In this document: one piece after another, positions 1 through 64,000 of the stretch
Position numbering within the stretch: the first letter of the stretch is position 1
Layout: the number at the start of each line of letters is the position of its first letter
DNA from: Kudoa neothunni
Lineage: Eukaryota; Animalia; Cnidaria
Reading direction: 5' to 3'
Assembly (NCBI GenBank): GCA_964304625.1
Contig: OZ199840.1
Span: forward strand, 34,323 to 98,322
Length of the DNA: 64,000 nucleotides
The notes under the pieces: model-generated
What the model saw: only the letters and a program-made list of their open reading frames with translations
Told to the model about the DNA's origin: nothing
The model's database searches: none
Position numbers and translations under genes: made by a program

Positions 1-372
1 ATGAGTAATATCTATTCGAGTGTGGTAGAGTAAATAACGATTAATTTCTAATATGTAGAAAAAAATTTAATATTACAAATATCATGCCTCATTTTGTAAT
101 GTAATTTAATAGAAGTTTAATAAAGGTGAAAAATAGCCAGAAATTCTAAATAATCATCATACGTCTCTAGGTAAATCTTAGATTTCATGGTAACCTTAAT
201 AAAATGAAATCCCCATTTATGATTTTCATATATTTTACCCAGTAATATTAAAATTTTTAAATTAACAATTAAGTTGTATTTTAATAACAGAATAAATATA
301 TACTAATCAGAAAATTACGATATATTAAGAAATGATTATCATATCAATTGTGTTTTAGATAGGCTATTTACC

Positions 373-386
373 CGATACAAGTATCG
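373..386. promoter_or_regulatory. Conserved dyad CGATAC-NN-GTATCG about 58 bp upstream of the ATG (copy 1)
   Basis: CGATACAAGTATCG. The same dyad occurs at 13070-13083, 35289-35302, 45136-45149 and 52058-52071 with a variable 2-nt spacer. Confidence 0.5.
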
Positions 387-443
387 GCTTATTATAGTAT
401 TCATTTATTAAGTTCTATTTGTTGGTTTCCTTTATCTTTCATT

Positions 444-3400
444 ATGGTTAAGGATAAATTTTTGAATTCCCTCTTATGTATATAGGTTTTTTCTTACCAT
501 TAATGAATCTTTATTAGGCATGCAAATCGCATTCTTTTGCGTGGGTAGAGAATGCAACAGCGCCCCGCTTCAGCCTCAACGTCTACTCCCTTAGCTATTC
601 TAAATTATCAAATTGAATATGATAGTGCTACTTCCTCTAATGTAGTTAAGCATACACTTGGCGGAACAAGTTATGCTACAGGAAAATGTCGTATATTGAG
701 GTCAAACGAAGCAGAAACTATATTCAACTCAAGTACTCCAGCTGATCTTAAAGAAATTTCAGAATGCCCTGGACGTGAAACTGCCGAAACCACAAAATGC
801 ATAATCGATTGCAATAGCCAAACAAGTAAAGTACCGTATAATAAACTTTCTCCTAGAACAAAATACATGTATGTATACGTTGGTGCAGATGAGGCTGTTT
901 AAAATAGAGCAATATCCAAGAGGTGGAAAGGTGTTTGGTTTGGCCATACGTAATCTAAATAACTTTGAATTGATAAATAATTTAATCAAATTTAGCATTA
1001 TTGGTCAATCCTCAAGTATCGATCTCTATGGCTGCAGAAAAATTGAAACTCCTAACAAAAACTTGCTCCCCCAGTTGCGTGCCCAATCCATTATAAAGAC
1101 GCACAATTCAAGGGGGGTAATGCGGGGCAAACATGTGACGCAGAAAACACAGAGAATGATGTTTGAATTTGATTTATTGATTCCTCATTATGAGATGAGA
1201 TGTGTGAATTATCCCAAGTTTCTTTTATTATATGCCAAATGCATACATGAAGAAAAATATCGCTATTTATGAACCTCAGTATTACGTAACAAAAAAGGCG
1301 GGAGTTGCTAATCAAGTTGTTCTTAAATTCACTGATTTAATGTTATCATCAGAGATATGTGTTTTCAGTATTAAGGACGGTAAAACTGAAGTAGCTAACT
1401 CCGCGTATGAATCGAAATGTGGAAATACTGAGGGAAAGTGTTTACGCACCTTGTAAAAATGTTGAGCTTACTGTAACAGCAGAAAAAGAAATATATAATG
1501 TTCTAATTCAAACCAGGAAATCACGATCTTTCAAAAACATCTGTTGATTTTGATGGATTTTCTCAAAAAAAATTTCGTAATTTATTTTAGTCAATAATTA
1601 TAATTATTTTATTATAAATCTTATAGCGATATCTGAGACTGGAGATGGTTTATTATCTGTTTATACGAAACAAGGTTTAACGTTGGATGGGGGATTTTTA
1701 AATCCATCATCGGGAACTAAGTTCAATACATGCACTCTAAAACATTATCCTGCTGACAAAGTCAATCCTACATCTTCAACTACTTCATGTAACGCGGCCA
1801 CTAAAAAGGATAGTAGTAGTAGTGGTAGTGAGAGTGGTGAATGCAAAACTGGTTGCGAAAAAATTAGTAATTGAACAACTATCACCAGGGAAACCATATA
1901 TAATTGAAATTGAGTCCAGTGGCATAGCAGATTTAACTTCCTTCAAAGAACAAATACTTATAAGAACAAGTAATAATTTGAAATTAAAAATAAACAAAAC
2001 TAATAATCATTAAAAGATAATGAGGAGAACAAAAATTTCCAGAGAAAACTGCCCCTACTAAAACAGAATCAACAACTACACTAACAGCTATTGGAGGTGC
2101 AGCTGAAGGCAATATGAAAGATCAACCAAATTGTGAATACTATTTAAGTCCAACTGGGAAAAAACACATTTTACACCGCTAAATGTACTGAAACCAATCC
2201 CTGTAGAGGAAGATGTAGAGAATCAATAACTATTGTTGATCTTGAACCAAACACTTCTTACGACGTTAGGGTCATTGCTGATAAGGAGTACAAAGAACAC
2301 ATATATACAAATGTTTTAACTAGTATATATATATATATTAACTTATTCAACTCAATCTAGATCTGGCAACCTTGAGAATAACTCAAAAATACACTGAGCA
2401 AGGATTGGAATTGAATGCACAATTGTCCAAAAAAGTCCCAGAAGCCATTTGCCATTATACAATCCAAATAAAAAAAGATGATGAGTTGAAGATGTTTACG
2501 TCTGCGAAGCATCACAGACACCGGCAGCTGCACCAGAAACTCAAATACTCCACCAAGCTCACCAGCCGAATCCAATTCTAATACCGACCAACCACAAACT
2601 GGTACTAGTCAAATTCAAAGTCTAAAATCAGAAATTAATAAATTAAAAATTGCAAGAGCTGAATCTAATACTCCTACTGAAACTGAAACTGATACAGATG
2701 TCACTCCAATTACGACAGTCGATACAACTGCGAGCCCGGTCAATTCAAACACATGCTCCTCGTTTCCATTGTGCAGTTCTATTAAATTCGACGACTATGA
2801 TGCAAATGAAGAGTATAAGTGTCTATTACTGCAGTGGGAAAATCAGAGAGAAATGAAATTACTTTAGTAGCTAGTAAAAATATTTTCGATATTATTATTA
2901 TTATATTAATATTTAAAATAAATAGCCGCTCCCAAAGGGGAATCCCACAGAAAACGACAAAATAATATATGTGACCCATAACAAGGGATGGTGAATCATT
3001 TGTTATAGAAAACACCCTACCATCTAGTCTTAATGAAAAATCCAAATGTAAATGGGAATTACGTAACGCGAGTACCAAATCGATAGCAATTATTAAAAAA
3101 TGCATGAGACGAAATGACAATGGATGTAGAACGTACCCTTCATGCAAATCATTCACTATCAGTGGATTAGCAGATGGCAATAATTATCACTTGACTGTGT
3201 ACAGTTCTATCAATCCAACAATTTATGGGACAGCCACTATTGAGCAAGGTAAAGCATTGTTACTTCGAAAATAATTAAAACTGTAAATTTTAGGAGCCAA
3301 AAGCAGTTCCAGGTTTATTAATTAATATTTTTAAAATAAATAAATAAATTTTTAGTTCTAAAACCATGGTCATGTATTAATTTATTGTGTTTTTACAATT

Positions 3401-3494
3401 TAACTGGTATTGTTTTAGAATAATTGCAGTAGCCGCTATTGGAGCTATGATCATGGGTGCTATTGGTTTCGTGGTTTTCAAGAAGAAAAAATAA
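444..3494 (+). pseudogene. Cys-rich FN3-like type I membrane protein family, copy 1 (10 exons; many single-base frameshifts, either a pseudogene or sequencing error)
   Basis: ATG at 444 (MVKDKFLNSLL..). Colinear with copies 2-6 and ends ...IGAMIMGAIGFVVFKKKK* at 3494. The frame is broken repeatedly at homopolymers (e.g. TTGCTCCCCCAG ~1062-1073, GCGAAAAAATT ~1855-1865, GGGAAAAAAC ~2156-2165). Confidence 0.8.
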
Positions 3495-5498
3495 ACGCCC
3501 TTATTTACGAATTATTGCCCTAAAATCCAACGTAATAGAAATTTAGATTATTTTTCTAATGGTGTGATATTTATGAAAATTTTTTAATTTGTCGACAACT
3601 TAAAATTTATTGATACTTAATCAAATAAAAATATTTTATCTTTGATGTGTTCCAACGTTATTATAAAATTTGATTGGGATGATATGACTCGGATAAAAAT
3701 GTGGGATTGTTAATAAATTTTGAAATTTTTTTTATAATTATTTGAAATTGCTAAAACTTAATGAAATATAATAAACGAATAATATTCATTTTGTTAAACG
3801 ACTTAGTTAAATAAAATATATCTATCGAAAAATAGTTGTAAACGTTGATTAATCTCCCAAATATTTGGATGTTGTATTCGGTTACTTTTATAAATTATAC
3901 ACTAAATAACGGTACTGAATTTATGTGAAATATAAATATCTGAAAACTAGATAACAAGATATGATTAATATTTTTTTTCTGTTTATTAAAAAAATGAGCT
4001 CAACGGCTTGTGTATTGGCATCTAGGATTTTCAACACTAATCAATGCAAACTCATTTCTTGGGAACTATAATTATGGTTTTAGTACTTATTCCAGTTTTT
4101 AATGAAATCTTGGGCTATTTAAAAGCTAATGTTATGTGGAAAATATTAATAAATAAATTAATTATTGGGTTACTTAACACAGTGGGTGACCAGTTTTTCG
4201 CACTGTCGACTCGTTTGTACTTTCAACAAAAAGTAGATTTATGCTGCATTGTTTTTTTTTAAAAAGATATTACCATATTTTTTTATAATAGAATGTATCA
4301 AATTAATAAAACAAATTTTAATTTATATTTGCTATTTTACGTGCTTTTCTTAATGGCCAGTTTTTCGTACATTTTTCAATACTTGTGGAGGTTACAAAAC
4401 GAGTGGTCACCTACTGTACTAAAATTATTTTCCAAAAATCCCTTAGAATCATTTTGCATCTACGTTCAAATCTGGATATAGCGTGGTTATAAAGTTGGAC
4501 ACCGATTTTATAAATTTTTGAATCACTTAAGTTCGTAATCAATTTTACTTTATTTTGCAATAACACATACGGAGGAAAAATGTTTTCAAGTCTAATGTTC
4601 TCCGATATCGAGTTTCCCTTCATATGGCGTGACATTTTAAGTTTGGTAACTGGGTTAGCGCGAGTTCGGAATTATCAAGAAAAAGTTCAGTATTGACGAA
4701 AATGTGAAGCGATAGAATTTTTGTAAATTTATAAAAGTAATCATTTAGGGGAAAACATAAAAACTTTAAAATTTAACGTATACGGTATATTTATTTCTCT
4801 AGCATACTTGAAAATTATATCAAGATTGGCGAATTGTGATTTTCCTGGCAAAAAAAAGTTGCGTTTTGAAAATTTTAAGATTCGGATGCTAAAGTGTATA
4901 ATTTAGGCTCCAAATTAAGACATTTAGATTGATCAATTATTGCTAATGTTATTATGAAAATAGTCGCCTTAACACTGTAGAGTGTGATCTTAACAGTCTT
5001 GGTACACGTATAGGCTGACTTTGTAGATTAAATATTTTGATCACAAATTTTTCTTTTGCATTAAGAATTTTTTATATTAAATTAATATTAAAATTATATA
5101 CAATTTGAAATTTATTTTTTTTAAATAAATAAATAATTGACTATAATTTAAAGTCTTTTTAATGCGCCCGCTAAAATATGGGAAATGGAAAGTTATTTAA
5201 ATTAACCGATTCGTACATTGGTTACGCGCAAAAAAAAAGAACACGAAATACAGTATTTCAAAAACTTGGATGCAACCATGTTGTATTAAAATAGATAAAT
5301 TATAATAAACGCATATAGGTAATAGTTTACTATTTCTTCATATTTAGACATATTGGGTGGTATGACTTTGCGTGATTAGAATAATATTGTAGTTGGACTG
5401 ATGTTATTTCATTAGGTTCATTAAAGACGGCCTTCCATTTATTCCTCCATTTTTGTGGATGATTGATTTTTTGGTGAAAAATTCCACGATAAGATTAA

Positions 5499-6577
5499 TC
5501 CTTTGGACCCCCCGAATTTAATTCAGCGACTGAAAAAAATTTTGTTTGCTCATTCTGTTAAATTTTAAATAATTCTATATAAAATATCCAAAAATTGGAG
5601 AAGTCATTTTAAAAATTAAAGATACACAAAAGGTGCCAAATGGTAACATTGGGACGCGGCTTATTTCAATATGCGGGAGTGCGACTGTGCTTGTTTTTAT
5701 GTTACTTTGTTTTTAACCAAGAAGTTACTCTTCCACCATCAGAAATGAAATATTAAATTATTCGTTATATTTTTGATAGTCCAAAAAGCAGTTTCTGTTT
5801 TTATTGAGGTACAAAGAAATATTACACTTAATGCAAATATGTTCAAATAAGTGAAATATTCAAATATAATATCTTCAACTTATTCAGAAATATCAGCTGT
5901 TTCAATGCCATTGTTTATTTAATTTTTCGCGTTTATTGTCTAATTTAAGCGGTAGTCATCTTACTCCCCATCATTAGAACTGTATTCGGATACAATGCCA
6001 TCATATTGACTACACAAAATGGAATCCGATTCCAGTCCAACGTCTGATTTGTTCCCATCTGGTAACAATATGATTCTTTAAAAGTATGCTCTATTCTTTC
6101 TTCCCCACTGACCTATTCATTATCCATTCCAAAGAATATAAGCACATTTAAATCAAGGGTCGAACGTTGTCGTGTGACGACGTTCACTGTACCCGCTGGC
6201 CCAATATTGCCGTGTGGCAACATGGATTAATCTGCCCCTATAGTATTCATACCAAAACATATTTTCATGTTAGATTAATCTTTAGAATAAACTTATTTAA
6301 TACTATACTTATATATTTTTTAATTTTACTGAAACCTCAAAATTCCAAGTTCAATTACAGGATACTTTTAGCCTTTTTTTATACTTGCCGTAGAGTTAGA
6401 TATTCATCTGTATTTCCCTTGATATAAAACATAAAAAGTTTTGTAATTCATTTATATAAAATCAAATAAACATTAACTATATTATTATAATAAAGATAGA
6501 TTTAAAAATGTAATTACATGGTTAAAACACTCACAAAAGTAAAATGTTTCCATTTGGCAACATAGGGGTTTAAAGGA
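5499..6577. mobile_element. Non-autonomous piggyBac-like element
   Basis: TTAA (5495-5498) then TCCTTTGGACCCC ... GGGGTTTAAAGGA then TTAA (6578-6581). Terminal inverted repeats match 11/13. Subterminal GCCAAATGG / CCATTTGGC. Confidence 0.6.
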
Positions 6578-6619
6578 TTAAGGGATGGTTCATACGAAAG
6601 AAGAAACAAAAGTTTGTGG

Positions 6620-7470
6620 TCTTTTGAATCTAGTTTCCGTCGAATAAGGTCGGTTTTATTGAACCTTACACCGCTCGTAATTAATAGCTCACTTTGAATT
6701 ATATAATCAGTAAAATCATTAAGAAGTTTCTCTATTAAAATCTCGAAAAATTGCTGTTTTCACAATACCATTTGTCAGCTGAAACGTCTAAACTTTATCA
6801 GAGCAAACATAGGCAACCAATTACGATGTTATTAGAGCGAACACTTTTTACTTTCATGTTCAAGTGCGAACCTGAAACCGACCTTCCAAATAATGTTCGT
6901 CTCATATAAAGCGAGAAGCCAGACTCATCAATGTAAATTACAGGAAAATGGAGTGGTTTAGATTCCAGTTATTTTGGAACTTAATTAATAAATATAACAT
7001 ATACCTTTAATTAATTAAAACAATTTTTGCGTTTCGATATGCAATCCTGAGAATTCCACGCAATTGGTACAATTGAAATATTGTTGAGGGCGTAATGGAA
7101 CTGGCTCAAAGAGTTATCAATAATATGTCTAGAAACGCCGATATTATGTTCTTGTAGGTTATTGGCGATTGAATCTAATGTGATTGTGCAATCTTCATTC
7201 ACTAAGCTTTGGATATTGTGATTTGTGGACGGTTGTCAATCTTGATCTCCAGTCCCCAGCTCTTCTTAGAAATGCATTCTTCGTCGGCCGACTTCATCGT
7301 CATCCTCGAATTCTTTTAAAAAACCATGAGATCGTTGATTTGAAGACTCCAACCGTTTTTTTTTCGATTTAAACATGAGTGCAATTTTCCTTGATATCCT
7401 TCAAAATAGTTTAACTAACGCCATACACTTTCGGTAACCTATGATAGTTTGTTTCGTTGTGTCTTCTAAA
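6620..7470 (-). mobile_element. Decayed IS630/Tc1-mariner superfamily transposase
   Basis: Minus strand reads NEDCTITLDSIANNLQEHNIGVSRHIIDNSL (HTH-like), then IYIDESGFSLYMRR (first catalytic D motif). Stops and frameshifts; ends approximate. Confidence 0.6.
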
Positions 7471-8348
7471 AAAATATACTTTCTTTTAGTGACATAAAGC
7501 TGTGATGAATTATGATCCGACATGGTTATTTGTAATAACGCGAACCAGTTTAATTTTGATCTGACGTTGTTGCATTTAGGTCTTGAAATATTGTATAGTC
7601 GTCAACCAATTTTTTACAACTTATTTAATGTCGCTTAATTTTAATTTTAAATGTTCCTGATGTTTATATAAACAAGTATATTCAACTCAATGACATTTTT
7701 TCAAAGAATTGGTTGTAAAGAATGCAAAACATACATCCAAATTCACGTGACTTGCCGATTTTTCACATTTTTTTCTCATTGTCTGGAGGGATTGGGTGAA
7801 TGGGTTATCTGCTATATTTAAGGAGCAATATAGGATCCATGCAAGTCACTAAAATCGCCACTCTATTTTTGAAGTCAAAGTGACGATTTAAAATATTGCT
7901 TTGATATTCGCGCTTAAAATTTAAAATTCATCATCATCTGAATCATTGGAATCTCGATATCTTTCGTCATCCGATTCTGCCTCAATATTTTTAGTGTTGG
8001 GAGAATCCTGCCTGTCCATTAGCACAATCTGCCCGGAATTATTCGCACGCAGAAAGACAATCATCTCTGTTATTGTCGTTCCGTTTCCTTATGTCCAAAA
8101 ACAATGTTAAAATCCATTCGAACTAACTATCGGAAGTTCTCAAACCCTATTGTCCATTATAATATCCACGTGAAGATTATTGTGTTTTTTGGTATATATA
8201 ATCATTGCTTAATTAAATATCACATTAAATATTTAATTTGTTTTGATACTTATTTTTTCAAATGTTAAAAAGATTAATTATAGTGTGAAATTAATAAAGA
8301 ATAACTAACTATTTCATATTTCACATAGCTGTTAGTTAGATTTATTAA

Positions 8349-10890
8349 CCTTAAAAGTAAACTGGGGTCCCTTTGGACCCAAACGAGATTGCCACCTCGT
8401 TTTCTCAGTCGTTATATAATTACTAGAATTTAAACTCCTTCAATTCCCGTAAAACATGATTATCTGTAAAGGAATAGATTTATTGGAATTTTCATCCGTC
8501 ATAGCAATTTTTATAACAAAAACACCTTCGGAGTATAATTGGGATCCATTTGGACCACATTTTTTTTGATATTTTAAAAGCATATTATTTATATTAATTT
8601 TCAGATGGAAATTGGCATTAAAAATATTTTACATACCAAAATCTAATAAACAATTTTATGTCGCGCATACGTGAGTGTGCAAGTTTCTGTTGTGAGAGTA
8701 TGGATTTCTTCTTAGGAAATAGCGAGGAGAGTATTGACACTAATGAATCTGAAACACAGGACCTAGTGGATTTGAAAGAGAGTGTCAGCAATGAGAAGAA
8801 AGAAAATCTTGTGCGTGATAAAAATAACGATTCGCTTGTAGACAAAAATAACTGTCTATGAAGTGTAATAAAATCAAAAAAACTAACGTGGCTGCAGAAA
8901 ATAAAATGAATTTTCTTCGAGGTGTGACTGTGTACGCCACTCAAAAGATCTCTAGTATTGTATGATGTTTTCATCATTTCTTCCCAATAGAAATAGTGGA
9001 ACAAACAATTAAGTATGCCAATCAATGTGGTAAGAATCATTATGGTAATAAATGGAGAGATGTTGAAGTCGATGAAATGCATGGTTTTATTGGCTGTTTA
9101 TTGTACGTGGCAATCCATAAGGATAGACAAGACGCTATTATTGACATGTTTAGTTGTGACGAAAGTAGGAAAATATACAAATATTTTTTTTCCTTGTACA
9201 TATTCAGGCAATTAACAAGAGCATCCCACATTGATAATGCAGAATCTAGGAAGGAACGGCGGTAGCACGAACAATTTTGCCCAATTAGAGAAATATGGGA
9301 CATTTGGGTCAACGTGGCGAAAAAATGTAATAACCCCGGAGAGAATGTACGTCTTGATGAGCAATTGGCTTATTTTAGCCGATTATAAAAAATAAGCTAG
9401 CAAATTATGGCTTAAAATTTTTCCTATTGGTTGATCCAGCATCTTCATATGTGTTAAATATTGATGCTTACGTCGACAAAAAATGTCTTTTAGATATGAT
9501 ATCAAAATTTATGATGTGGGGAAAAATTTTGCATTAAAATTAACTGAAAATTTGGTCAACTTAGGATGCAATTTGGTGTGTGATAATTATTTTACTTCTA
9601 TTCCTTTGGCTGAAAAGTTACTTAAAAGAACAATGACATTACTCGGTATCATCTGAATAAAAAAGCGAGATATTCCTCCATTTCTCCTCCCCGATAGAAA
9701 AACTCCTGTCAACGAATCGAAGTTTATTTTTAGAGACAAAAAATGTTAGTTTCGTTTTTGGAAAAAAACCAGTGTTACTTTTATCTATTTTGTACCCCAA
9801 CACATCTATTTCTAGGGAATCCCCACATAAACCTGAGGTCATCTTAGAGTATAACGCTGCCAGAGGAGGCGTCGATACAGTTGACCGCATGCTGGCCTCT
9901 GTCTCCGTCGGAAGATTTGCCAGACGATTGCCTTTGATTTTTTTTATAATATGGTCGGCATATCTCTGATAAATGCCTTTGTTGTTTAAAAAGAAATATT
10001 CAACGATCCTAGTATCAAACGGCGCAATTTCTTTAAAAAAGTAGCATATGAGCTATGCGAACCATTGAGATGCAAAAACAATCCAAATATCCAACTAGCC
10101 ACGAAGGAAGTAACCCTAAGCATGAAATCTCCAAAAAAGAATATCATTGATCGTAACCCTAAAAATTGATGTGTTTTATGTAGTCGAGACAAAGATAAAA
10201 AAACATTTAAAATGCAAGCTCTGTGAGGTTCCATGCTGCAAACAACATGCAATATATGTTTGTACCAATTTCTTACCGTATTTTTCTCAAATATAATGAA
10301 TTACTTATTCTTTCTATTTGATACTGATTCAAGTTATTTGCCATTTTTTATTGTACTGTCATGGAAATAATATGATTGTCCAAATTTAAAATTATTTGCA
10401 AACCATTTAATTTATTGGTTACGTGATTTTTAAATTGTCCTATTTTCATTTTGATAATGAAAGAAAAATTATATTTATAGGGATTTACTAATTATATTCG
10501 TTTGCAATCCATAGTAGATTTGATAGCTTTTCGCGTAGAGCTTAATTGAAATTCGTGATTCTATCATTAAAATAAATTTCAGCCCATTTTATTTATTTTT
10601 AAGAATAATTTAAACAGATATATTATGTGTTTATGGAGTTATTAACGAATTCTAGTAACAGTCATTTTAAAATAATCAGTCGTAATATTTATGAAGGAAC
10701 AATGCACGTAGACGCACGCGCCGGTGAAAACAAGACGTGAAATTATTAACGAAAAGAACACTTTTTAAAATTAAAATTTTACAGATTGATAAAAAACTAT
10801 ATTATTCAATGAAATGATAAAATAAAATCTAGGGTCAAAATGAACCCCAATTATACTCCGAGGGGATCTGCCTAATTGTTACTTAGAAGG
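8349..10890 (+). mobile_element. piggyBac transposon with degraded transposase
   Basis: TTAA at 8345-8348 and 10891-10894. TIR CCTTAAAAGTAA / TTACTTAGAAGG. Subterminal IR CCTTCGGAGTATAATTGGG (~8525) vs CCCCAATTATACTCCGAGG (~10845). Transposase motifs PIREIWD..NPGENVRLDEQL, LVCDNYFTSIPLAEKLL, KPEVILEYNAARGGVDTVDRML and a Cys-rich C-terminus. Confidence 0.9.
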
Positions 10891-10894
10891 TTAA

Positions 10895-11100
10895 CTTTAT
10901 TGTTGGAATTGACTGGCAGTTTCAACAAGGTAAATGAGTTCATGTGTGAACAATCACTTTTGAGGATTTGTTCGTTATTAGAAAAAACCCTCTCGGGGCT
11001 CGAGTTGTCGGTATATCTCAAAAAAATAACTGTTACCAACTTTCTTAGATTTCGATATTTAGAATCTTCCAATAGTCTAAGGCGAGGGTGATAAGTTCGT
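10895..11100 (-). mobile_element. hAT transposase C-terminal (dimerisation domain) remnant
   Basis: KYRNLRKLVTVIFLRYTDNSSPERVFSNNEQIL..MNSFTL fits the hATC 'ERxFS' pattern. It abuts the piggyBac TTAA. Confidence 0.5.
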
Positions 11101-13140
11101 GTTCGCTCTCAAGACTTCAAATTTTTTGAACGAACGAAATTGCCATCCTTCTTAGAAATAATCTCCACAATATGTAACCAAACTTTAGAATATTATATAA
11201 TTAATAAATTGTTTTTTTATTTCAAATTTTTTGCTTTATTTTTGCTGCAATATTAACTTTCACACACGGCTTGAATAGGATGCCGAATAATAAATTTAAC
11301 TTTTGATCGTACGTCCGGCGAGATTTCGCCAGACAAGAGTTATCTGCGTTTTAAGCTATGGTAGGTCATTTGAATACTAAATAAAGAAATTGGAATTACT
11401 TTTCTACAACAGAAACTGCTAAAAATATACATACAGGGAAGGTTTGCATCCATCTTAACCTTGTTCCATGGAATGATTTTAATAGATATATAATTAATTT
11501 TCTGTCAATCTGTAAAAACTCTAATGTTAAATTTATAACCATTTTACAAAATATAATCATAATTAAAGATTAATAATTTTTTTCACAACGGAGTAATTTA
11601 CTAAAAACAAACACATTCAAAAAAAATATGTAAATTTTATTTGACATTTTTATATTTATTATACGCAGAAAAGTTAATTTAAAAATAAATTTTTGTTCAA
11701 TATTTAAATTAAGGTAAAAAAGGAAACCCTCATAAACGATAAGAAAAGTTTATATTAATGCCTACATTAGATGACGTGATGTTTAACATAAGATATGGTG
11801 GTGCAAATTTTGAGTTTAAATATAAACTGATAAATATTCATATCTGAAAGTCAGAAAGAATTATCTCAATCAATTTTGGATCAATTGTAATTTCAAATAA
11901 ATCAACATGGTATTAGAATAGTAAATATAGTTTTGTATTGTCTAATTTTAGGGAATTTTAGAATGAGCGGCTTTTAACTCATTCAAAAATTGGAATTTAC
12001 TCTTAAAATGTATCATTTTATTATCAAGTGAAAATTTAAGTTCTTTAGCTTATAAAGTTAGCAATACATGAATTCTCAAATTTGAGAATTAATTAATTTA
12101 GGAAATATCTTTAATAACTATAAAATTAGTTTAAGCTGCAAATGATGGTAAACTTTAAAAAATAGTTTAAGTTAATGATTATAATATTTTTCAAATAAAT
12201 AACCTAATTTACCAATGAATCAAATCTTGTTTTTTGATTTCTGTTTTAGGTCGGAAATAATTATATTAACTTTTAGGAAAGATCAATTAATTTACTTTGA
12301 AAAACATTTTGTTTTATTGGCTAAATATTATATTTAGCTCGAATTTTTTATATGAAGTCCAAAAATCTCTTGTTAAAATATCCGAATGATGGAATATTTT
12401 AAGTTATTTTCTTGTATTAGATTTCACGAGTATTTTTGTGTAATCTCACTTATATAATTTTAAGTGAAATATCCAAAATTAAAATTTAAAGGATTGATTT
12501 TGTATTACATTTTGTAAGGTTAAGAAGAGTTTAATAAAGACACATTATTGTACGATGCTGATTTATGAATTTCGGTTATTTAACGTTACGTAAATAACTT
12601 CATTTTTAACCAAAAAATCGTTTTTCTATTTTTTATGTTGAAAAGTTATTGTTATTATGTTAATTTATAAAATTTCTTAATAGGAATTATCTTCGTATTA
12701 TCACCAATATCTATTTGAGTGTGGTAGAGATAATAAAGATTGATTTCTAATATGTATAAAAAATGTAATAATACAAATATCTGATCTATTTTGTAATGAA
12801 ATTCAATAGAAAATTGATATAGATAAAAATGGCTTCAAATTCTAAAGAATCCATCATACGTCATCAGGTAAACCTTGGATTTCATGGTAATCTTAATAAA
12901 ATGAAATCCACTCTTATGATTTTCATATTTTGTATCTCGTATTATTAAAATTTCTAAATTAATAATTAGGTTGTATTTTAATAATAAAAAAATATAAACT
13001 AATCAGAAAATTAAAATCAATGAAGAATTGGATTAATAAATCAATTGTCTTTTAGATAGGCTATTTACCCGATACGAGTATCGACTTATTATAGTATTCA
13101 TTTATTCAGTATTATTGGTTGTTTCGTTTTACCTTTCATT

Positions 13141-16100
13141 ATGGTTAAGTATAAATTTTTGAATTGCCTCTTATGTATATAGTGTTTTATTACCGATAAT
13201 GAGTCTTTATTAGTCATTCAAATCGCATTTCTTTGTACGATGGAAAATGCAACGGCGCCCTCTTCTCCATCAATGTCTACTCCATTAGCTACGCTGAATT
13301 ATCAAATTGAATATGATAGTTCTACTACCTCCAATTTAGTTAAGCATACACTTGGTGGAACACATTATGCTACAGGAAAATGTCGTATATTGAAGTCAAA
13401 CGAAGCAGCAAACATGGGTGGTTCGACAACAGCAGCGGCGTATCAAGAAATATCAAGCTGCCCTGGATATATTACCGATAGTAGTAACACAAACTGTGTA
13501 ATTTCTTGTGACAGTCAGAATAACAAAGTTCCATATAATAAACTTTCACCACGGACAAAATATATATACGTATATGATAATAATGATTTCGACACTGCTA
13601 AAGCAGATTATCCTAAAGGTGGAAAAGTGTTTGGTTTGGCCACACGTAATCCAAGTATCTTTAAAGCAATAAATTATATCATAAAATTTAGCATTATTGG
13701 TCAATCCTCAAGTAACAATCTCTACCAATGCTGATAGATTGAAACTCCTAACAAAAACTTGCTCCCCAGTTGCGTGCCCAATCCATTATAAAGACGCACA
13801 ATTCAAGGGGGGTATTGCGGGGCAAACATGCGATACAGGAAGCACAGAGAATGATGTTGAATTTGACCTATTGATTCCTCATTATGAGATGAGATGTGTG
13901 AATTATCCAAGTTTCTTTTATTATATGCCAAATGCATACATGAAGAAAAATATGGCTATTTATGAACCTCAGTATTACGTAACAAAAAAGGAGGGAGCTG
14001 CTAATCAAGTTATTCTTAAATTCACAGATTTAATGTTATCGTCAGAGATATGCGTTTTTCAGTATTAAGGACGGTAAAACTGGTGCAGCTAACTCCGCGT
14101 ATGAATCGAAATGTGGAAATACTGCGGGAAAGTGTTACGCACCTTGTAAAAATGTTGAGCTTACTGTAACAGCAGAAAAAGAAATATATAATGTTCTAAT
14201 TCAAACCAGGAATCACGATCTTTCAAAAACATCTGCTGATTTTGATGGATTTTCCCAAAATAAATTTCGTAATTTATTTTAGTCAATAATTATAATTATT
14301 TTATTATAAATCTTATAGCGATATATGAGACTGGTGATGGTTTGTTGTCTGCTTATACCAAAAATGGTGTATCTTTTGATGGTACATTATTAAACCCCTC
14401 TGCAAGTACAGGTACCAAGTTTTCTACGTGCACGTTAAAGCATTACCCTGCTGACAAAGTCAAACACACGCCTTCAACTACTTCATGTAACGCGGCCACT
14501 AAAAAGAATAGTAGTAGTAGCAGTAGTAGTAGTAGTAGCAGCAGCAGTAGCAGTAGCAGCAGTAGCAGTAGCAGCAGTAGCAGTAGTAGCAGTGGCAGCA
14601 GTAGCAGTAGTAGTAGTAGTAGTGAGGGTGGTGAATGCAAAACTGGTTGCGAAAAATTAGTAATTGAAGGACTATCTCCAGGGAAACCATATATTATCGA
14701 AATTGAACCTAATGGAATCGCAGATCCAGCTTCTTTCAAAGAACAAATACTTATAAGGACAAGTAATAACTAAAAATTTAATATTAACTTAACTAATAAT
14801 ATTTACAAGATAATGAGGTGAATAAAAATTTTCAAGCAACCGCCCCTACTAAAACAGAATCAACAACTACACTAACAGCTATTGGAGGCGAAGCAGAGAC
14901 AAATAAAAATAATGAGCCAAACTGTGAATACTATTTAAGTCCAACTGGGAAAAACACATTTTACACCGCTAAATGTACTGAAACCAATCCCTGCAGAGGG
15001 AGATGTAGAGAATCAATAACTATTGTTGATCTTGAACCAAACACTTCTTACGACGTTAGGGTCATTGCTGATAAGGAGTACAAAGAACACATATATACAA
15101 ATGTTTTAACTAGTATATATATATATATATATATATATTAATTTATTCAACTCAATCTAGATCTGGCAACCTTGAGAATAACTCAAAAATACACTGAACA
15201 AGGATTGGAATTGAATGCACAATTGTCCAAAAAAGTCCCAGAAGCCATTTGCCATTATACAATCCAAATAAAAACAGATGAAAGGTTTGAAGATGTTTAC
15301 GTCTGCGAAGCATCACAGACACCAGCAGCTGCGCCAGAAACTCAAAATACTCCACCAAGCTCACCAGTCGACTCCAATTCTAATCCCGAGCAAGAACAAA
15401 CTGGTACTAGTCAAATTCAAAGTCTAAAATCAGAAGTTAATGGATTAAAAATTGCAAGAGCTGAATCTAATACCCCTACTGAAACTGATACAAATGTTGC
15501 CCCAGCTACAACAGTCGATACAACTGCGAGCCCGGCCAATACAAATACATGCTCCTCATTTCCATTGTGCAGTTCTATTAAATTCGACGACTATGATGCA
15601 AATGAAGAGTATAAAGTGTCTATTACTGCAGTGGGAAAATCAGAGCGAAATGAAATTACTTTAGTAGCTAGTAAAAATATTTTCAATATTATTATTATAT
15701 TTAAAATAAATAGCTGCTCCAAAGGGGAATCCAACAGAAAACGACAAAATAATATATGTGACCATAACAAGGGATGGTGAATCATTTGTTATAGAAAACA
15801 CCCTACCATCTAGTCTCAATGAAAAATCCAAATGTAAGTGGGAATTACGTAACGCGAGTACCAAATCGATAGCAATTATTAAAAAATGCATGAGACGAAA
15901 TGACAATGGATGTAGAACGTACCCTTCATGCAAATCATTCACTATCAGTGGATTAGCAGATGGCAACAATTATCACTTGACTGTGTACAGTTCCACCGAT
16001 AAAACAGTTTATGGGACGGCTACGATTGAGCAAGGTAAAGCATTATTACTTCGAAAATAATTTAAATTGTAACTTTTAGGAGCCAAAAGCAGTTCAAGGT

Positions 16101-16281
16101 TTATTAATTAATATTTTTAACATAAATAAATTTTACATTTAGTTCTAAAACCATGGTCATGTATTAATTTATTGTGTTTTTACAATTTAACTGGTATTGT
16201 TTTAGAATAATTGCAGTAGCCGCTATTGGAGCTATGATCATGGGTGCTATTGGTTTCGTGGTTTTCAAGAAGAAAAAATAA
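13141..16281 (+). CDS. Cys-rich FN3-like type I membrane protein family, copy 2 (one apparent frameshift; poly-Ser expansion)
   Basis: GT-AG introns at 13175-13213, 13646-13691, 14269-14318, 14763-14809, 15113-15160, 15671-15713, 16035-16079, 16099-16142 and 16161-16205. Spliced product has a signal peptide MVKYKFLNCLLFIQIAFLCTMENA, tyrosine-corner motifs (LSPRTKY, LSPGKPY, LEPNTSY, YDANEEY, LADGNNY), TM VIIIAVAAIGAMIMGAIGFVVF and KKKK*. An extra T in the run at 14055-14059 shifts the frame. Confidence 0.85.
14510..14623 (+). repeat. (AGY)n coding microsatellite, about 38 codons of poly-Ser
   Basis: AGT/AGC repeats with a single GGC, in frame within exon 4 of copy 2. Confidence 0.95.
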
Positions 16282-17899
16282 ACGCCCTTATTTACGAATT
16301 ATTACCCTAAAATCCAACTATAGAAATTTATATTATTTTTCTAATGGTGTGATATTTATGAATTGTCGATAATTCAAATTTATCCATACTAGATAAAATA
16401 AAAATATTTTATCTTAGATGTGTTCCAACGTTATTATAAAACTTGATAGGGATGATATGACTCGGATAAAAATGTGGGATTGTTAATAAACTTTTAAAAT
16501 TTTTTTATAATTATTAGAAATTGCTAAAACATAATGAAATATGATATACGCATAATATTTATTTTGTTAAACGAATAAATTATATTAAATTGAATATATT
16601 TATCGAATAATAGTTGTAAACGTTGATTAATCTCCTAAATATTTAGATGTTGTATTCGGTTACTTTTTTAAACTATACACTACATAACGATACTGAAATT
16701 GATGTCAAATATTAATATTATAAAAATTAGATAACGAGATATGATGAATATTCTGATGTTTTAAAAAAATGAGCTCGACTGCTTGTGTATTGGTATCTAG
16801 GATTTCCAAAATTTTGCAGTAAACGCAAACTCACTGACTTAGGAACCATCATAGTGATTTTAGTATTTATTCCAGTTTTTAATGAAATTTTTGGCTATTT
16901 AAAACCTTAAGTTAGATGGAAAATATTAATAAATAAATCAAAAAATTAATTAATTATAGGGTTACTTAATCCCAAAATTAATTTAAAAAAATATCTCAAC
17001 ATAATCGTTTGCAGCTATAAATCTCACACTTAAGTTTTTTAAGTATATTGACTTATTGAATTCTGCAAGAACGCTTCAAAGTGTTCTGATCGTTCCTGAG
17101 TCAAGATTCGATCTTTGTATTTTGATTCAGTTTATAACTACATTCTACATTTCATTTGGCGATTTTTGTTGTAGTTAAACTATAAACGTAAATTATAAAT
17201 AGTTATTCCAACCAAATTAAACGAAAGTGACAATATGACATGTTGCATAATTAATGCAGAATGGTTATAAGAAGACGAATTTTAAACTTATTCAAGATAT
17301 CAAAAACAACATTAATAGAAAATTAAGGTACTTTAAAAATAATGAAAACATTGAGTAAACCACTACAGCGCAGAAATATTTTAGTCAACTTACGAAACCC
17401 TCTGTACGTAGTGTAGATATAATATTTTGATATAACATAGCAAAAGACAATGACAGAGTCTTATATTGAATATGGTAAACACACGATTGATTTCTACATC
17501 GTAGAACATATTACAGTAAGGTATCGGTATAGGGAGGGTTTTTAAAAATGAATAGTAATTTATCACGCAATACTGAGGGGATCGAGTATGCGCGTTATTA
17601 TATTTTTTCATGGAAAAGAGTCAATTTTTTATCTTTTTTCCAGGCCGTATAATTTTATATAAAGTGTTCAATTAGGATTGGTGTGAAATAATTAGGATAG
17701 ATTTTCAAATTGAATGGTTATCCAATAGTATTTATGACCGCTTTTACGTCACATTTCGTAATTATTTGACTTTCTCGATGAAAATCAGCGTCAACGTTGC
17801 ATTTTGTTGATCTTGCGACATTTATATAAGGTTAACTGTACATTTCTTCATGTATAACTTTGACTTACGTCAATTCCACGATCTCATTCGCGTTGGTAT

Positions 17900-18420
17900 G
17901 TAGCAATAGAATAAAATTGAACCGACTGCATTACATACCATAAATTATTGTTTTTTCTGTATGACTAATATTTACATTAAATTCGTCATAGTTTATGTTT
18001 AAAAATGTCTTCCTAAATTAATCGCGCGATTTGATATATCGGATATTTCTCGAAACAATTTCAATAGTTAGCTCGTCACCATTTCCCACGTTGCCTTTAA
18101 AGTGCGAAGACGCTTAAAGACAGTATATTTAAAAATTTTCGTAGAATCATTAAATAGAAACTGATTAACGAATGATTTCCTACACTTTGACTTCAAATCA
18201 TGTGTGGTTTGAAAATCTATTGATTTGGTGCCACTAGTATTCTTAGGAAGAAAGCACATTTCGATATAATTAAATTGATCAAGAATGAGATGTGTTTTTC
18301 CTTTTTATTCATTAAACTGCCTATCTATGTTTTTAACAATTTCAAAGAACAAAGCTGCGGACGTCCAGCTATTTTTTGAAAAAGATAATTTACTGGGAGA
18401 TTAGTGACACCGTAAAAACG
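17900..18420 (-). mobile_element. Decayed pogo/Tigger-type DDE transposase remnant
   Basis: Minus strand WTSAALFFEIVKNIDRQFN..HLILD..FLPKNTS....DFQTTHDLKSKCRK resembles the DDE_1 pattern 'AWMT..F..W...FLPPNTTS..QP.D...K..YR'. Ends approximate. Confidence 0.5.
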
Positions 18421-20656
18421 GGGTGACTCTCTTTTTCGAGAATTTCATTCCCTTCAAATCGATTTTATTTTATAGTGTTATATGTTCATTTGCACAACTG
18501 TTCGTAGTTGAAAGCAATCTTGTCAAAATTAATAATTTATACATTTTTTCGTCCCCGAAAATCTACAGAAACCTTTTAGATCCATTCAAATACATTATCC
18601 ATATCGGCATTCACAACCCCACCATACAATATAATGTTCTTCGAACAGTAATGAAACTTGAAATTTAGAAGCAAATCATTATTGAAGAAAATGATTAATC
18701 AATAGATTTCAGCGTTATATTATACAGATGCATTAAAAAATAACCGATAATTATCCAATGATTAAAAAATTTTTCGCCCAAAATATAATAAAAATTTGAA
18801 TAAAAACCAAAATTTTTTAGACGATTTAAAAATATATCGCCCCATTATACCATTAGGAACTTAGATGCTTTTGAATTCAATAAAAATAAACGTCATATTT
18901 CCTCAATACAATCAATGTTATTCTATAACAATCTAAATAGAAAACCTAAATTGAAGTCCTGCATCTTCTCAGTTAATCCGTATAAATAAATCATAACATC
19001 ATAAGAGAAGTGATTTCCGCGAATGCAAAGAAAACCAGACTCAACAATAAAGGGTGCCAAATTCATAACATTTTCTTCTATTTAAAGATTCTAAAATTAA
19101 GTATCAACGTTTGTTCAAATAATTTTTAAATTTATTTTACTTGAGTTATACCACGTAAACAGGAAAATGAGCCGGCCATGACAACATTAAATTCTTAGAT
19201 AATATTAAATTCTTAAATTTAAAATAGAGAATTAATGATTCCAGAATTAAATAGATAAAATGAAAGCAGTATTAGAATGCATTCAGAAAAAATCCGTTAT
19301 ATCATTATATTACTCATAAAGGATGTGTATGATAAGTAAAATCGTCAAAGACCGTATAAAATAATGTTCAAAAAGTAGATTCTTTCAATATTTAGTTATA
19401 TACGAAACAAATATACATCTGTTATCGACATTATATAAATTTTCGGGTATAATCATCAAATAAAACGAAATATCCCCATAAAATAAACGCTACAATAAAC
19501 TACAAGCCATTATGATAGAAAATAAGTTTTCATTTTATTTGTACAAATATATCGGGAATTAAACGTAAAGCAATCACAAATGTCCTTCCAATATGGCGGA
19601 TAATTCCAAAAATCAACAAATAAGATTAAAAAAACGAAGCAAACCCCCAAGTTTCCCCTTTTTAAAAGAAAGGTGCATTTTATATTCCCGAAAATTAACA
19701 TATAATTTTAAGGCAGCGGCTATTGGCACGATAAAATTTAATCCTAATCCATGTGTACGCATACGGATTTTTTAATCTCAACAACCATTTAAAAGCGGTT
19801 CATAGATTTAATATTTTAAAATAAGTTATATTTAATTATAGTCAAGACGAGTGTCAACTGAATATTATTTAACATCCCAATAGCCCCTTCATAATTAATT
19901 TCAACTAATTCTTTACAACTAAATCACAACTTTAACTCAATTACAAATTTTACAAGAATTTTAACCTTCAACTTTATCAAGAAAGGAAGTAAAACTTCAT
20001 TTTTTTATTTGAACATTTTAACTTTGTGAGTGTTTTAATCATATAATTACATTTTTAAATACATCTATATTATAATAATATAAATAATGTTTATTTGATT
20101 TTATAAAAATGAATTATGAAAATTTGTTTGTTTTATATCATGAACAATATAGATGAATATCTAATTCTACGGCAAATATAAAAAAGACTAAAAGTATCCT
20201 GCAATTAAATTTAGAATTTTGAGCTTTCAGTAAAACTAAAAAACATACACATACACATACATTAATAAGTTTATTCTAAAAATGAATCTAAGAATAAAAT
20301 ATAATTTGATTCGTATACTATAAGGGACAGATTAATCCTTGTTGCCATTTGACACCATGTGTGTATCTTTCAAATTTTTGAAATAACTGCTCTAATTTTA
20401 GGATATTTTATATAAAATTATTTAAAATTAAACATAATGAGCGAAAAATATTTTTTGGTCACTGAATTAAATTCGTAGTTCAAGGGGTTACTTATAAAAG
20501 TATGGAATTAGTTCCAAAAGAAAGCGCACATTTCAATATATAACAAAAACTAGTTGTGACAATTAAAGAACAGAGATATATAATACCACCAAGTGCCATT
20601 TGATTTGTTTATAAAGCAAAATTTTAGCTAATATCATTTGACCGCATCTCAATTAA

Positions 20657-20908
20657 CCCTCAGAGGACAGTCTTGGGTTTCAAGAGCCCTCCTTTCCGTT
20701 ATTTTTAAAATAAATTTTATTAATAAATTTGTTGTATTTTATGTATTTTTGACAGAATTTCGCCTAATTAAAAATAAATATTACTTATCGACTAATGTAA
20801 TAAAATGGGAAAAAATTCCGACGAAATTACTCAAAATGTAACCAACTACTAACTTAACAACAAAATGATATAAAGGTGTAGCATAGGGCTATGGTTGTCC
20901 TCAAAGGG
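20657..20908. mobile_element. piggyBac-like MITE upstream of Chk1
   Basis: TTAA + CCCTCAGAGGACA ... TGTCCTCAAAGGG + TTTAA; about 250 bp, non-coding. Confidence 0.6.
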
Positions 20909-21332
20909 TTTAAATAACCTTAACTTCAATTAAGCATAACTTTAAGTGTATTTGTATTTATCACCAGCATTAATAAAGCTATAAAAAAAGAATATACACA
21001 GCCAATTTATAATTTTAAAAAAACTTGATGGTAACGTAGATTATCCACAGCAACTTCAAATAAGCTTCGAGTATTTATCGGATTATAGTTAAAGCTTTCC
21101 TATGATTAAAAATCATGTTGACTTAATCTGATTAGCGGAACAATTAAAATAAATTTATATATTAAATCCGGATTAGTAATAAACTAAACTATTAATCAAA
21201 AATAAAAAGGAATATTCAAACGAACTGCTAAGTTTTTTGTTTATTGCGGAAAAGGGGTTGGTAATGGATGTTTTGCGCGCATATCATTGTTGATTGTCAT
21301 TAGTGTGCTTATCAACAGCAAACTAATTGGTT

Positions 21333-23531
21333 ATGCTGGAAGAACATTTTTATGGTAATTGGTATTTTATTGACAACCTGGGTGAAGGTTCATTTGGAAA
21401 GTAATATCCTTTCGAACGCACAGGCGAATCACTCACACACGATTGGATTTTAGTGTGAGATTGGCTAAAGACAAAGAAACCAACGATTTGGTAGCAGTTA
21501 AAATAGTTGATCTCTCGAAAATTAAGGAGATCAAAGATATTGAAAGGGAGGTGATCATATTAAATTTGAACACACAAGAAATTCCAATATTTTTCATTTA
21601 GATATGTATTCTAAAATTGATTAATCATAGCAGAATTGTTCGTTATTATGGTCATCGCAAAGAATCTACGCTTTACTATATATTTTTTGAATACCTCACA
21701 GGCGGAGAATTATTTAATTGGATAGGTATGGGATTGTGGTAGTTCTTCGAATACCACTAAAATATTTAATATAATCGCACGATTATATTCTTGATAACTA
21801 TAGATCCTGGTTATCCTATGGAGAATTCTCTTTGTTTCAGATTTTCATCTCAAATATTAGAGGCTATAGTAATCAGTTTCAACAAGTGTTGAGGTTGTAA
21901 TATGTTGTTTAGAATTATTTGCATTTAGTTGGAGTAGCACACAGAGATCTAAAATTAGAAAACGTCCTTTTGGATGAAAATAGTAACTTTAATTGGCGAA
22001 AAAATTTATTCAATATAAAAATAATTTAAATTATTATTTTAGATAATGTTAAATTGATCGATTTTGGATTGTCAACAATATTCCGATATAAAGGGAAAGA
22101 ACGTTTTCTTGCTAAGATGTGTGGTTCAATGCCTTATACAGCTCCCGAGATTCTGTTATCAAAAGAATATCGTGCCCAACCAGCCGATATATGGTCATTT
22201 GGAGTGATATTATTTGCACTATTTACTGGCGGTGATTATCTTCATTTGGCTGTTATCAATCAACTCCAAATATTATGAGTATTATTTTAGAGTTGCCATG
22301 GGATGCAGCTACTGACGAGTCTGCGGAATTTCGTCGTTTTAAAGTTGGCCAGCAACCTGCGGAATCTTGGGGTCGTTTAGATCAATATAAGCTAGGTTTA
22401 GATTTTCATTTAATTTTAAGGCGAGTTTTATTATACTTGATTAGATTTAATTACGCATTTATTTTGCGTAAGTCCAATTCAACGCTACACATACAAAGAT
22501 GTGTGTGAGAGTTCGTGGTACAGATTGTGAGTTTTTGTTTGGATTTAAATGCACCTATTAATTTTGATTTATTAAGCTCCCAAAAGATGGAATCCAACAT
22601 AGGTAAATATATGTGCGCTTGTAATTACACAATGCTAATTATTTTTCTGAGTATAGCAATTGCAACAACACAATCTAGTGGAGATATTAACAGTTCGAAG
22701 TATTTTATTCTCGAATAGACTAGCCTGAATTAGAGTTATTGAATTAATTTATTATGTTACAGGTATGTGACAAATAGTCAAGCGCCTAGCAATCCAAGTA
22801 GCGGCGGAGTCACTACATGTCTATCTCAGATGAATCCAACTACTGAATCGATTTCACTACTTTCCAATCATAGTCGATTCCCCAAGCAGAACGACATTGG
22901 AAATAATGCAGTGGATGCATTTTCTCAACCTATCAAGGCTGATGATTTGGTGGTGAGCCAAATGACCCAGGCCACTCAAACTTGTCAATCTACCCAGGTA
23001 AATTCTCATCGACTTTATAAGTGTTATCGCATTTCAATATATATTAATTTGAAATATGTAGAAAACGATCTTGAACAATGTGGCTAGAAAAATGACTCGT
23101 TTCTATGTCAAAAATGCTTCGGATGAATTTCTCAAACAAAGCATTGTGGAAATTCTCGACAGTTATGTGCTACAATGGACACTTTTAAATGAATTTGGCG
23201 TATGGATTATATTCATTTATTATGACTTTGCCTAATTGATTAACTATTTTATTAAGTTTTCTGTAAATGCGATCGATCGTCGTCGAAATCCATTGAATTT
23301 TAAAATCGAACTTCGACCTGTGTCATTACCGCCCTTAACATCTTCGAGCGAAACTAATCCGCCACCAGATAGCATTATTTTGGTGAATATAAAAAGAAAC
23401 AAAGTAAATTAAATATGAAATTTACAAAATTGATTAACCTATTATAGGGTGATGGAATCGAATTTAAAAAATTCTATCGACACATCAAGAATGACCTCAA
23501 TCGATTGGTTACATGTGTGGATGTGATTTAG
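21333..23531 (+). CDS. CHK1: Checkpoint kinase 1 (Ser/Thr kinase), multi-exon
   Basis: Spliced motifs LGEGSFG, VAVK, EYLTGGELF, HRDLKLEN, IDFGLSTIFRYKGKERFLAKMCGSMPYTAPE and ELPWD. An SQ/TQ cluster (FSQP, SQMTQATQ) and Chk1 C-terminal motifs RKMTRF, DRRRNPLNFK and GDGIEFKKFY follow. Stop TAG at 23529-23531. Start codon is the best guess. Confidence 0.9.
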
Positions 23532-23625
23532 GTTTAGACTGTTTTCAATTTGTCAGCTTAGTTATTGTTTGTAAGTGTTTATTTGAGAGAGTCATTTTTT
23601 ATAATTCAACCCATAAAAGTAAAAA

Positions 23626-26600
23626 CTAAACAGTTGTGCTCGTAATAGTATAATTTTTTGGGTTGTTGAGAGTGGACGAATAGAAACCGTTTTGGTCGAT
23701 TCGAGAAGCAAGCGAATTGTTATTGAGTTCGTTGGAGAGGGGTTTATCGTCACGGAGTAGTTTGATTAACTTAACAAGCGATTGTGTTATTTTGGCATCA
23801 TACTCAACTAATTGTTTCCTATGGTTAGTATAAAAAGATTGATAACTCTCAGGTGGTTGATCCTCAAAAATAGCCATTTGAGAAGAGCAGAATTCCTCAC
23901 TCAATGATAAAATGGCAAATATCCGCTAAAATACAATCAAGCTTACAAACAATAACAGACTCTATGTCTTACTTCAATTAGATATTCGTTGTTAAGCAAA
24001 AATCCGGCTATACACTGAGCAAGGAAGTAACCGTGGTACTGTATAACTTGGTCAACATTTCTGACCTATATAAAAAGATTAAAAATTTGAAACTACTTAA
24101 AAATATGAGTTAGATGTTAGTGTAGTTACAATATTCTCATAAATAGAAAAAACTTCCTATTTTATCAAAAATATTTATAGAATATATTACGATAACACGT
24201 AAAAATAAATTGTATAATTTAAAATGGTGATATGTCTAATGTTCCAGTCTCCATTTTAACATTAAATTCTCTAAAATTATTTTTAAATTTTTCTTAAATC
24301 AATAAAAATTATTGTAACAACTAGAAACTATTTTTTGAAAAATATTCAAAATATAGCGTCATGGAGATGTAATTATTTTCTCTTATTCATGTAAATTTTA
24401 AACGTAAAATAGGCATGACAAAGTTAAACATGTTTACATATTGTGAGTCAAGTTAAAATAAATGATAATTTTTACTAATATAAACAACTATTGAAGAATT
24501 ATTAACTGAATTATGTTATTAGAATGGGCGAAATGCTTACTTAGATGGTATATTTTAGATTCAGAAGAATGGTTGCTTAAATTAGATATAACAGTGATTT
24601 TAGTTTATACGAAAAGCTTAATTATGATAAATGTAGCATGTGGATTATGAATGTTGTAATCCACATGTTTAATATATTAAATTAATATTTTTATTAAGGT
24701 AATTAAAGCAAAATTTAACGTTAAAAATAAGAAATAATAAAATTTAATTTATTATATTCATATAATTCTATTCATATGAGTGGTGATAAAATGAATATGA
24801 TTTTTTATTATTAAGGTGGATAAATATTGCAATGACACATGCGAAAACCATACGCTGTTTTTAAAGTTGCGTCACAATGATACAACACTTGAAGATATGA
24901 ATAAATAAACATATTTAAAATTAAACTTTATGATTATAAAACTTTTAGTTCATTACTATTAAAATAACAAAATAACTACTCAGGCTTTAGATAATTTATT
25001 GATATGTCGAAATCAACGCCATAAACTTGATTTGAACGCAAAAGAAATTGTAAAAATATCTTGGGAAAATTCAAGACTAATTTTAAGAAGTACTCAGTGC
25101 GATGCATGCGCAATGGAGAAATACAATGAAACCACGTTACATTATGAACACGAAATTTTAACTTTCTTAATATTAAATGGCAAGTTTTTCAATATTTGAC
25201 TAAGTTTAATTTTAATATTTTAAAGATAATAGATGCTTCGAAAATTAAAGAATATCATTCTACGGAAGTAATAATAATTAAAAACACTAAATATTATAAT
25301 AATTTTTAGTAAAAAATTACATTGATTGGGAAAAATTAGTGGTAAATATTAAATTAAGTAATTTCTTGCGCATGCGAATAATTTAAGTTCCGCCGTTTAT
25401 ATTCCAAAAATGCGCGTAAAATATAAAGGAAATAAATTTGAATAAAATTTCTAATTTCCGAAATGAACAAATTTTCAAATAATTGAGAGATATCTTATCC
25501 GTAACAATTATTTCAGTAACAATTAAGTAATTTAAAATTAATGCAGCAGATAATAATTGAAAGTAGTTTAAAAAAAGGATTAGTCAAAGTTATGGGGAAT
25601 CTTAATATATTAACGCACGCGCACTTTATTTATTTCTACCCGCTCAAATTTTTCAACTTGATAAATAACACATGTATCAATTTTTGAATTACTCACAATT
25701 TTTATTCAACCAAATGTATTTAAATAAATTAATCAATTTTTAGTCCAAGATCTACCTGAACAATCCTACAAAAATAAAAAATATTTTATTTAAAACACAT
25801 ACAATTAAATTTAATTAAATTAAATCAAGTTAAATTAAAATAAAATAAAGTATTGAGAGATTTAACACGAAATTTAATTGTTAATACAAATAACGCGCAG
25901 TGTATTACATTTGCTAGATGATACTCCAGATTTTGCCAGTTGGGTTCGATCACTTCGAAGGCTAAATAATACTCAAAAGTCTGTATGAAATGAAGCATTT
26001 TATTGTTGACAGAGAGCAGCATTTTGTAGAACATGAACCTAAACAAAAAAATGATAAAAGTGAGAAGATATCAATAATTAAAATTAACTACTCTTGAGGT
26101 GTATGGTAGGATTTATTGAATTGTTGCTGCACACATTTTTCCCACAATCTAAAAACAACTTCATCGTCAAATTTATACCCATTTGAAATACTTGGTGTGA
26201 AGTCGTTCGACTCTTTTGACCAAAAAAATCAGCCTAAAAAGCATCTGGTATTTTATCAAGGATTTTCTATCCACCACCAACGACAAAGGCCAAGCAACAT
26301 CAAAGTTGAAACTAAAGGCCTCGTAGCCGAATACGGGAGTGTCGAGTGTTTTGGATTTGTCATCCCAGTTGGTGCCGATTGACCTGGCCATACTGTTTAT
26401 ACTGGATAGTTGAGTTCGGAGACTAGTAGGAAGTAGAACCACTCTACAGATTGAAACATTCTTATATGAAGACATAAATAAATCAATCCGACTTGAGGTC
26501 ATCCTTATGGGGGTCACTGGCACACACACTTAACGAAAGTGCGATTTCAACAGAAGATTCCAAACGATGAATATTAACGTCTATTTGGCAATTTGTAATT

Positions 26601-29099
26601 ATAGCATCACTCACAACAACTAACCATGAATAATTTTTTCGAGTTCATTCCCCAAATTATCCATTAACAGCACGTAAAAATCTCCTTGGTCGAACATAAA
26701 ATAATGTTTCAACGATCTAATATATTAATTTTTTAAGTCATACATTAGTTACATTTAAATTTATGTGACTATTGGCTTGTATGTTTAAAATTTTTCTACT
26801 TATTTTTATTGTATTTACCTTATTTATTATCACTCCTACTTAATTAATTAAAATTAATTTTTTTAAATATATGTTGAGATGAATAAATTCCTCGTATTTT
26901 AATATTTTAGCCGCCATCCGATGATTAACCTTCGAAATAGAGTGGGGTAGATTTCTACCCCAAGTGAATTTTGCCAACAATACTATAGTGTATAAATGGA
27001 ACATAACTCCTCTAAATTGTTCGTAATCTTTTATCGTTACGAAAACTTTCAGAATAATGAGTTGAAATTTTTTTTATCACATATCAAAAAAGTTAATGTA
27101 AAAACACCTCTCAAATAAAATTATTTAAAATATTAATACATGCGATTTTTAATAATTTAAGAAAATTCTATCGAGTAAATAATGAATAAATAACGAAACA
27201 CCATACACGCGATGCCAACACGCATGCGCTCATAGATTAAGCATGTTGTTCTCTCATTATTTTTACACCAGTTATCCAATATACGACGACTTTTTATCAG
27301 TTTGCTTATTTCTACATAGTAGAAATAAACATCCCAAAACACATGTGAAAATTGTAAATCAATATTCCTAATTTGGTATTATGGAGAACATTAAAAAGAG
27401 ATATAGTATAATTGTTCAACCTTTTGACAAGTTTTGTGTTTTAGAAAGAAATTGAAAATGTATATAATAACTTATTTGTGAAATAAGCACTGTTTTCCAT
27501 CATTTTATGTTTATGCGCAGTTTTACATTGCGACGTTTAAAATAAGAAACATTAATTGTCAGCTGTTATAAATCTTGAATTAAATGTTAAAACTAAAAAA
27601 TCGCGTAAATACACCTATTAATACAATCATACTCCCTGGAAATGTAACAAACATTATATGCGCGCATGCGTACATATAATATAACTTCAATAATTTGTTA
27701 TTTATTCGAAAGTTCCGCATCATTTGTCAATAAATGTTAACTTTTATTTGGAAGGTGTAAAAATTTCAGCTACTTAAAAAATAAATACATCGGATGCTAC
27801 ATGGAATGAGTTAGAGTTTTTTTAACGAAATAGACATTTATCGGCAAAATGGTAGTTTAAATAGGGAAGTTCGATCAAATATACTTCGAAAACTTAGTCA
27901 AGCATACTTAATTTTAAGTCTCCACGAGCTCACCTATGCATTAAAAGCTGTTTTAATTCTGTTAAACTTTGAATTTCACATATATTCATAAAATTTATCT
28001 TTCTTCTTTTAATTAAATTTTTAAAAATAATATTTAATTTTAATCCTTTTTTGGATGTTTTAAATCCGCCGTAAAGAAGCAGATGTAATATCGCATTTTC
28101 TTTAAGAATTCTTGTCGTATCGCTCGATTTAGCGCTTATTTGTTTGAAGTGATTAAAATGTCATCACTTCAAAGTATAACGTTTGGCGAACTTAACGACT
28201 TCTGGAAAATTTAAACGCATTAGATGAAAGTTCAACGGATAAATTGAGTAATGAGCATATTTATTCAAAAATTCATAGTGATAAAATTGATATTTGTAAT
28301 CCCTGGCTCCAGGAGTCCACGGTGATCCGCAGAGGGTTAATTAGATTCTAAAATTACAATTCAAAGTTTATATATTCGATACAATACTTAATAATCGAGG
28401 AAAATCAATTCAATCAGATAAAAATGATTTCAAATTATAAATTTAATTTTAAAAAATATTAAGCCAACAAAATTAAAACTCTACAAAGTTTAGCAAATAA
28501 AAAGAATATTTTTTCAAATTTATAACGACCACTTTATACATACAGTATGTTTAATAAACATTCACGCACGCGCGAAAATCTCGATATAGATAATACTTAT
28601 GAAATTTAATCAGAAATAACGCAATAATTTTTGTAATCCATTAAGTAATTGTGATTAATAAAAACTTAATATTTAAAAAATGTGAATTTTACGAATATTT
28701 ATCTTCAAATTAACTGCAAACAATTTAAGCCAATAGTCAAACTTGAACAAATTAACCTCAAATATGGCAATAATTTCTTCTCTTGGACCAACAACTGCAA
28801 CAAACACGCACTAGCTTGATTGTGTGCATTTTCCACAATCGCCATGCAGGAACTGTATTCCTTGGTGAGTTGAATGGGTGAATTTGCATTTGTTTCACAG
28901 TCGAAATTTTTATCTACGCAATATTGTTCATATCAACGCGCCAATCAAAATAACCAACCAAACTGTCTTATAACGTTTATATATTTTCCTGTGGATAGTA
29001 TTTTATCTGCAATCTATCAAACAACAATAATTTAAATTAAATCAAATTAAATCAAATTAAATAATTAAATTAAATCCAAGTGGACTTATGTAAAGATAA

Positions 29100-29137
<38 letters not shown>

Positions 29138-31431
29138 GTTGAAGAAAGGATGGCGTTTTAGCCGAAGACAACACGTATTTCTTCTCCCAAAACACATCAT
29201 TCAACTCATCTTCGACATTATTCACAGTGACATCATTACTCTCAACCATAAACTTTTGTTAATATTAATTTTAGCGAGTTAAAAATTTAAAGACCTCATC
29301 ATAGGGATCATAGATTAATCCTTCGTGTATCCACTTTTGAAGAGATTCAAAAAATGGTGCGCACGCTTTATCAAGTAAATAAGTGAACAGTTCATTCGAT
29401 ATCCCCGCGCTATAATTATTAATGTGATTACACGCGTGAAATCATGTGCGCGACGTTTACCACTGAGAAAGTTGATAGGATTCGTAAAGAATATCGATCA
29501 CTTTTTGAGCGGTTAAAGCTCCCTATTATATATTCAAAATGTCGCGCGCGCACACATTTGAATTTATACTTTGGACAATTGTTTACATAACCGTTCCAGT
29601 GGTTGCAATTGATTAATGCAGCTGTGCGCATGTGTGGCCAAACATTGCAGCGTTAGTTGTTTCTAATTATGCTTTGCTTACAATTCGCAAAACCACCAAA
29701 CAACTAACTTCTTTGTGCTGGCTTTCCAACTCACAAATATATGCCATATACTCCCTGAGTAAAGTTTCAATTGCTTCAGATAACGCCTGCGCAACTCGAC
29801 CCTCGTAAAGTGGAGACACATCTAGACGCACGCACAGTTTAAATTTCAATTCAATTTTTCAACAATATTGAAATTACCATTTATAAAACTGGATATAGTT
29901 TGAAAAGATCCCACCAACGGAATCACACTTGATACTAGCTCTTTAATAGACATGTCTATTAAATATACAAGTGTTAAATGAGCCTGAGAGGAGATAATTA
30001 ATTACCATACGAACTCGAAATTTTTAAAACCCAAGCATTGTTTTCATTGAACAGATGAATAAATTTGCCTTGTATTCCCTGTGTAATAAAAAAAATAAGA
30101 AGATGTTGAGAGATTAATAGAAATAGGCACTATAAAAAGAAATAATAAGTCTTCAATTGCCATTATTTCTTGAATATTGATATCCACGTCTTTAAGTTGT
30201 TGCTTTAATATTGTCTATATATATTTAGATATATATATATATAATTTAATAATGAGTAAAATAATTAAATGCTCTAACAAGCGAGAATATAATACATTTG
30301 GGGTATTTCCCAAATAAAGTTGCTCTTCATCATCAAATTCTATCAACTGATATTTCATGTATTTTCTCGCCATAAACCATGCAGGCAACTTTGGCATTTG
30401 CGTATGCTCGTGGGCATCGTCATGTTGTTGTTGATCGTCGCCCATTTTGATAGAGATATTCAATCTAGACATTTCTCTGTCAATCGTGGTGGTTGAGGTG
30501 CGAGACAATTTAGGTCTGTAATGATGAATGGATGAATCTCTCGATTGAATTTTAGTCTCAACTTGTGTGGAGCTGAATGTCTGCTCTTGATGACCTCCAC
30601 TCTTAGAAATAGAAGACTCTTGCAGTGGAATAGTGTCTTCAGATTCTGGGATCTGCTTGGAATCCATAACCACTTTAACACTTTTCTAAGTGGAATTTGG
30701 ATGTTGATAATGAAGAAAAGTGTGAATTAATTAATGAATCGAATTACGACTGCTCACGATACTAGAATCTTAAACTAACAAACTCACCTTTATTAGAGGT
30801 GTAGATTTTTTATATCGTTTCCATGATTGGTTGGCGTCAATTTCAATACCATTCACATCGTTAGGGTGATGCTCTGTTGTTATAGGAAGTGTCGCAGATG
30901 GAATATTTTGTTGAAGATTGACTACCGCATTTGTTCGATTGTTAGTTGAGTTGTTGTTGCGATGTTCGTCATCCAACTCACTGCCCAGAACGTACAACAA
31001 ATGCGGCTGATTTTGTATGTTCGATAGAAAATAAATCAACAAATTCGCGTAATGAATACTATATCGAGATCATTGTTAGAGGAGCTTAATGTCCAAAAAT
31101 TACTCATCAACCAACAATTCTCGATACACACGACGCAACTCCTTTTTATTGATCTCTCCTTTGGAACACAAACAGTTTATTGAATCACCCACCAAGTCCT
31201 TGTATTTATATTTTATGATATTAAAGCATTGCGAAAAATCTGCAGTTACCACATCGTAAGTAAATGTACCAACATTCTCCAAAAGAATGTCAGTATATGT
31301 GGTCGAATCTGGCCCTCCATCCAATCTTAATTAACTTATAATAATGCAGTTTGGTTTAAGTACTGCAAATTTGAAATTAGACTGTCTACAAGAGTTTGAA
31401 TTTCCTCTCTTATCACCTCACTACTTACCAT
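23626..31431 (-). CDS. TUBGCP2: Gamma-tubulin complex component 2 (GCP2/Spc97), multi-exon
   Basis: Exons encode [117 protein letters not shown] and SRIDQNGFY, all matching the GCP2 GRIP1/GRIP2 consensus. ATG at 31431 (MVSSEVIREEIQTLVDSL). Confidence 0.9.
29036..29133. repeat. Intronic AAATT/AAATC repeats and (TA)n microsatellite
   Basis: Directly visible in a GCP2 intron. Confidence 0.8.
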
Positions 31432-32201
31432 TGGTGCAATTTTACAATAAGCTTGGGCCTGCGCACAAGGCGGGTTTATAGATTAGTTTAGTTTGTGTAG
31501 GTACTAATTCAATTTTTAGATGAAATATATATATTATTGATTGAGAGAATTTTTTTGAATATCTAATGTTTCGATTGAGATGTATTTTGATTGTAAATTT
31601 TTGTTATACGTTCTTATATATGTTGAGTTTCTGTTTAATATTTTTTTTGAAGGTGTATTTGGAAAATATGAACTTAATTTTAAGGTCATTTATGCGTGTT
31701 CAGGGAAGATTAATAAATTCATTAACTTTAATATTGAAATATGAAGGGGGCGGATTAAATATAGTTGAACTTTCCAGATTATTTATGAAATTTAAAAAAT
31801 TATTTTCATAAATATAATTAATTAAGGGGATAATTGATAGATACAGCGTTGAATATAACAAGGAGAAATAAAATAAAGGTCTATTATAAAATGATAATTA
31901 TGTTCTTATCAGTTTTGTTAGTATATTTATATTGAGGTGATTAATTATAATTAATATTTCTTAGATTGATTGTAATTTTTAGGACGAACTTTAGGATTTT
32001 GCTATTTTATACCTTAGTGGTATTATAATCACGTGAGGAAGAGAAATATTCATAAAAGACTAAAAATTTAATTATACTATACTATTAAAAAACAAAAATA
32101 GTTATTTATAAATAAAAATGTTTTGAAAATATAACACTATTAGCTGTATAATCTAAATTTCTATGGTTAGATTTTAGGGTAATAATTCATAAATATAGGG
32201 T

Positions 32202-35200
32202 TTAATTTTTCTTCTTGAAAACCATGAAACCAATAGCACCCATGATCATAGCACCAATAGCTGCCACTGCAATTATTCTAAAATAATATTAGTTAAATTG
32301 TAGGAACATAATAAAGTAATACATGACCATGGTTTTAGAACTAAATAAAAAATTTAATTATTTTAAAAATATTAATTAATAAACCTTGAACTGCTTTTGG
32401 CTCCTAAAAGTTACAATTTAAATTATTTTCGAAGTAATAATGCTTTACCTTGCTCAATCGTAGCCGTCCCATAAACTGTTTTATCGGTGGAACTGTACAC
32501 AGTCAAGTGATAATTGTTGCCATCTGCTAATCCACTGATAGTGAATGATTTGCATGAAGGGTACGTTCTACATCCATTGTCATTTCGTCTCATGCATTTT
32601 TTAATAATTGCAATCGATTTGGTACTCGCATTACGTAATTCCCACTTACATTTGGATTTTTCATTAAGACTAGATGGTAGGGTGTTTTCTATAACAAATG
32701 ATTCACCGTCCCTTGTTATGGTCACATATATTATTTTGTCGTTTTCTGTGGGATTCCCCTTTGGAGCGGCTATTTATTTTAAATATTAATATGATGATAA
32801 TATCGAAAATATTTTTACTAGCTACTAAAGTAATTTCATTTCGCTCTGATTTTCCCACTGCAGTAATAGACACTTTATACTCTTCATTTGCATCATAGTC
32901 GTTGAATTTAATAGAACTGCACAATGGAAATGAGGAGCATGTGTTTGAATTGGCCGGGCTCGCAGTTGTATCGACTGTCGTAGTTGGAGTGACATCTGTA
33001 TCAGTTTCAGTTTCAGTAGGGGTATTAGATTCAGCTCTTGCAATTTTTAATTCATTAATTTCTGATTTTAGACTTTGAATTTGACTAGTACCAGTTTGTG
33101 GTTGGTCGGTATTAGAATTGGATTCGGCTGGTGAGCTTGGTGGAGTATTTTGAGTTTCTGGTGCAGCTGCCGGTGTCTGTGATGCTTCGCAGACGTAAAC
33201 ATCTTCAAACTCATCATCTTTTTTTATTTGGATTGTATAATGGCAAATGGCTTCTGGGACTTTTTTGGACAATTGTGCATTTAATTCCAATCCTTGTTCA
33301 GTGTATTTTTGAGTTATTCTCAAGGTTGCCAGATCTAGATTGAGTTGAATAAGTTAATATTTTGATATATATACTCGTCGTAACATTTTCATATATGTGT
33401 TCCTTGTAATCCTTATCAGCAATGGCCTTAACGTCGTAAGAAGTGTTTGGTTCGAGATCAACAATAGTTATTGGTTCTCTACATCTTCCTCTACAGGGAT
33501 TGGTTTCAGTACATTTAGCGGTGTAAAATGTATTTTTCCCAGTTGGACTTACGTAATACTCACAGTTTGGCTCTTCATTTTTATTTGTCTTTGCGTCGCC
33601 TCCAATAGCAGTTAGTGTAGTGGTTGATTCTGTTTTAGTAGGGGCGGTTACTTGAAAATTTTTATTATCCTCATTATCTTGTAAATATTATTAGTTAAGT
33701 TAATATTAAATTTTTCGTTATTACTTGTTCTTATAAGTATTTGTTCTTTGAAGGAAGTTGGATCTGCTATGCCACTGGATTCAATTTCGATGATGTACGG
33801 TTTTCCCGGAGCTAGCCTTTGAATTACTAATTTTTCGCAATCAGTTTTGCAATCATTAGTACTACCACCACTCTTTTTAGTGGCCGCGTCACACGTAGTG
33901 GTTGATGCAGTGTGTTTAATTTTGTCAGCAGAGTAATGCTTGAGCGTACAACTAGTGAATTTAGGTTCTGATGATGGATTTAAAAATCTCCCATCAAACG
34001 TTAAACCTTGTTTCGTATAAACAGATAATAATCCAACTCCAGTCTCAGATATTGCTAAAAAATTTATAAATTAACATCGAATTAAATAAATTACGAAATT
34101 TTTTTTGAGAAAATCCATCTAAATCACTAAGAGAAGTTTTTGAAAGATCGTGATTTCTGGTTTGAATTAGAACATTATATATCTCTTTTTCTGCTGTTAC
34201 AGTAAGCTCAACGTCTTTGCATGGTGCGTAACACTTTCCTGCAGTATTTCCACACTTTGATTCAAACGTATCAACCGATGCCGCACTTTTACCGCCTTTA
34301 ATATTGAAAACGCAGATTTCAGACGACAATGTCAAATCTGTAAATTTAAGAACAACTTGATTAGGAGCTCCTGTCTTTTTAATCACATAATACTGAGGCT
34401 CGTAAATGGCCATGTTATCCTTCATATATGCATTTGGCATATTATAGAAGAAGCTTGGATAATTCAGACACCTTACTTCATAATGTGGGATCAATAAATC
34501 AAATTCAACATCATTCTCTGTGTTGTCCGCGTCACATGTTCCTCCAGCGGTACCCGCGTTGAATTGTGCGTCTTTATAGTGAATTGAGCAACCAACTGGA
34601 GGGCAAGTTTTAGTTAAGAGTTTTAGTTTTTTGCTCCCATCAACAGATATTGTTGCTTGGGGATTTATCAGCAATGCTAAATTTAATGATGATTTACCGA
34701 TTAAAAATTATTTCAATTACGTATGGCCAAACCAAATACTTTCCCACCTTTGGGATAAGTCTCAGCTTTGGCAGCATTCGTATCAGTACTATCGAATACA
34801 TATATGTATTTTGTTCGTGGGGTGAGTTTATTATATGTTTCTTTACTAGCTTGACTATTGCAATCTATCACACATTTGGTGTTACTATTAGTACTATCGT
34901 ACCCGGGACAGTTTTCGATTTCTACTAAGCCAGCTGCTGATGTTGAACCGAAACTGTTTGCGGATGCATTGGATATCAATATACGACACTTTTTTCCAAC
35001 GCCATAACTTGATCCGTCAAGTATATGTTTTACTTTATTTGATTTAGTAGCATCCTCGTATTCGATTTGGTATTTGAGTGTTGCTGTGGAAGTAGACGCA
35101 GCTGGAGTTCCCGATACTGTTGCATTTTTAATCATACAAAAGAATGCGATTTGAATGACTAATAAAAATTCATGATTGATAATAAGAAAATAAATACATA

Positions 35201-35231
35201 AGAGGCAATGCAAAAATTTATCCATAGTCAT
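32202..35231 (-). CDS. Cys-rich FN3-like type I membrane protein family, copy 3 (apparently intact)
   Basis: Same 10-exon structure as copy 2, and the exons I checked read through without frameshift. Signal peptide MTMDKFLHCLLFIQIAFFCMIKNA; ends FMVFKKKN*. Confidence 0.9.
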
Positions 35232-35573
35232 ACTAAAAGGTAAAATAAAACAACAAATAGTACTGAATAAATGAATACTATAATTAGCCGATACATGTAT
35301 CGAATAAAAAACCTATTGAAACGACGATATACTTAAAGTCTTAATTCTTATTTACTATTAAATTAATAATTATGAATTTAATATAGTTATTAAAATGCTG
35401 AAAATTGCAAATTGAAACAATTATTTTATTATATAGCTCAAACAAATTCTATAATACTTATTATCTCTTGTTCAATCCGCCATAATAAAGGCAAGGAAAA
35501 AAATTAATGGGTGGAACCAACTCTTACTGGATTAAATAATGAGTTAAATAATGTTAAACTTCATAAACGATAT

Positions 35574-35597
35574 TTACATTGACGTCATGTAAGGTCA
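35574..35597. promoter_or_regulatory. Perfect CRE (TGACGTCA) inside an extended near-palindrome TTACA-T-TGACGTCA-TGTAA, followed by AGGTCA
   Basis: About 350 bp upstream of the copy 3 ATG. Also at 45426-45433 and 52349-52356 in the paralogous flanks. Confidence 0.3.
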
Positions 35598-35685
35598 TCC
35601 CAGGTATAAATAATATGAATAATTGGTAAAAATATTTATTCTTCTTCATTACGAATAAATAATCATCTAGATAAATATAAATGTT

Positions 35686-36518
35686 GGCAGTGTCTATTGG
35701 CCCGAATAAATTGTTTTATTTAATTATCGAGCTTTTTATTATAGTAAATCTATTTTGTCTGACATAAAACAACTTGAAATTGTTTACGTAATTTTATTTT
35801 CGAAGCATATCGGACAAAAATATTTTGTATAATGTAATAAGGTTTCGATTAAATGGTCCGAAAAAACTCATTTTATTGAGTTTATGAGTTATTTATTCAA
35901 ATGAACATTCTTAGTTGTAATTTAATATGTAAGTATCTAAGTAATTAAAATTTTAAATTGTAACGCGCGTTAATTTTATTGTATTTATCCCTTAATGGTG
36001 CAATACAAAATTATTCTAAAAAAATGTAAGATTTTTCATAAGAACACAATAAAGATAAAGTATGCAGTTGTTATTTTTCAAGATATTTGGTTATAATAAA
36101 AGAAAAAGTTTTTGAAGGATTTGTTCAATTTATGTTCACACAAATCGTACAGAAAAATGAATCGACGATGGATAATTATATAGAAGCAACTACTGAGAAA
36201 TGCAATTGTCCCTTTCGTCTTTGCATGGAACTGCCATGTCGTCACATTTTCTAGGTGCGGAAAAAACAAAACCTTCCTCTTTTTGATAAATGTTTGTGCT
36301 TGAAGAGATGGACAAGGGAGTATTTTGTTGAAAATTCTGAACTGGCCGATGTTTATGAAACAAATAATAGTTCATCAGAGAATGGTTTGATTGCTATAAA
36401 TTCATTACCAAAAACTACTGTATATTCAGAGAATAGACAATTTAATGAAGCTACTAAATTGATGGAAGATGTAGCCGCAAGAATTTCAGAAAAAAACTGG
36501 ATCTGATTATGAATATTG
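35686..36518 (+). mobile_element. MULE-type transposase remnant with SWIM zinc finger
   Basis: EKCNCPFRLCMELPCRHIF*VRKKQNLPLFDKCLCLKRWT (CxC..CxH, RWT). The segment replaces sequence present in the copy 4 flank (similarity breaks ~35685 and resumes ~36519 = ~46219). Confidence 0.65.
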
Positions 36519-37750
36519 GATCAATAAACTGGATGATCAGAATAATTTTAATCCAGTTAAAGTTTTAAAACATAATTGTTTTTTGCAAAAATATTAATCA
36601 GGAAAATGAAAACACATTCCACATGTCAAAAATTTCATTCAATAATCCCTATACTCGGAATCATATCGCCCATTGTATTTCCAATCTAAAGAAGTATTAA
36701 GTGTAGACAACAATCAAAAAACTATCCTTATTTAAAGCTAAAATATTTTATAGTATTTTTTATTAGATTACTGCGACTTCAACATTATTGCGAGACAATT
36801 ATTACAATGTAATTTGTATCCGAGCGATACTACAGAACGTTAGCTTGAAATAATGACAAAATATTGTTTTTTAGTATTGAAAATCAAAATCAAAATCCTC
36901 TTGAATATGTAATAAGTCATAAATATATATTAAACATGCATTTATCAATTAAAAACTGTTTCATCAATGATCATTGTAACCTTATGTACCGTAAACAATC
37001 GCATATTATAGGTCGCATCCAAATTTTTGGCGTGTAAATTGGGGGTTTTCAATAGACCTACAGATCGGTCGTTCTGGAATTTTAGATGTTGAACGCCATC
37101 CATAAAAATAAATATTCTGTTGTATTTAGCTTCATTTAAAAAATCTTCTTGTAAATATTGGAATTCTTTTAAGATAACTACAAATTAAAGACTATAAACA
37201 TAATTAAAATAAAAGATTTTATTCCTTTATAATATGATCAGTTGTTATTAAATGTCAGCAGAACTAGACCCTGAGAATTCATCATTATTATTATTATCAC
37301 TTTCAGGATTCAGCAACAGTTGGTCGTTTGATATTACATTGTCATTAGTGACCATATCACAGTACATTCAAACCCGAATTATCCAGAAAATTTGGGGCCG
37401 GCGAGGTTCCAGATAACCGAACATAAACAATTTTGTTCTCGCGCGCATTTTTTAAATTTCTACTTAAAGGATTCTTTACTTGATTAATAATCAATTTTTT
37501 ACTATTTATATAATGAAATTTTTTAATTTCTTACACTTAAATTAAAAATGTTGACATATCTATTAATGAAGAATATGGAGACTTAAAGGAAAAATAATAC
37601 ATAATAATGGCAGTTTTTACACGTCTACAGAGGAGTAACCTATTTTTTTAAATAATAGATAATTAATTTTTGTTTATTATATCTACAGGCATGTGTTTAG
37701 ATATAGTAAAAATCCATATAAGAACCGGATGCTTAATTGAAATTTTAAAA
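36519..37750. repeat. Duplicated intergenic segment (paralogue at ~46219-47500)
   Basis: Long, near-identical non-coding blocks visible by eye. Confidence 0.85.
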
Positions 37751-39353
37751 GAAAAATTAATTAATAAATAACCTAGAAATGCCTTTATTTTAAATATTGT
37801 ATGGTATATATGCTACATTGTATATGTCATACGGTGATGGGTGCTACTTTTATTCGGAAATGTGATTAAACAATTATTCCGGTTTCCGGATAATCGAGAT
37901 TCGGCTGTAGTAATTCAACTCAACATCAGTTATGCCAGTTGTAATATTTTAATCATAAAACTCACTTTCCTTCATGCACGAGTTTGGAGTACTTATGTCG
38001 GTTTTTCCGTCCTCTATCTCCTTTATACTTGAGAGAGACAATTCTTTATACAGAATATAACTTTCATTTCCGTCTATAACGCCGAAGCTACCACATTTTT
38101 TAAATCATTTAATTATCAAAGTATTCGACAAATTATCTAAGGCATTTTCACCCATCCCACAACTAAGCGCGATTCAGGTTTCTTAATTGTATCATTTTTA
38201 GTGGTGGGTTTTTTACCAGATATCATCCAAGATGCCACTATTTTCGAGTCTAACCTTTGAGTGGATCAATGATTAACACATCCCATATTAGAAGACTTCA
38301 AGGGTTAAGAAAACTCCTGCTTTTTTCATCCATACTTCATCGAACCAATATTTAGTTAGATTTTCATCCATTCATCGTTTAGGATGTATTTTTAGAATAA
38401 CACATAACAGGAAGACTCCTTTGGTATTTTTTCTATTTAATGATAATTATTGGACGCAATTTTTTCACTTAAGCTTGGTAGACTAATATAACAATATAAT
38501 GTTGTCTCTCATGCTCTTATGTTTTCAAAACAACAATTTTCCGATCCTGTCAATCGTAGTGTTTCCCGGTATACCAATATACTTCGGAGTATCGCCTATG
38601 TTCGCAATGTTTGTTTGTAAAAATCATACATTTTGCACTCTTTCGACATAAACAATAAAATATGTACTTCTTCATCAATTACTTCCGACAGCTTTTGCAT
38701 AATGTAAATTTTTTGCCGTTGTTCCAACCCAAACCTACTAGTGAATCTAGTACAACACCCTGGTGAAGACATGGATTGAGGAATGTTGTATATTGGGCTA
38801 ACTGAAAAGATTTGGTTCTTATTGAAAGTCTTGTCACAATAGGCCCATATTATATTAATTCCAAAACTCATTCAAACAATTCATTTTTAATTTTTTTATA
38901 TTGAGATACTAAAAATCTGGCTTACTTGTTCGGTTTTGGTATTTCTTTAAGATTATCTTTTCGCTTTCTCCATCGTCTTATTAACTCTCGTGAAACTCCA
39001 ATCTCTTTTCTCACAAATCTAAATTCATGTTTCTCTGCATGGCATACCATTTTTAATTCATAACTGTCTTATTGACTCTTTGTTTACCCATGACAAGGAT
39101 TTACAAGTATCAAAGACGAGTGCTCAAATTATCGTAAAGTTCTCTTTGATCCAAATGTAAAGAGTTTTGTGATAGTACTGATAAAGAATATTAAATATGA
39201 TCATAATTTTGTTACGAAACTGATACATTACGTATGTTCTACAAAATGTTGCAATCAGACCTACACAGAACATGAAAACGTAACCAGACAACGTGTAAAG
39301 AAAGAATCAAATATGTTACTCTATACATAATATAGATGCCTTAACTCCGGTTG

Positions 39354-41600
39354 TAAGGTTTAAGATCGGTTCGGTTTTTGTAAAAACCGAAATTTGAAAT
39401 TCTTGTTAAGTATTTATCATATTCTAAACAAAGAAAACTTTTTAATGTATTGAATGAGTATATAATTTTCGTGGAATTGCACGTGTTTTAACGGTGATAA
39501 AATTGGTAAAAAATGGTGAGCGCTATTTGGAATTTTTTTGTTAAACTAGCCGATGAGAAGGCAACATGCAAAAAGTGCAATGCTGTACTTGTTTGCAAAA
39601 AAGGCTCAACGAGCACACTTCGTTCGCATGCCAAGACGCATGTGATTGATTCAAAATCAAAGTTATTCAGCATTATTAATATTTTTAAATAAAAATTATA
39701 ATCGTTCAAACGCAACCTATAATTAACAATTTTGTCAACAAAGATCTCTGGGAGTCAAATCTTGACTCAGTTATCGCGAGACTGATTGCTGTCGACAATA
39801 TTCCAATTTGGAAAATTGCCAGCAGTGTAACTTTAAGAAAATTGCTCAAAAAGGCACATGAAAAAGAAGTTCCAGTGTCCTATGACGCAATTTTTAATTC
39901 AATGATCATTGTGGAAAACTCAATGACAATGAAAATTAAAAAAATCATTGCTGGGTCAAACTCAAGGCCTGTACTCTGTTGTGACGAGTGGACATCAAGG
40001 TCAAATAAACGTTTCCTTAATATCCAAGCCTATTTCGAGGGGAAAAAAATCTCTCTTGGTGTAGCAAGAGTGACAGAAAGATACACAGGCGTAGAATTGG
40101 CTTCATTAGTAAATAAACAACTCTGCAAATTTGGAGTTAATTTGTTATGTGCACTGATGGAGCTTCGAACATGGCAAAATGTACGTATGAGTTGGGGTTT
40201 CGGCGGATAAAATGCATGCTTCACGGCCTAAATTTGGGTAACCGTGTTGTCAAGTGACAATCCTAGAATAACTTAACTTATAGCTGTTAAAGACATAATG
40301 TACAAAGAAACCTATAGTTTTCAGATAGAAAATACGGGAATGATAACGGAAGAGCTGGAATCTGATGAATTAGAATTTGATGAGCAGGAGTTTGTTCTTA
40401 TGTCCAACTTTTTTGATGCTGTTTCTGGGGTCAGGTCAATTATCAATTTTTTTTCAAGATCTGGATTGGCTTCCGACACATTAAGGAAGTCGTGTGAGGA
40501 AAAAGGAATACAATATTTATCTCTAAACATTGATTGTGTCATAAATTGGTCCAGCTTATATCAAATGTTGATAAAGTTTGTTCAAATGTACCAGGCAATA
40601 GAGCATACTTATTCTATTCTGGAAAAGGAATTATCAGTAAATAAGGACGAAATAATTTTCATCAATGTAATTACTTAAATAATATTTTTATGAATGGTTT
40701 ACAATAAAGGAACTAACATCATCCCCTGAAATTGTACATCGAGTTGTTCTTAAATTGTCTGAGTCGGTTATTAATTTGACGCCATGTGATTTTATATTGA
40801 CAGGCGCAATAAATGAACTCACACATATTGAGGTATCAATTGCATCGAAATTAAAAGAAAGCGTCATCAAGCGCTGCAAAGAATGACGGACAATATTGTC
40901 GGACATTTTTTTGAATCCAAGTTTTGATTCAAAAATCTGTGACAAAAGCTTTTTCTACAAAAGAACGTCACGTTTTGAGATAGTGGAAGCGATAAACTTT
41001 GTTAAAACAGTTGATCAAATTGAAATTGTAGCCTCTGAGTCTAATTTGGACTTAGAAGACTTGATAATTTACGTTTCCGAGCCCACGCGCATAAAACTTA
41101 CCGACTCAAATGAAATCCTCAATTTTACATGTCATGGCGTGATGACAGATCGCTTAGAAAGAGTTCGAAAAGCCCTTTCTAACATGACCCAAAAGCATTG
41201 ATTCCGAAATATGTTTTTCCTTGTGTAATCACATCATAACCCCACTTAGAATAAGATTGAGCGATTCAAAACTCGACACTATCGTGTTTATTTATGAAGA
41301 TCGAAATAATTAATTTTTGTTTGATTCCAATGATATTTGTTGTGATGCATTATGTAGAATTCTAACATAAATAAACTATAACCACTTTTAAAAGGAAGGA
41401 TCTATCATATTTAAAGAATTAAATTTTTTAAAAAGAGAATACAAAATTAATTAAGCTGTAAGATAATTTTAAACCTTTTTTTAAAAGTATGTTTAAGAAT
41501 GAATAGTTTATATTTATATTTTTTATAACTCATTAAATATTTCTTCTAAATAATTTAAAAAAATAACAAAAAACCGAAAACCGAACCGAATTAAACCTTA
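39354..41600 (+). mobile_element. hAT transposon with BED finger, degraded transposase (~39513-41312)
   Basis: TIR TAAGGTTTAA..TCGGTTCGGTT / AACCGAACCGAATTAAACCTTA. 8-bp TSD GTTGTAAG (39350-39357, 41601-41608). BED finger IWNFF..ATCKKC..GSTSTLRSHAKTH, then CDEWTS, INWSS and a C-terminal SE.CFS..RIRLSD. Empty paralogous site at ~61213-61220. Confidence 0.9.
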
Positions 41601-42042
41601 GTTGTAAGCAGTGTGAGATATAAAAGGATTTTAAATGAATATATTATTAGTAGCATCAGATTTAACATAACGTGGATCGGTAGGATCACTTCATATTCGA
41701 TTTGTGCAGAGAACACCTTACCAAAGTTTAATATACTCAGTTTTCTACTTGAATCTAAGTATGCGCACAATTATAGTAACATTTTCGGAAAAGTTAATGT
41801 CAATCTTCAAAGGATGGTCCATAAATAGATCGCTCCCATATTTTTTGACCAAATTTTCGGTAAAAAATTGGCGACCTAAATGCGAGTATACACAATAAAT
41901 ATTAAATCATATTATTTGATTTAAACACTTAATAGTTTTAATTGTTGACAAATAAAAGCGTGGTTAAAAATATTGGAGCATAAATTAGATAATCGAAATT
42001 TCTCTAACTAGATAGTAGGGAGAAATTCGTAAATATGGACTT

Positions 42043-45000
42043 TTAATGTTTCTTCTTGAAAACCACGAAACCAATAGCACCCATAATCAAAGCTCCAATA
42101 GCCGCTACAACGATTACTCTAAAATGATGTCAGTTAAATTGTAGGAAAATAATAAAGTAATACATGACCATGGTTTTAGAACTAAATAAAAAATTTATTT
42201 ATTTATTTATTTTAAAAATATTAATTAATAAACCTTGAACTACTTTTGGCTCCTAAAAGTTACAATTTAAATTATTTTCGAAGTAATAATGCTTTACCTT
42301 GCTCAATCGTAGCCGTCCCATAAACTGTTTTATCGGTGGAACTATACACAGTCAAATGATAATTGTTTCCATCTGCTAATCCACTGATAGTGAATGATTT
42401 GCATGGGGGGAACCTTTTACATCCTTTGTCTCTTGGACTCATGCATTTTTTAATAATTGCTATCGATTTGGTACTCGCGTTACGTAATTCCCATTTACAT
42501 TTGGATTTATCATTAAGACTCGACGGAAGCGTGTTTTCTATAACAAATGATTCACCATCCCTTGTTATTGTTACATATATTATTTTGTCGTTTTCTGTGG
42601 GATTCCCCTTTGGAGCAGCTATTTATTTTAAATATAATAATAATATTGAAAATATTTTTACTAGCTACTAAAGTAATTTCATTTCGCTCTGATTTTCCCA
42701 CTGCAGTAATAGACACTTTATACTCTTCATTTGCATCATAGTCGTTGAATTTAATAGAACTGCACAATGGAAATGAGGAGCATGTGTTTGTATTGGTCGG
42801 GCTCACAGTTGTATCGACTGTCGTAGTTGGAGTGACATCTGTATCAGTTTCAGTTTCAGTAGGGGTATTAGATTCAGCTCTTGCAATTTTTAATTCATTA
42901 ATTTCTGATTTTAGACTTTGAATTTGACTAGTACCAGTTTGTTCTTGGTCGGTATTAGAACTGGATTCGGCTGGTGAGCTTGGTGGAGTATTTTGAGTTT
43001 CTGGTGCAGCTGCCGGTGTCTGTGATGCTTCGCAGACGTAAACATCTTCAAACCTTTCATCTATTTTTATTTGGATTGTATAATGGCAAATGGCTTCTGG
43101 GACTTTTTTGGACAATTGTGCATTTAATTCCAATCCTTGCTCAGTGTATTTTTGAGTTATTCTCAAGGTCGCCAGATCTAGATTGAGTTGAATAAGTTAA
43201 TATTTTGATATACATATATACTAGTTGTAACATTTTCATATATGTGTTCCTTGTAATCCTTATCAGCAATGACCTTAACGTCGTAAGAAGTATTTGGTTC
43301 AAGATCAACAATAGTTATTGATTCTCTACATCTTCCTCTACAGGGGTTAGTTTCAGTACATTTAGCGGTGTAAAATATATTTTTTCCAGTTGGACTTATG
43401 TAATACTCACAGTTTGGCTCATTTTTCGGATCGCTTTCGTTGTTACCTCCAATGGCTGTTAGTATAGTTGTTGATTCTGTTTTAGTAGGGGCGGTTGCTT
43501 GAAAATTTTTATTCACCTCATTATCTTGTAAATATTATTAGTTAAGTTAATATTAAATTTTTTGTTATTACTTGTTCTTATAAGTATTTTTTCTTTGAAG
43601 GAAGCTGGATCTGGTATGTCAGATTCAATTTCAATTATATATGGTTTCCCTGGTGATAGTTGTTCAATTACTAATTTTTCGCAACCAGTTTTGCATTCGG
43701 CGCTGCTGCCACTATCAGCCTTTTTAGTGGCCGCGTCACACGTAGTGGTTGATGCAGTGTGTTTAATTTTGTCAGCAGGATAATGTTTGAGTGTACAAGT
43801 AGAAAATTTGGTCCCAGAACCTTGTTTTAACAGTGTTCCGTCAAAAGATACACCTTGCTTGGTATAATCTGACAATAATACGTTTTCAGTCTCGGATATT
43901 GCTAAATAATTTATAAATTAACACCGAATTAAATAAATTACGAAATTTATTTTGAGAAAACCCATCTAATTCACTAATAGAAATTTTTGAAAGATCGTGA
44001 TTTCTGGTTTGAATTAGAACATTATATATTTCTTTTTCTGCAGTTAGAGTAAGCTCAACGTCTTTGCATGGTGCGTAACACTTTCCTGCAGTATTTCCAC
44101 ACTTTGATTCAAAGGCATCACCCGATGCTGCACTTTTAGCGTCCTTAATGCCAAAAACACAGATCTCAGACGATAACGTTAAATCTGTAAATTTAAGAAC
44201 AACTTGATTAGGAGCTCCTGTCTTTTTAGTCACATAATACTGAGGCTCGTAAATGGCCATATTATTCTTCATATATGCATTTGGCATATTATAGAAGAAG
44301 CTTGGATAATTCAGACACCTTATTTCATAATGAGGAATCAATAAGTCAAATTCAACATCATTAATTGTGTTGTCCGCGTCACATGTTGCTCCTGCGTTAC
44401 CCCCCTTGAATTGTGCATCTTTATAGTGAATAGGGCACGCAACCGGAGGGCAAGTTTTAGTTAAGAGTTTTAGTTTTTTGCTGTCATCAACAGATATTTT
44501 TGCTTGGGGATTTACCAACAACGCTAAATTTAATAATGATTTATCGAATAAAAATTATTTAAACTACGTATGGCCAAACCAAATACTTTTCCACCATTTG
44601 GATATGTCTCTGCTTTAGCAGTGGCCTCATCACCATTATCAAATACATACATGTATTTTGTTCTTGGGGAAATCTTATCGTATGGAACTTTGCTATCTTG
44701 TTTATTGCAAGCAATTACGCAATAATTGTTATTATTAGTGGTAATATATCCAGGGCAGCTCGTTATTTCTTCATATACAGCTGCCCTTGTTTGGCTACCA
44801 TCGTTTGCGGATGCGTTGGATATCAGTATACGACACTTTTTTCCATCGCCATAACTTGATCCGTCAAGTATATGTTTCACTTTATTAGATTTGCTCTCAT
44901 CATCGTACTCAATTTGGTATTTGAGTGTAGCTGTGGGAGTAGATGTAGCTGTAGATTTAGGCACTGTTGCATTTTTAATCATACAAAAGAATGCGATTTG

Positions 45001-45078
45001 CATGACTAATAAAAATTCATGATTGATAATAAAAAAATAGATACATAAGAGGCAAAGCAAAAATTTATCTTTAACCAT
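42043..45078 (-). CDS. Cys-rich FN3-like type I membrane protein family, copy 4 (apparently intact)
   Basis: ORF pieces 44530-45078, 43886-44521, 43513-43875, 43178-43516 and 42552-43166 join via the conserved introns. Ends GFVVFKKKH*. Confidence 0.9.
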
Positions 45079-47515
45079 TATAAAAGGTAAAGAAAAACAA
45101 CAAATTGAACTGAATAAATGAATACTATAATAAGCCGATACATGTATCGAATAAAAAGCCTATTGAAACGACTATATACTTAAAGTCTTAATTCTTATTT
45201 ACTATTAAATTAATAATTATGAATTTAATATAGTTATTAAAATGCTCAAAATTTCAACTTGAAACAATTATTTTATTATATAGCTCAAACAAATTCGATA
45301 GTACTTATTATATCTCGTTCACTTCGCCATAATAAAGGCAAGGAAAAAATTAATCGATTGGACCAACCATTAGTGGATTCACAAACGAGTTAAATAATGT
45401 TAAACTTCATGAACGATATTTACATTGACGTCATGTAAGGTCATCCTAGGTATAAATAATATGAATAATTGGTAAAAATATTTATTCGTATTCATTACGA
45501 ATAAATCAATCATCTAGATAGATACAAATGTTAGACGAGTTGTGTTACGTTTGTGTGTCAATATTGAGATCATTATAAATTTTGAAATTTTTTACTGTAA
45601 ACATTATTTTCATTAAATATATTTGTAACAACCTATAATTTTAAGTAATTATAGATCAATATGTTGCAACCTTAATTTCTAACCAACATACATACAAGAT
45701 AAAGTAATTAAGTCATATTTTTCCTTACTAGAATTATCTATAGTCCCCACTTTGGTTTTTGGGGATCACTTTTATAATATTTTGGTTAATTATATGCGTA
45801 AGTATTTAAAAAAAATTATATAGCCATAAATGGAAGAAATCCTATTTTTATAGAAATATCAAAGTATTGTCGTATGGTTGGAAAATAAAAATGAAGTTGT
45901 TTATCGGATCCTATTTAATCTTGCGATTTCCGACGTTATTATATGCACATGTAATAACTTCCATGATATTCTATCATAATTTTTCCTTTTATATTAATTC
46001 CATTTTTATAAATATAAATTGAATTTTACTTTAATTGAGATGGTTAACATTATTTCACAATCCGTTCATACATTGACCTAAATATTATGGTCTAATTTAT
46101 TTGTCACATCACATTCCAAGTATTGTTCCAATTATACTTTAAAGCTATTTAAAGTGTTACTATATCGAGCTCTTTTATATTCGAAAAATAATTATATTTT
46201 TTGAATATCCCATGAAAAGATCAATAAACTGGATGATCAAAATAATTTTAATCCAGTTAAGTATTAAAACATAATTTTCAAATTTATGCGTACAAAATAG
46301 CGTTTTCATTTCAAATTAAAATTGTTATTATCTAAAATATTGACCAGAAAAACGAAATACATTCCATATGTCAAATATTTCATTCATTAATTATATTACT
46401 CGAAATCATATCGCCCATTGTATTTCCAATCTAAAGAAGTATTAGGTGTAGACAACAATTAAAAAACAGTTCCTATGTAAAGCTAAAATGATTTATGATA
46501 TTTCTTATTAGATTACTGCGACTCCAACATTATTTCGAGATAATTATTACAATGTAATTTGTATCCAAGCGATACTACAGAACGTTAGCTTGAAATAATG
46601 ACAAAATATTGTTTTTTAGTATTGAAAATCAAAATCAAAATCCTCTTGAATATGTAATAAGTCATAAATATATATTAAACATGCATTTATCAATTAAAAA
46701 CTGTTTCATCAATGATCATTGTAAACTTATGAACCGTAAACAATCGCATATTATAGGTCGCATCCAAATTTTTGGCGTGTAAATTGGGGGTATTCACTAG
46801 ACCTACAGATCGGTCGCTCTGAAATTTTAGATGTTGAGCGCCATCCATAAAAATAAATGTTCTGTTGTATTTAGCTTCATTGAAAAAATCTTCTTGTAAA
46901 TATTGGAATGCTTTTAAGATAACTACGAATTATAAGACTATAAAACGTAATTAAAATAAAAGATTTTATTCCTTTATAATATGATCAGTTGTTATTAAAT
47001 GTCAGCAGAACTAGACCCTGAGAATTCATCATTATTATTATTATCACTTTTAGGATTCAGCAACAGTTGGTCGTTTGATATTACATTGCCATTAGTGACC
47101 ATATCACAATACATTCAAACCCGGATTATCCAGAAAATTTGAGGCCGGCGAGGTTCCAGATAACCGAACATAAACAATTTCGTTCTCGCGCGCATTTTTT
47201 AAATTTCTACTTAAAGGATTCTTTACTTGATTAATAATCAATTTTTTATTATTTACTAAGTAAAATACTTTAATTTTTTCTACTCTAATGTAAAATGTTG
47301 ACATATCTATTTATGAAGAATATGGAGACTTAAAGGAAAAATAGTACATAACAATGGCAGTTTTTACACGTCTACAGAGGAGTAACTTACTTTTTTAAAT
47401 AATAGATATTTAATTTTTGTTTATTATATCTAATGGCATGTGCTTAGATATAGCAAAAATTAATATAAGAATTTGATGCATAATTTAGGGTTTAAAAGAT
47501 AAATTTATTACTAAA

Positions 47516-48725
47516 CTAGCTGGAACTGCCCAGCGTTGCTTGGGGAAGATTTCACCTAGAGGCATTTTTTAATAGCATTCAAAAAATATATTGAAATCTC
47601 GAATTAACCCATAGAAACAAAATAACTAAAAATTTTTATGCAACTTACTATAACGATTTGGATTTTTCAATTTAAATTATGATAATTTCTGTGAAGGAAA
47701 GTATCAATCCCTGTGTCCATTTAAAAATTCCGTGACTCGGCCCCAACGCTAAACAAGTTAAGGTTAGCGTTGTATTTTTTTCATTCCTAATTATTTAAAT
47801 CCCGTTAAAGTGTTATCTAAAACGTTATTTTTTGGCCTGGAGGATTTTTAAAAGTCGAATTCTGATCCGGCTCGGTAACTGTGTGCACCACTAACTTTTT
47901 AAGAGATAAAAAAATAGAAAAATTAAAAGAGATAGAAGAAAACTTATGATAATTGGCCGATATTGCTAAAATTAGCATCGTTTAGCTCGGCATAAACCTA
48001 CATGCGCTTTAATCATAAACAACCACAAATCGCTTCGACTTCAACATAAACAATTTAAATAATTTGGTGAAATAAAAGTACAACCATCCGCATTGAATTT
48101 AATCTCGTAAACTAAAACTTAGCGGACGATCTAATGAAACCTGTGAACGCAGTATTTCTATATAACGCTTCAATCAATGTAACTTTAACGTTCTCCACGA
48201 ATTCGTTATTTATGAAACATATATAGATTTTTTACCACATTGAAAACCATTAATAGAACTTATAAAATATACTTATCAAGTCATATACGTTAAAACTCCG
48301 AAAATAAGGAGTGTGTTTAAACAGACACCCAAATAGAAACGCCAACCATATATATATATATATATATATATATAAAGATAGATAGATAGATAGATAGAAG
48401 CAATTAATGAACATATGATGGAGCATATAAAGGAGATCGTTAACTTCAACCGACCATAACCATGAAATAAGCAATTGCTAATTCTATAGTTGAACTCATT
48501 TAATCCGAAAAAACAAACTTTAAATCGACAAAATCACTATTTTATAAATACTTTTTGGAAACTTTCGTAGCCTGAAAACAATTAAACGATTTTTTTAAAT
48601 ATCGCAAATTTATAAAAATTTTATATATGGCTCTCTATAAGGAAAAAATTATCTGCACATGCGTACTTGGGGGCATGCACACACGAACAAACATACAGAC
48701 AGTCCGATTTTATATATATAAAAGA
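47516..48725 (-). mobile_element. Non-autonomous Helitron-like element
   Basis: On the minus strand it starts TCTTTTATATATATAAAATCGGACTGTCTGTATGTTTGT and ends with a GC hairpin (plus strand CCCAGC-GTT-GCTTGGG, 47529-47544) followed by CTAG|T. Internal (TA)n(GATA)n. Confidence 0.6.
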
Positions 48726-48972
48726 ATTTCTTAGATTGATTGTAATTTTTAGGACGAATTTTAGGATTTTGATATTTTATACCTTAGTGGTATTATAACC
48801 ATGTGGGGAAGAGAAATATTAATAAAAGACTAAAAATTTAATTATACTATATTATTAAAAAACAATAATAGTTATTTTAAAATAAAAAGGTTTTGAAAAT
48901 ATAACACTATTAGCTGTATAATCTAAATTTCTATGGTTAGATTTTAGGGTAATAATTCGTAAATATGAGCGT

Positions 48973-51900
48973 TTATTTTTTCTTCCTGAAAACCACGAAA
49001 CCAATAGCACCCATGATCATAGCTCCAATAGCGGCTACTGCAATGATTCTAAAACAATATCAGTTAAATTATAAAAACACAATAAATTAATACATGACCA
49101 TGGTTTTAGAACTAAATGTAAAATTTATTTATGTTAAAAATATTAATTAATAAACCTTGAACTGCTTTTTGCTCCTAAAAGTTACAATTTAAATTATTTT
49201 CGAAGTAACAATGTTTTACCTTGCTCAATAGTAGCGGTCCCATAAACTGTTTTATCGGTGGAACTGTACACAGTCAAATGATAATTGTTGCCATCTGCTA
49301 ATCCACTGATAGTGAATGATTTGCATGGGGGGAATCTTTTACATCCTTTATCCCTTGGACTCATGCATTTTTTAATAATTGCTATCGATTTGGTACTCGC
49401 GTTACGTAATTCCCATTTACATTTGGATTTTTCATTAAGACTAGATGGTAGGGTGTTTTCTATAACAAATGAATCACCATCCCTTGTTATTGTTACATAT
49501 ATTATTTTGTCGTTTTCTGTGGGATTCCCCTTTGGAGCAGCTATTTATTTTAAATATAATAATAATATTGAAAATATTTTTACTAGCTACTAAAGTAATT
49601 TCATTTCGCTCTGATTTTCCCACTGCAGTAATAGACACTTTATACTCTTCATTTGCATCATAGTCGTTGAATTTAATAGAACTGCACAATGGAAACGAAG
49701 AGCATGTGTTTGAATTGACCGGGCTCGCAGTTGTATCGACTGTCGTAGTTGGAGTGACATCTGTATCAGTTTCAATTTGGGTATTAGATTCAGATCTTGC
49801 AATTTTTAATCCATTAACTTCTGATTTTAGACTTTGAATTTGACTATTATCAGTTTGTCCTTGGTCGGTATTAGGACTGGATTCGGCTGGTGAGCTTGGT
49901 GGAGTATTTTGAGTTTCTGGTGCAGCTGCCGGTGCCTGTGATGCTTCGCAGACGTAAACATCTTCAAACCCGTCATCTTTTTTTATTTGGATAGTATAAT
50001 GGCAAATGGCTTCTGGGACTTTTTTGGACAATTGTGCATTCAATTCCAATCCTTGCTCAGTGTATTTTTGAGTTATTCTCAAGGTCGCCAGATCTAGATT
50101 GAGTTGAATAAGTTAATATTTTGATATACATATATACTAGTTGTAACATTTTCATATATGTGTTCCTTGTAATCCTTATCAGCAATGACCTTAACGTCGT
50201 AAGAAGTATTTGGTTCAAGATCAACAATAGTTATTGATTCTCTACATCTTCCTCTACAGGGGTTAGTTTCAGTACATTTAGCGGTGTAAAATGTATTTTT
50301 CCCAGTTGGACTTATGTAATACTCACAGTTTGGCTCATCTTTCTTATCAGTTCTTGCCGTATCTCCAATAGCTGTTAGTGTAGTTGTTGATTCTGTCTTA
50401 GTGGGCGCAGTTGCTTGGAAATTTTTATCATCCGTTTTATCTTTTAATGATTATTAGTTTTGTTGACTTTTAATTTCGAATTATTACTTGTCCATATCAA
50501 TATTTTTTCGTTTAACGAAGTTGGATTGCTGCCACCAGTTAATGCGATTTCAAGAATATAAGGTTTTCCTGCGGTTAACCCTTCAATTATTAATTTTTCG
50601 CAATCAGTTTTGCAATCATTAGTACTACCACCACTATTTTTAGTGGTCGCGTCACACATAGTGGTTGATGCAGTGTGTTTAATTTTGTCAGCAGAGTAGT
50701 GCTTGAGCGTACAAGTAGAAAATGTGGTCCCAGGCCCTTGTTTTAAAAATGTTCCGTCAAAAGATACACCTTGCTTGGTATACGCAGATAATAAACCAAC
50801 TCCAGTCTCAGTTATTGCTACAATTTTTGTAAAAGTTAATACTGACTAAAATAAAATACGAAATTTTTGTTGGAAAAATCCATTTGAATCGACTTGGTGG
50901 GTTTTGAAAGATCGTGATGTCTGGTTTGGATTAAGACGCTGTAAACATCTTTTGTTGCAGTCAGAGTAAGCTCAACATCTTTGCATGGTGCGTAACATTT
51001 TCCATCCTGATTTCCACAGTTTGATTCGAATTGTTTGCTATTTCCTGCAGATGTACCATCTTTAATACCAAAAACACAGATCTCAGATGATAAACGTTAA
51101 ATCTGTGAATTTAAGACCAACTTGATTAGGAGCTTCTGTCTTTTTAGTCACATAATACTGAGGCTCGTAAATGGCCATATTATTCTTCATATATGCATTT
51201 GGCATATTATAGAGAGAAGCTTGGATAATTCAGGACACCTATTTCATAATGAGGAATCAATAAGTCAAATTCAACATCATTAATTGTGTTGTCCGCGTCA
51301 CATGTTCCTACAGCGGTACCCGCGTTGAATTGTGCGTCTTTATAGTGAATAGGGCACGCAACTGGAGGACAAGTTTTAGTTAAGAGTTTTAGTTTTTTGC
51401 TCTCATCAACAGATATTTTTGTTTGGGATTTACCAGTAACGCTAAGTTGAATAAAATAAGCTATCAATTCAAATTTATCTAGATTACGTATGGTCAAACC
51501 AAATACTTTTCCACCTTTGGGATAAGTCGCAGCTTTGGCAGCACTCGTATCAGTACTATCGAATACATATATGGTATTTTGTTCTTGGAGAAAGTTTATC
51601 GTATGGAACTTTGCTATCTTGTTTATTGCAATCTATCACGTATTTGGTGTTACTCTCAGTATTATCGTGCCCTGGACAGTTTTCGATTTCTTCTAAGCCA
51701 GCTGCTGACGTCGAACCGAAACTGTTTGCTGCTGCATTGGATATCAATATACGACACTTTTTTCTCATCGCCATAACTTGATCCGTCAAGTATATGTTTT
51801 ACTTTATTTGAATTATTAGCATCACCGTATTCAATTTGGTATTTGAGTGTTGCTGTGGGAGTAGATGTAGCTGTAGATTTAGGCACTGTTGCATTTTTAA

Positions 51901-52000
51901 TCATACAAAAGAATGCGATTTGCATGACTAATAAAAATTCATGATTGATAATAAAAAAATAGATACATAAGAGGCAAAGCAAAAATTTATCTTTAACCAT
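48973..52000 (-). pseudogene. Cys-rich FN3-like type I membrane protein family, copy 5 (several single-base frameshifts in exons 2-3)
   Basis: Leader identical to copy 4. Frame breaks near 51760, 51572, 51215-51235 and 51093. Ends FVVFRKKK*. Confidence 0.8.
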
Positions 52001-52786
52001 TATAAAAGGTAAAGAAAAACAACAAATTGAACTGAATAAATGAATACTATAATAAGCCGATACATGTATCGAATAAAAAGCCTATTGAAACGACTATATA
52101 CTTAAAGTCTTAATTCTTATTTACTATTAAATTAATAATTATCGAATTTATTATAGTTATTAAAATGCTAAAAATTTCAAATTGAAACAATTATTTTATT
52201 ATATAGCTCAAATAAATTCGATAATACTTATTATATCTCGTTCACTCCGCCATAATAAATCCAAGGAAAAAATTAATCGATTGGACCAACTCTTACTGGA
52301 TTAAAAAATGAGTTAAATAATGTTAAACTTCATGAACTATATTTACATTGACGTCATGTAAGGTCATCCTAGGTATAAATAATATGAATAATTGGTAAAA
52401 ATATTTATTCGTATTCATTACGAATAAATCAATCATCTAGATAGATACAAATGTTAGACGAGTTGTGTTACGTTTGTGTGTCAATATTGAGATCATTATA
52501 AATTTTGAAATTTTTTACTGTAAACATTATTTTCATTAAATATATTTGTAAAAACCTATAATTTTAAGTAATTATAGATCAATATGTTGCAATCTTAATT
52601 TCTAACCAACATACATACAAGATAAAGTAATTAAGTCATATTTTTCCTTACCAGAATTATCTATAGTCCCCCACTTGGTTTTTGGGGATCTCTTTTATAA
52701 TATTTTGGTTAATTATATCCATAAGCATTTTGAAAAAAAATTATATAGCCAGAAATGGAAGAAATCCAATTTTTATAGAAATCGAA

Positions 52787-54330
52787 TGGAGAAAGATTCC
52801 ACGCGCGTGCGCGAATGCAAAAAATACGTCAACCGTAATTTTATTTTAATTTCCAATCATACGTTTTAGATATAGCTTCTACATAAAATGTACCATAATA
52901 GGAACTATAATTCGAGCTTATCTCCTTCAATTTTTCAATTTTTATTTCCGTCTTTTTGTTCTGATTTGTTGTATTTGGATTACATAGCTGATTCATAATT
53001 TCCTGTTCAATCGAACTTTGTTGCTCTTTTAGATTTGTGATGAATGTGACTAATCCTGAATGTGATTGTTCAAAGCGGGAATAAAAGTGGCGATTGAATA
53101 TTTCTGCGTTGTTAGATGTTAGCTTTACATTGTTCAGCACTCTTTGGTACGCATTCCATGATTCAATGGGATACTTTTTGCTTCTAATAAAGTTTTTTTC
53201 AAAGTATATTAAGAATAATTGAAGATTAGGAATCTGAAATTTTTCAGCAGAAATACACAATTTTTTTAATTCAGCTTCAACAAAATCTTTAGGAACAAAT
53301 GCGGGTGACATAACGCAATTAATGAAAACTTTAAAATCTAGGTCATTTTGGTATTCCTCGGAAAGTCCAAGTGATTAAATGTTTCGGTAATTACATTGTC
53401 CGAAATGAAACAAACAAAATTGTACATCATGTTTTGATGCTTTTTCAAAAGCATTATATGCTGCTACTTCAAAGTCAATAATTATTGATTTCGGTAACTC
53501 CATATTACCCTTTTCCTTGATTATTTCAATAATCTTCGTGTAATTTTTCTCAGACTTGTCCGACATTAAAACAAAAGCTAGTGGAAAAACCCTGTTGAAT
53601 ACATTACCGTGAATAGCATATAACTGAAAAAAATCCTTCGGCGCAACGTTAAAGTTCCATCCGCAATCAAAAAATCTGAATTTTTCAGATGTAAAAGGTT
53701 TTTCTCTTTAGAAAACATGATTATTCTGTTTTCGTCATCAGAACCTGAATTGAACAAACAAAAGGATTCATCTCTCAGAGTCTTAATTTCATTACAAACA
53801 CTTGTCGCTGAATCAATTTGAATATTGTTTCTTTTATTAAAATTTCTTATGTTTTTGTATACAAAAGATTTAGGAATAATCGGAAATTCATTAATGTTTT
53901 CTTCGCTGGTTGCAATACTATACACTTTGTTTGTAGGATGTAAAGTAGTTTCTGCTAAGAGTTTTATTTTATTGTGGAATATTTTTTTATTTTTGTCCTC
54001 CTCCGATACGGAGCGTGATTGTGAAATCCAATTTTTTCAATGTTTTCCGTATCATCAAGAGTTGTTATTCTTAATCTTCCTCTACACTGTCTAACTTGAC
54101 ACCTCCAATATTGAATTTCATTTTTTTGCGAATCTTGACGTAAAAACTAATCTTCATAAAGCATCGTGTCGGTATTTTTGTTAGTCTTAAGTATAATAAT
54201 ATCTTTATTTGGATTTCCACTCACCCTGGGTCCTTTAGCCACTCTTGTGCAGTTAATATGCGTTAAAAATGGGGTTTTATCCATGTTTGCACGTGCGCGA
54301 GCAATCTTTCTCCACCGGCAAAATTTCTCC
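52787..54330 (-). mobile_element. FLYWCH-type MULE (Mutator-like) transposon, near-complete transposase with a few lesions
   Basis: YWRCQVRQCRGRL...HNH (FLYWCH), LIADGT, IIIDFEVAAYNAF, FCLFHFGQC and TSNNAEIFN. Inverted ends TGGAGAAAGATT / AATCTTTCTCCA. Absent from the paralogous copy 4 flank. Confidence 0.85.
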
Positions 54331-54866
54331 ATACCATTTTGATGAATTATATAGCCATAAATTGAAGAAATCCTATTTTTATAGAAATATCAAAGTATTG
54401 TCGTATGGTTGGAAAATAAAAATGAAGTTGTTTATCGGATCCTATTTAATCTTGCGATTTCCGACGTTATTATATGCACATGTAATAACTTCCATGATAT
54501 TCTATCATAATTTTTCCTTTCATATTAATTCCATTTTTATAAATATAAATTGAATTTTACTTTAATTGAGATGGTTAACATTATTTCACAATCCGTTTAT
54601 ACACTTACCTAAATAGCTTGGTCTAATTTATTTGTCACATCACATTCCATGTATTGTACTAATTAATATTATAAAGTTTTTTTTAAATATTACTATATCG
54701 AGCTCTTTTATATTCGAAAAATAATTATTTATTTTTTAAGAAATCCATGAAAAGATCAATAAACTGGATACTCCAAATAATTTTAATCCAGTTAAGTATT
54801 AAAACATAATTTCCAAATTTATGCGTACAAAATAACGTTTTCATTTTAAATTAAAATTGTGCTAAT

Positions 54867-57800
54867 TATAAAGCCTGTGACTCATGAAAAACATCCCTTT
54901 CTGCATCTTTTTTGTCTCTAATTTTTAACGATTCTTATTGATAAAATAAATAAATATAGAAAGGAAAAATTTAGGGTATACCAAAATAACTTCTAAATTT
55001 TAACCAAATCCGATTTCGAGCAAAATCGTCCCCACGTGTAATCTCCCTGTTGTTTACAAAAACTTGCCAATCTCATTATTTGTCACATATTTTAATATAT
55101 TCGCTATATTAAATCGCCTAAATGATTTTCTGGCATTAAGAAATAAACGTATTTGCTAAATCCGCGTTTATTAACACGTGCTAGTCCAAAATGGAGTCGT
55201 TAAGTTATAAAGTCGATGGTGACTTTTATTTACTCATTAATGATTAAGAAAAGTTATTCCATGTACGTGTTGCTAAAGGTTATCTTTACAAAGCTCCAAC
55301 TCGCTGTAGAAATTACAGGAATTTCGATTGCTTCATCCTTAGAAAGCTCAAATTAAATGATGTCAGGCCGATAACTAAACTGTCCGCCAGTATTGGCATA
55401 GTATACGACTACGAAAATTCGGCCTCATATCGTTCTAATTTTTTATTACTTTATTATAGGTCGTTATTATTAGATTATAAAAATGGAAATGCCAAAAATT
55501 TGTTTAAAATTTAAAATTCTACCGCTTTCTCATCATTCTACCTTAATCCTCATTATGTTAGTGTAAGTTGAATTATGTCAACGTTCTTTAATTTTAAAAA
55601 GTTTTTTTAAATTAATCTAATAGCTCGTTTGGATTCTTATAAAAATTAAATATATTGAAGAATTTTTTAATGTCATTTTGAGTTGCACTCAATCATCCTC
55701 TCTACATCTTAAGTGAATTTGAGGTATGAAGAAAGCTTACAATAGCAGGTAAAAGTCATCTATAATTTTTTTAATTTATATATTTTTTATGACAATTTTA
55801 TTGTTTATTTGTGAAGTTATTGAATTATTTTTGCTGAAAAATTCGTTGGAGTTTTTGTAATTATAATATTTTTCATCATTTAATGTTGTATTCGGTAGAT
55901 TATCATTAGATAAAAATCTTACGCCATAATTTATGTTATTTTGTCGTACGATAGTACGAAACCTATTCAAGGTCATGAATTCGAAATTCATTATAATTCT
56001 TATGTTTTAGTTTATTCGTAGTATATAACATAACACATTCAATGTGTGATTTTTTTTTAAATAATATAATCCCTCGAAAATCATTGAGCTTTAAAATTTT
56101 CATTTTATATAGATTTTTTCAATGATTATAAATGTAACAGTTTTATTATTCTTGATTTATTATTCATTTTTTCATAATCAGTTTGATTAAATCATTATTT
56201 CAATATATAAATTAATTAAATTAATTATTAACATTTTGTCGAATTTATTTAGCAAATATAAACATTATTTAATAATTTTAATAATATTTATTTATGTTTT
56301 CAAAAAGATTGTTTAATAATTGGAACTTATTTCCATATATTTAGCGGACCCATTCTTCTTGTAAATAGCTCTCAAATTCGATATCACTTACTCCTCTTCT
56401 GATTCCCAATATTTTAAGTTTCAATTTGCCTCAACAGGGTTCTATCGTATTTGAGTGCTACCGTTGATACAATAGCGTAATGAATGATTAACAGTAATGT
56501 GATTGTAACCCAATTCATCCTATTTTTGATAGGCTTTCCATTCGTCACAGTAGATCATGGTACCCTTGATAACTTCGTTTTGACTTATAGGAAGTAATGT
56601 TTTCTTTATTTCATCTTTCAACCTTAAAATATCTGAACTCCTTAAGTTGTCTTTTTCCGTGGCTATCGACAGAGCATAAGCATAGACCAAAGACCCACGG
56701 ACCATCAATCCTATTACCGTATTTTACGCGACGCGAACAATGAGTTAATTAGTTTTTAGAGAGTAAGATTAAAATCATATATACACATTCCCTCCTCGGA
56801 TAATTCTTCCAGCATTTGGTTGATATTCACTGATACTACTATTTAACTAAAAATAGTCTAGTTAACCTTTTCGCATGTAATACTCGATACATCGGCTTTA
56901 TGAGACAAGATTTCCTTATTTACAGAATACTACCACTTATCTCCTTTAAGATATTTACCCATGTTATTATTTCTTTTCCCTTGAAGTAAGCTTTCGTCGA
57001 TTTCGACCACAAATCCTTCTCCGCCAAACGGTCTCCTATCCCTAAAGCCGCCCGAACAAATATATCGTACATTTTTAAACCAGTTTATCCCCGTAATTTT
57101 GGATATATGTACCAATGAGCATGTGGATTCTATTTTATTATTCATAAGCCAATAATAAATTACCTTCATTATCTGTTTTACGGTTATTTTAGAAATTTTT
57201 TTCCGACACCTCTCGAAAAGAAAGATCTTAAAGGGTGAAGACTTGGTTTTACAGCTATTACTTATGGAAAAAGTATAAAATCGTTTTATTTTATTACTCT
57301 CTACATACATGAATAGTTTTGTATTTATCAGTGCCAACAGAAAGATAGTCCTCATTAATAGTGATTTCTTTCCTATTTTTTCTTCTGGAAACGTAGAACT
57401 AATTGTGACATCTACAATTTCTACATCTCGTTGGAATTCTATTTATGAGATTTTTCGAACAAAGAAAATCGCATAGAAGATCGCTATTATTAATCAACAC
57501 AAAAAACTGATCGTCACTATCATCATTAACCATAATGAATATATACGATTTAAAGAGCTCTCATTACACTCCAACTATATCTCAAACAATGAAATACTAA
57601 AATAATATGATATTTAAAATTGTTAACCTCAAATAAAAGTTTAAAAAGCTAAATTAAGAAGTTCTATTGAATTGAATGTAAGTAAAAGCGCACGAATTAA
57701 TTCACTGAAAGTCACAGCTGTCCCAAAACACATAATGAGGATTAAGGTCGAATATTGAGCAAACAGAAGAATTGTAAATTTAAAAAAAATTTGTGTCTCC

Positions 57801-60061
57801 GTTATTTTTTAAAATCAAATAATAACGATCTGTAACAAAATCGTAAAAAATGAGAACGATATGAGGTCGAATTTTCGTAGCCGTATGTTATCAATACAAG
57901 TCCGTCTATGACAGAAATAACATCGATTATTCCTTCACATACCTATGTAAAAAGTAATATTTTATCTCAATTCGTTGCTTTAAATACAATTGGTGTAAAA
58001 CTATTCTCCCCTCCCCCAAAATGGAACATTTTTTCAAACTCTCTTATACGCGTCCCGTCCCAAAACCCAACATTGATATGATGTTTTTAAAATATAATAT
58101 CGCTGGTGTATAGATGAAACTATTATAACTACAATTAAAAAAGATTAGTTAAGTATGTCTACAGTTTTAGCGTGGTTCAAAAAATCCGACAACTCTGCAA
58201 ATCACCCTTCGAGAACAGAAACAAAATTGGTGGATAAGGTTTCATTGTAGAAATTGATGAATGCCTCCTTCACGAAAGAAGAAAATAAAATCGGGGTCGA
58301 ATTCTTAACGGAGATGCATGGAAAACGTCTCAAAATAAAGAATTCTTAGAGTCAAGTACTGAATCTCGAATTTGATATAATGAATTATATAACGTATTTC
58401 TTTTACTTAGTAGATGCCGACGATGGAGGTGTTAGCGATTATTTCCCTTCAGAAGTTGAATTTTTTGATAAATCCTTCGACAGTATTTTATGATGTCACC
58501 ATTTTATTAAATAACGTAAATAGAAGCGGAATTCGGCGACACTTTTGCCCATAATCGAAAGAGAAATCCACAAAGGATCAACCTTAGCCAGTGATGAATG
58601 GTCCACCAATAATGGTACACGTGAACTTGGCTATGATCATGTTAAGGTCAACCACTCGAAGGGATACGTGCAGAATGGCCCCAATACAAATACTATCGAA
58701 CGATGCCGGGGGAGGCTAAAAACAAAATTTCTTCGCGTGAAACGGGGAGTATCATTCTCAAATTTTGTGGAATACCTTATTGAAGAATGATACCAATTTA
58801 TCATGGGCGAAGAAATAAATCTTTTCAACAACTTTTTAAGAACAATTTATCTTTGTTTTAATTAGATTATTGTAAATTTGTTTTTAAAAATATTCATATT
58901 TAAGTCTTTTTTTCTATGTTCAAATGTCGATGTTAACATAAATGGATAAATAAACTATTCCAATACGATAGGTTAGTTATTTAAGAATTCATTATATAAA
59001 CTAATATTTACCACAACATTTTCTGAATTTAATTAGGGCAAAATTTTAATAAGTGAACAATTTTTATATAAAAATAATTAAATGCTTATGTACACTTAGG
59101 AAATCAACCAGCTGAATAACGTCATTTAAAAATATCACAGAAAATTTTGTATAATGGAAGAATTTTTCTTTTAAATTCACTAACATGGAGATTTGGAAAT
59201 CTGATATGGATTATTTGACGAAAGATTCAAAAAATTATATAGTTCATTTATGACACTTGAATAATTCTATATTCGCATCCTCGAAAAAATATTATATTTA
59301 CATAATATCAGTTATTAAGTGTTATTATAAAATGTTTTTCCAACGTTTCAGATTTTTTAAATTTACTCAAATAGAGTAGTCGAGAATCTTGTGTATGACA
59401 CTTTATTATTAATATTGGAATAATCTACATAACCTTAAAAATCGTCAATTTTATATTTGGTATAATTGCTGTATTATATTAATTATTTCATGACAAACTT
59501 AACAGTTTATAATTTTTTTTAGAAGATAATGGACACATTAAAATGTCAACTTTTAAAGTTAAATAATATTTAAATATTTCATGATCGCATTTTCATACAA
59601 ATGCAGTCATTTAAATTTATTGAGGAAATATAAATTTACAAAAAAAAATTAAAAACTAAACATGATGTTTTAGCATAATAAATCACTATGAGATTTACAT
59701 TTCATCGATTGGATATGAGCAAATTGATTTGCTCAGTGAGTAAAATGTAACACCATTTTAATGAGTATTTAAATTATCTTTTTGGTCAAATAATTATCTT
59801 AAAAATAATTTAAGTGATTTAATATAACGAATATGTTAAAATATGCGACAAATGATGAAATTCGCTAATTTTTGTAAACAAATGGGAGATTACACGTAGG
59901 GACGATTTTGATCAAAGTGAGATATGGTTAAAATTTAGAAGTTATTTTTTATACCTAAATTTTTCCCTTCTATATTTATTTATTTTATTAATAAGAATCG
60001 TAAAAAATTAGAGACAACAAAGATGCGCAAAGGGGTGTTTTTAGGAGTCGCAGTCTTTATA
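54867..60061 (+). mobile_element. Outer Merlin/ISXO2(IS1595)-like element with ~260-bp terminal inverted repeats
   Basis: 54867-55129 is an imperfect inverted copy of ~59802-60061. The plus-strand transposase relic (~58000-58830) reads GFIVEIDECLL, LPIIEREIHKGSTLASDEW, YDHVKVNHS and NTNTIERC. Confidence 0.8.
55389..57898 (-). mobile_element. Inner Merlin/ISXO2-like element nested in the outer one
   Basis: About 170-bp IRs (55390-55558 vs 57728-57897) and an imperfect 8-bp TSD TGTCCGCC / AGTCCGTC. Minus-strand relic reads FGGEGFVVEIDESLLQGKR, VIKGTMIYCDEWKAY and LGYNHITVNH. Confidence 0.8.
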
Positions 60062-60860
60062 CAGTCGGTGATCACTAATTCGTAATGGGGCTTGTGCGCG
60101 CGCAATAAAAATAAAATGAAAGGCTGACTTTTATTGATTCATCGATTTAAGAATATTCATAATTTAGATCAAAACTAAAAAATAATAAAGCACTCTTTGG
60201 CGAGCCAAAAATAATTGTTATAATGGAAATAATATTATTAAGAACTTTTGGGTTTCATCTGATGTATGTAAAACAATTTATTCGAAACAAAAATAACCAT
60301 GTTTTGGAATCATTTACGAGGCGTTAATTAATAGAACTGCGCGGTCTTATCGACACTATATATTTGATCCTCGTAATTTTCAAGCATTTAAAGAAGTTGA
60401 GTGTTCTAATCTGAAATGATTCCTATGGGTACCACGCTAGCTTCGACATGAAAACTGTTTTTTTTAACTTGAACCTATTTTTAAAGCCACGAATCTAATC
60501 TATAGCTAACATTTTTGAAATCATTTCCAGAAGAATCAATCTCATTTCGTTTGTTAATTATTTCGATGAACGATAATTCGATACTTTTCGACCTCATCGA
60601 AACGAACCACTCACACACACGTTGATCAGCATGTTCATCTTTTCCATTCTGCATTGATCTTCGTATAGCTAGATGCAATTTACTTACAAATGCCTGTTCA
60701 ATTTGAGTCTTATCTAAAATGCCATTTAAAGTTGAAATATAATCTATTTTGAAGTGTTTAATAGTTTGCATCATTCTATTTGTTAAGTATTTGTTTATGT
60801 ATTCATAAACTTCGCTAAAGTTAGAACACTTTTGCTAATCTGAACGCGGTCCATTTTTAA
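60062..60860 (-). mobile_element. pogo/Tigger-like remnant (CENP-B-type HTH)
   Basis: ADQRVCEWFVSMRSKSIELSFIEIINKRNEI..FKNVS...SWL resembles HTH_CENPB. Left end TA|CAGTCGGTG. Confidence 0.5.
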
Positions 60861-60865
60861 TCTGT

Positions 60866-61688
60866 GTTTTTCTCACAAATCTACATACATATTTCTCTGT
60901 ATGGCCTACCCTTTTTAACTCATAGCTGTCTTATTGACTATTTATTTTACCCATGACCAGGATTTACAAGTATCAAAGACGAGTGCTCAAATTATCGTAA
61001 AGTCCCCTTTGATCTAAATATAATTAGTTTTGTGCTAGTACTGATAAATAATATTAAATATGATCATAATTTTGTTACGAAACTGATTCATTACATTTGT
61101 TCTACAAAATGTTACAATCAGACATGCACGGAACTTGTAAACGTAGCCAATCAACGTGTAAAAAAAGAATCAAATATATTGCTCTATACATAATATAGAT
61201 GTTTTAATTCCGGCTGTAAACAATGTGAAATATAAAAGGATTTTAAATGAATGTATACTGCATTTTTATTATAATAAATGTATATATTACTAGTAATATC
61301 AGATTTAACATAACGTTGTGGATCGGTAGGATCACTTCATATTCAATTTGTGCAGAGGTCACCTTACCATTACATAACGAACTCAATCTGATACTTGAAT
61401 CTAAGTATACGCACAATTATAGTAACATTTTCGGAAAAGCTCATGCAAATCTACAATGTATGGCCAATAAATAGATCGCGCCCTTATTTTTTGACGAAAT
61501 ATTTGGTAAAAAGTTTGCGACCAAAACGCGATTATATACAATAAATATTAAATCAGATTTTTTGATCTGAACACTTAATAATTTGAATTATTGATAAATA
61601 AAGGCGTGGTTAAAAATATCGGAGCATAAATTAAATAATCGAAATTTCACTAACTAGATAGTAGGGAAAAATTCGTAAATATGGGAGT
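60866..61688. repeat. Duplicated 3' flank shared by copies 4 and 6 (paralogue of ~39006-39357 + 41609-42042)
   Basis: Colinear similarity once the hAT insertion is removed. Confidence 0.85.
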
Positions 61689-64000
61689 TTATTTTTTCTT
61701 CTTGAAAACCACGAAACCAATAGCACCCATGATCATAGCTCCAATAGCGGCTACTGCAATTATTCTAAAACAATACCAGTTAAATTGTAAGAACACAATA
61801 AATTAATACATGACCATGGTTTTAGAACTAAATACAAAATTTATTTATTTTAAAAATATTAATTAATAAACCTTGAACTGCTTTTTTGCTCCTAAAAGTT
61901 ACAATTTAAATTATTTTCGAAGTAATAATGCTTTACTTGCTCAATCGTAGCCGTCCCATAAACTGTTTTATCGGTGGAACTGTACACAGTCAAATGATAA
62001 TTGTTGCCATCTGCTAATCCACTGATAGTGAATGATTTGCATGGGGGGAATCTTTTACATCCTTTATCCCTTGGACTCATGCATTTTTTAATAATTGCTA
62101 TCGATTTGGTACTCGCGTTACGTAATTCCCATTTACATTTGGATTTTTCATTAAGACTAGATGGTAGGGTGTTTTCTATAACAAATGAATCACCATCCCT
62201 TGTTATTGTTACATATATTATTTTGTCGTTTTCTGTGGGATTCCCCTTTGGAGCAGCTATTTATTTTAAATATTACATATAATAATAATAATATCGAAAA
62301 TATTTTTACTAGCTACTAAAGTAATTTCATTTCTCTCTGATTTTCCCACTGCAGTAATAGACACTTTATACTCTTCATTTGCATCATAGTCGTTGAATTT
62401 AATAGAGCTGCACAATGGAAACGAAGAGCATGTGTTTGAATTGACCGGGCTCGCAGTTGTATCGACTGTCGTAGTTGGAGTGACATCTGTATCAGTTTCA
62501 ATTTGGGTATTAGATTCAGATCTTGCAATTTTTAATCCATTAACTTCTGATTTTAGACTTTGAATTTTACTAGTACCAGTTTGTGGTTGGTCGGTATTAG
62601 AATTGGATTCGGCTGGTGAGCTTGGTGGAGTATTTTGAGTTTCTGGTGCAGCTGCCGGTGCCTGTGATGCTTCGCAGACGTAAACATCTTCAAACCCGTC
62701 ATCTTTTTTTATTTGGATTGTATAATGACAAATGGCTTCTGGGACTTTTTTGGACAATTGTGCATTTAATTCCAATCCTTGCTCAGTGTATTTTTGAGTT
62801 ATTCTCAAGGTCGCCAGATCTAGATTGAGTTGAATAAGTTAATATTTTGATATACATATATACTAGTTGTAACATTTTCATATATGTGTTCCTTGTAATC
62901 CTTATCAGCAATGACCTTAACGTCGTAAGAAGTATTTGGTTCAAGATCAACAATAGTTATTGATTCTCTACATCTTCCTCTACAGGGGTTAGTTTCAGTA
63001 CATTTAGCGGTGGTGAAAATGTATTTTTCCCAGTTGGACTTATATAATACTCACAGTTTGGTTCTTCATTTTTATTTGTCCTCTGGTTCGCCTCCAATAG
63101 CAGTTAGTGTAGTTCTAGATTCTGTCATAGCAGGGGCAGTTTCTTGGAAATTTTTATCTTCCGTTTTATCTATTAATGATTATTAGTTTTAATGCTTTTT
63201 AATTTCAAATTATTACTTGTCCATATCAATATTTGTTCGTTTAAGGAAGTTGGATTGCTGTTACCAGTTAATGCGACTTCAAGAATATAAGGTTTTCCTG
63301 CAGTTAATCCTTCAATTACTAATTTTTCGCAGCTAGCTTTACAATCATTATTATTAGTACTTCTGTAATTTTCGCCACATTGAGTGATAGATGGATCTTT
63401 TTTAATATTGTCAGCTGGGTAATGTTTTAAAGTGCAACCAGTAAACTGTGTGCCTGATCCTGGCTTAAAAACTGCTGCGTCAAAAGATACACCTTTATTG
63501 GTATAATCTGACAACAAACCGTTTCCAGTCTCCGATATTGCTAAAAAATTTATAAAAGTTAATATTGACTAAAATAAATTACGAAATTTATTTTGAGAAA
63601 ACCCATCTAATTCACTAATAGAAATTTTGAAAGATCGTGATTTCTGGTTTGAATTAGAACATTATATATTTCTTTTTCTGCAGTTAGAGTAAGCTCAACG
63701 TCTTTGCATGGTGCGTAACACTTTCCTGCAGTATTTCCACAGTTTGATTCGAATTGTTGGCTATTTTCTGCAGATGTACCATCTTTAATACCAAAAACAC
63801 AGATCTCAGATGATAGTGTTAAATCTGTGAATTTAAGAACAACTTGATTAGGAGCTCCTGTCTTTTTAGTCACATAATACTGAGGTTCATAAATAGCCAT
63901 ATTTTTCTTCATATATTCGTTTGGCATATGATAAAAAAAACTTGGATAATTCTGACACCTCATCTCATAATGAGGAACTAGTGTATCAAACTCCACAGTG
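61689..64000 (-). CDS. Cys-rich FN3-like type I membrane protein family, copy 6 (5' part beyond window; a few single-base indels)
   Basis: Exon 3 (partial) to exon 10 are colinear with the other copies. Ends FVVFKKKK*. Apparent indels near 63625, 62960 and at the exon-7 donor (~61937). Confidence 0.8.

Follow-up and report, generated by a model that had tools for sequence, protein, structure and literature searches.

An undescribed family of FN3-like single-pass membrane proteins, apparently shuffled by gene conversion, in the myxozoan Kudoa neothunni

Does an animal genome hold a repertoire of variant surface proteins of the kind known from protozoan parasites? The question is raised by a 64-kb stretch of Kudoa neothunni contig OZ199840.1 (the whole stretch analyzed, 64,000 nucleotides, hereafter the window), where six homologous units of ~3 kb were originally predicted to form such a repertoire, designed like Giardia variant surface proteins (VSPs). 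We found the large arrayed family of type I proteins and its segmental mosaics, and we did not find the Giardia design. The genes belong to an undescribed family of single-pass membrane proteins built of FN3-like modules, with several hundred members. The account that we prefer, and consider somewhat more probable than all others together, is a multigene family of type I membrane glycoproteins, restricted to this lineage and diversified by duplication and segmental gene conversion, with a putative role at a cell interface.

K. neothunni is a myxozoan, a parasitic cnidarian of fish muscle, and its assembly derives from yellowfin-tuna reads (PMC12239612). The assembly (40.26 Mb) consists of three large contigs and a mitochondrial contig of 18.2 kb, and was published as 40.2 Mb in 3 chromosomes with a circular mitochondrial genome, a GC content of 30.4%, and a median intron of 49 bp (PMC12239612). 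The nuclear genes are of animal type, with HSP70 75-78% identical to metazoan HSC70, about 12 homeobox matches, and 2 matches to nuclear-receptor ligand-binding domains. The mitochondrial code is table 4, with AGA read as Arg at conserved COX1 positions, ATA as Ile, and TGA as Trp. Three RNA runs labeled with the host species, not the parasite, gave 0 reads for the locus, and very few parasite RNA reads were reported in the genome paper (PMC12239612).

All six genes were confirmed at the positions and on the strands first assigned to them, with nine exons instead of the ten predicted. Copy 3 (32202-35231, minus strand), the reference for all evolutionary tests, is intact, and its nine exons (exons 1 to 5 at 35198-35231, 34721-35158, 34095-34676, 33725-34054, and 33375-33677; exons 6 to 9 at 32819-33334, 32449-32769, 32385-32403, and 32202-32277) sum, exon by exon, to 872 codons, with every exon open in phase and GT..AG at all introns. 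Copy 4 (42043-45078, minus strand), a mosaic gene, is also intact with nine exons; these two are the only copies in the window that are fully open as assembled (2,619 nt, 872 codons). Copy 1 (444-3494, plus strand) is 99.9% identical in substitutions to the intact locus L029 (C3:2.79 Mb) and carries 16 frameshifting indels of 1-2 nt. Copy 2 (13141-16281, plus strand) has essentially zero substitutions relative to L030 (C3:2.80 Mb), from which it differs by a single frameshift, an extra T at ~14050-14055, and by a poly-Ser repeat shorter by 15 nt. It is this 1-nt frameshift in a T run that looks like an intron within exon 3 of this copy; the exon is a single open piece of 582 nt in copies 3 and 4. 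Copy 5 (48973-52000, minus strand) has open 3′ exons and five 1-nt indels in exons 2-3, and is either a pseudogene or a product of consensus errors. Copy 6 (61689-64000, minus strand) extends past the window, which contains the 3′ two-thirds of it; the 5′ end lies ~1.3 kb farther on. Of its 5 frameshifts, two cancel each other, a deletion at the donor of exon 7 and an insertion in exon 8, and the others are indels in exons 3 and 5. The GT..AG borders are nonetheless kept at each intron in each of the six copies. Across the subfamily, all 18 copies share these borders and the intron phases, and 7 of them are fully open; the introns measure 39-117 nt and are all in phase 1 except the last, which is in phase 2.

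Could the genes be assembly duplicates, haplotigs, or remains of decaying pseudogenes, given that the assembly has low coverage and comes from a metagenome? The first part of the window gives this some substance. Positions 1-37396 form a block with a second copy at C3:2,789,422-2,826,792, and a 200-N scaffold gap ends one base before window position 1. Over positions 1-8,000, the block and its twin differ by 7 mismatches and 48 indel positions, and since mismatches are few but indels many, this part is best read as an error-rich contig end. The two are essentially identical over 8,001-31,000, divergence climbs sharply across copy 3, and a weaker collinearity with the 2.8-Mb region extends to about 58.5 kb. 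As the block duplicates that region, copies 1 and 2, which correspond to L029 and L030 2.75 Mb away, are not independent paralogues of the genes found there. The 16 frameshifts of copy 1 are attributable to consensus errors because its twin L029 is intact, and copy 1 is thus an error-rich duplicate rather than a true pseudogene. Copies 1 and 2 may be assembly duplicates, or the duplication may be real, whereas copies 3-6 differ by 8-20% from every other locus and are not duplicates. The arrays had also been described as rich in transposable elements; the sole element verified was a set of piggyBac-type transposase remnants lying between copies 1 and 2, at 8996-9969 on the plus strand (Pfam DDE_Tnp_1_7, E = 2.1e-6 and 1.5e-3).

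A search of the genome with the last module yielded at least 150 scored loci among 320 candidates, and a profile of the exon-3 core yielded at least 150 scored loci, each with E <= 1e-71, among 424 candidates; 148 of the 150 scored cores are free of stops. The family therefore numbers at least 150 loci, and probably 300-400, in tandem arrays scattered along all three chromosomes and not only at their ends. The assembly has a HiFi coverage of about 7x and some haplotypic duplication left in it, according to its authors (PMC12239612), and uncollapsed haplotypes may have partly inflated the count. An artefact nevertheless seems very improbable for the locus and is already refuted for the family as a whole: hundreds of loci, between 38% and 100% identical, have kept their splice sites and have open exons, dN/dS is below 1, and four independent public samples contain homologous fragments. 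Outside the K. neothunni genome, only 18 unnamed fragments were found among 1.84 billion representative proteins, and the family is absent from the text of the genome paper (PMC12239612) and of both papers on the myxozoan Sphaerospora molnari (10.64898/2026.02.11.705288; PMC11792419).

What do these genes encode? We found the predicted signal-peptide-like N-terminus, seven modules with 4 Cys each, a transmembrane (TM) segment, and a 4-aa tail, as well as a Ser/Thr/Pro-rich, mucin-like stalk in exon 6. Each gene would thus produce a type I glycoprotein of ~870 aa, in which seven divergent FN3-like beta-sandwich modules form a rod, followed by the stalk, one TM helix, and the tail. The description as an unrecognized FN3-like membrane protein held up in profile, AF2, and Foldseek analyses. 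Pfam fn3 was matched by 15 of 28 exon-5 modules (best E 4.5e-6); an exon-5 profile run against the PDB placed titin (1.4e-8), Dscam, and fibronectin on top; and the AF2 model (pLDDT 79) returned a Foldseek list of mostly FN3 domains at a TM-score of about 0.55. The C-terminal half of exon 3 resembles FN3 modules (Z 6-7), and a strand motif, L-x-P-x-T-x-Y-x-[VI], is present in the modules. The exon-7 module had no Pfam match; orphan sequence makes up the N-terminal module and the first half of exon 3, both modeled at low confidence (pLDDT 61). The FN3 assignment is firm for the exon-5 module only. The four invariant cysteines of each module, with spacings from C-x3-C to C-x7-C, probably form two disulfides.

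This architecture is close to that of animal FN3 surface proteins such as NCAM, Dscam, contactins, receptor tyrosine phosphatases, and cytokine receptors, which are likewise type I proteins made of successive ~100-aa beta-sandwiches, each encoded by its own phase-1 exon. However, canonical FN3 domains have no invariant Cys, most Kudoa modules fall under the Pfam thresholds, the Kudoa proteins lack Ig domains and a cytoplasmic domain, and they exist in hundreds of copies in one parasite lineage only. A further relevant cnidarian system is the Hydractinia allorecognition (Alr) complex, a set of clustered, polymorphic single-pass genes with tandem beta-sandwich domains, the membrane-distal one being the most variable. 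Compared by description, both families are cnidarian, clustered, and type I, but Alr proteins are Ig-like and many have signaling tails. It is conceivable that the Kudoa proteins serve the parasite's own cell-cell adhesion or recognition, during cell-within-cell development, spore formation, or self/non-self discrimination among co-infecting clones, and that their diversity would act like the Alr or the Dscam/protocadherin repertoires. We give this reading a small but real chance. Tandem FN3 ectodomains are the standard animal adhesion design, NCAM, Dscam, contactin, and titin head the sequence and fold matches, purifying selection acts everywhere, and Cnidaria possess a polymorphic, clustered, single-pass allorecognition family (cited in PMC11792419). 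On the other hand, the proteins have no signaling tail, as the original prediction stated, several hundred copies exceed the apparent developmental needs of so simple an organism, and there is no sequence relation to Alr.

The tail, with 4-5 Lys-rich residues, ends in KKKK, KKKN, KKKH, or RKKK in the window, and the TM segment and a KKK[NKR](D) tail are conserved across the whole family. Most of these endings (KKKN, KKKK, KKKH, KKKRD, KKKKD, and KKKND, distant members included) fit the K(X)KXX pattern, with Lys at -3 and -4 (or -5), and could mark intracellular membrane proteins retrieved to the ER or lining a secretory organelle, in which case the variable modules would face the lumen, away from the host. 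This seems improbable to us, as a few basic residues following a TM helix also act as a simple stop-transfer signal, some members carry RKKK or KRKSQNSL tails that do not fit, and it is not obvious why a luminal family would be so huge and diversified. Moreover, coatomer binding may need a tail that extends farther than 4-5 residues from the membrane. Under the reading that we prefer, the products would be at the parasite cell surface, a placement drawn from topology only, and could constitute a diversified coat or adhesin repertoire at a parasite-host or parasite-parasite cell interface.

The diplomonad comparison concerns the same features. Giardia and other diplomonad VSPs, too, form a large type I family whose ectodomain varies while the TM segment and the very short basic tail are conserved. 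Their Cys content, however, is above 10%, compared with 3.5% in Kudoa; their tail is CRGKA, as opposed to KKK[NK]; and the Kudoa proteins lack CXXC motifs and have an FN3-like fold and nine exons. The family is not Cys-rich in the VSP sense, no exon matched the Pfam VSP families, and we reject the likeness on these grounds of composition.

How, then, did the copies diversify? Among the six, the 5′ halves are 74-84% identical and the 3′ halves 90-93%. The ORFs at 15758-16060 and 32423-32725 do have the same translation, with 4 DNA differences, all at third codon positions. What had been taken for an invariant protein base is really a recently gene-converted 1.6-kb DNA tract with sharp boundaries, which in every copy begins with exon 5, ends at the stop codon, and takes in the introns (32202-33677, minus strand, in copy 3). 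Averaged over 16 copies, JC distances within it (exons 5 to 9) are 0.04-0.13, for introns and exons alike, compared with 0.22-0.43 upstream and 0.30 over the 150 nt downstream. Short introns were said to be more conserved than the distal exons; the picture is mixed, as distal introns (0.24-0.43) and distal exons (0.22-0.31) overlap, while introns and exons of the exon 5-9 part are equally homogenized. The dS (NG86) is 0.12-0.33 in the tract and 0.73-0.80 in the distal exons, the latter values being rough for a recombining family. Across the deep family, the gradient from tip to base is weak (41-55% identity per exon), and variability is highest in the membrane-distal module.

The strong variability of the distal modules is that of a mosaic of segments. 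In copy 4, exons 1-2 match L033 and copy 5 and exon 3 matches L031 and L003, with an unbroken run of 103 informative sites shared with L033 (253 bp) and one of 82 shared with L031 (239 bp). In the diverse 5′ part, identical tracts exceed all 5,000 permutations in 52 of 120 pairs, shared ancestry being partly corrected for. Collinear intergenic DNA is 94.8-96.1% identical, compared with 82-90% for positional gene pairs and 73-86% for their 5′ halves, so that these pairs are 3-6 times more diverged than the flanking DNA. On these patterns, the copies appear to be shuffled by gene conversion. Diversity would arise by duplication followed by segmental conversion between paralogues, which would turn the membrane-distal exons into mosaics, make gene bodies diverge several times faster than their flanks, and, within a subfamily, keep the 1.6-kb 3′ tract (membrane-proximal modules, stalk, TM segment, and introns) nearly uniform.

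In several respects, the family recalls trypanosome VSG, Plasmodium var, and Pneumocystis MSG genes, which also comprise hundreds of clustered paralogues with segmental mosaics, bodies diverging faster than flanks, and a conserved 3′ or membrane-proximal part next to a variable distal part. The Kudoa arrays differ in not being limited to subtelomeres, in having mostly intact copies, in belonging to an animal genome, and in their unrelated fold. Antigenic variation, in which switching and mosaic conversion outpace host antibodies as in VSG, var, VSP, and MSG systems, is a possible but unsupported function of the family, and we regard it as unlikely. The very large size and arrayed layout of the family, its common mosaic tracts, the faster divergence of genes than of flanks, and the peak of variability in the membrane-distal module would all suit it, and a preprint mentions observations of antigenic variation, by a mechanism not known, in S. 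molnari and in a few further myxozoans (10.64898/2026.02.11.705288). Against it, dN/dS is 0.18-0.52 in each exon and 0.18-0.33 in the distal exons, where no 12-codon window is above 1; values so far below 1 count against the original prediction, and the purifying selection that they reflect indicates that the genes are functional. In addition, the arrays lie along all chromosomes and not only at the ends, and a large pseudogene archive is not obvious, given the nearly complete set of intact exon-3 cores. Kudoa plasmodia also develop within muscle fibers, a site of little immune exposure.

Putative VSP-, RIFIN/STEVOR-, and ETRAMP-like families of S. molnari are similarly lineage-specific, duplicated, and membrane-bound or secreted, and immune evasion has been proposed for them (10.64898/2026.02.11.705288; PMC11792419). 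The S. molnari "VSPs" have C-termini with a short basic motif, [KR]X[KR]XK[KR] (10.64898/2026.02.11.705288). Compared by their descriptions, these families number 10-27 genes and are either above 10% Cys with CXC/CXXC motifs or Plasmodium-like, whereas the Kudoa family is FN3-like and about 10-fold larger.

Finally, a promoter-like block of ~190 nt (35232-35420, minus strand, upstream of copy 3) is conserved across the subfamily, with a majority base of 76-96% per 10-nt bin. It contains the palindrome CGATACATGTATCG at 35289-35302, and could support coordinated control, which would suit antigenic variation. The palindrome also occurs at 373, 13070, 45136, and 52058, giving 5 matches in the window, one per gene, compared with 0.14 expected.

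The six units in the window belong to a very large, lineage-restricted gene family that is under selection and diversified by gene conversion, and whose products have type I topology and FN3-like modules. Self-comparison of the window agreed exactly with the original prediction of six homologous units of ~3 kb, at 444-3494 (+), 13141-16281 (+), 32202-35231 (-), 42043-45078 (-), 48973-52000 (-), and 61689->64000 (-), hereafter copies 1-6; relative to copy 2, identity is 74-84% in the 5′ halves and 90-93% in the 3′ halves. By examining copy 2 base by base and aligning all six copies, we arrived at a model of nine exons, in which each intron begins with GT and ends with AG in all six copies. Introns are 39-53 nt long, plus one of ~107-117 nt, and the last is the sole exception to phase 1. 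The tenth exon proposed earlier is an artefact of a single surplus T in a T-run near 14050-14055 of copy 2, which breaks the reading frame midway through exon 3; copies 3 and 4 have this exon as one uninterrupted reading frame of 582 nt. Their exons add up to 2,619 nt, or 872 codons plus the stop.

The encoded protein starts with a hydrophobic N-terminus that is signal-peptide-like by inspection, followed by an ectodomain of seven modules with four conserved cysteines in each. Exon 6 encodes a Ser/Thr/Pro-rich stretch, and a TM helix precedes the C-terminal tail. As had been proposed, this helix is followed by four residues (KKKK, KKKN, KKKH, or RKKK), and a TM segment with a KKK[NKR](D) tail, KKKRD among them, is kept family-wide. 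The identical 100-aa translations reported for 15758-16060 and 32423-32725 were confirmed, the underlying DNA differing at four positions, all of them third codon positions. The last intron (16099-16205 in copy 2) is the long one, about twice the usual length, highly conserved, and homologous in every copy. It holds a possible 13-nt micro-exon whose inclusion would put the TM segment out of frame; that a soluble isoform might arise in this way is purely speculative.

Databases were searched with single exons as queries, and the exons of copy 2 gave only weak fn3 matches in Pfam. The exon-5 module of 15 of 28 diverse members matched Pfam fn3 (PF00041) at E ≤ 0.01, the best at 4.5e-6 and most below the gathering score; that of copy 3 had no fn3 match at E 0.01. 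Sixteen of these 28 modules matched the FN3-like N domain of purple acid phosphatases and seven a DSCAM FN3 family. Searched against the PDB, an exon-5 profile found titin best (1.4e-8) and also Dscam, fibronectin, contactin, and NCAM2. The AlphaFold2 model of the module is all beta (pLDDT 79, pTM 0.68), and Foldseek aligned it mostly with FN3 domains (TM 0.50-0.57) at weak E-values of 5e-3 to 4e-2. As modelled, the fold of the exon-5 module matches solved FN3 beta-sandwich domains. The model of the exon-3 core has a pLDDT of 61 and is usable in its C-terminal half only, where residues 83-194 align with FN3 modules of the leptin receptor, IL-11Ra, neogenin, and fibronectin at middling Z scores of 6-7. 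The module of exon 7, the last of the chain, matched nothing in Pfam in any of 24 members, and it has the four-cysteine layout and strand motif of the exon-5 module. Exon 2 and the first half of exon 3 are orphan sequence, and a feature search of the ESM atlas with exons 2 and 3 gave no usable match. A chain of disulfide-stapled FN3-like modules is well supported for one module and reasonable for three or four, and we infer it for the rest.

The genome that carries the family is small and animal. It was assembled as Kudoa neothunni from HiFi reads of Thunnus albacares (Weber, Paulini and Blaxter, G3 2025; PMC12239612), with 40.2 Mb in three chromosomes, a circular mitochondrial contig, a GC content of 30.41%, and a median intron of 49 bp. 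Very few RNA reads mapped, so protein hints were the basis for predicting its 5,316 proteins (PMC12239612). Sequencing run X1, which contains the locus, comprises ~830 Mb of contigs, so that its species label is that of a host; three RNA runs under the host's label gave 0 reads for the locus, which is not evidence of absence. The assembly examined here totals 40.26 Mb, with three large contigs (17.15, 12.04, and 11.05 Mb) and one of 18.2 kb. The latter (C4, 18,219 bp, covering loci L001 and L044) is mitochondrial, with 43% GC against 30% in the nuclear genome and a very divergent cox1 that scores 242 bits against Pfam COX1. This gene has AGA at conserved arginines (the IR-E, DR, and PRR motifs), ATA at conserved isoleucines, and TGA as Trp, from which we conclude that the mitochondrion uses translation table 4. 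No bilaterian is known to use this code, and an orthonectid or dicyemid origin was rejected because of it. The first 10 kb of the contig had no Rfam match, and ARAGORN found no canonical tRNA, its -mt mode giving 14 doubtful calls. HSP70 is 75-78% identical to metazoan HSC70 and has no close relative, and the nuclear genes are animal-type but few, with ~12 homeobox matches, two weak nuclear-receptor matches, and no nematode cuticle-collagen domain found in the genome. Together with the mitochondrial code, the lack of this domain led us to reject a nematode origin, Strongyloides-like as the karyotype is.

Within this genome, the last module occurs at no fewer than 150 scored loci, the best 150 of 320 first-look candidates, on all three chromosomes and at identities between 38% and 100%; 82 of these 150 are on the smallest chromosome. 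A profile of the exon-3 core, present once per gene, likewise gave at least 150 scored loci, the best 150 of 424 candidates, all at E ≤ 1e-71 and 148 of them without a stop. Module order was the same in 20 of 20 diverse members. A distant member, L019 (C1:13258097-13262526), has the last module as a tandem duplicate (3477-3830 and 3892-4236, gene-oriented), so module number varies within the family. The arrays are spread along the whole length of all three chromosomes; the window itself lies 34 kb from a scaffold end but behind a scaffold gap, and no (TAAACC)n repeat was found within the first 98 kb of the contig.

When 1.84 billion representative proteins were searched exhaustively with profiles, only 18 matches came from outside this genome, all unnamed fragments from four samples (SRR33849685, SRR31175926, ERZ795007, and ERZ28624939), which indicates that the family is confined to the K. 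neothunni lineage and its relatives and absent from annotated proteomes. The diverged homologues, at ~30-60% identity, lie on Logan contigs from the two SRR samples (L036, L037, L043, and L058) and in the ENA sets ERZ795007 and ERZ28624939. One outside contig retains modules 1-5 in order, and another adjoins SNF5 and ribosomal S14 genes; L036 is without the intron between exons 2 and 3. The four samples are unrelated public data sets and presumably derive from other myxozoans. We found no description of a Kudoa FN3 or multigene family in the literature. The genome paper does not mention the family, and the words “surface”, “gene family”, “paralog”, and “lineage-specific” are all absent from its text (PMC12239612).

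Only copies 3 and 4, free of frameshifting indels, are fully open as assembled. Copy 1 has 16, all of 1-2 nt, copy 2 the one in the T-run of exon 3, copy 5 five in exons 2-3, and copy 6, which extends beyond the window, five, two of them mutually compensating. A twin array lies on the same contig (C3), 2.75 Mb away. By megablast, window positions 1-37,396 match C3:2,789,422-2,826,792. By substitutions, copy 1 is 99.9% identical to the twin locus L029, with 21 gap positions, and copy 2 is identical to L030 except for 17 gap positions, 15 of them within a poly-Ser repeat. This repeat, an (AGC/AGT)n microsatellite at 14496-14634 encoding ~45 serines in exon 4 of copy 2, has 15 nt fewer than its counterpart in L030; other copies have just a few Ser or Gly residues at this site. 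The window directly follows a 200-N scaffold gap (C3:34123-34322). Over its first 8 kb, it differs from the twin at C3:2.789 Mb by 7 mismatches and 48 indel positions, and the following 23 kb of the block are essentially identical to it; of the 75 one-base gaps between block and twin, 40 lie within homopolymers. Window positions 1-8000 are an error-rich contig end of the public assembly, unlike pseudogene decay, and the lesions of copy 1 are consensus errors, since L029 is intact. Those of copies 2, 5, and 6 are similar and not trustworthy at assembly level, without reads. A contig of run X1 lacking one base at 14055 was rejected as support for repairing copy 2, as contigs of the copy 1/L029 type also align here, at 95% identity. 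At locus L025 (C3:114800-118700), a run of N breaks the region from exon 6 to exon 7.

Either the block is a leftover haplotig, or it is truly duplicated over a stretch exceeding read length, which by itself would account for the contig break. The assembly has a HiFi k-mer coverage of ~7, a QV of 48.5, and residual haplotypic duplication (PMC12239612). Whichever its origin, copies 1 and 2 cannot be counted as independent of their twins L029 and L030; each of copies 3-6 differs from all other loci (≤91.6% identity). The public reference assembly is thus probably redundant at this locus, and one of its contig ends is rich in errors.

For evolutionary analysis, 18 members of the close subfamily were assembled (the six window copies, L003, and L024-L034) and 16 analysed, copies 1 and 2 being left out as redundant. 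By the Nei-Gojobori method (NG86), the only one used, dN/dS was 0.33 in exon 2 (dS 0.73), 0.18 in exon 3 (0.75), 0.30 in exon 4 (0.80), 0.26 in exon 5 (0.33), 0.52 in exon 6 (0.12), 0.21 in exon 7 (0.18), and 0.18 in exon 9 (0.29). The values of the distal exons, 0.18-0.33, are well below 1 and count against the original prediction of an antigenic-variation repertoire. In exons 2-5, no 12-codon window exceeded 1 (NG86), the maxima of 0.65-0.92 falling mostly in loops near or between cysteines. Windows above 1 were found in the Ser/Thr/Pro linker of exon 6 only, where dS is 0-0.06, and were read as noise or relaxed constraint.

The gradient from 5′ to 3′ is one of synonymous divergence, not of selection. 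Mean JC distance is 0.33 in the 300 nt upstream, 0.22-0.43 from exon 1 to exon 4 with introns, 0.24 in intron 4, 0.04-0.13 from exon 5 to exon 9 with introns, and 0.30 in the 150 nt past the stop. The conserved 3′ tract of 1.6 kb thus has sharp edges and includes coding and noncoding sequence alike, which points to concerted evolution by gene conversion. Of the variable tip and invariant base described earlier, the 3′ uniformity is real, but it reflects this converted tract and not a conserved protein base. Across the deep family, exons 2-7 are 41, 55, 47, 51, 41, and 54% identical, so there is no strong gradient from tip to base.

Conversion has also acted on the diverse 5′ part. A permutation test for identical tracts over whole genes was discarded, because rare variants in the 3′ half had inflated its outcome; repeated on the 5′ part alone, it gave tracts longer than in any of 5,000 permutations in 52 of 120 pairs. 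Copy 4 is a mosaic, identical to L033 over 253 bp of exons 1-2 and to L031 over 239 bp of exon 3. The window array is collinear with the 2.8-Mb array, and intergenic sequence at 38.3-39.4 and 54.3-58.5 kb of the window is 94.8% and 96.1% identical between the two. Positional gene pairs are 89.7% (copy 3/L031), 82.0% (copy 4/L032), and 89.1% (copy 5/L033) identical, with 84%, 73%, and 86% in their 5′ halves, and copy 4 is nearer to L031, L003, and L024 than to its partner L032. As gene bodies diverge 3-6 times faster than their flanks at dN/dS below 1, imported paralogue sequence is the best explanation. The family shows, in a clean natural case, how gene-conversion tracts with defined limits shape a modular gene family of an animal.

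The proteins had been called Cys-rich and likened to the variant surface proteins (VSPs) of Giardia. They have 30 cysteines in ~872 residues (3.5%), whereas VSPs of the Giardia type (Pfam PF03302) have more than 10% Cys and many CXXC motifs. No CXXC occurs in the Kudoa proteins, whose spacings run from C-x3-C to C-x7-C; their tails are KKKK, KKKN, KKKH, or KKKRD, in contrast to the CRGKA of Giardia, and no exon matched the VSP profile among Pfam matches at E ≤ 1. The likeness therefore fails on these counts. Type I topology with Lys at -3 and -4/-5 is also the pattern of proteins retrieved to the ER by K(X)KXX di-lysine signals, and it fits most Kudoa members. A tail of 4-5 aa is perhaps too short for such retrieval, and plain stop-transfer signals, too, take the form of a short basic stretch past a TM helix; on sequence grounds, intracellular retention would be a minority possibility. 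We infer a surface location and a role where the parasite meets host cells or other parasite cells.

A large clustered family with mosaic exchange, as expected of variant surface antigens, is present (at least 150 loci, 320-424 candidates), but diversifying selection on exposed regions was not detected (NG86; the highest distal 12-codon window was 0.92). What was first observed holds up with the changes described here, and its interpretation does so in part: the family of FN3-like membrane proteins stands, and the VSP likeness does not. We think it improbable that this myxozoan cnidarian runs a variant-surface-antigen system of the protozoan style, in which one or a few of several hundred FN3-like coat genes would be expressed at any time and all would be continually remade by mosaic conversion, with the homogenised 3′ tract and a promoter palindrome as handles for recombination and control. 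If expression proves exclusive, this would be a rare case of metazoan antigenic variation. Small VSP-, RIFIN/STEVOR-, and ETRAMP-like families have been reported in Sphaerospora molnari, and antigenic variation is stated to have been observed in a few myxozoans, by a mechanism that is not known (10.64898/2026.02.11.705288; PMC11792419). The idea is thus current in the field, and the FN3-like family itself is undescribed.

This undescribed gene family of a parasitic cnidarian is of the kind of expanded parasite interface families shaped by gene conversion, and its importance is probably very high. Myxozoans are economically important fish parasites, and to our knowledge, their handling of host immunity is largely unknown; the family is an obvious candidate for the parasite-host interface and supplies specific proteins to pursue with antibodies, surface proteomics, and expression studies. 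Genes specific to a lineage are easily overlooked when annotation relies on protein hints. Set beside the 5,316 predicted proteins, this family of several hundred members may be larger than any other in the genome.

Upstream of the ATG, ~190 nt are conserved within the subfamily; this block was not found 5′ of distant family members. Each of the five genes whose start codon lies in the window has one match to a 14-nt palindrome, CGATACATGTATCG (≤2 mismatches), 58-71 nt 5′ of that codon (373-386, 13070-13083, 35289-35302, 45136-45149, and 52058-52071); the rest of the window has none, and 0.14 matches are expected by chance. A dimeric regulator may bind there. Remnants of a piggyBac-type transposase (Pfam DDE_Tnp_1_7) lie between family members at 8996-9265 and 9772-9969 (+), with a further one at L004:105-518.

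What the first reader, a model, noticed from the sequence alone, without database searches (positions are those of the whole stretch)
13141..64000. The copies are segmental mosaics: incongruent block sharing points to ongoing gene conversion
Seen, with groupings changing along the gene. 5' flank: {1,2} vs {3,4,5}. In exon 2, copy 5 alternates donors: TVPKSTATSTPT (=4), ANSFGSTSAAGL.EIENCPG (=3), KQDSKVPYDK (=4), VFDSTDT.AAKA (=3); copy 4 has Y.EI.SCPGYIT like copy 2. Exon 4 start LLSVYTKQGLT.DG.FLNPSS: {1,3}. Loop SGGSTNDCKTDC: {3,5}. GLTAGKPYILE: {5,6}. Intron 4: {1,5,6} vs {2,3,4}. Exon 6 SEIN.LK {1,3,4} vs SEVNGLK {2,5,6}. Exon 7 loop MRRNDNGCRTYPS {1,2,3} vs MSPRDKGCKRFPP {4,5,6}. Intron 8 is identical in copies 2 and 5. 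No single duplication tree explains this, and exchange crosses between the inverted arrays. Inference: combinatorial diversification from a limited set of dimorphic cassettes.
Basis: partly seen in the sequence, partly recalled or inferred. Interest (0 to 1): 0.82.

Follow-up and report, generated by a model that had tools for sequence, protein, structure and literature searches.

The report
Recombining surface-protein genes in Kudoa
Six neighbouring copies of an undescribed membrane-protein gene in the fish-muscle parasite Kudoa neothunni are true patchworks of one another, the mark of gene conversion between sister genes; the process is well known, but this family and this animal lineage are new for it.

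Summary
The window holds six copies of a 9-exon gene (about 870 aa: signal peptide, FN3-like beta-sandwich modules, one membrane anchor). All 25 possible splits of six sequences occur and are spatially clustered. PHI z = -24 (0 of 2000 permutations), 22 shared tracts pass a GENECONV-type global test, and segment trees conflict at bootstrap 95-100. Introns and silent sites take part, so it is recombination, not convergence.

The genome matches the published Kudoa neothunni assembly (Myxozoa; HiFi, about 7x coverage). The family has at least 150 confirmed loci (484 candidates), no Pfam match and only 17 unnamed relatives among 1.84 billion proteins.

Corrections:
- "Dimorphic cassettes" fits only the 3' half. 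The 5' blocks have 9-16 variants in 18 copies, and many donors lie outside the window.
- "Ongoing" is untested.
- Copy 1 lies outside the stated coordinates.
- Frameshifts in copies 1, 2 and 5 are consensus indel errors.
- Window 1-58.5 kb dovetails with C3:2.79-2.85 Mb, probably an unpurged haplotype.

No long reads were available, so no mosaic was checked on a spanning molecule. The scan noted the same patchwork in other clusters of this genome (s1-682521, followed up).

The parts
444..3494 (+). Copy 1 (c1), ATG to stop, 9 exons. It lies outside the finding's stated start. In this assembly it carries many 1-base indels.
   Evidence: Its 99.9% twin at C3:2.79 Mb (L015) has an intact ORF. The two differ by 3 substitutions but 29 gap openings, so the frameshifts are consensus errors near a contig end.
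13141..16281 (+). Copy 2 (c2), 9 exons, with a long poly-serine insert in exon 4. It has one frameshift in exon 3 in this assembly.
   Evidence: Its twin L016 is intact and differs by 1 substitution and 3 gaps.
32202..35231 (-). Copy 3 (c3). Intact ORF of 872 aa: signal peptide, ectodomain, C-terminal membrane helix and a four-residue basic tail. Used as the reference gene model.
   Evidence: All eight introns are GT..AG, 39-107 nt.
42043..45078 (-). Copy 4 (c4). Intact ORF of 872 aa.
48973..52000 (-). Exon 2 alternates between c4-like and c3-like blocks. The assembly shows frame changes in exons 2-3.
   Evidence: Read-derived contigs of runs X1-X4 cover every bin at 95% identity or more. They differ from the assembly by 1-base indels at 51765, 51214, 51234, 51239 and 51092, where the frame changes.
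61689..64000 (-). Copy 6 (c6): exons 9 back to part of exon 3. The gene continues to window-equivalent 64699 (fetched as L005).
1..31970 (.). Block that is 99.95% identical (16 substitutions) to C3:2789422-2821400. It carries c1 and c2. The first 8 kb has 45 gap openings. The block begins directly after a 199-N scaffold gap.
31970..58533 (.). Continuation of the same collinear match to C3:2821400-2846404, now diverged: 95-96% in intergenic DNA and 82-90% in the three genes. It ends 25 bp before an N gap in the other locus, so the two contig ends dovetail.

Best explanation
The six genes belong to a large Kudoa-restricted family of type I membrane proteins. Each has a signal peptide, cysteine-bearing beta-sandwich modules of FN3 type, mostly one or two per phase-1 exon, a Thr/Pro-rich linker, one membrane helix and a short basic tail.

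The members exchange short stretches of DNA by homologous recombination between non-allelic copies, mainly non-reciprocal gene conversion. Tracts are typically 90-290 bp. Each gene ends up as a patchwork of about 8-17 pieces whose nearest relatives are different paralogues, in either orientation, within the same cluster or in another cluster on the same chromosome.

Exchange is frequent enough in the 3' half to keep it nearly uniform (concerted evolution). In the 5', membrane-distal half it reshuffles old, deeply diverged variants into new combinations.

Shown here: the mosaic structure, its statistical support, the part played by silent sites and introns, and purifying selection on the protein.

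Inferred: that the mechanism is conversion rather than double crossover, that the protein sits on the parasite surface, and that the shuffling serves host interaction or immune evasion.
For: Incongruence and clustering of splits. PHI z = -24, and -14.6 on non-coding sites alone. 22 globally significant shared tracts, some between + and - oriented genes. Conflicting segment trees at UFboot 95-100, with AU rejection of other segments' trees.

Copying-model painting of 16 paralogues gives a median of 11.5 segments per gene, against 4.5 after column shuffling. The median internal segment is 158 bp. 163 of 172 switch points lie inside exons, so this is not exon shuffling at introns.

81-87% of the differences between any two copies have both states present in other paralogues. 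Private changes are only about 0.5-1% per copy.

Silent divergence falls from dS 0.80-0.89 in exons 2-4 to 0.12-0.18 in exons 6-7, and intron divergence falls from 21-32% to 9-12%. Without homogenising exchange in the 3' half, silent sites of one gene should be of one age.

Perfect tracts sit inside diverged genes: 273 bp for c4-c5 and 152 bp for c4-c6.

dN/dS is 0.18-0.55 and the splice sites are conserved, so the genes are functional.

The assembly comes from PacBio HiFi single-molecule reads with no short-read polishing step described (PMC12239612). That process cannot make 100-bp chimeras between copies that are about 10% diverged. The + + - - - gene order is seen independently in the second locus, C3:2.79-2.85 Mb.
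Against: No spanning long read was inspected. The only runs served were Logan contigs of the same sample, in pieces of 100-480 nt.

Parasite coverage was only about 7x and the consensus has indel errors.

Site-permutation nulls ignore regional rate differences, and the alignment is uncertain in the most variable loops.

Non-reciprocity, timing and any link to expression were not tested. There is no RNA evidence.

No GC-biased conversion signal was found.
Confidence: 0.85

Rival explanations
1. Assembly artefact: the mosaics are chimeric consensus sequences produced by collapsing or mis-polishing near-identical repeats in a low-coverage assembly.
For: Coverage was about 7x (PMC12239612). The first 8 kb of the contig has 45 gap openings against its twin. 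Frameshifts in c1, c2 and c5 are consensus errors. The first 58.5 kb of the contig dovetails with another contig end.
Against: These errors are 1-base indels, not substitutions: 16 substitutions in 31 kb. HiFi reads are single molecules, and copies 10-20% apart are not collapsed by hifiasm. Mosaic blocks of 30-330 bp are far below read length. Read-derived k-mer contigs cover every bin of c5, and no substitutions are listed in its variable exons 2-3 apart from one at 51923, though 86 further rows were not shown. The same patchwork is seen in 12 further paralogues from other contigs.
Confidence: 0.04
2. Reciprocal unequal crossing-over and meiotic recombination in tandem arrays, followed by duplication and loss, built the mosaics. 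Non-reciprocal conversion is not needed.
For: The genes lie in tandem arrays with shared flanks. [quoted passage not shown] A near-identical 31-kb block ends at the 3' edge of c3, which shows that large-scale exchange or duplication also occurs.
Against: Most tracts are short (median 158 bp) and embedded in a different background on both sides, so each would need two close crossovers. Tracts are shared between genes in opposite orientation, where a single crossover would invert the interval. Copy spacing and gene length stay regular.
Confidence: 0.08
3. Convergent or parallel substitution under selection at a few hypervariable loops mimics block sharing.
For: The variable blocks lie in cysteine-bounded loops of the ectodomain, where selection could favour recurrent states.
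Against: Non-coding sites alone give PHI z = -14.6. Intron 4 has two haplotypes that differ at 11-16 of 47 positions, with the same kind of grouping. Silent sites show the same gradient. dN/dS is below 1 in every exon.
Confidence: 0.02

Closest known systems
Plasmodium falciparum var genes (ectopic recombination giving mosaic genes)
   Same: A large clustered family of single-pass surface proteins. Short shared blocks switch partners along the gene. A conserved membrane-proximal or 3' part sits next to a hypervariable distal part. Most diversity is reshuffled standing variation. This comparison rests on my own knowledge of the var literature.
   Different: The proteins are unrelated (FN3-like modules, not DBL/CIDR). 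There are nine exons instead of two. The host is a cnidarian animal parasite living in fish muscle. No evidence of mutually exclusive expression. Subtelomeric position is not established here.
Trypanosoma brucei VSG and Babesia bovis ves1 segmental gene conversion
   Same: Mosaic genes assembled from several donors by short conversion tracts.
   Different: Those systems copy into a dedicated expression site, often from pseudogene archives. Here no expression site is known, and the apparent pseudogenes are at least partly assembly errors.
Candidate variant-surface families reported in the myxozoan Sphaerospora molnari (bioRxiv 10.64898/2026.02.11.705288)
   Same: A myxozoan with duplicated membrane-protein families proposed to serve immune evasion. 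Those authors point to contingency genes near chromosome ends.
   Different: Those families are described as VSP-like (over 10% Cys, CXXC motifs), RIFIN/STEVOR-like and ETRAMP-like, with 10-27 genes each. The Kudoa family has 3.4% Cys, no CXXC, FN3-like modules and at least 150 loci. That paper does not mention gene conversion.
Concerted evolution of tandem multigene families in animals
   Same: Homogenisation of one part of the gene by conversion, with low silent divergence in the exchanged part.
   Different: Here homogenisation covers only the 3' half. In the 5' half exchange creates new combinations instead of uniformity.

Membership tests
Multigene family diversified by inter-paralogue gene conversion | Many paralogues in clusters | tested here: met
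   Six copies in the window. At least 150 exon-3 matches at E < 1e-49, out of 484 candidates, on all three chromosomes.
Multigene family diversified by inter-paralogue gene conversion | Phylogenetic signal changes along the gene, in spatial blocks, beyond chance | tested here: met
Multigene family diversified by inter-paralogue gene conversion | Blocks include silent sites and introns, so they are not due to selection on the protein | tested here: met
   PHI on non-coding sites, intron 4 haplotypes, dS gradient.
Multigene family diversified by inter-paralogue gene conversion | Mosaics present on single DNA molecules or in independent isolates | tested here: inconclusive
   Only short Logan contigs of the source sample were available. 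They agree with c5 but do not span it.
Multigene family diversified by inter-paralogue gene conversion | Non-reciprocal transfer (donor unchanged) | not testable with these tools
   Needs parent and offspring sequences, or population sequences.
Antigenic-variation system (var / VSG / ves1 type) | Product exposed on the parasite or host-cell surface | tested here: inconclusive
   An N-terminal hydrophobic leader and one C-terminal membrane helix with a four-residue basic tail can be read from the c3 model. No localisation data.
Antigenic-variation system (var / VSG / ves1 type) | Mutually exclusive expression and switching during infection | not testable with these tools
   No RNA run holds the locus.
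Antigenic-variation system (var / VSG / ves1 type) | Archive of silent pseudogene donors | tested here: not met
   The twins of c1 and c2 are intact. The frame changes in c5 coincide with indels absent from read contigs. Splice sites are conserved in all 18 copies examined.
Antigenic-variation system (var / VSG / ves1 type) | Subtelomeric location | tested here: inconclusive
   The window is 34 kb from the start of scaffold C3. That end has no (TAAACC)n telomere, a scaffold gap precedes the window, and the contig dovetails with C3:2.85 Mb. Family clusters are both terminal and internal.
Fibronectin type III domain (Pfam PF00041) | Sequence match above the Pfam cut-off | tested here: not met
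   Exon 7 gives E = 0.14 and 12.8 bits against a cut-off of 25. The other exons give no match.
Fibronectin type III domain (Pfam PF00041) | Seven-strand beta-sandwich fold | tested here: inconclusive
   The AlphaFold2 model of exon 3 has pLDDT 73 and is almost all beta-strand (two short helices). Foldseek's best hits are IL-17RA and CD45 d1-d2 at E about 1e-3. VIA-align gives Z 6.0-6.7 and rmsd about 3 A over about 80 residues to FN3 domains of LepR, gp130 and fibronectin. That Z range is in the tool's grey zone.
Giardia-type VSP (as claimed for S. molnari) | More than 10% cysteine with repeated CXXC or CXC motifs | tested here: not met
   3.2-3.5% Cys and no CXXC or CXC in seven intact members.

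The most novel reading that the evidence does not exclude
A cnidarian (animal) parasite runs a protozoan-style contingency system. About 150-480 FN3-like surface-protein genes are continually re-assorted by segmental gene conversion.

If the two dovetailing contigs are the two haplotypes of one locus, the two alleles of the array within a single infection already differ by 10-19% in the genes. The adjoining 31 kb differs by only 0.05%.
Probability: 0.2. Interest if true: 0.8.

Novelty: new member of a known kind. Interest (0 to 1): 0.55.

Why it matters
Myxozoans are animals reduced to a few cells. They cause economically important fish diseases; Kudoa neothunni is linked to post-mortem softening of tuna flesh. 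How they persist in immunocompetent hosts is largely unknown.

A family that may make up several percent of the gene set appears neither in the genome paper's text nor in Pfam. It is visibly kept diverse by recombination, which makes it a concrete candidate for the host-interface repertoire. It would also be an independent evolution, inside Metazoa, of the strategy known from Plasmodium, Trypanosoma, Babesia and Pneumocystis.

There is a practical point as well. This low-coverage assembly contains consensus indels and probably an unpurged haplotype at this locus. Anyone annotating the family should know this.

Tried and rejected
- Pfam on four exons and on ten intergenic ORFs: nothing usable.
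- Rfam on the window: nothing.
- Word-index protein search with exon 3: nothing, but the tool's length filter excludes full-length kin.
- ESM Atlas by features: only scores of 0.82 or below, no lead.
- Exact look-up of the alpha-tubulin to name the organism: not in the collection. The organism was identified instead from the scan's notes plus two papers and confirmed by assembly size, scaffold N50 and the single (TAAACC)n end.
- Contig C4 was checked as a possible mitochondrial genome. The first 10 kb has no tRNAs, as in other Kudoa. Not pursued.
- GC-biased conversion: no GC3 or intron GC difference between the homogenised and variable halves.
- 'Pseudogene archive' reading: rejected.
- Exon shuffling at introns: rejected, since 95% of switch points lie inside exons.
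I repeated the step with coordinates only.
- The spliced protein was joined only inside my own scripts, to check the reading frame. Those used exon 3 by reference.
- I did not build corrected versions of the frameshifted copies.
- A first iqtree run failed on a thread setting and was rerun.
Full report
**What is in the window**

A self-comparison finds six copies of a 3.2-kb unit. Two are on the + strand: c1, ATG to stop 444-3494, and c2, 13141-16281. Four are on the - strand: c3 35231-32202, c4 45078-42043, c5 52000-48973, and c6 from 61689 running past the window end to 64699.

Reading c3 by hand gave a 9-exon model with eight GT..AG introns of 39-107 nt. It encodes an open 872-aa product with a hydrophobic leader, a long ectodomain, a Thr/Pro-rich linker in exon 6, one C-terminal membrane helix and a four-residue basic tail. 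Copy c4 is intact under the same model.

**The organism**

The genome has 40.26 Mb in three scaffolds (17.15, 12.04 and 11.05 Mb) plus an 18-kb contig. Earlier notes of this scan called it a probable myxozoan. A preprint on Sphaerospora molnari pointed to a three-chromosome Kudoa neothunni assembly.

That assembly is described by Weber, Paulini and Blaxter 2025 (PMC12239612). It is 40.2 Mb with scaffold N50 12.0 Mb, three chromosomes plus a circular mitochondrial contig, and a (TAAACC)n telomere at a single chromosome end. It was built with hifiasm-meta from PacBio HiFi reads of an infected yellowfin tuna, at a parasite k-mer coverage of about 7. It was scaffolded with Hi-C and purged of 'remaining haplotypic variation'. 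Here (TAAACC)n occurs only at the right end of C2. I take the identification as secure. The paper's main text has no hit for 'gene famil', 'paralog', 'surface', 'orphan' or 'lineage-specific', and mentions gene conversion only as GC-biased conversion.

**Checking the observation**

In a six-way alignment, the pairwise identity of a given pair swings between about 65% and 100% along the gene, and the nearest neighbour keeps changing.

Of 488 two-state informative sites, all 25 possible bipartitions of six sequences are seen, and they come in runs:
- 12|3456 in the 5' flank
- 156|234 in intron 4 (nine sites in a row)
- 1234|56 in late exon 4
- 123|456 in the exon 7 loop
- 1235|46 and 1246|35 in the 3' flank

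The PHI test gives z = -24 for the gene, -22.7 for coding sites and -14.6 for non-coding sites alone, each with 0 of 2000 permutations as low.

A GENECONV-type scan looks for maximal identical runs over polymorphic sites, with site permutation and a global maximum as the null. It finds 22 tracts with global p < 0.05, 33-327 bp long. Seven pairs join a + with a - gene.

ML trees of twelve segments carry mutually exclusive clades at UFboot 95-100, and AU tests reject most trees of other segments:
- (c3,c5) in late exon 2 and in the 3' flank
- (c5,c6) in late exon 3 and exon 4
- (c3,c4) in intron 7 to exon 9
- (c4,c6) in the 3' flank
- {c2,c3,c4} around intron 4

One detail is off: intron 8 of copies 2 and 5 differs at 2 of 107 positions under my bounds.

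**Widening the sample**

I fetched twelve more close paralogues from the same chromosome. In a copying model, each of 16 genes is best explained by 8-17 segments (median 11.5). After shuffling the columns the median is 4.5. Internal segments have a median of 158 bp (IQR 90-292).

Many best donors of c3-c6 lie outside the window. 163 of 172 switch points fall inside exons (86% expected from length), so this is not exon shuffling at introns.

Between any two copies, 81-87% of differences have both states present in other paralogues. Private substitutions amount to only about 0.5-1% per gene. Most of the diversity is therefore reshuffled standing variation.

**A gradient that points to the mechanism**

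| Region | dS | Intron divergence |
|---|---|---|
| Exons 2-4 / introns 1-4 | 0.80-0.89 | 21-32% |
| Exon 5 | 0.35 | – |
| Exons 6-7 / introns 5-8 | 0.12-0.18 | 9-12% |

dN/dS is 0.18-0.55 throughout.

Silent sites of one gene should be equally old. The contrast means the 3' half is being homogenised by exchange (concerted evolution), while in the 5' half old variants persist and are recombined.

This matches the block census among 18 copies. The exon 6 and exon 7 blocks have two major forms. The exon 2 and exon 4 blocks have 9-16 forms. 'Dimorphic cassettes' is thus right for the membrane-proximal part only.

**What the protein is**

- Pfam gives nothing above threshold (fn3 at E = 0.14 for exon 7).
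- A profile of exon 3 from 22 paralogues has eight conserved cysteines (seven invariant, one nearly so). Against 1.84 billion representative proteins it finds only 17 hits. All those looked up (10 of the 17) are unnamed singletons on short ENA or Logan contigs, and all 17 are 24-51% identical to Kudoa members. The family is lineage-restricted and effectively unannotated.
- The AlphaFold2 model of exon 3 (pLDDT 73) is almost all beta-strand, with two short helices. Foldseek's best matches are two-domain FN3-type ectodomains, IL-17RA and CD45 d1-d2, at E about 1e-3.
- The wide structural search gives Z 6.0-6.7 to FN3 domains for residues about 80-193. This is consistent with an FN3-like sandwich but lies in the tool's grey zone.
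- Cysteine content is 3.4% with no CXXC, so this is not the VSP-like family reported for S. molnari.

**Quality of the sequence, and an unexpected duplicate**

The window begins immediately after a 199-N scaffold gap. Window 1-37396 matches C3:2789422-2826792, and at lower stringency the collinear match continues to window 58533 / C3:2846404, which is 25 bp before an N gap there. The start of one contig thus overlaps the end of another.

Up to window position about 31970, the two copies differ by only 16 substitutions (99.95%). They also differ by 59 indels, mostly single bases next to short runs of the same base, and 45 of them fall in the first 8 kb.

From the 3' edge of the c3 repeat unit onward, identity drops to 95-96% in intergenic DNA and 82-90% in the three positional gene pairs.

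The twins of c1 and c2 (L015, L016) have intact reading frames. c1 has many frameshifts and c2 has one. These 'pseudogenes' are consensus errors at a thinly covered contig end.

For c5, contigs built independently from the reads of four runs of the source sample cover every bin. All four runs show 1-base indels at 51214, 51234 and 51239, and two runs each show them at 51765 and 51092. All lie where the frame changes in the assembly.

I favour, at roughly 60%, that the dovetail is an unpurged second haplotype of one locus whose scaffold placement is then wrong. The alternative is a real dispersed duplication whose left 31 kb was copied or homogenised very recently. Either way, the second locus independently shows the + + - - - gene order. 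Either way, genes diverge two to four times faster than the DNA between them, which is the reverse of the usual pattern and is what targeted exchange predicts.

**What could not be done**

Only Logan contigs of the source sample were served, in pieces of 100-480 nt. No long read spanning a gene with its flanks could be inspected, and no independent isolate or RNA run holds the locus.

The argument against a chimeric-consensus artefact therefore rests on three things: the nature of HiFi data, the indel-only error pattern, and the recurrence of the pattern in paralogues from other contigs. 'Ongoing' conversion is inferred from perfect tracts of 150-330 bp inside genes that otherwise differ by 10-20%. 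It was not observed.

**Verdict**

Recombination between paralogues, mainly short-tract gene conversion, is the best explanation. The mechanism is of a known kind. What is new is the family and the host lineage, a cnidarian animal parasite.

Other clusters of this genome were flagged for the same patchwork by the scan. One of them was followed up with the same conclusion (s1-682521).

Noticed in passing
window 1-58533 vs G000:C3:2789422-2846404: The start of the contig holding the window overlaps collinearly with the end of another contig 2.75 Mb away on the same scaffold. Identity is 99.95% for 31 kb, then 82-96%. Both ends abut N gaps. This is probably an unpurged haplotype or a misplaced contig, and otherwise a very recent 31-kb duplication bounded at the 3' edge of gene c3.
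   Followed up: partly
window 1-8000; c5 exons 2-3 (51092-51765): Consensus indel errors: 45 gap openings against the twin copy in the first 8 kb, and 1-base indels in c5 that read-derived contigs do not share. The apparent frameshifts in c1, c2 and c5 should not be read as pseudogenes.
   Followed up: yes
window 14319-14762 (c2 exon 4): A long poly-serine run sits inside the cysteine-bounded loop of exon 4. It is five residues (15 nt) shorter than in the otherwise identical twin L016. This is either microsatellite-like length change or another consensus error.
   Followed up: no
window 5494-6581, 8342-9455, 17512-18268: Dispersed repeats between the gene copies. Many copies at 78-86% identity lie on the chromosomes (seen on C1 and C3 for the first, C3 for the second, C2 for the third). 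No Pfam domain was found in the intergenic ORFs tested. They look like decayed mobile elements.
   Followed up: partly
window 36602-37495 and 46347-47242; 45814-46113 and 54345-54644: Upstream and intergenic segments are also duplicated between neighbouring units at 90-98% identity. For c3, c4 and c5 the repeat unit is therefore larger than the gene.
   Followed up: no
G000:C3:1-600 and G000:C2:12039536-12040071: The (TAAACC)n telomere repeat is present only at the right end of C2. The start of C3, 34 kb before the window, has none, so 'subtelomeric' is not established for this cluster.
   Followed up: yes
L031 (G000:C3:1878712-1880061): The best tubulin match (the only long uninterrupted alpha-tubulin-like ORF) is intronless. 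By my own reading it is unusually divergent for an animal and lacks the usual acidic C-terminal tail ending in tyrosine, in line with the fast protein evolution reported for myxozoans.
   Followed up: no
5' flanks of the copies (about 540 bp upstream of each ATG): There are two very different upstream types, only 41-57% alike: c1 and c2 against c3-c6. L017, on the - strand of the second locus, is the best donor (98.6%) for the part of c2 from just upstream of the ATG into exon 2. Promoter type may therefore not simply follow orientation.
   Followed up: partly
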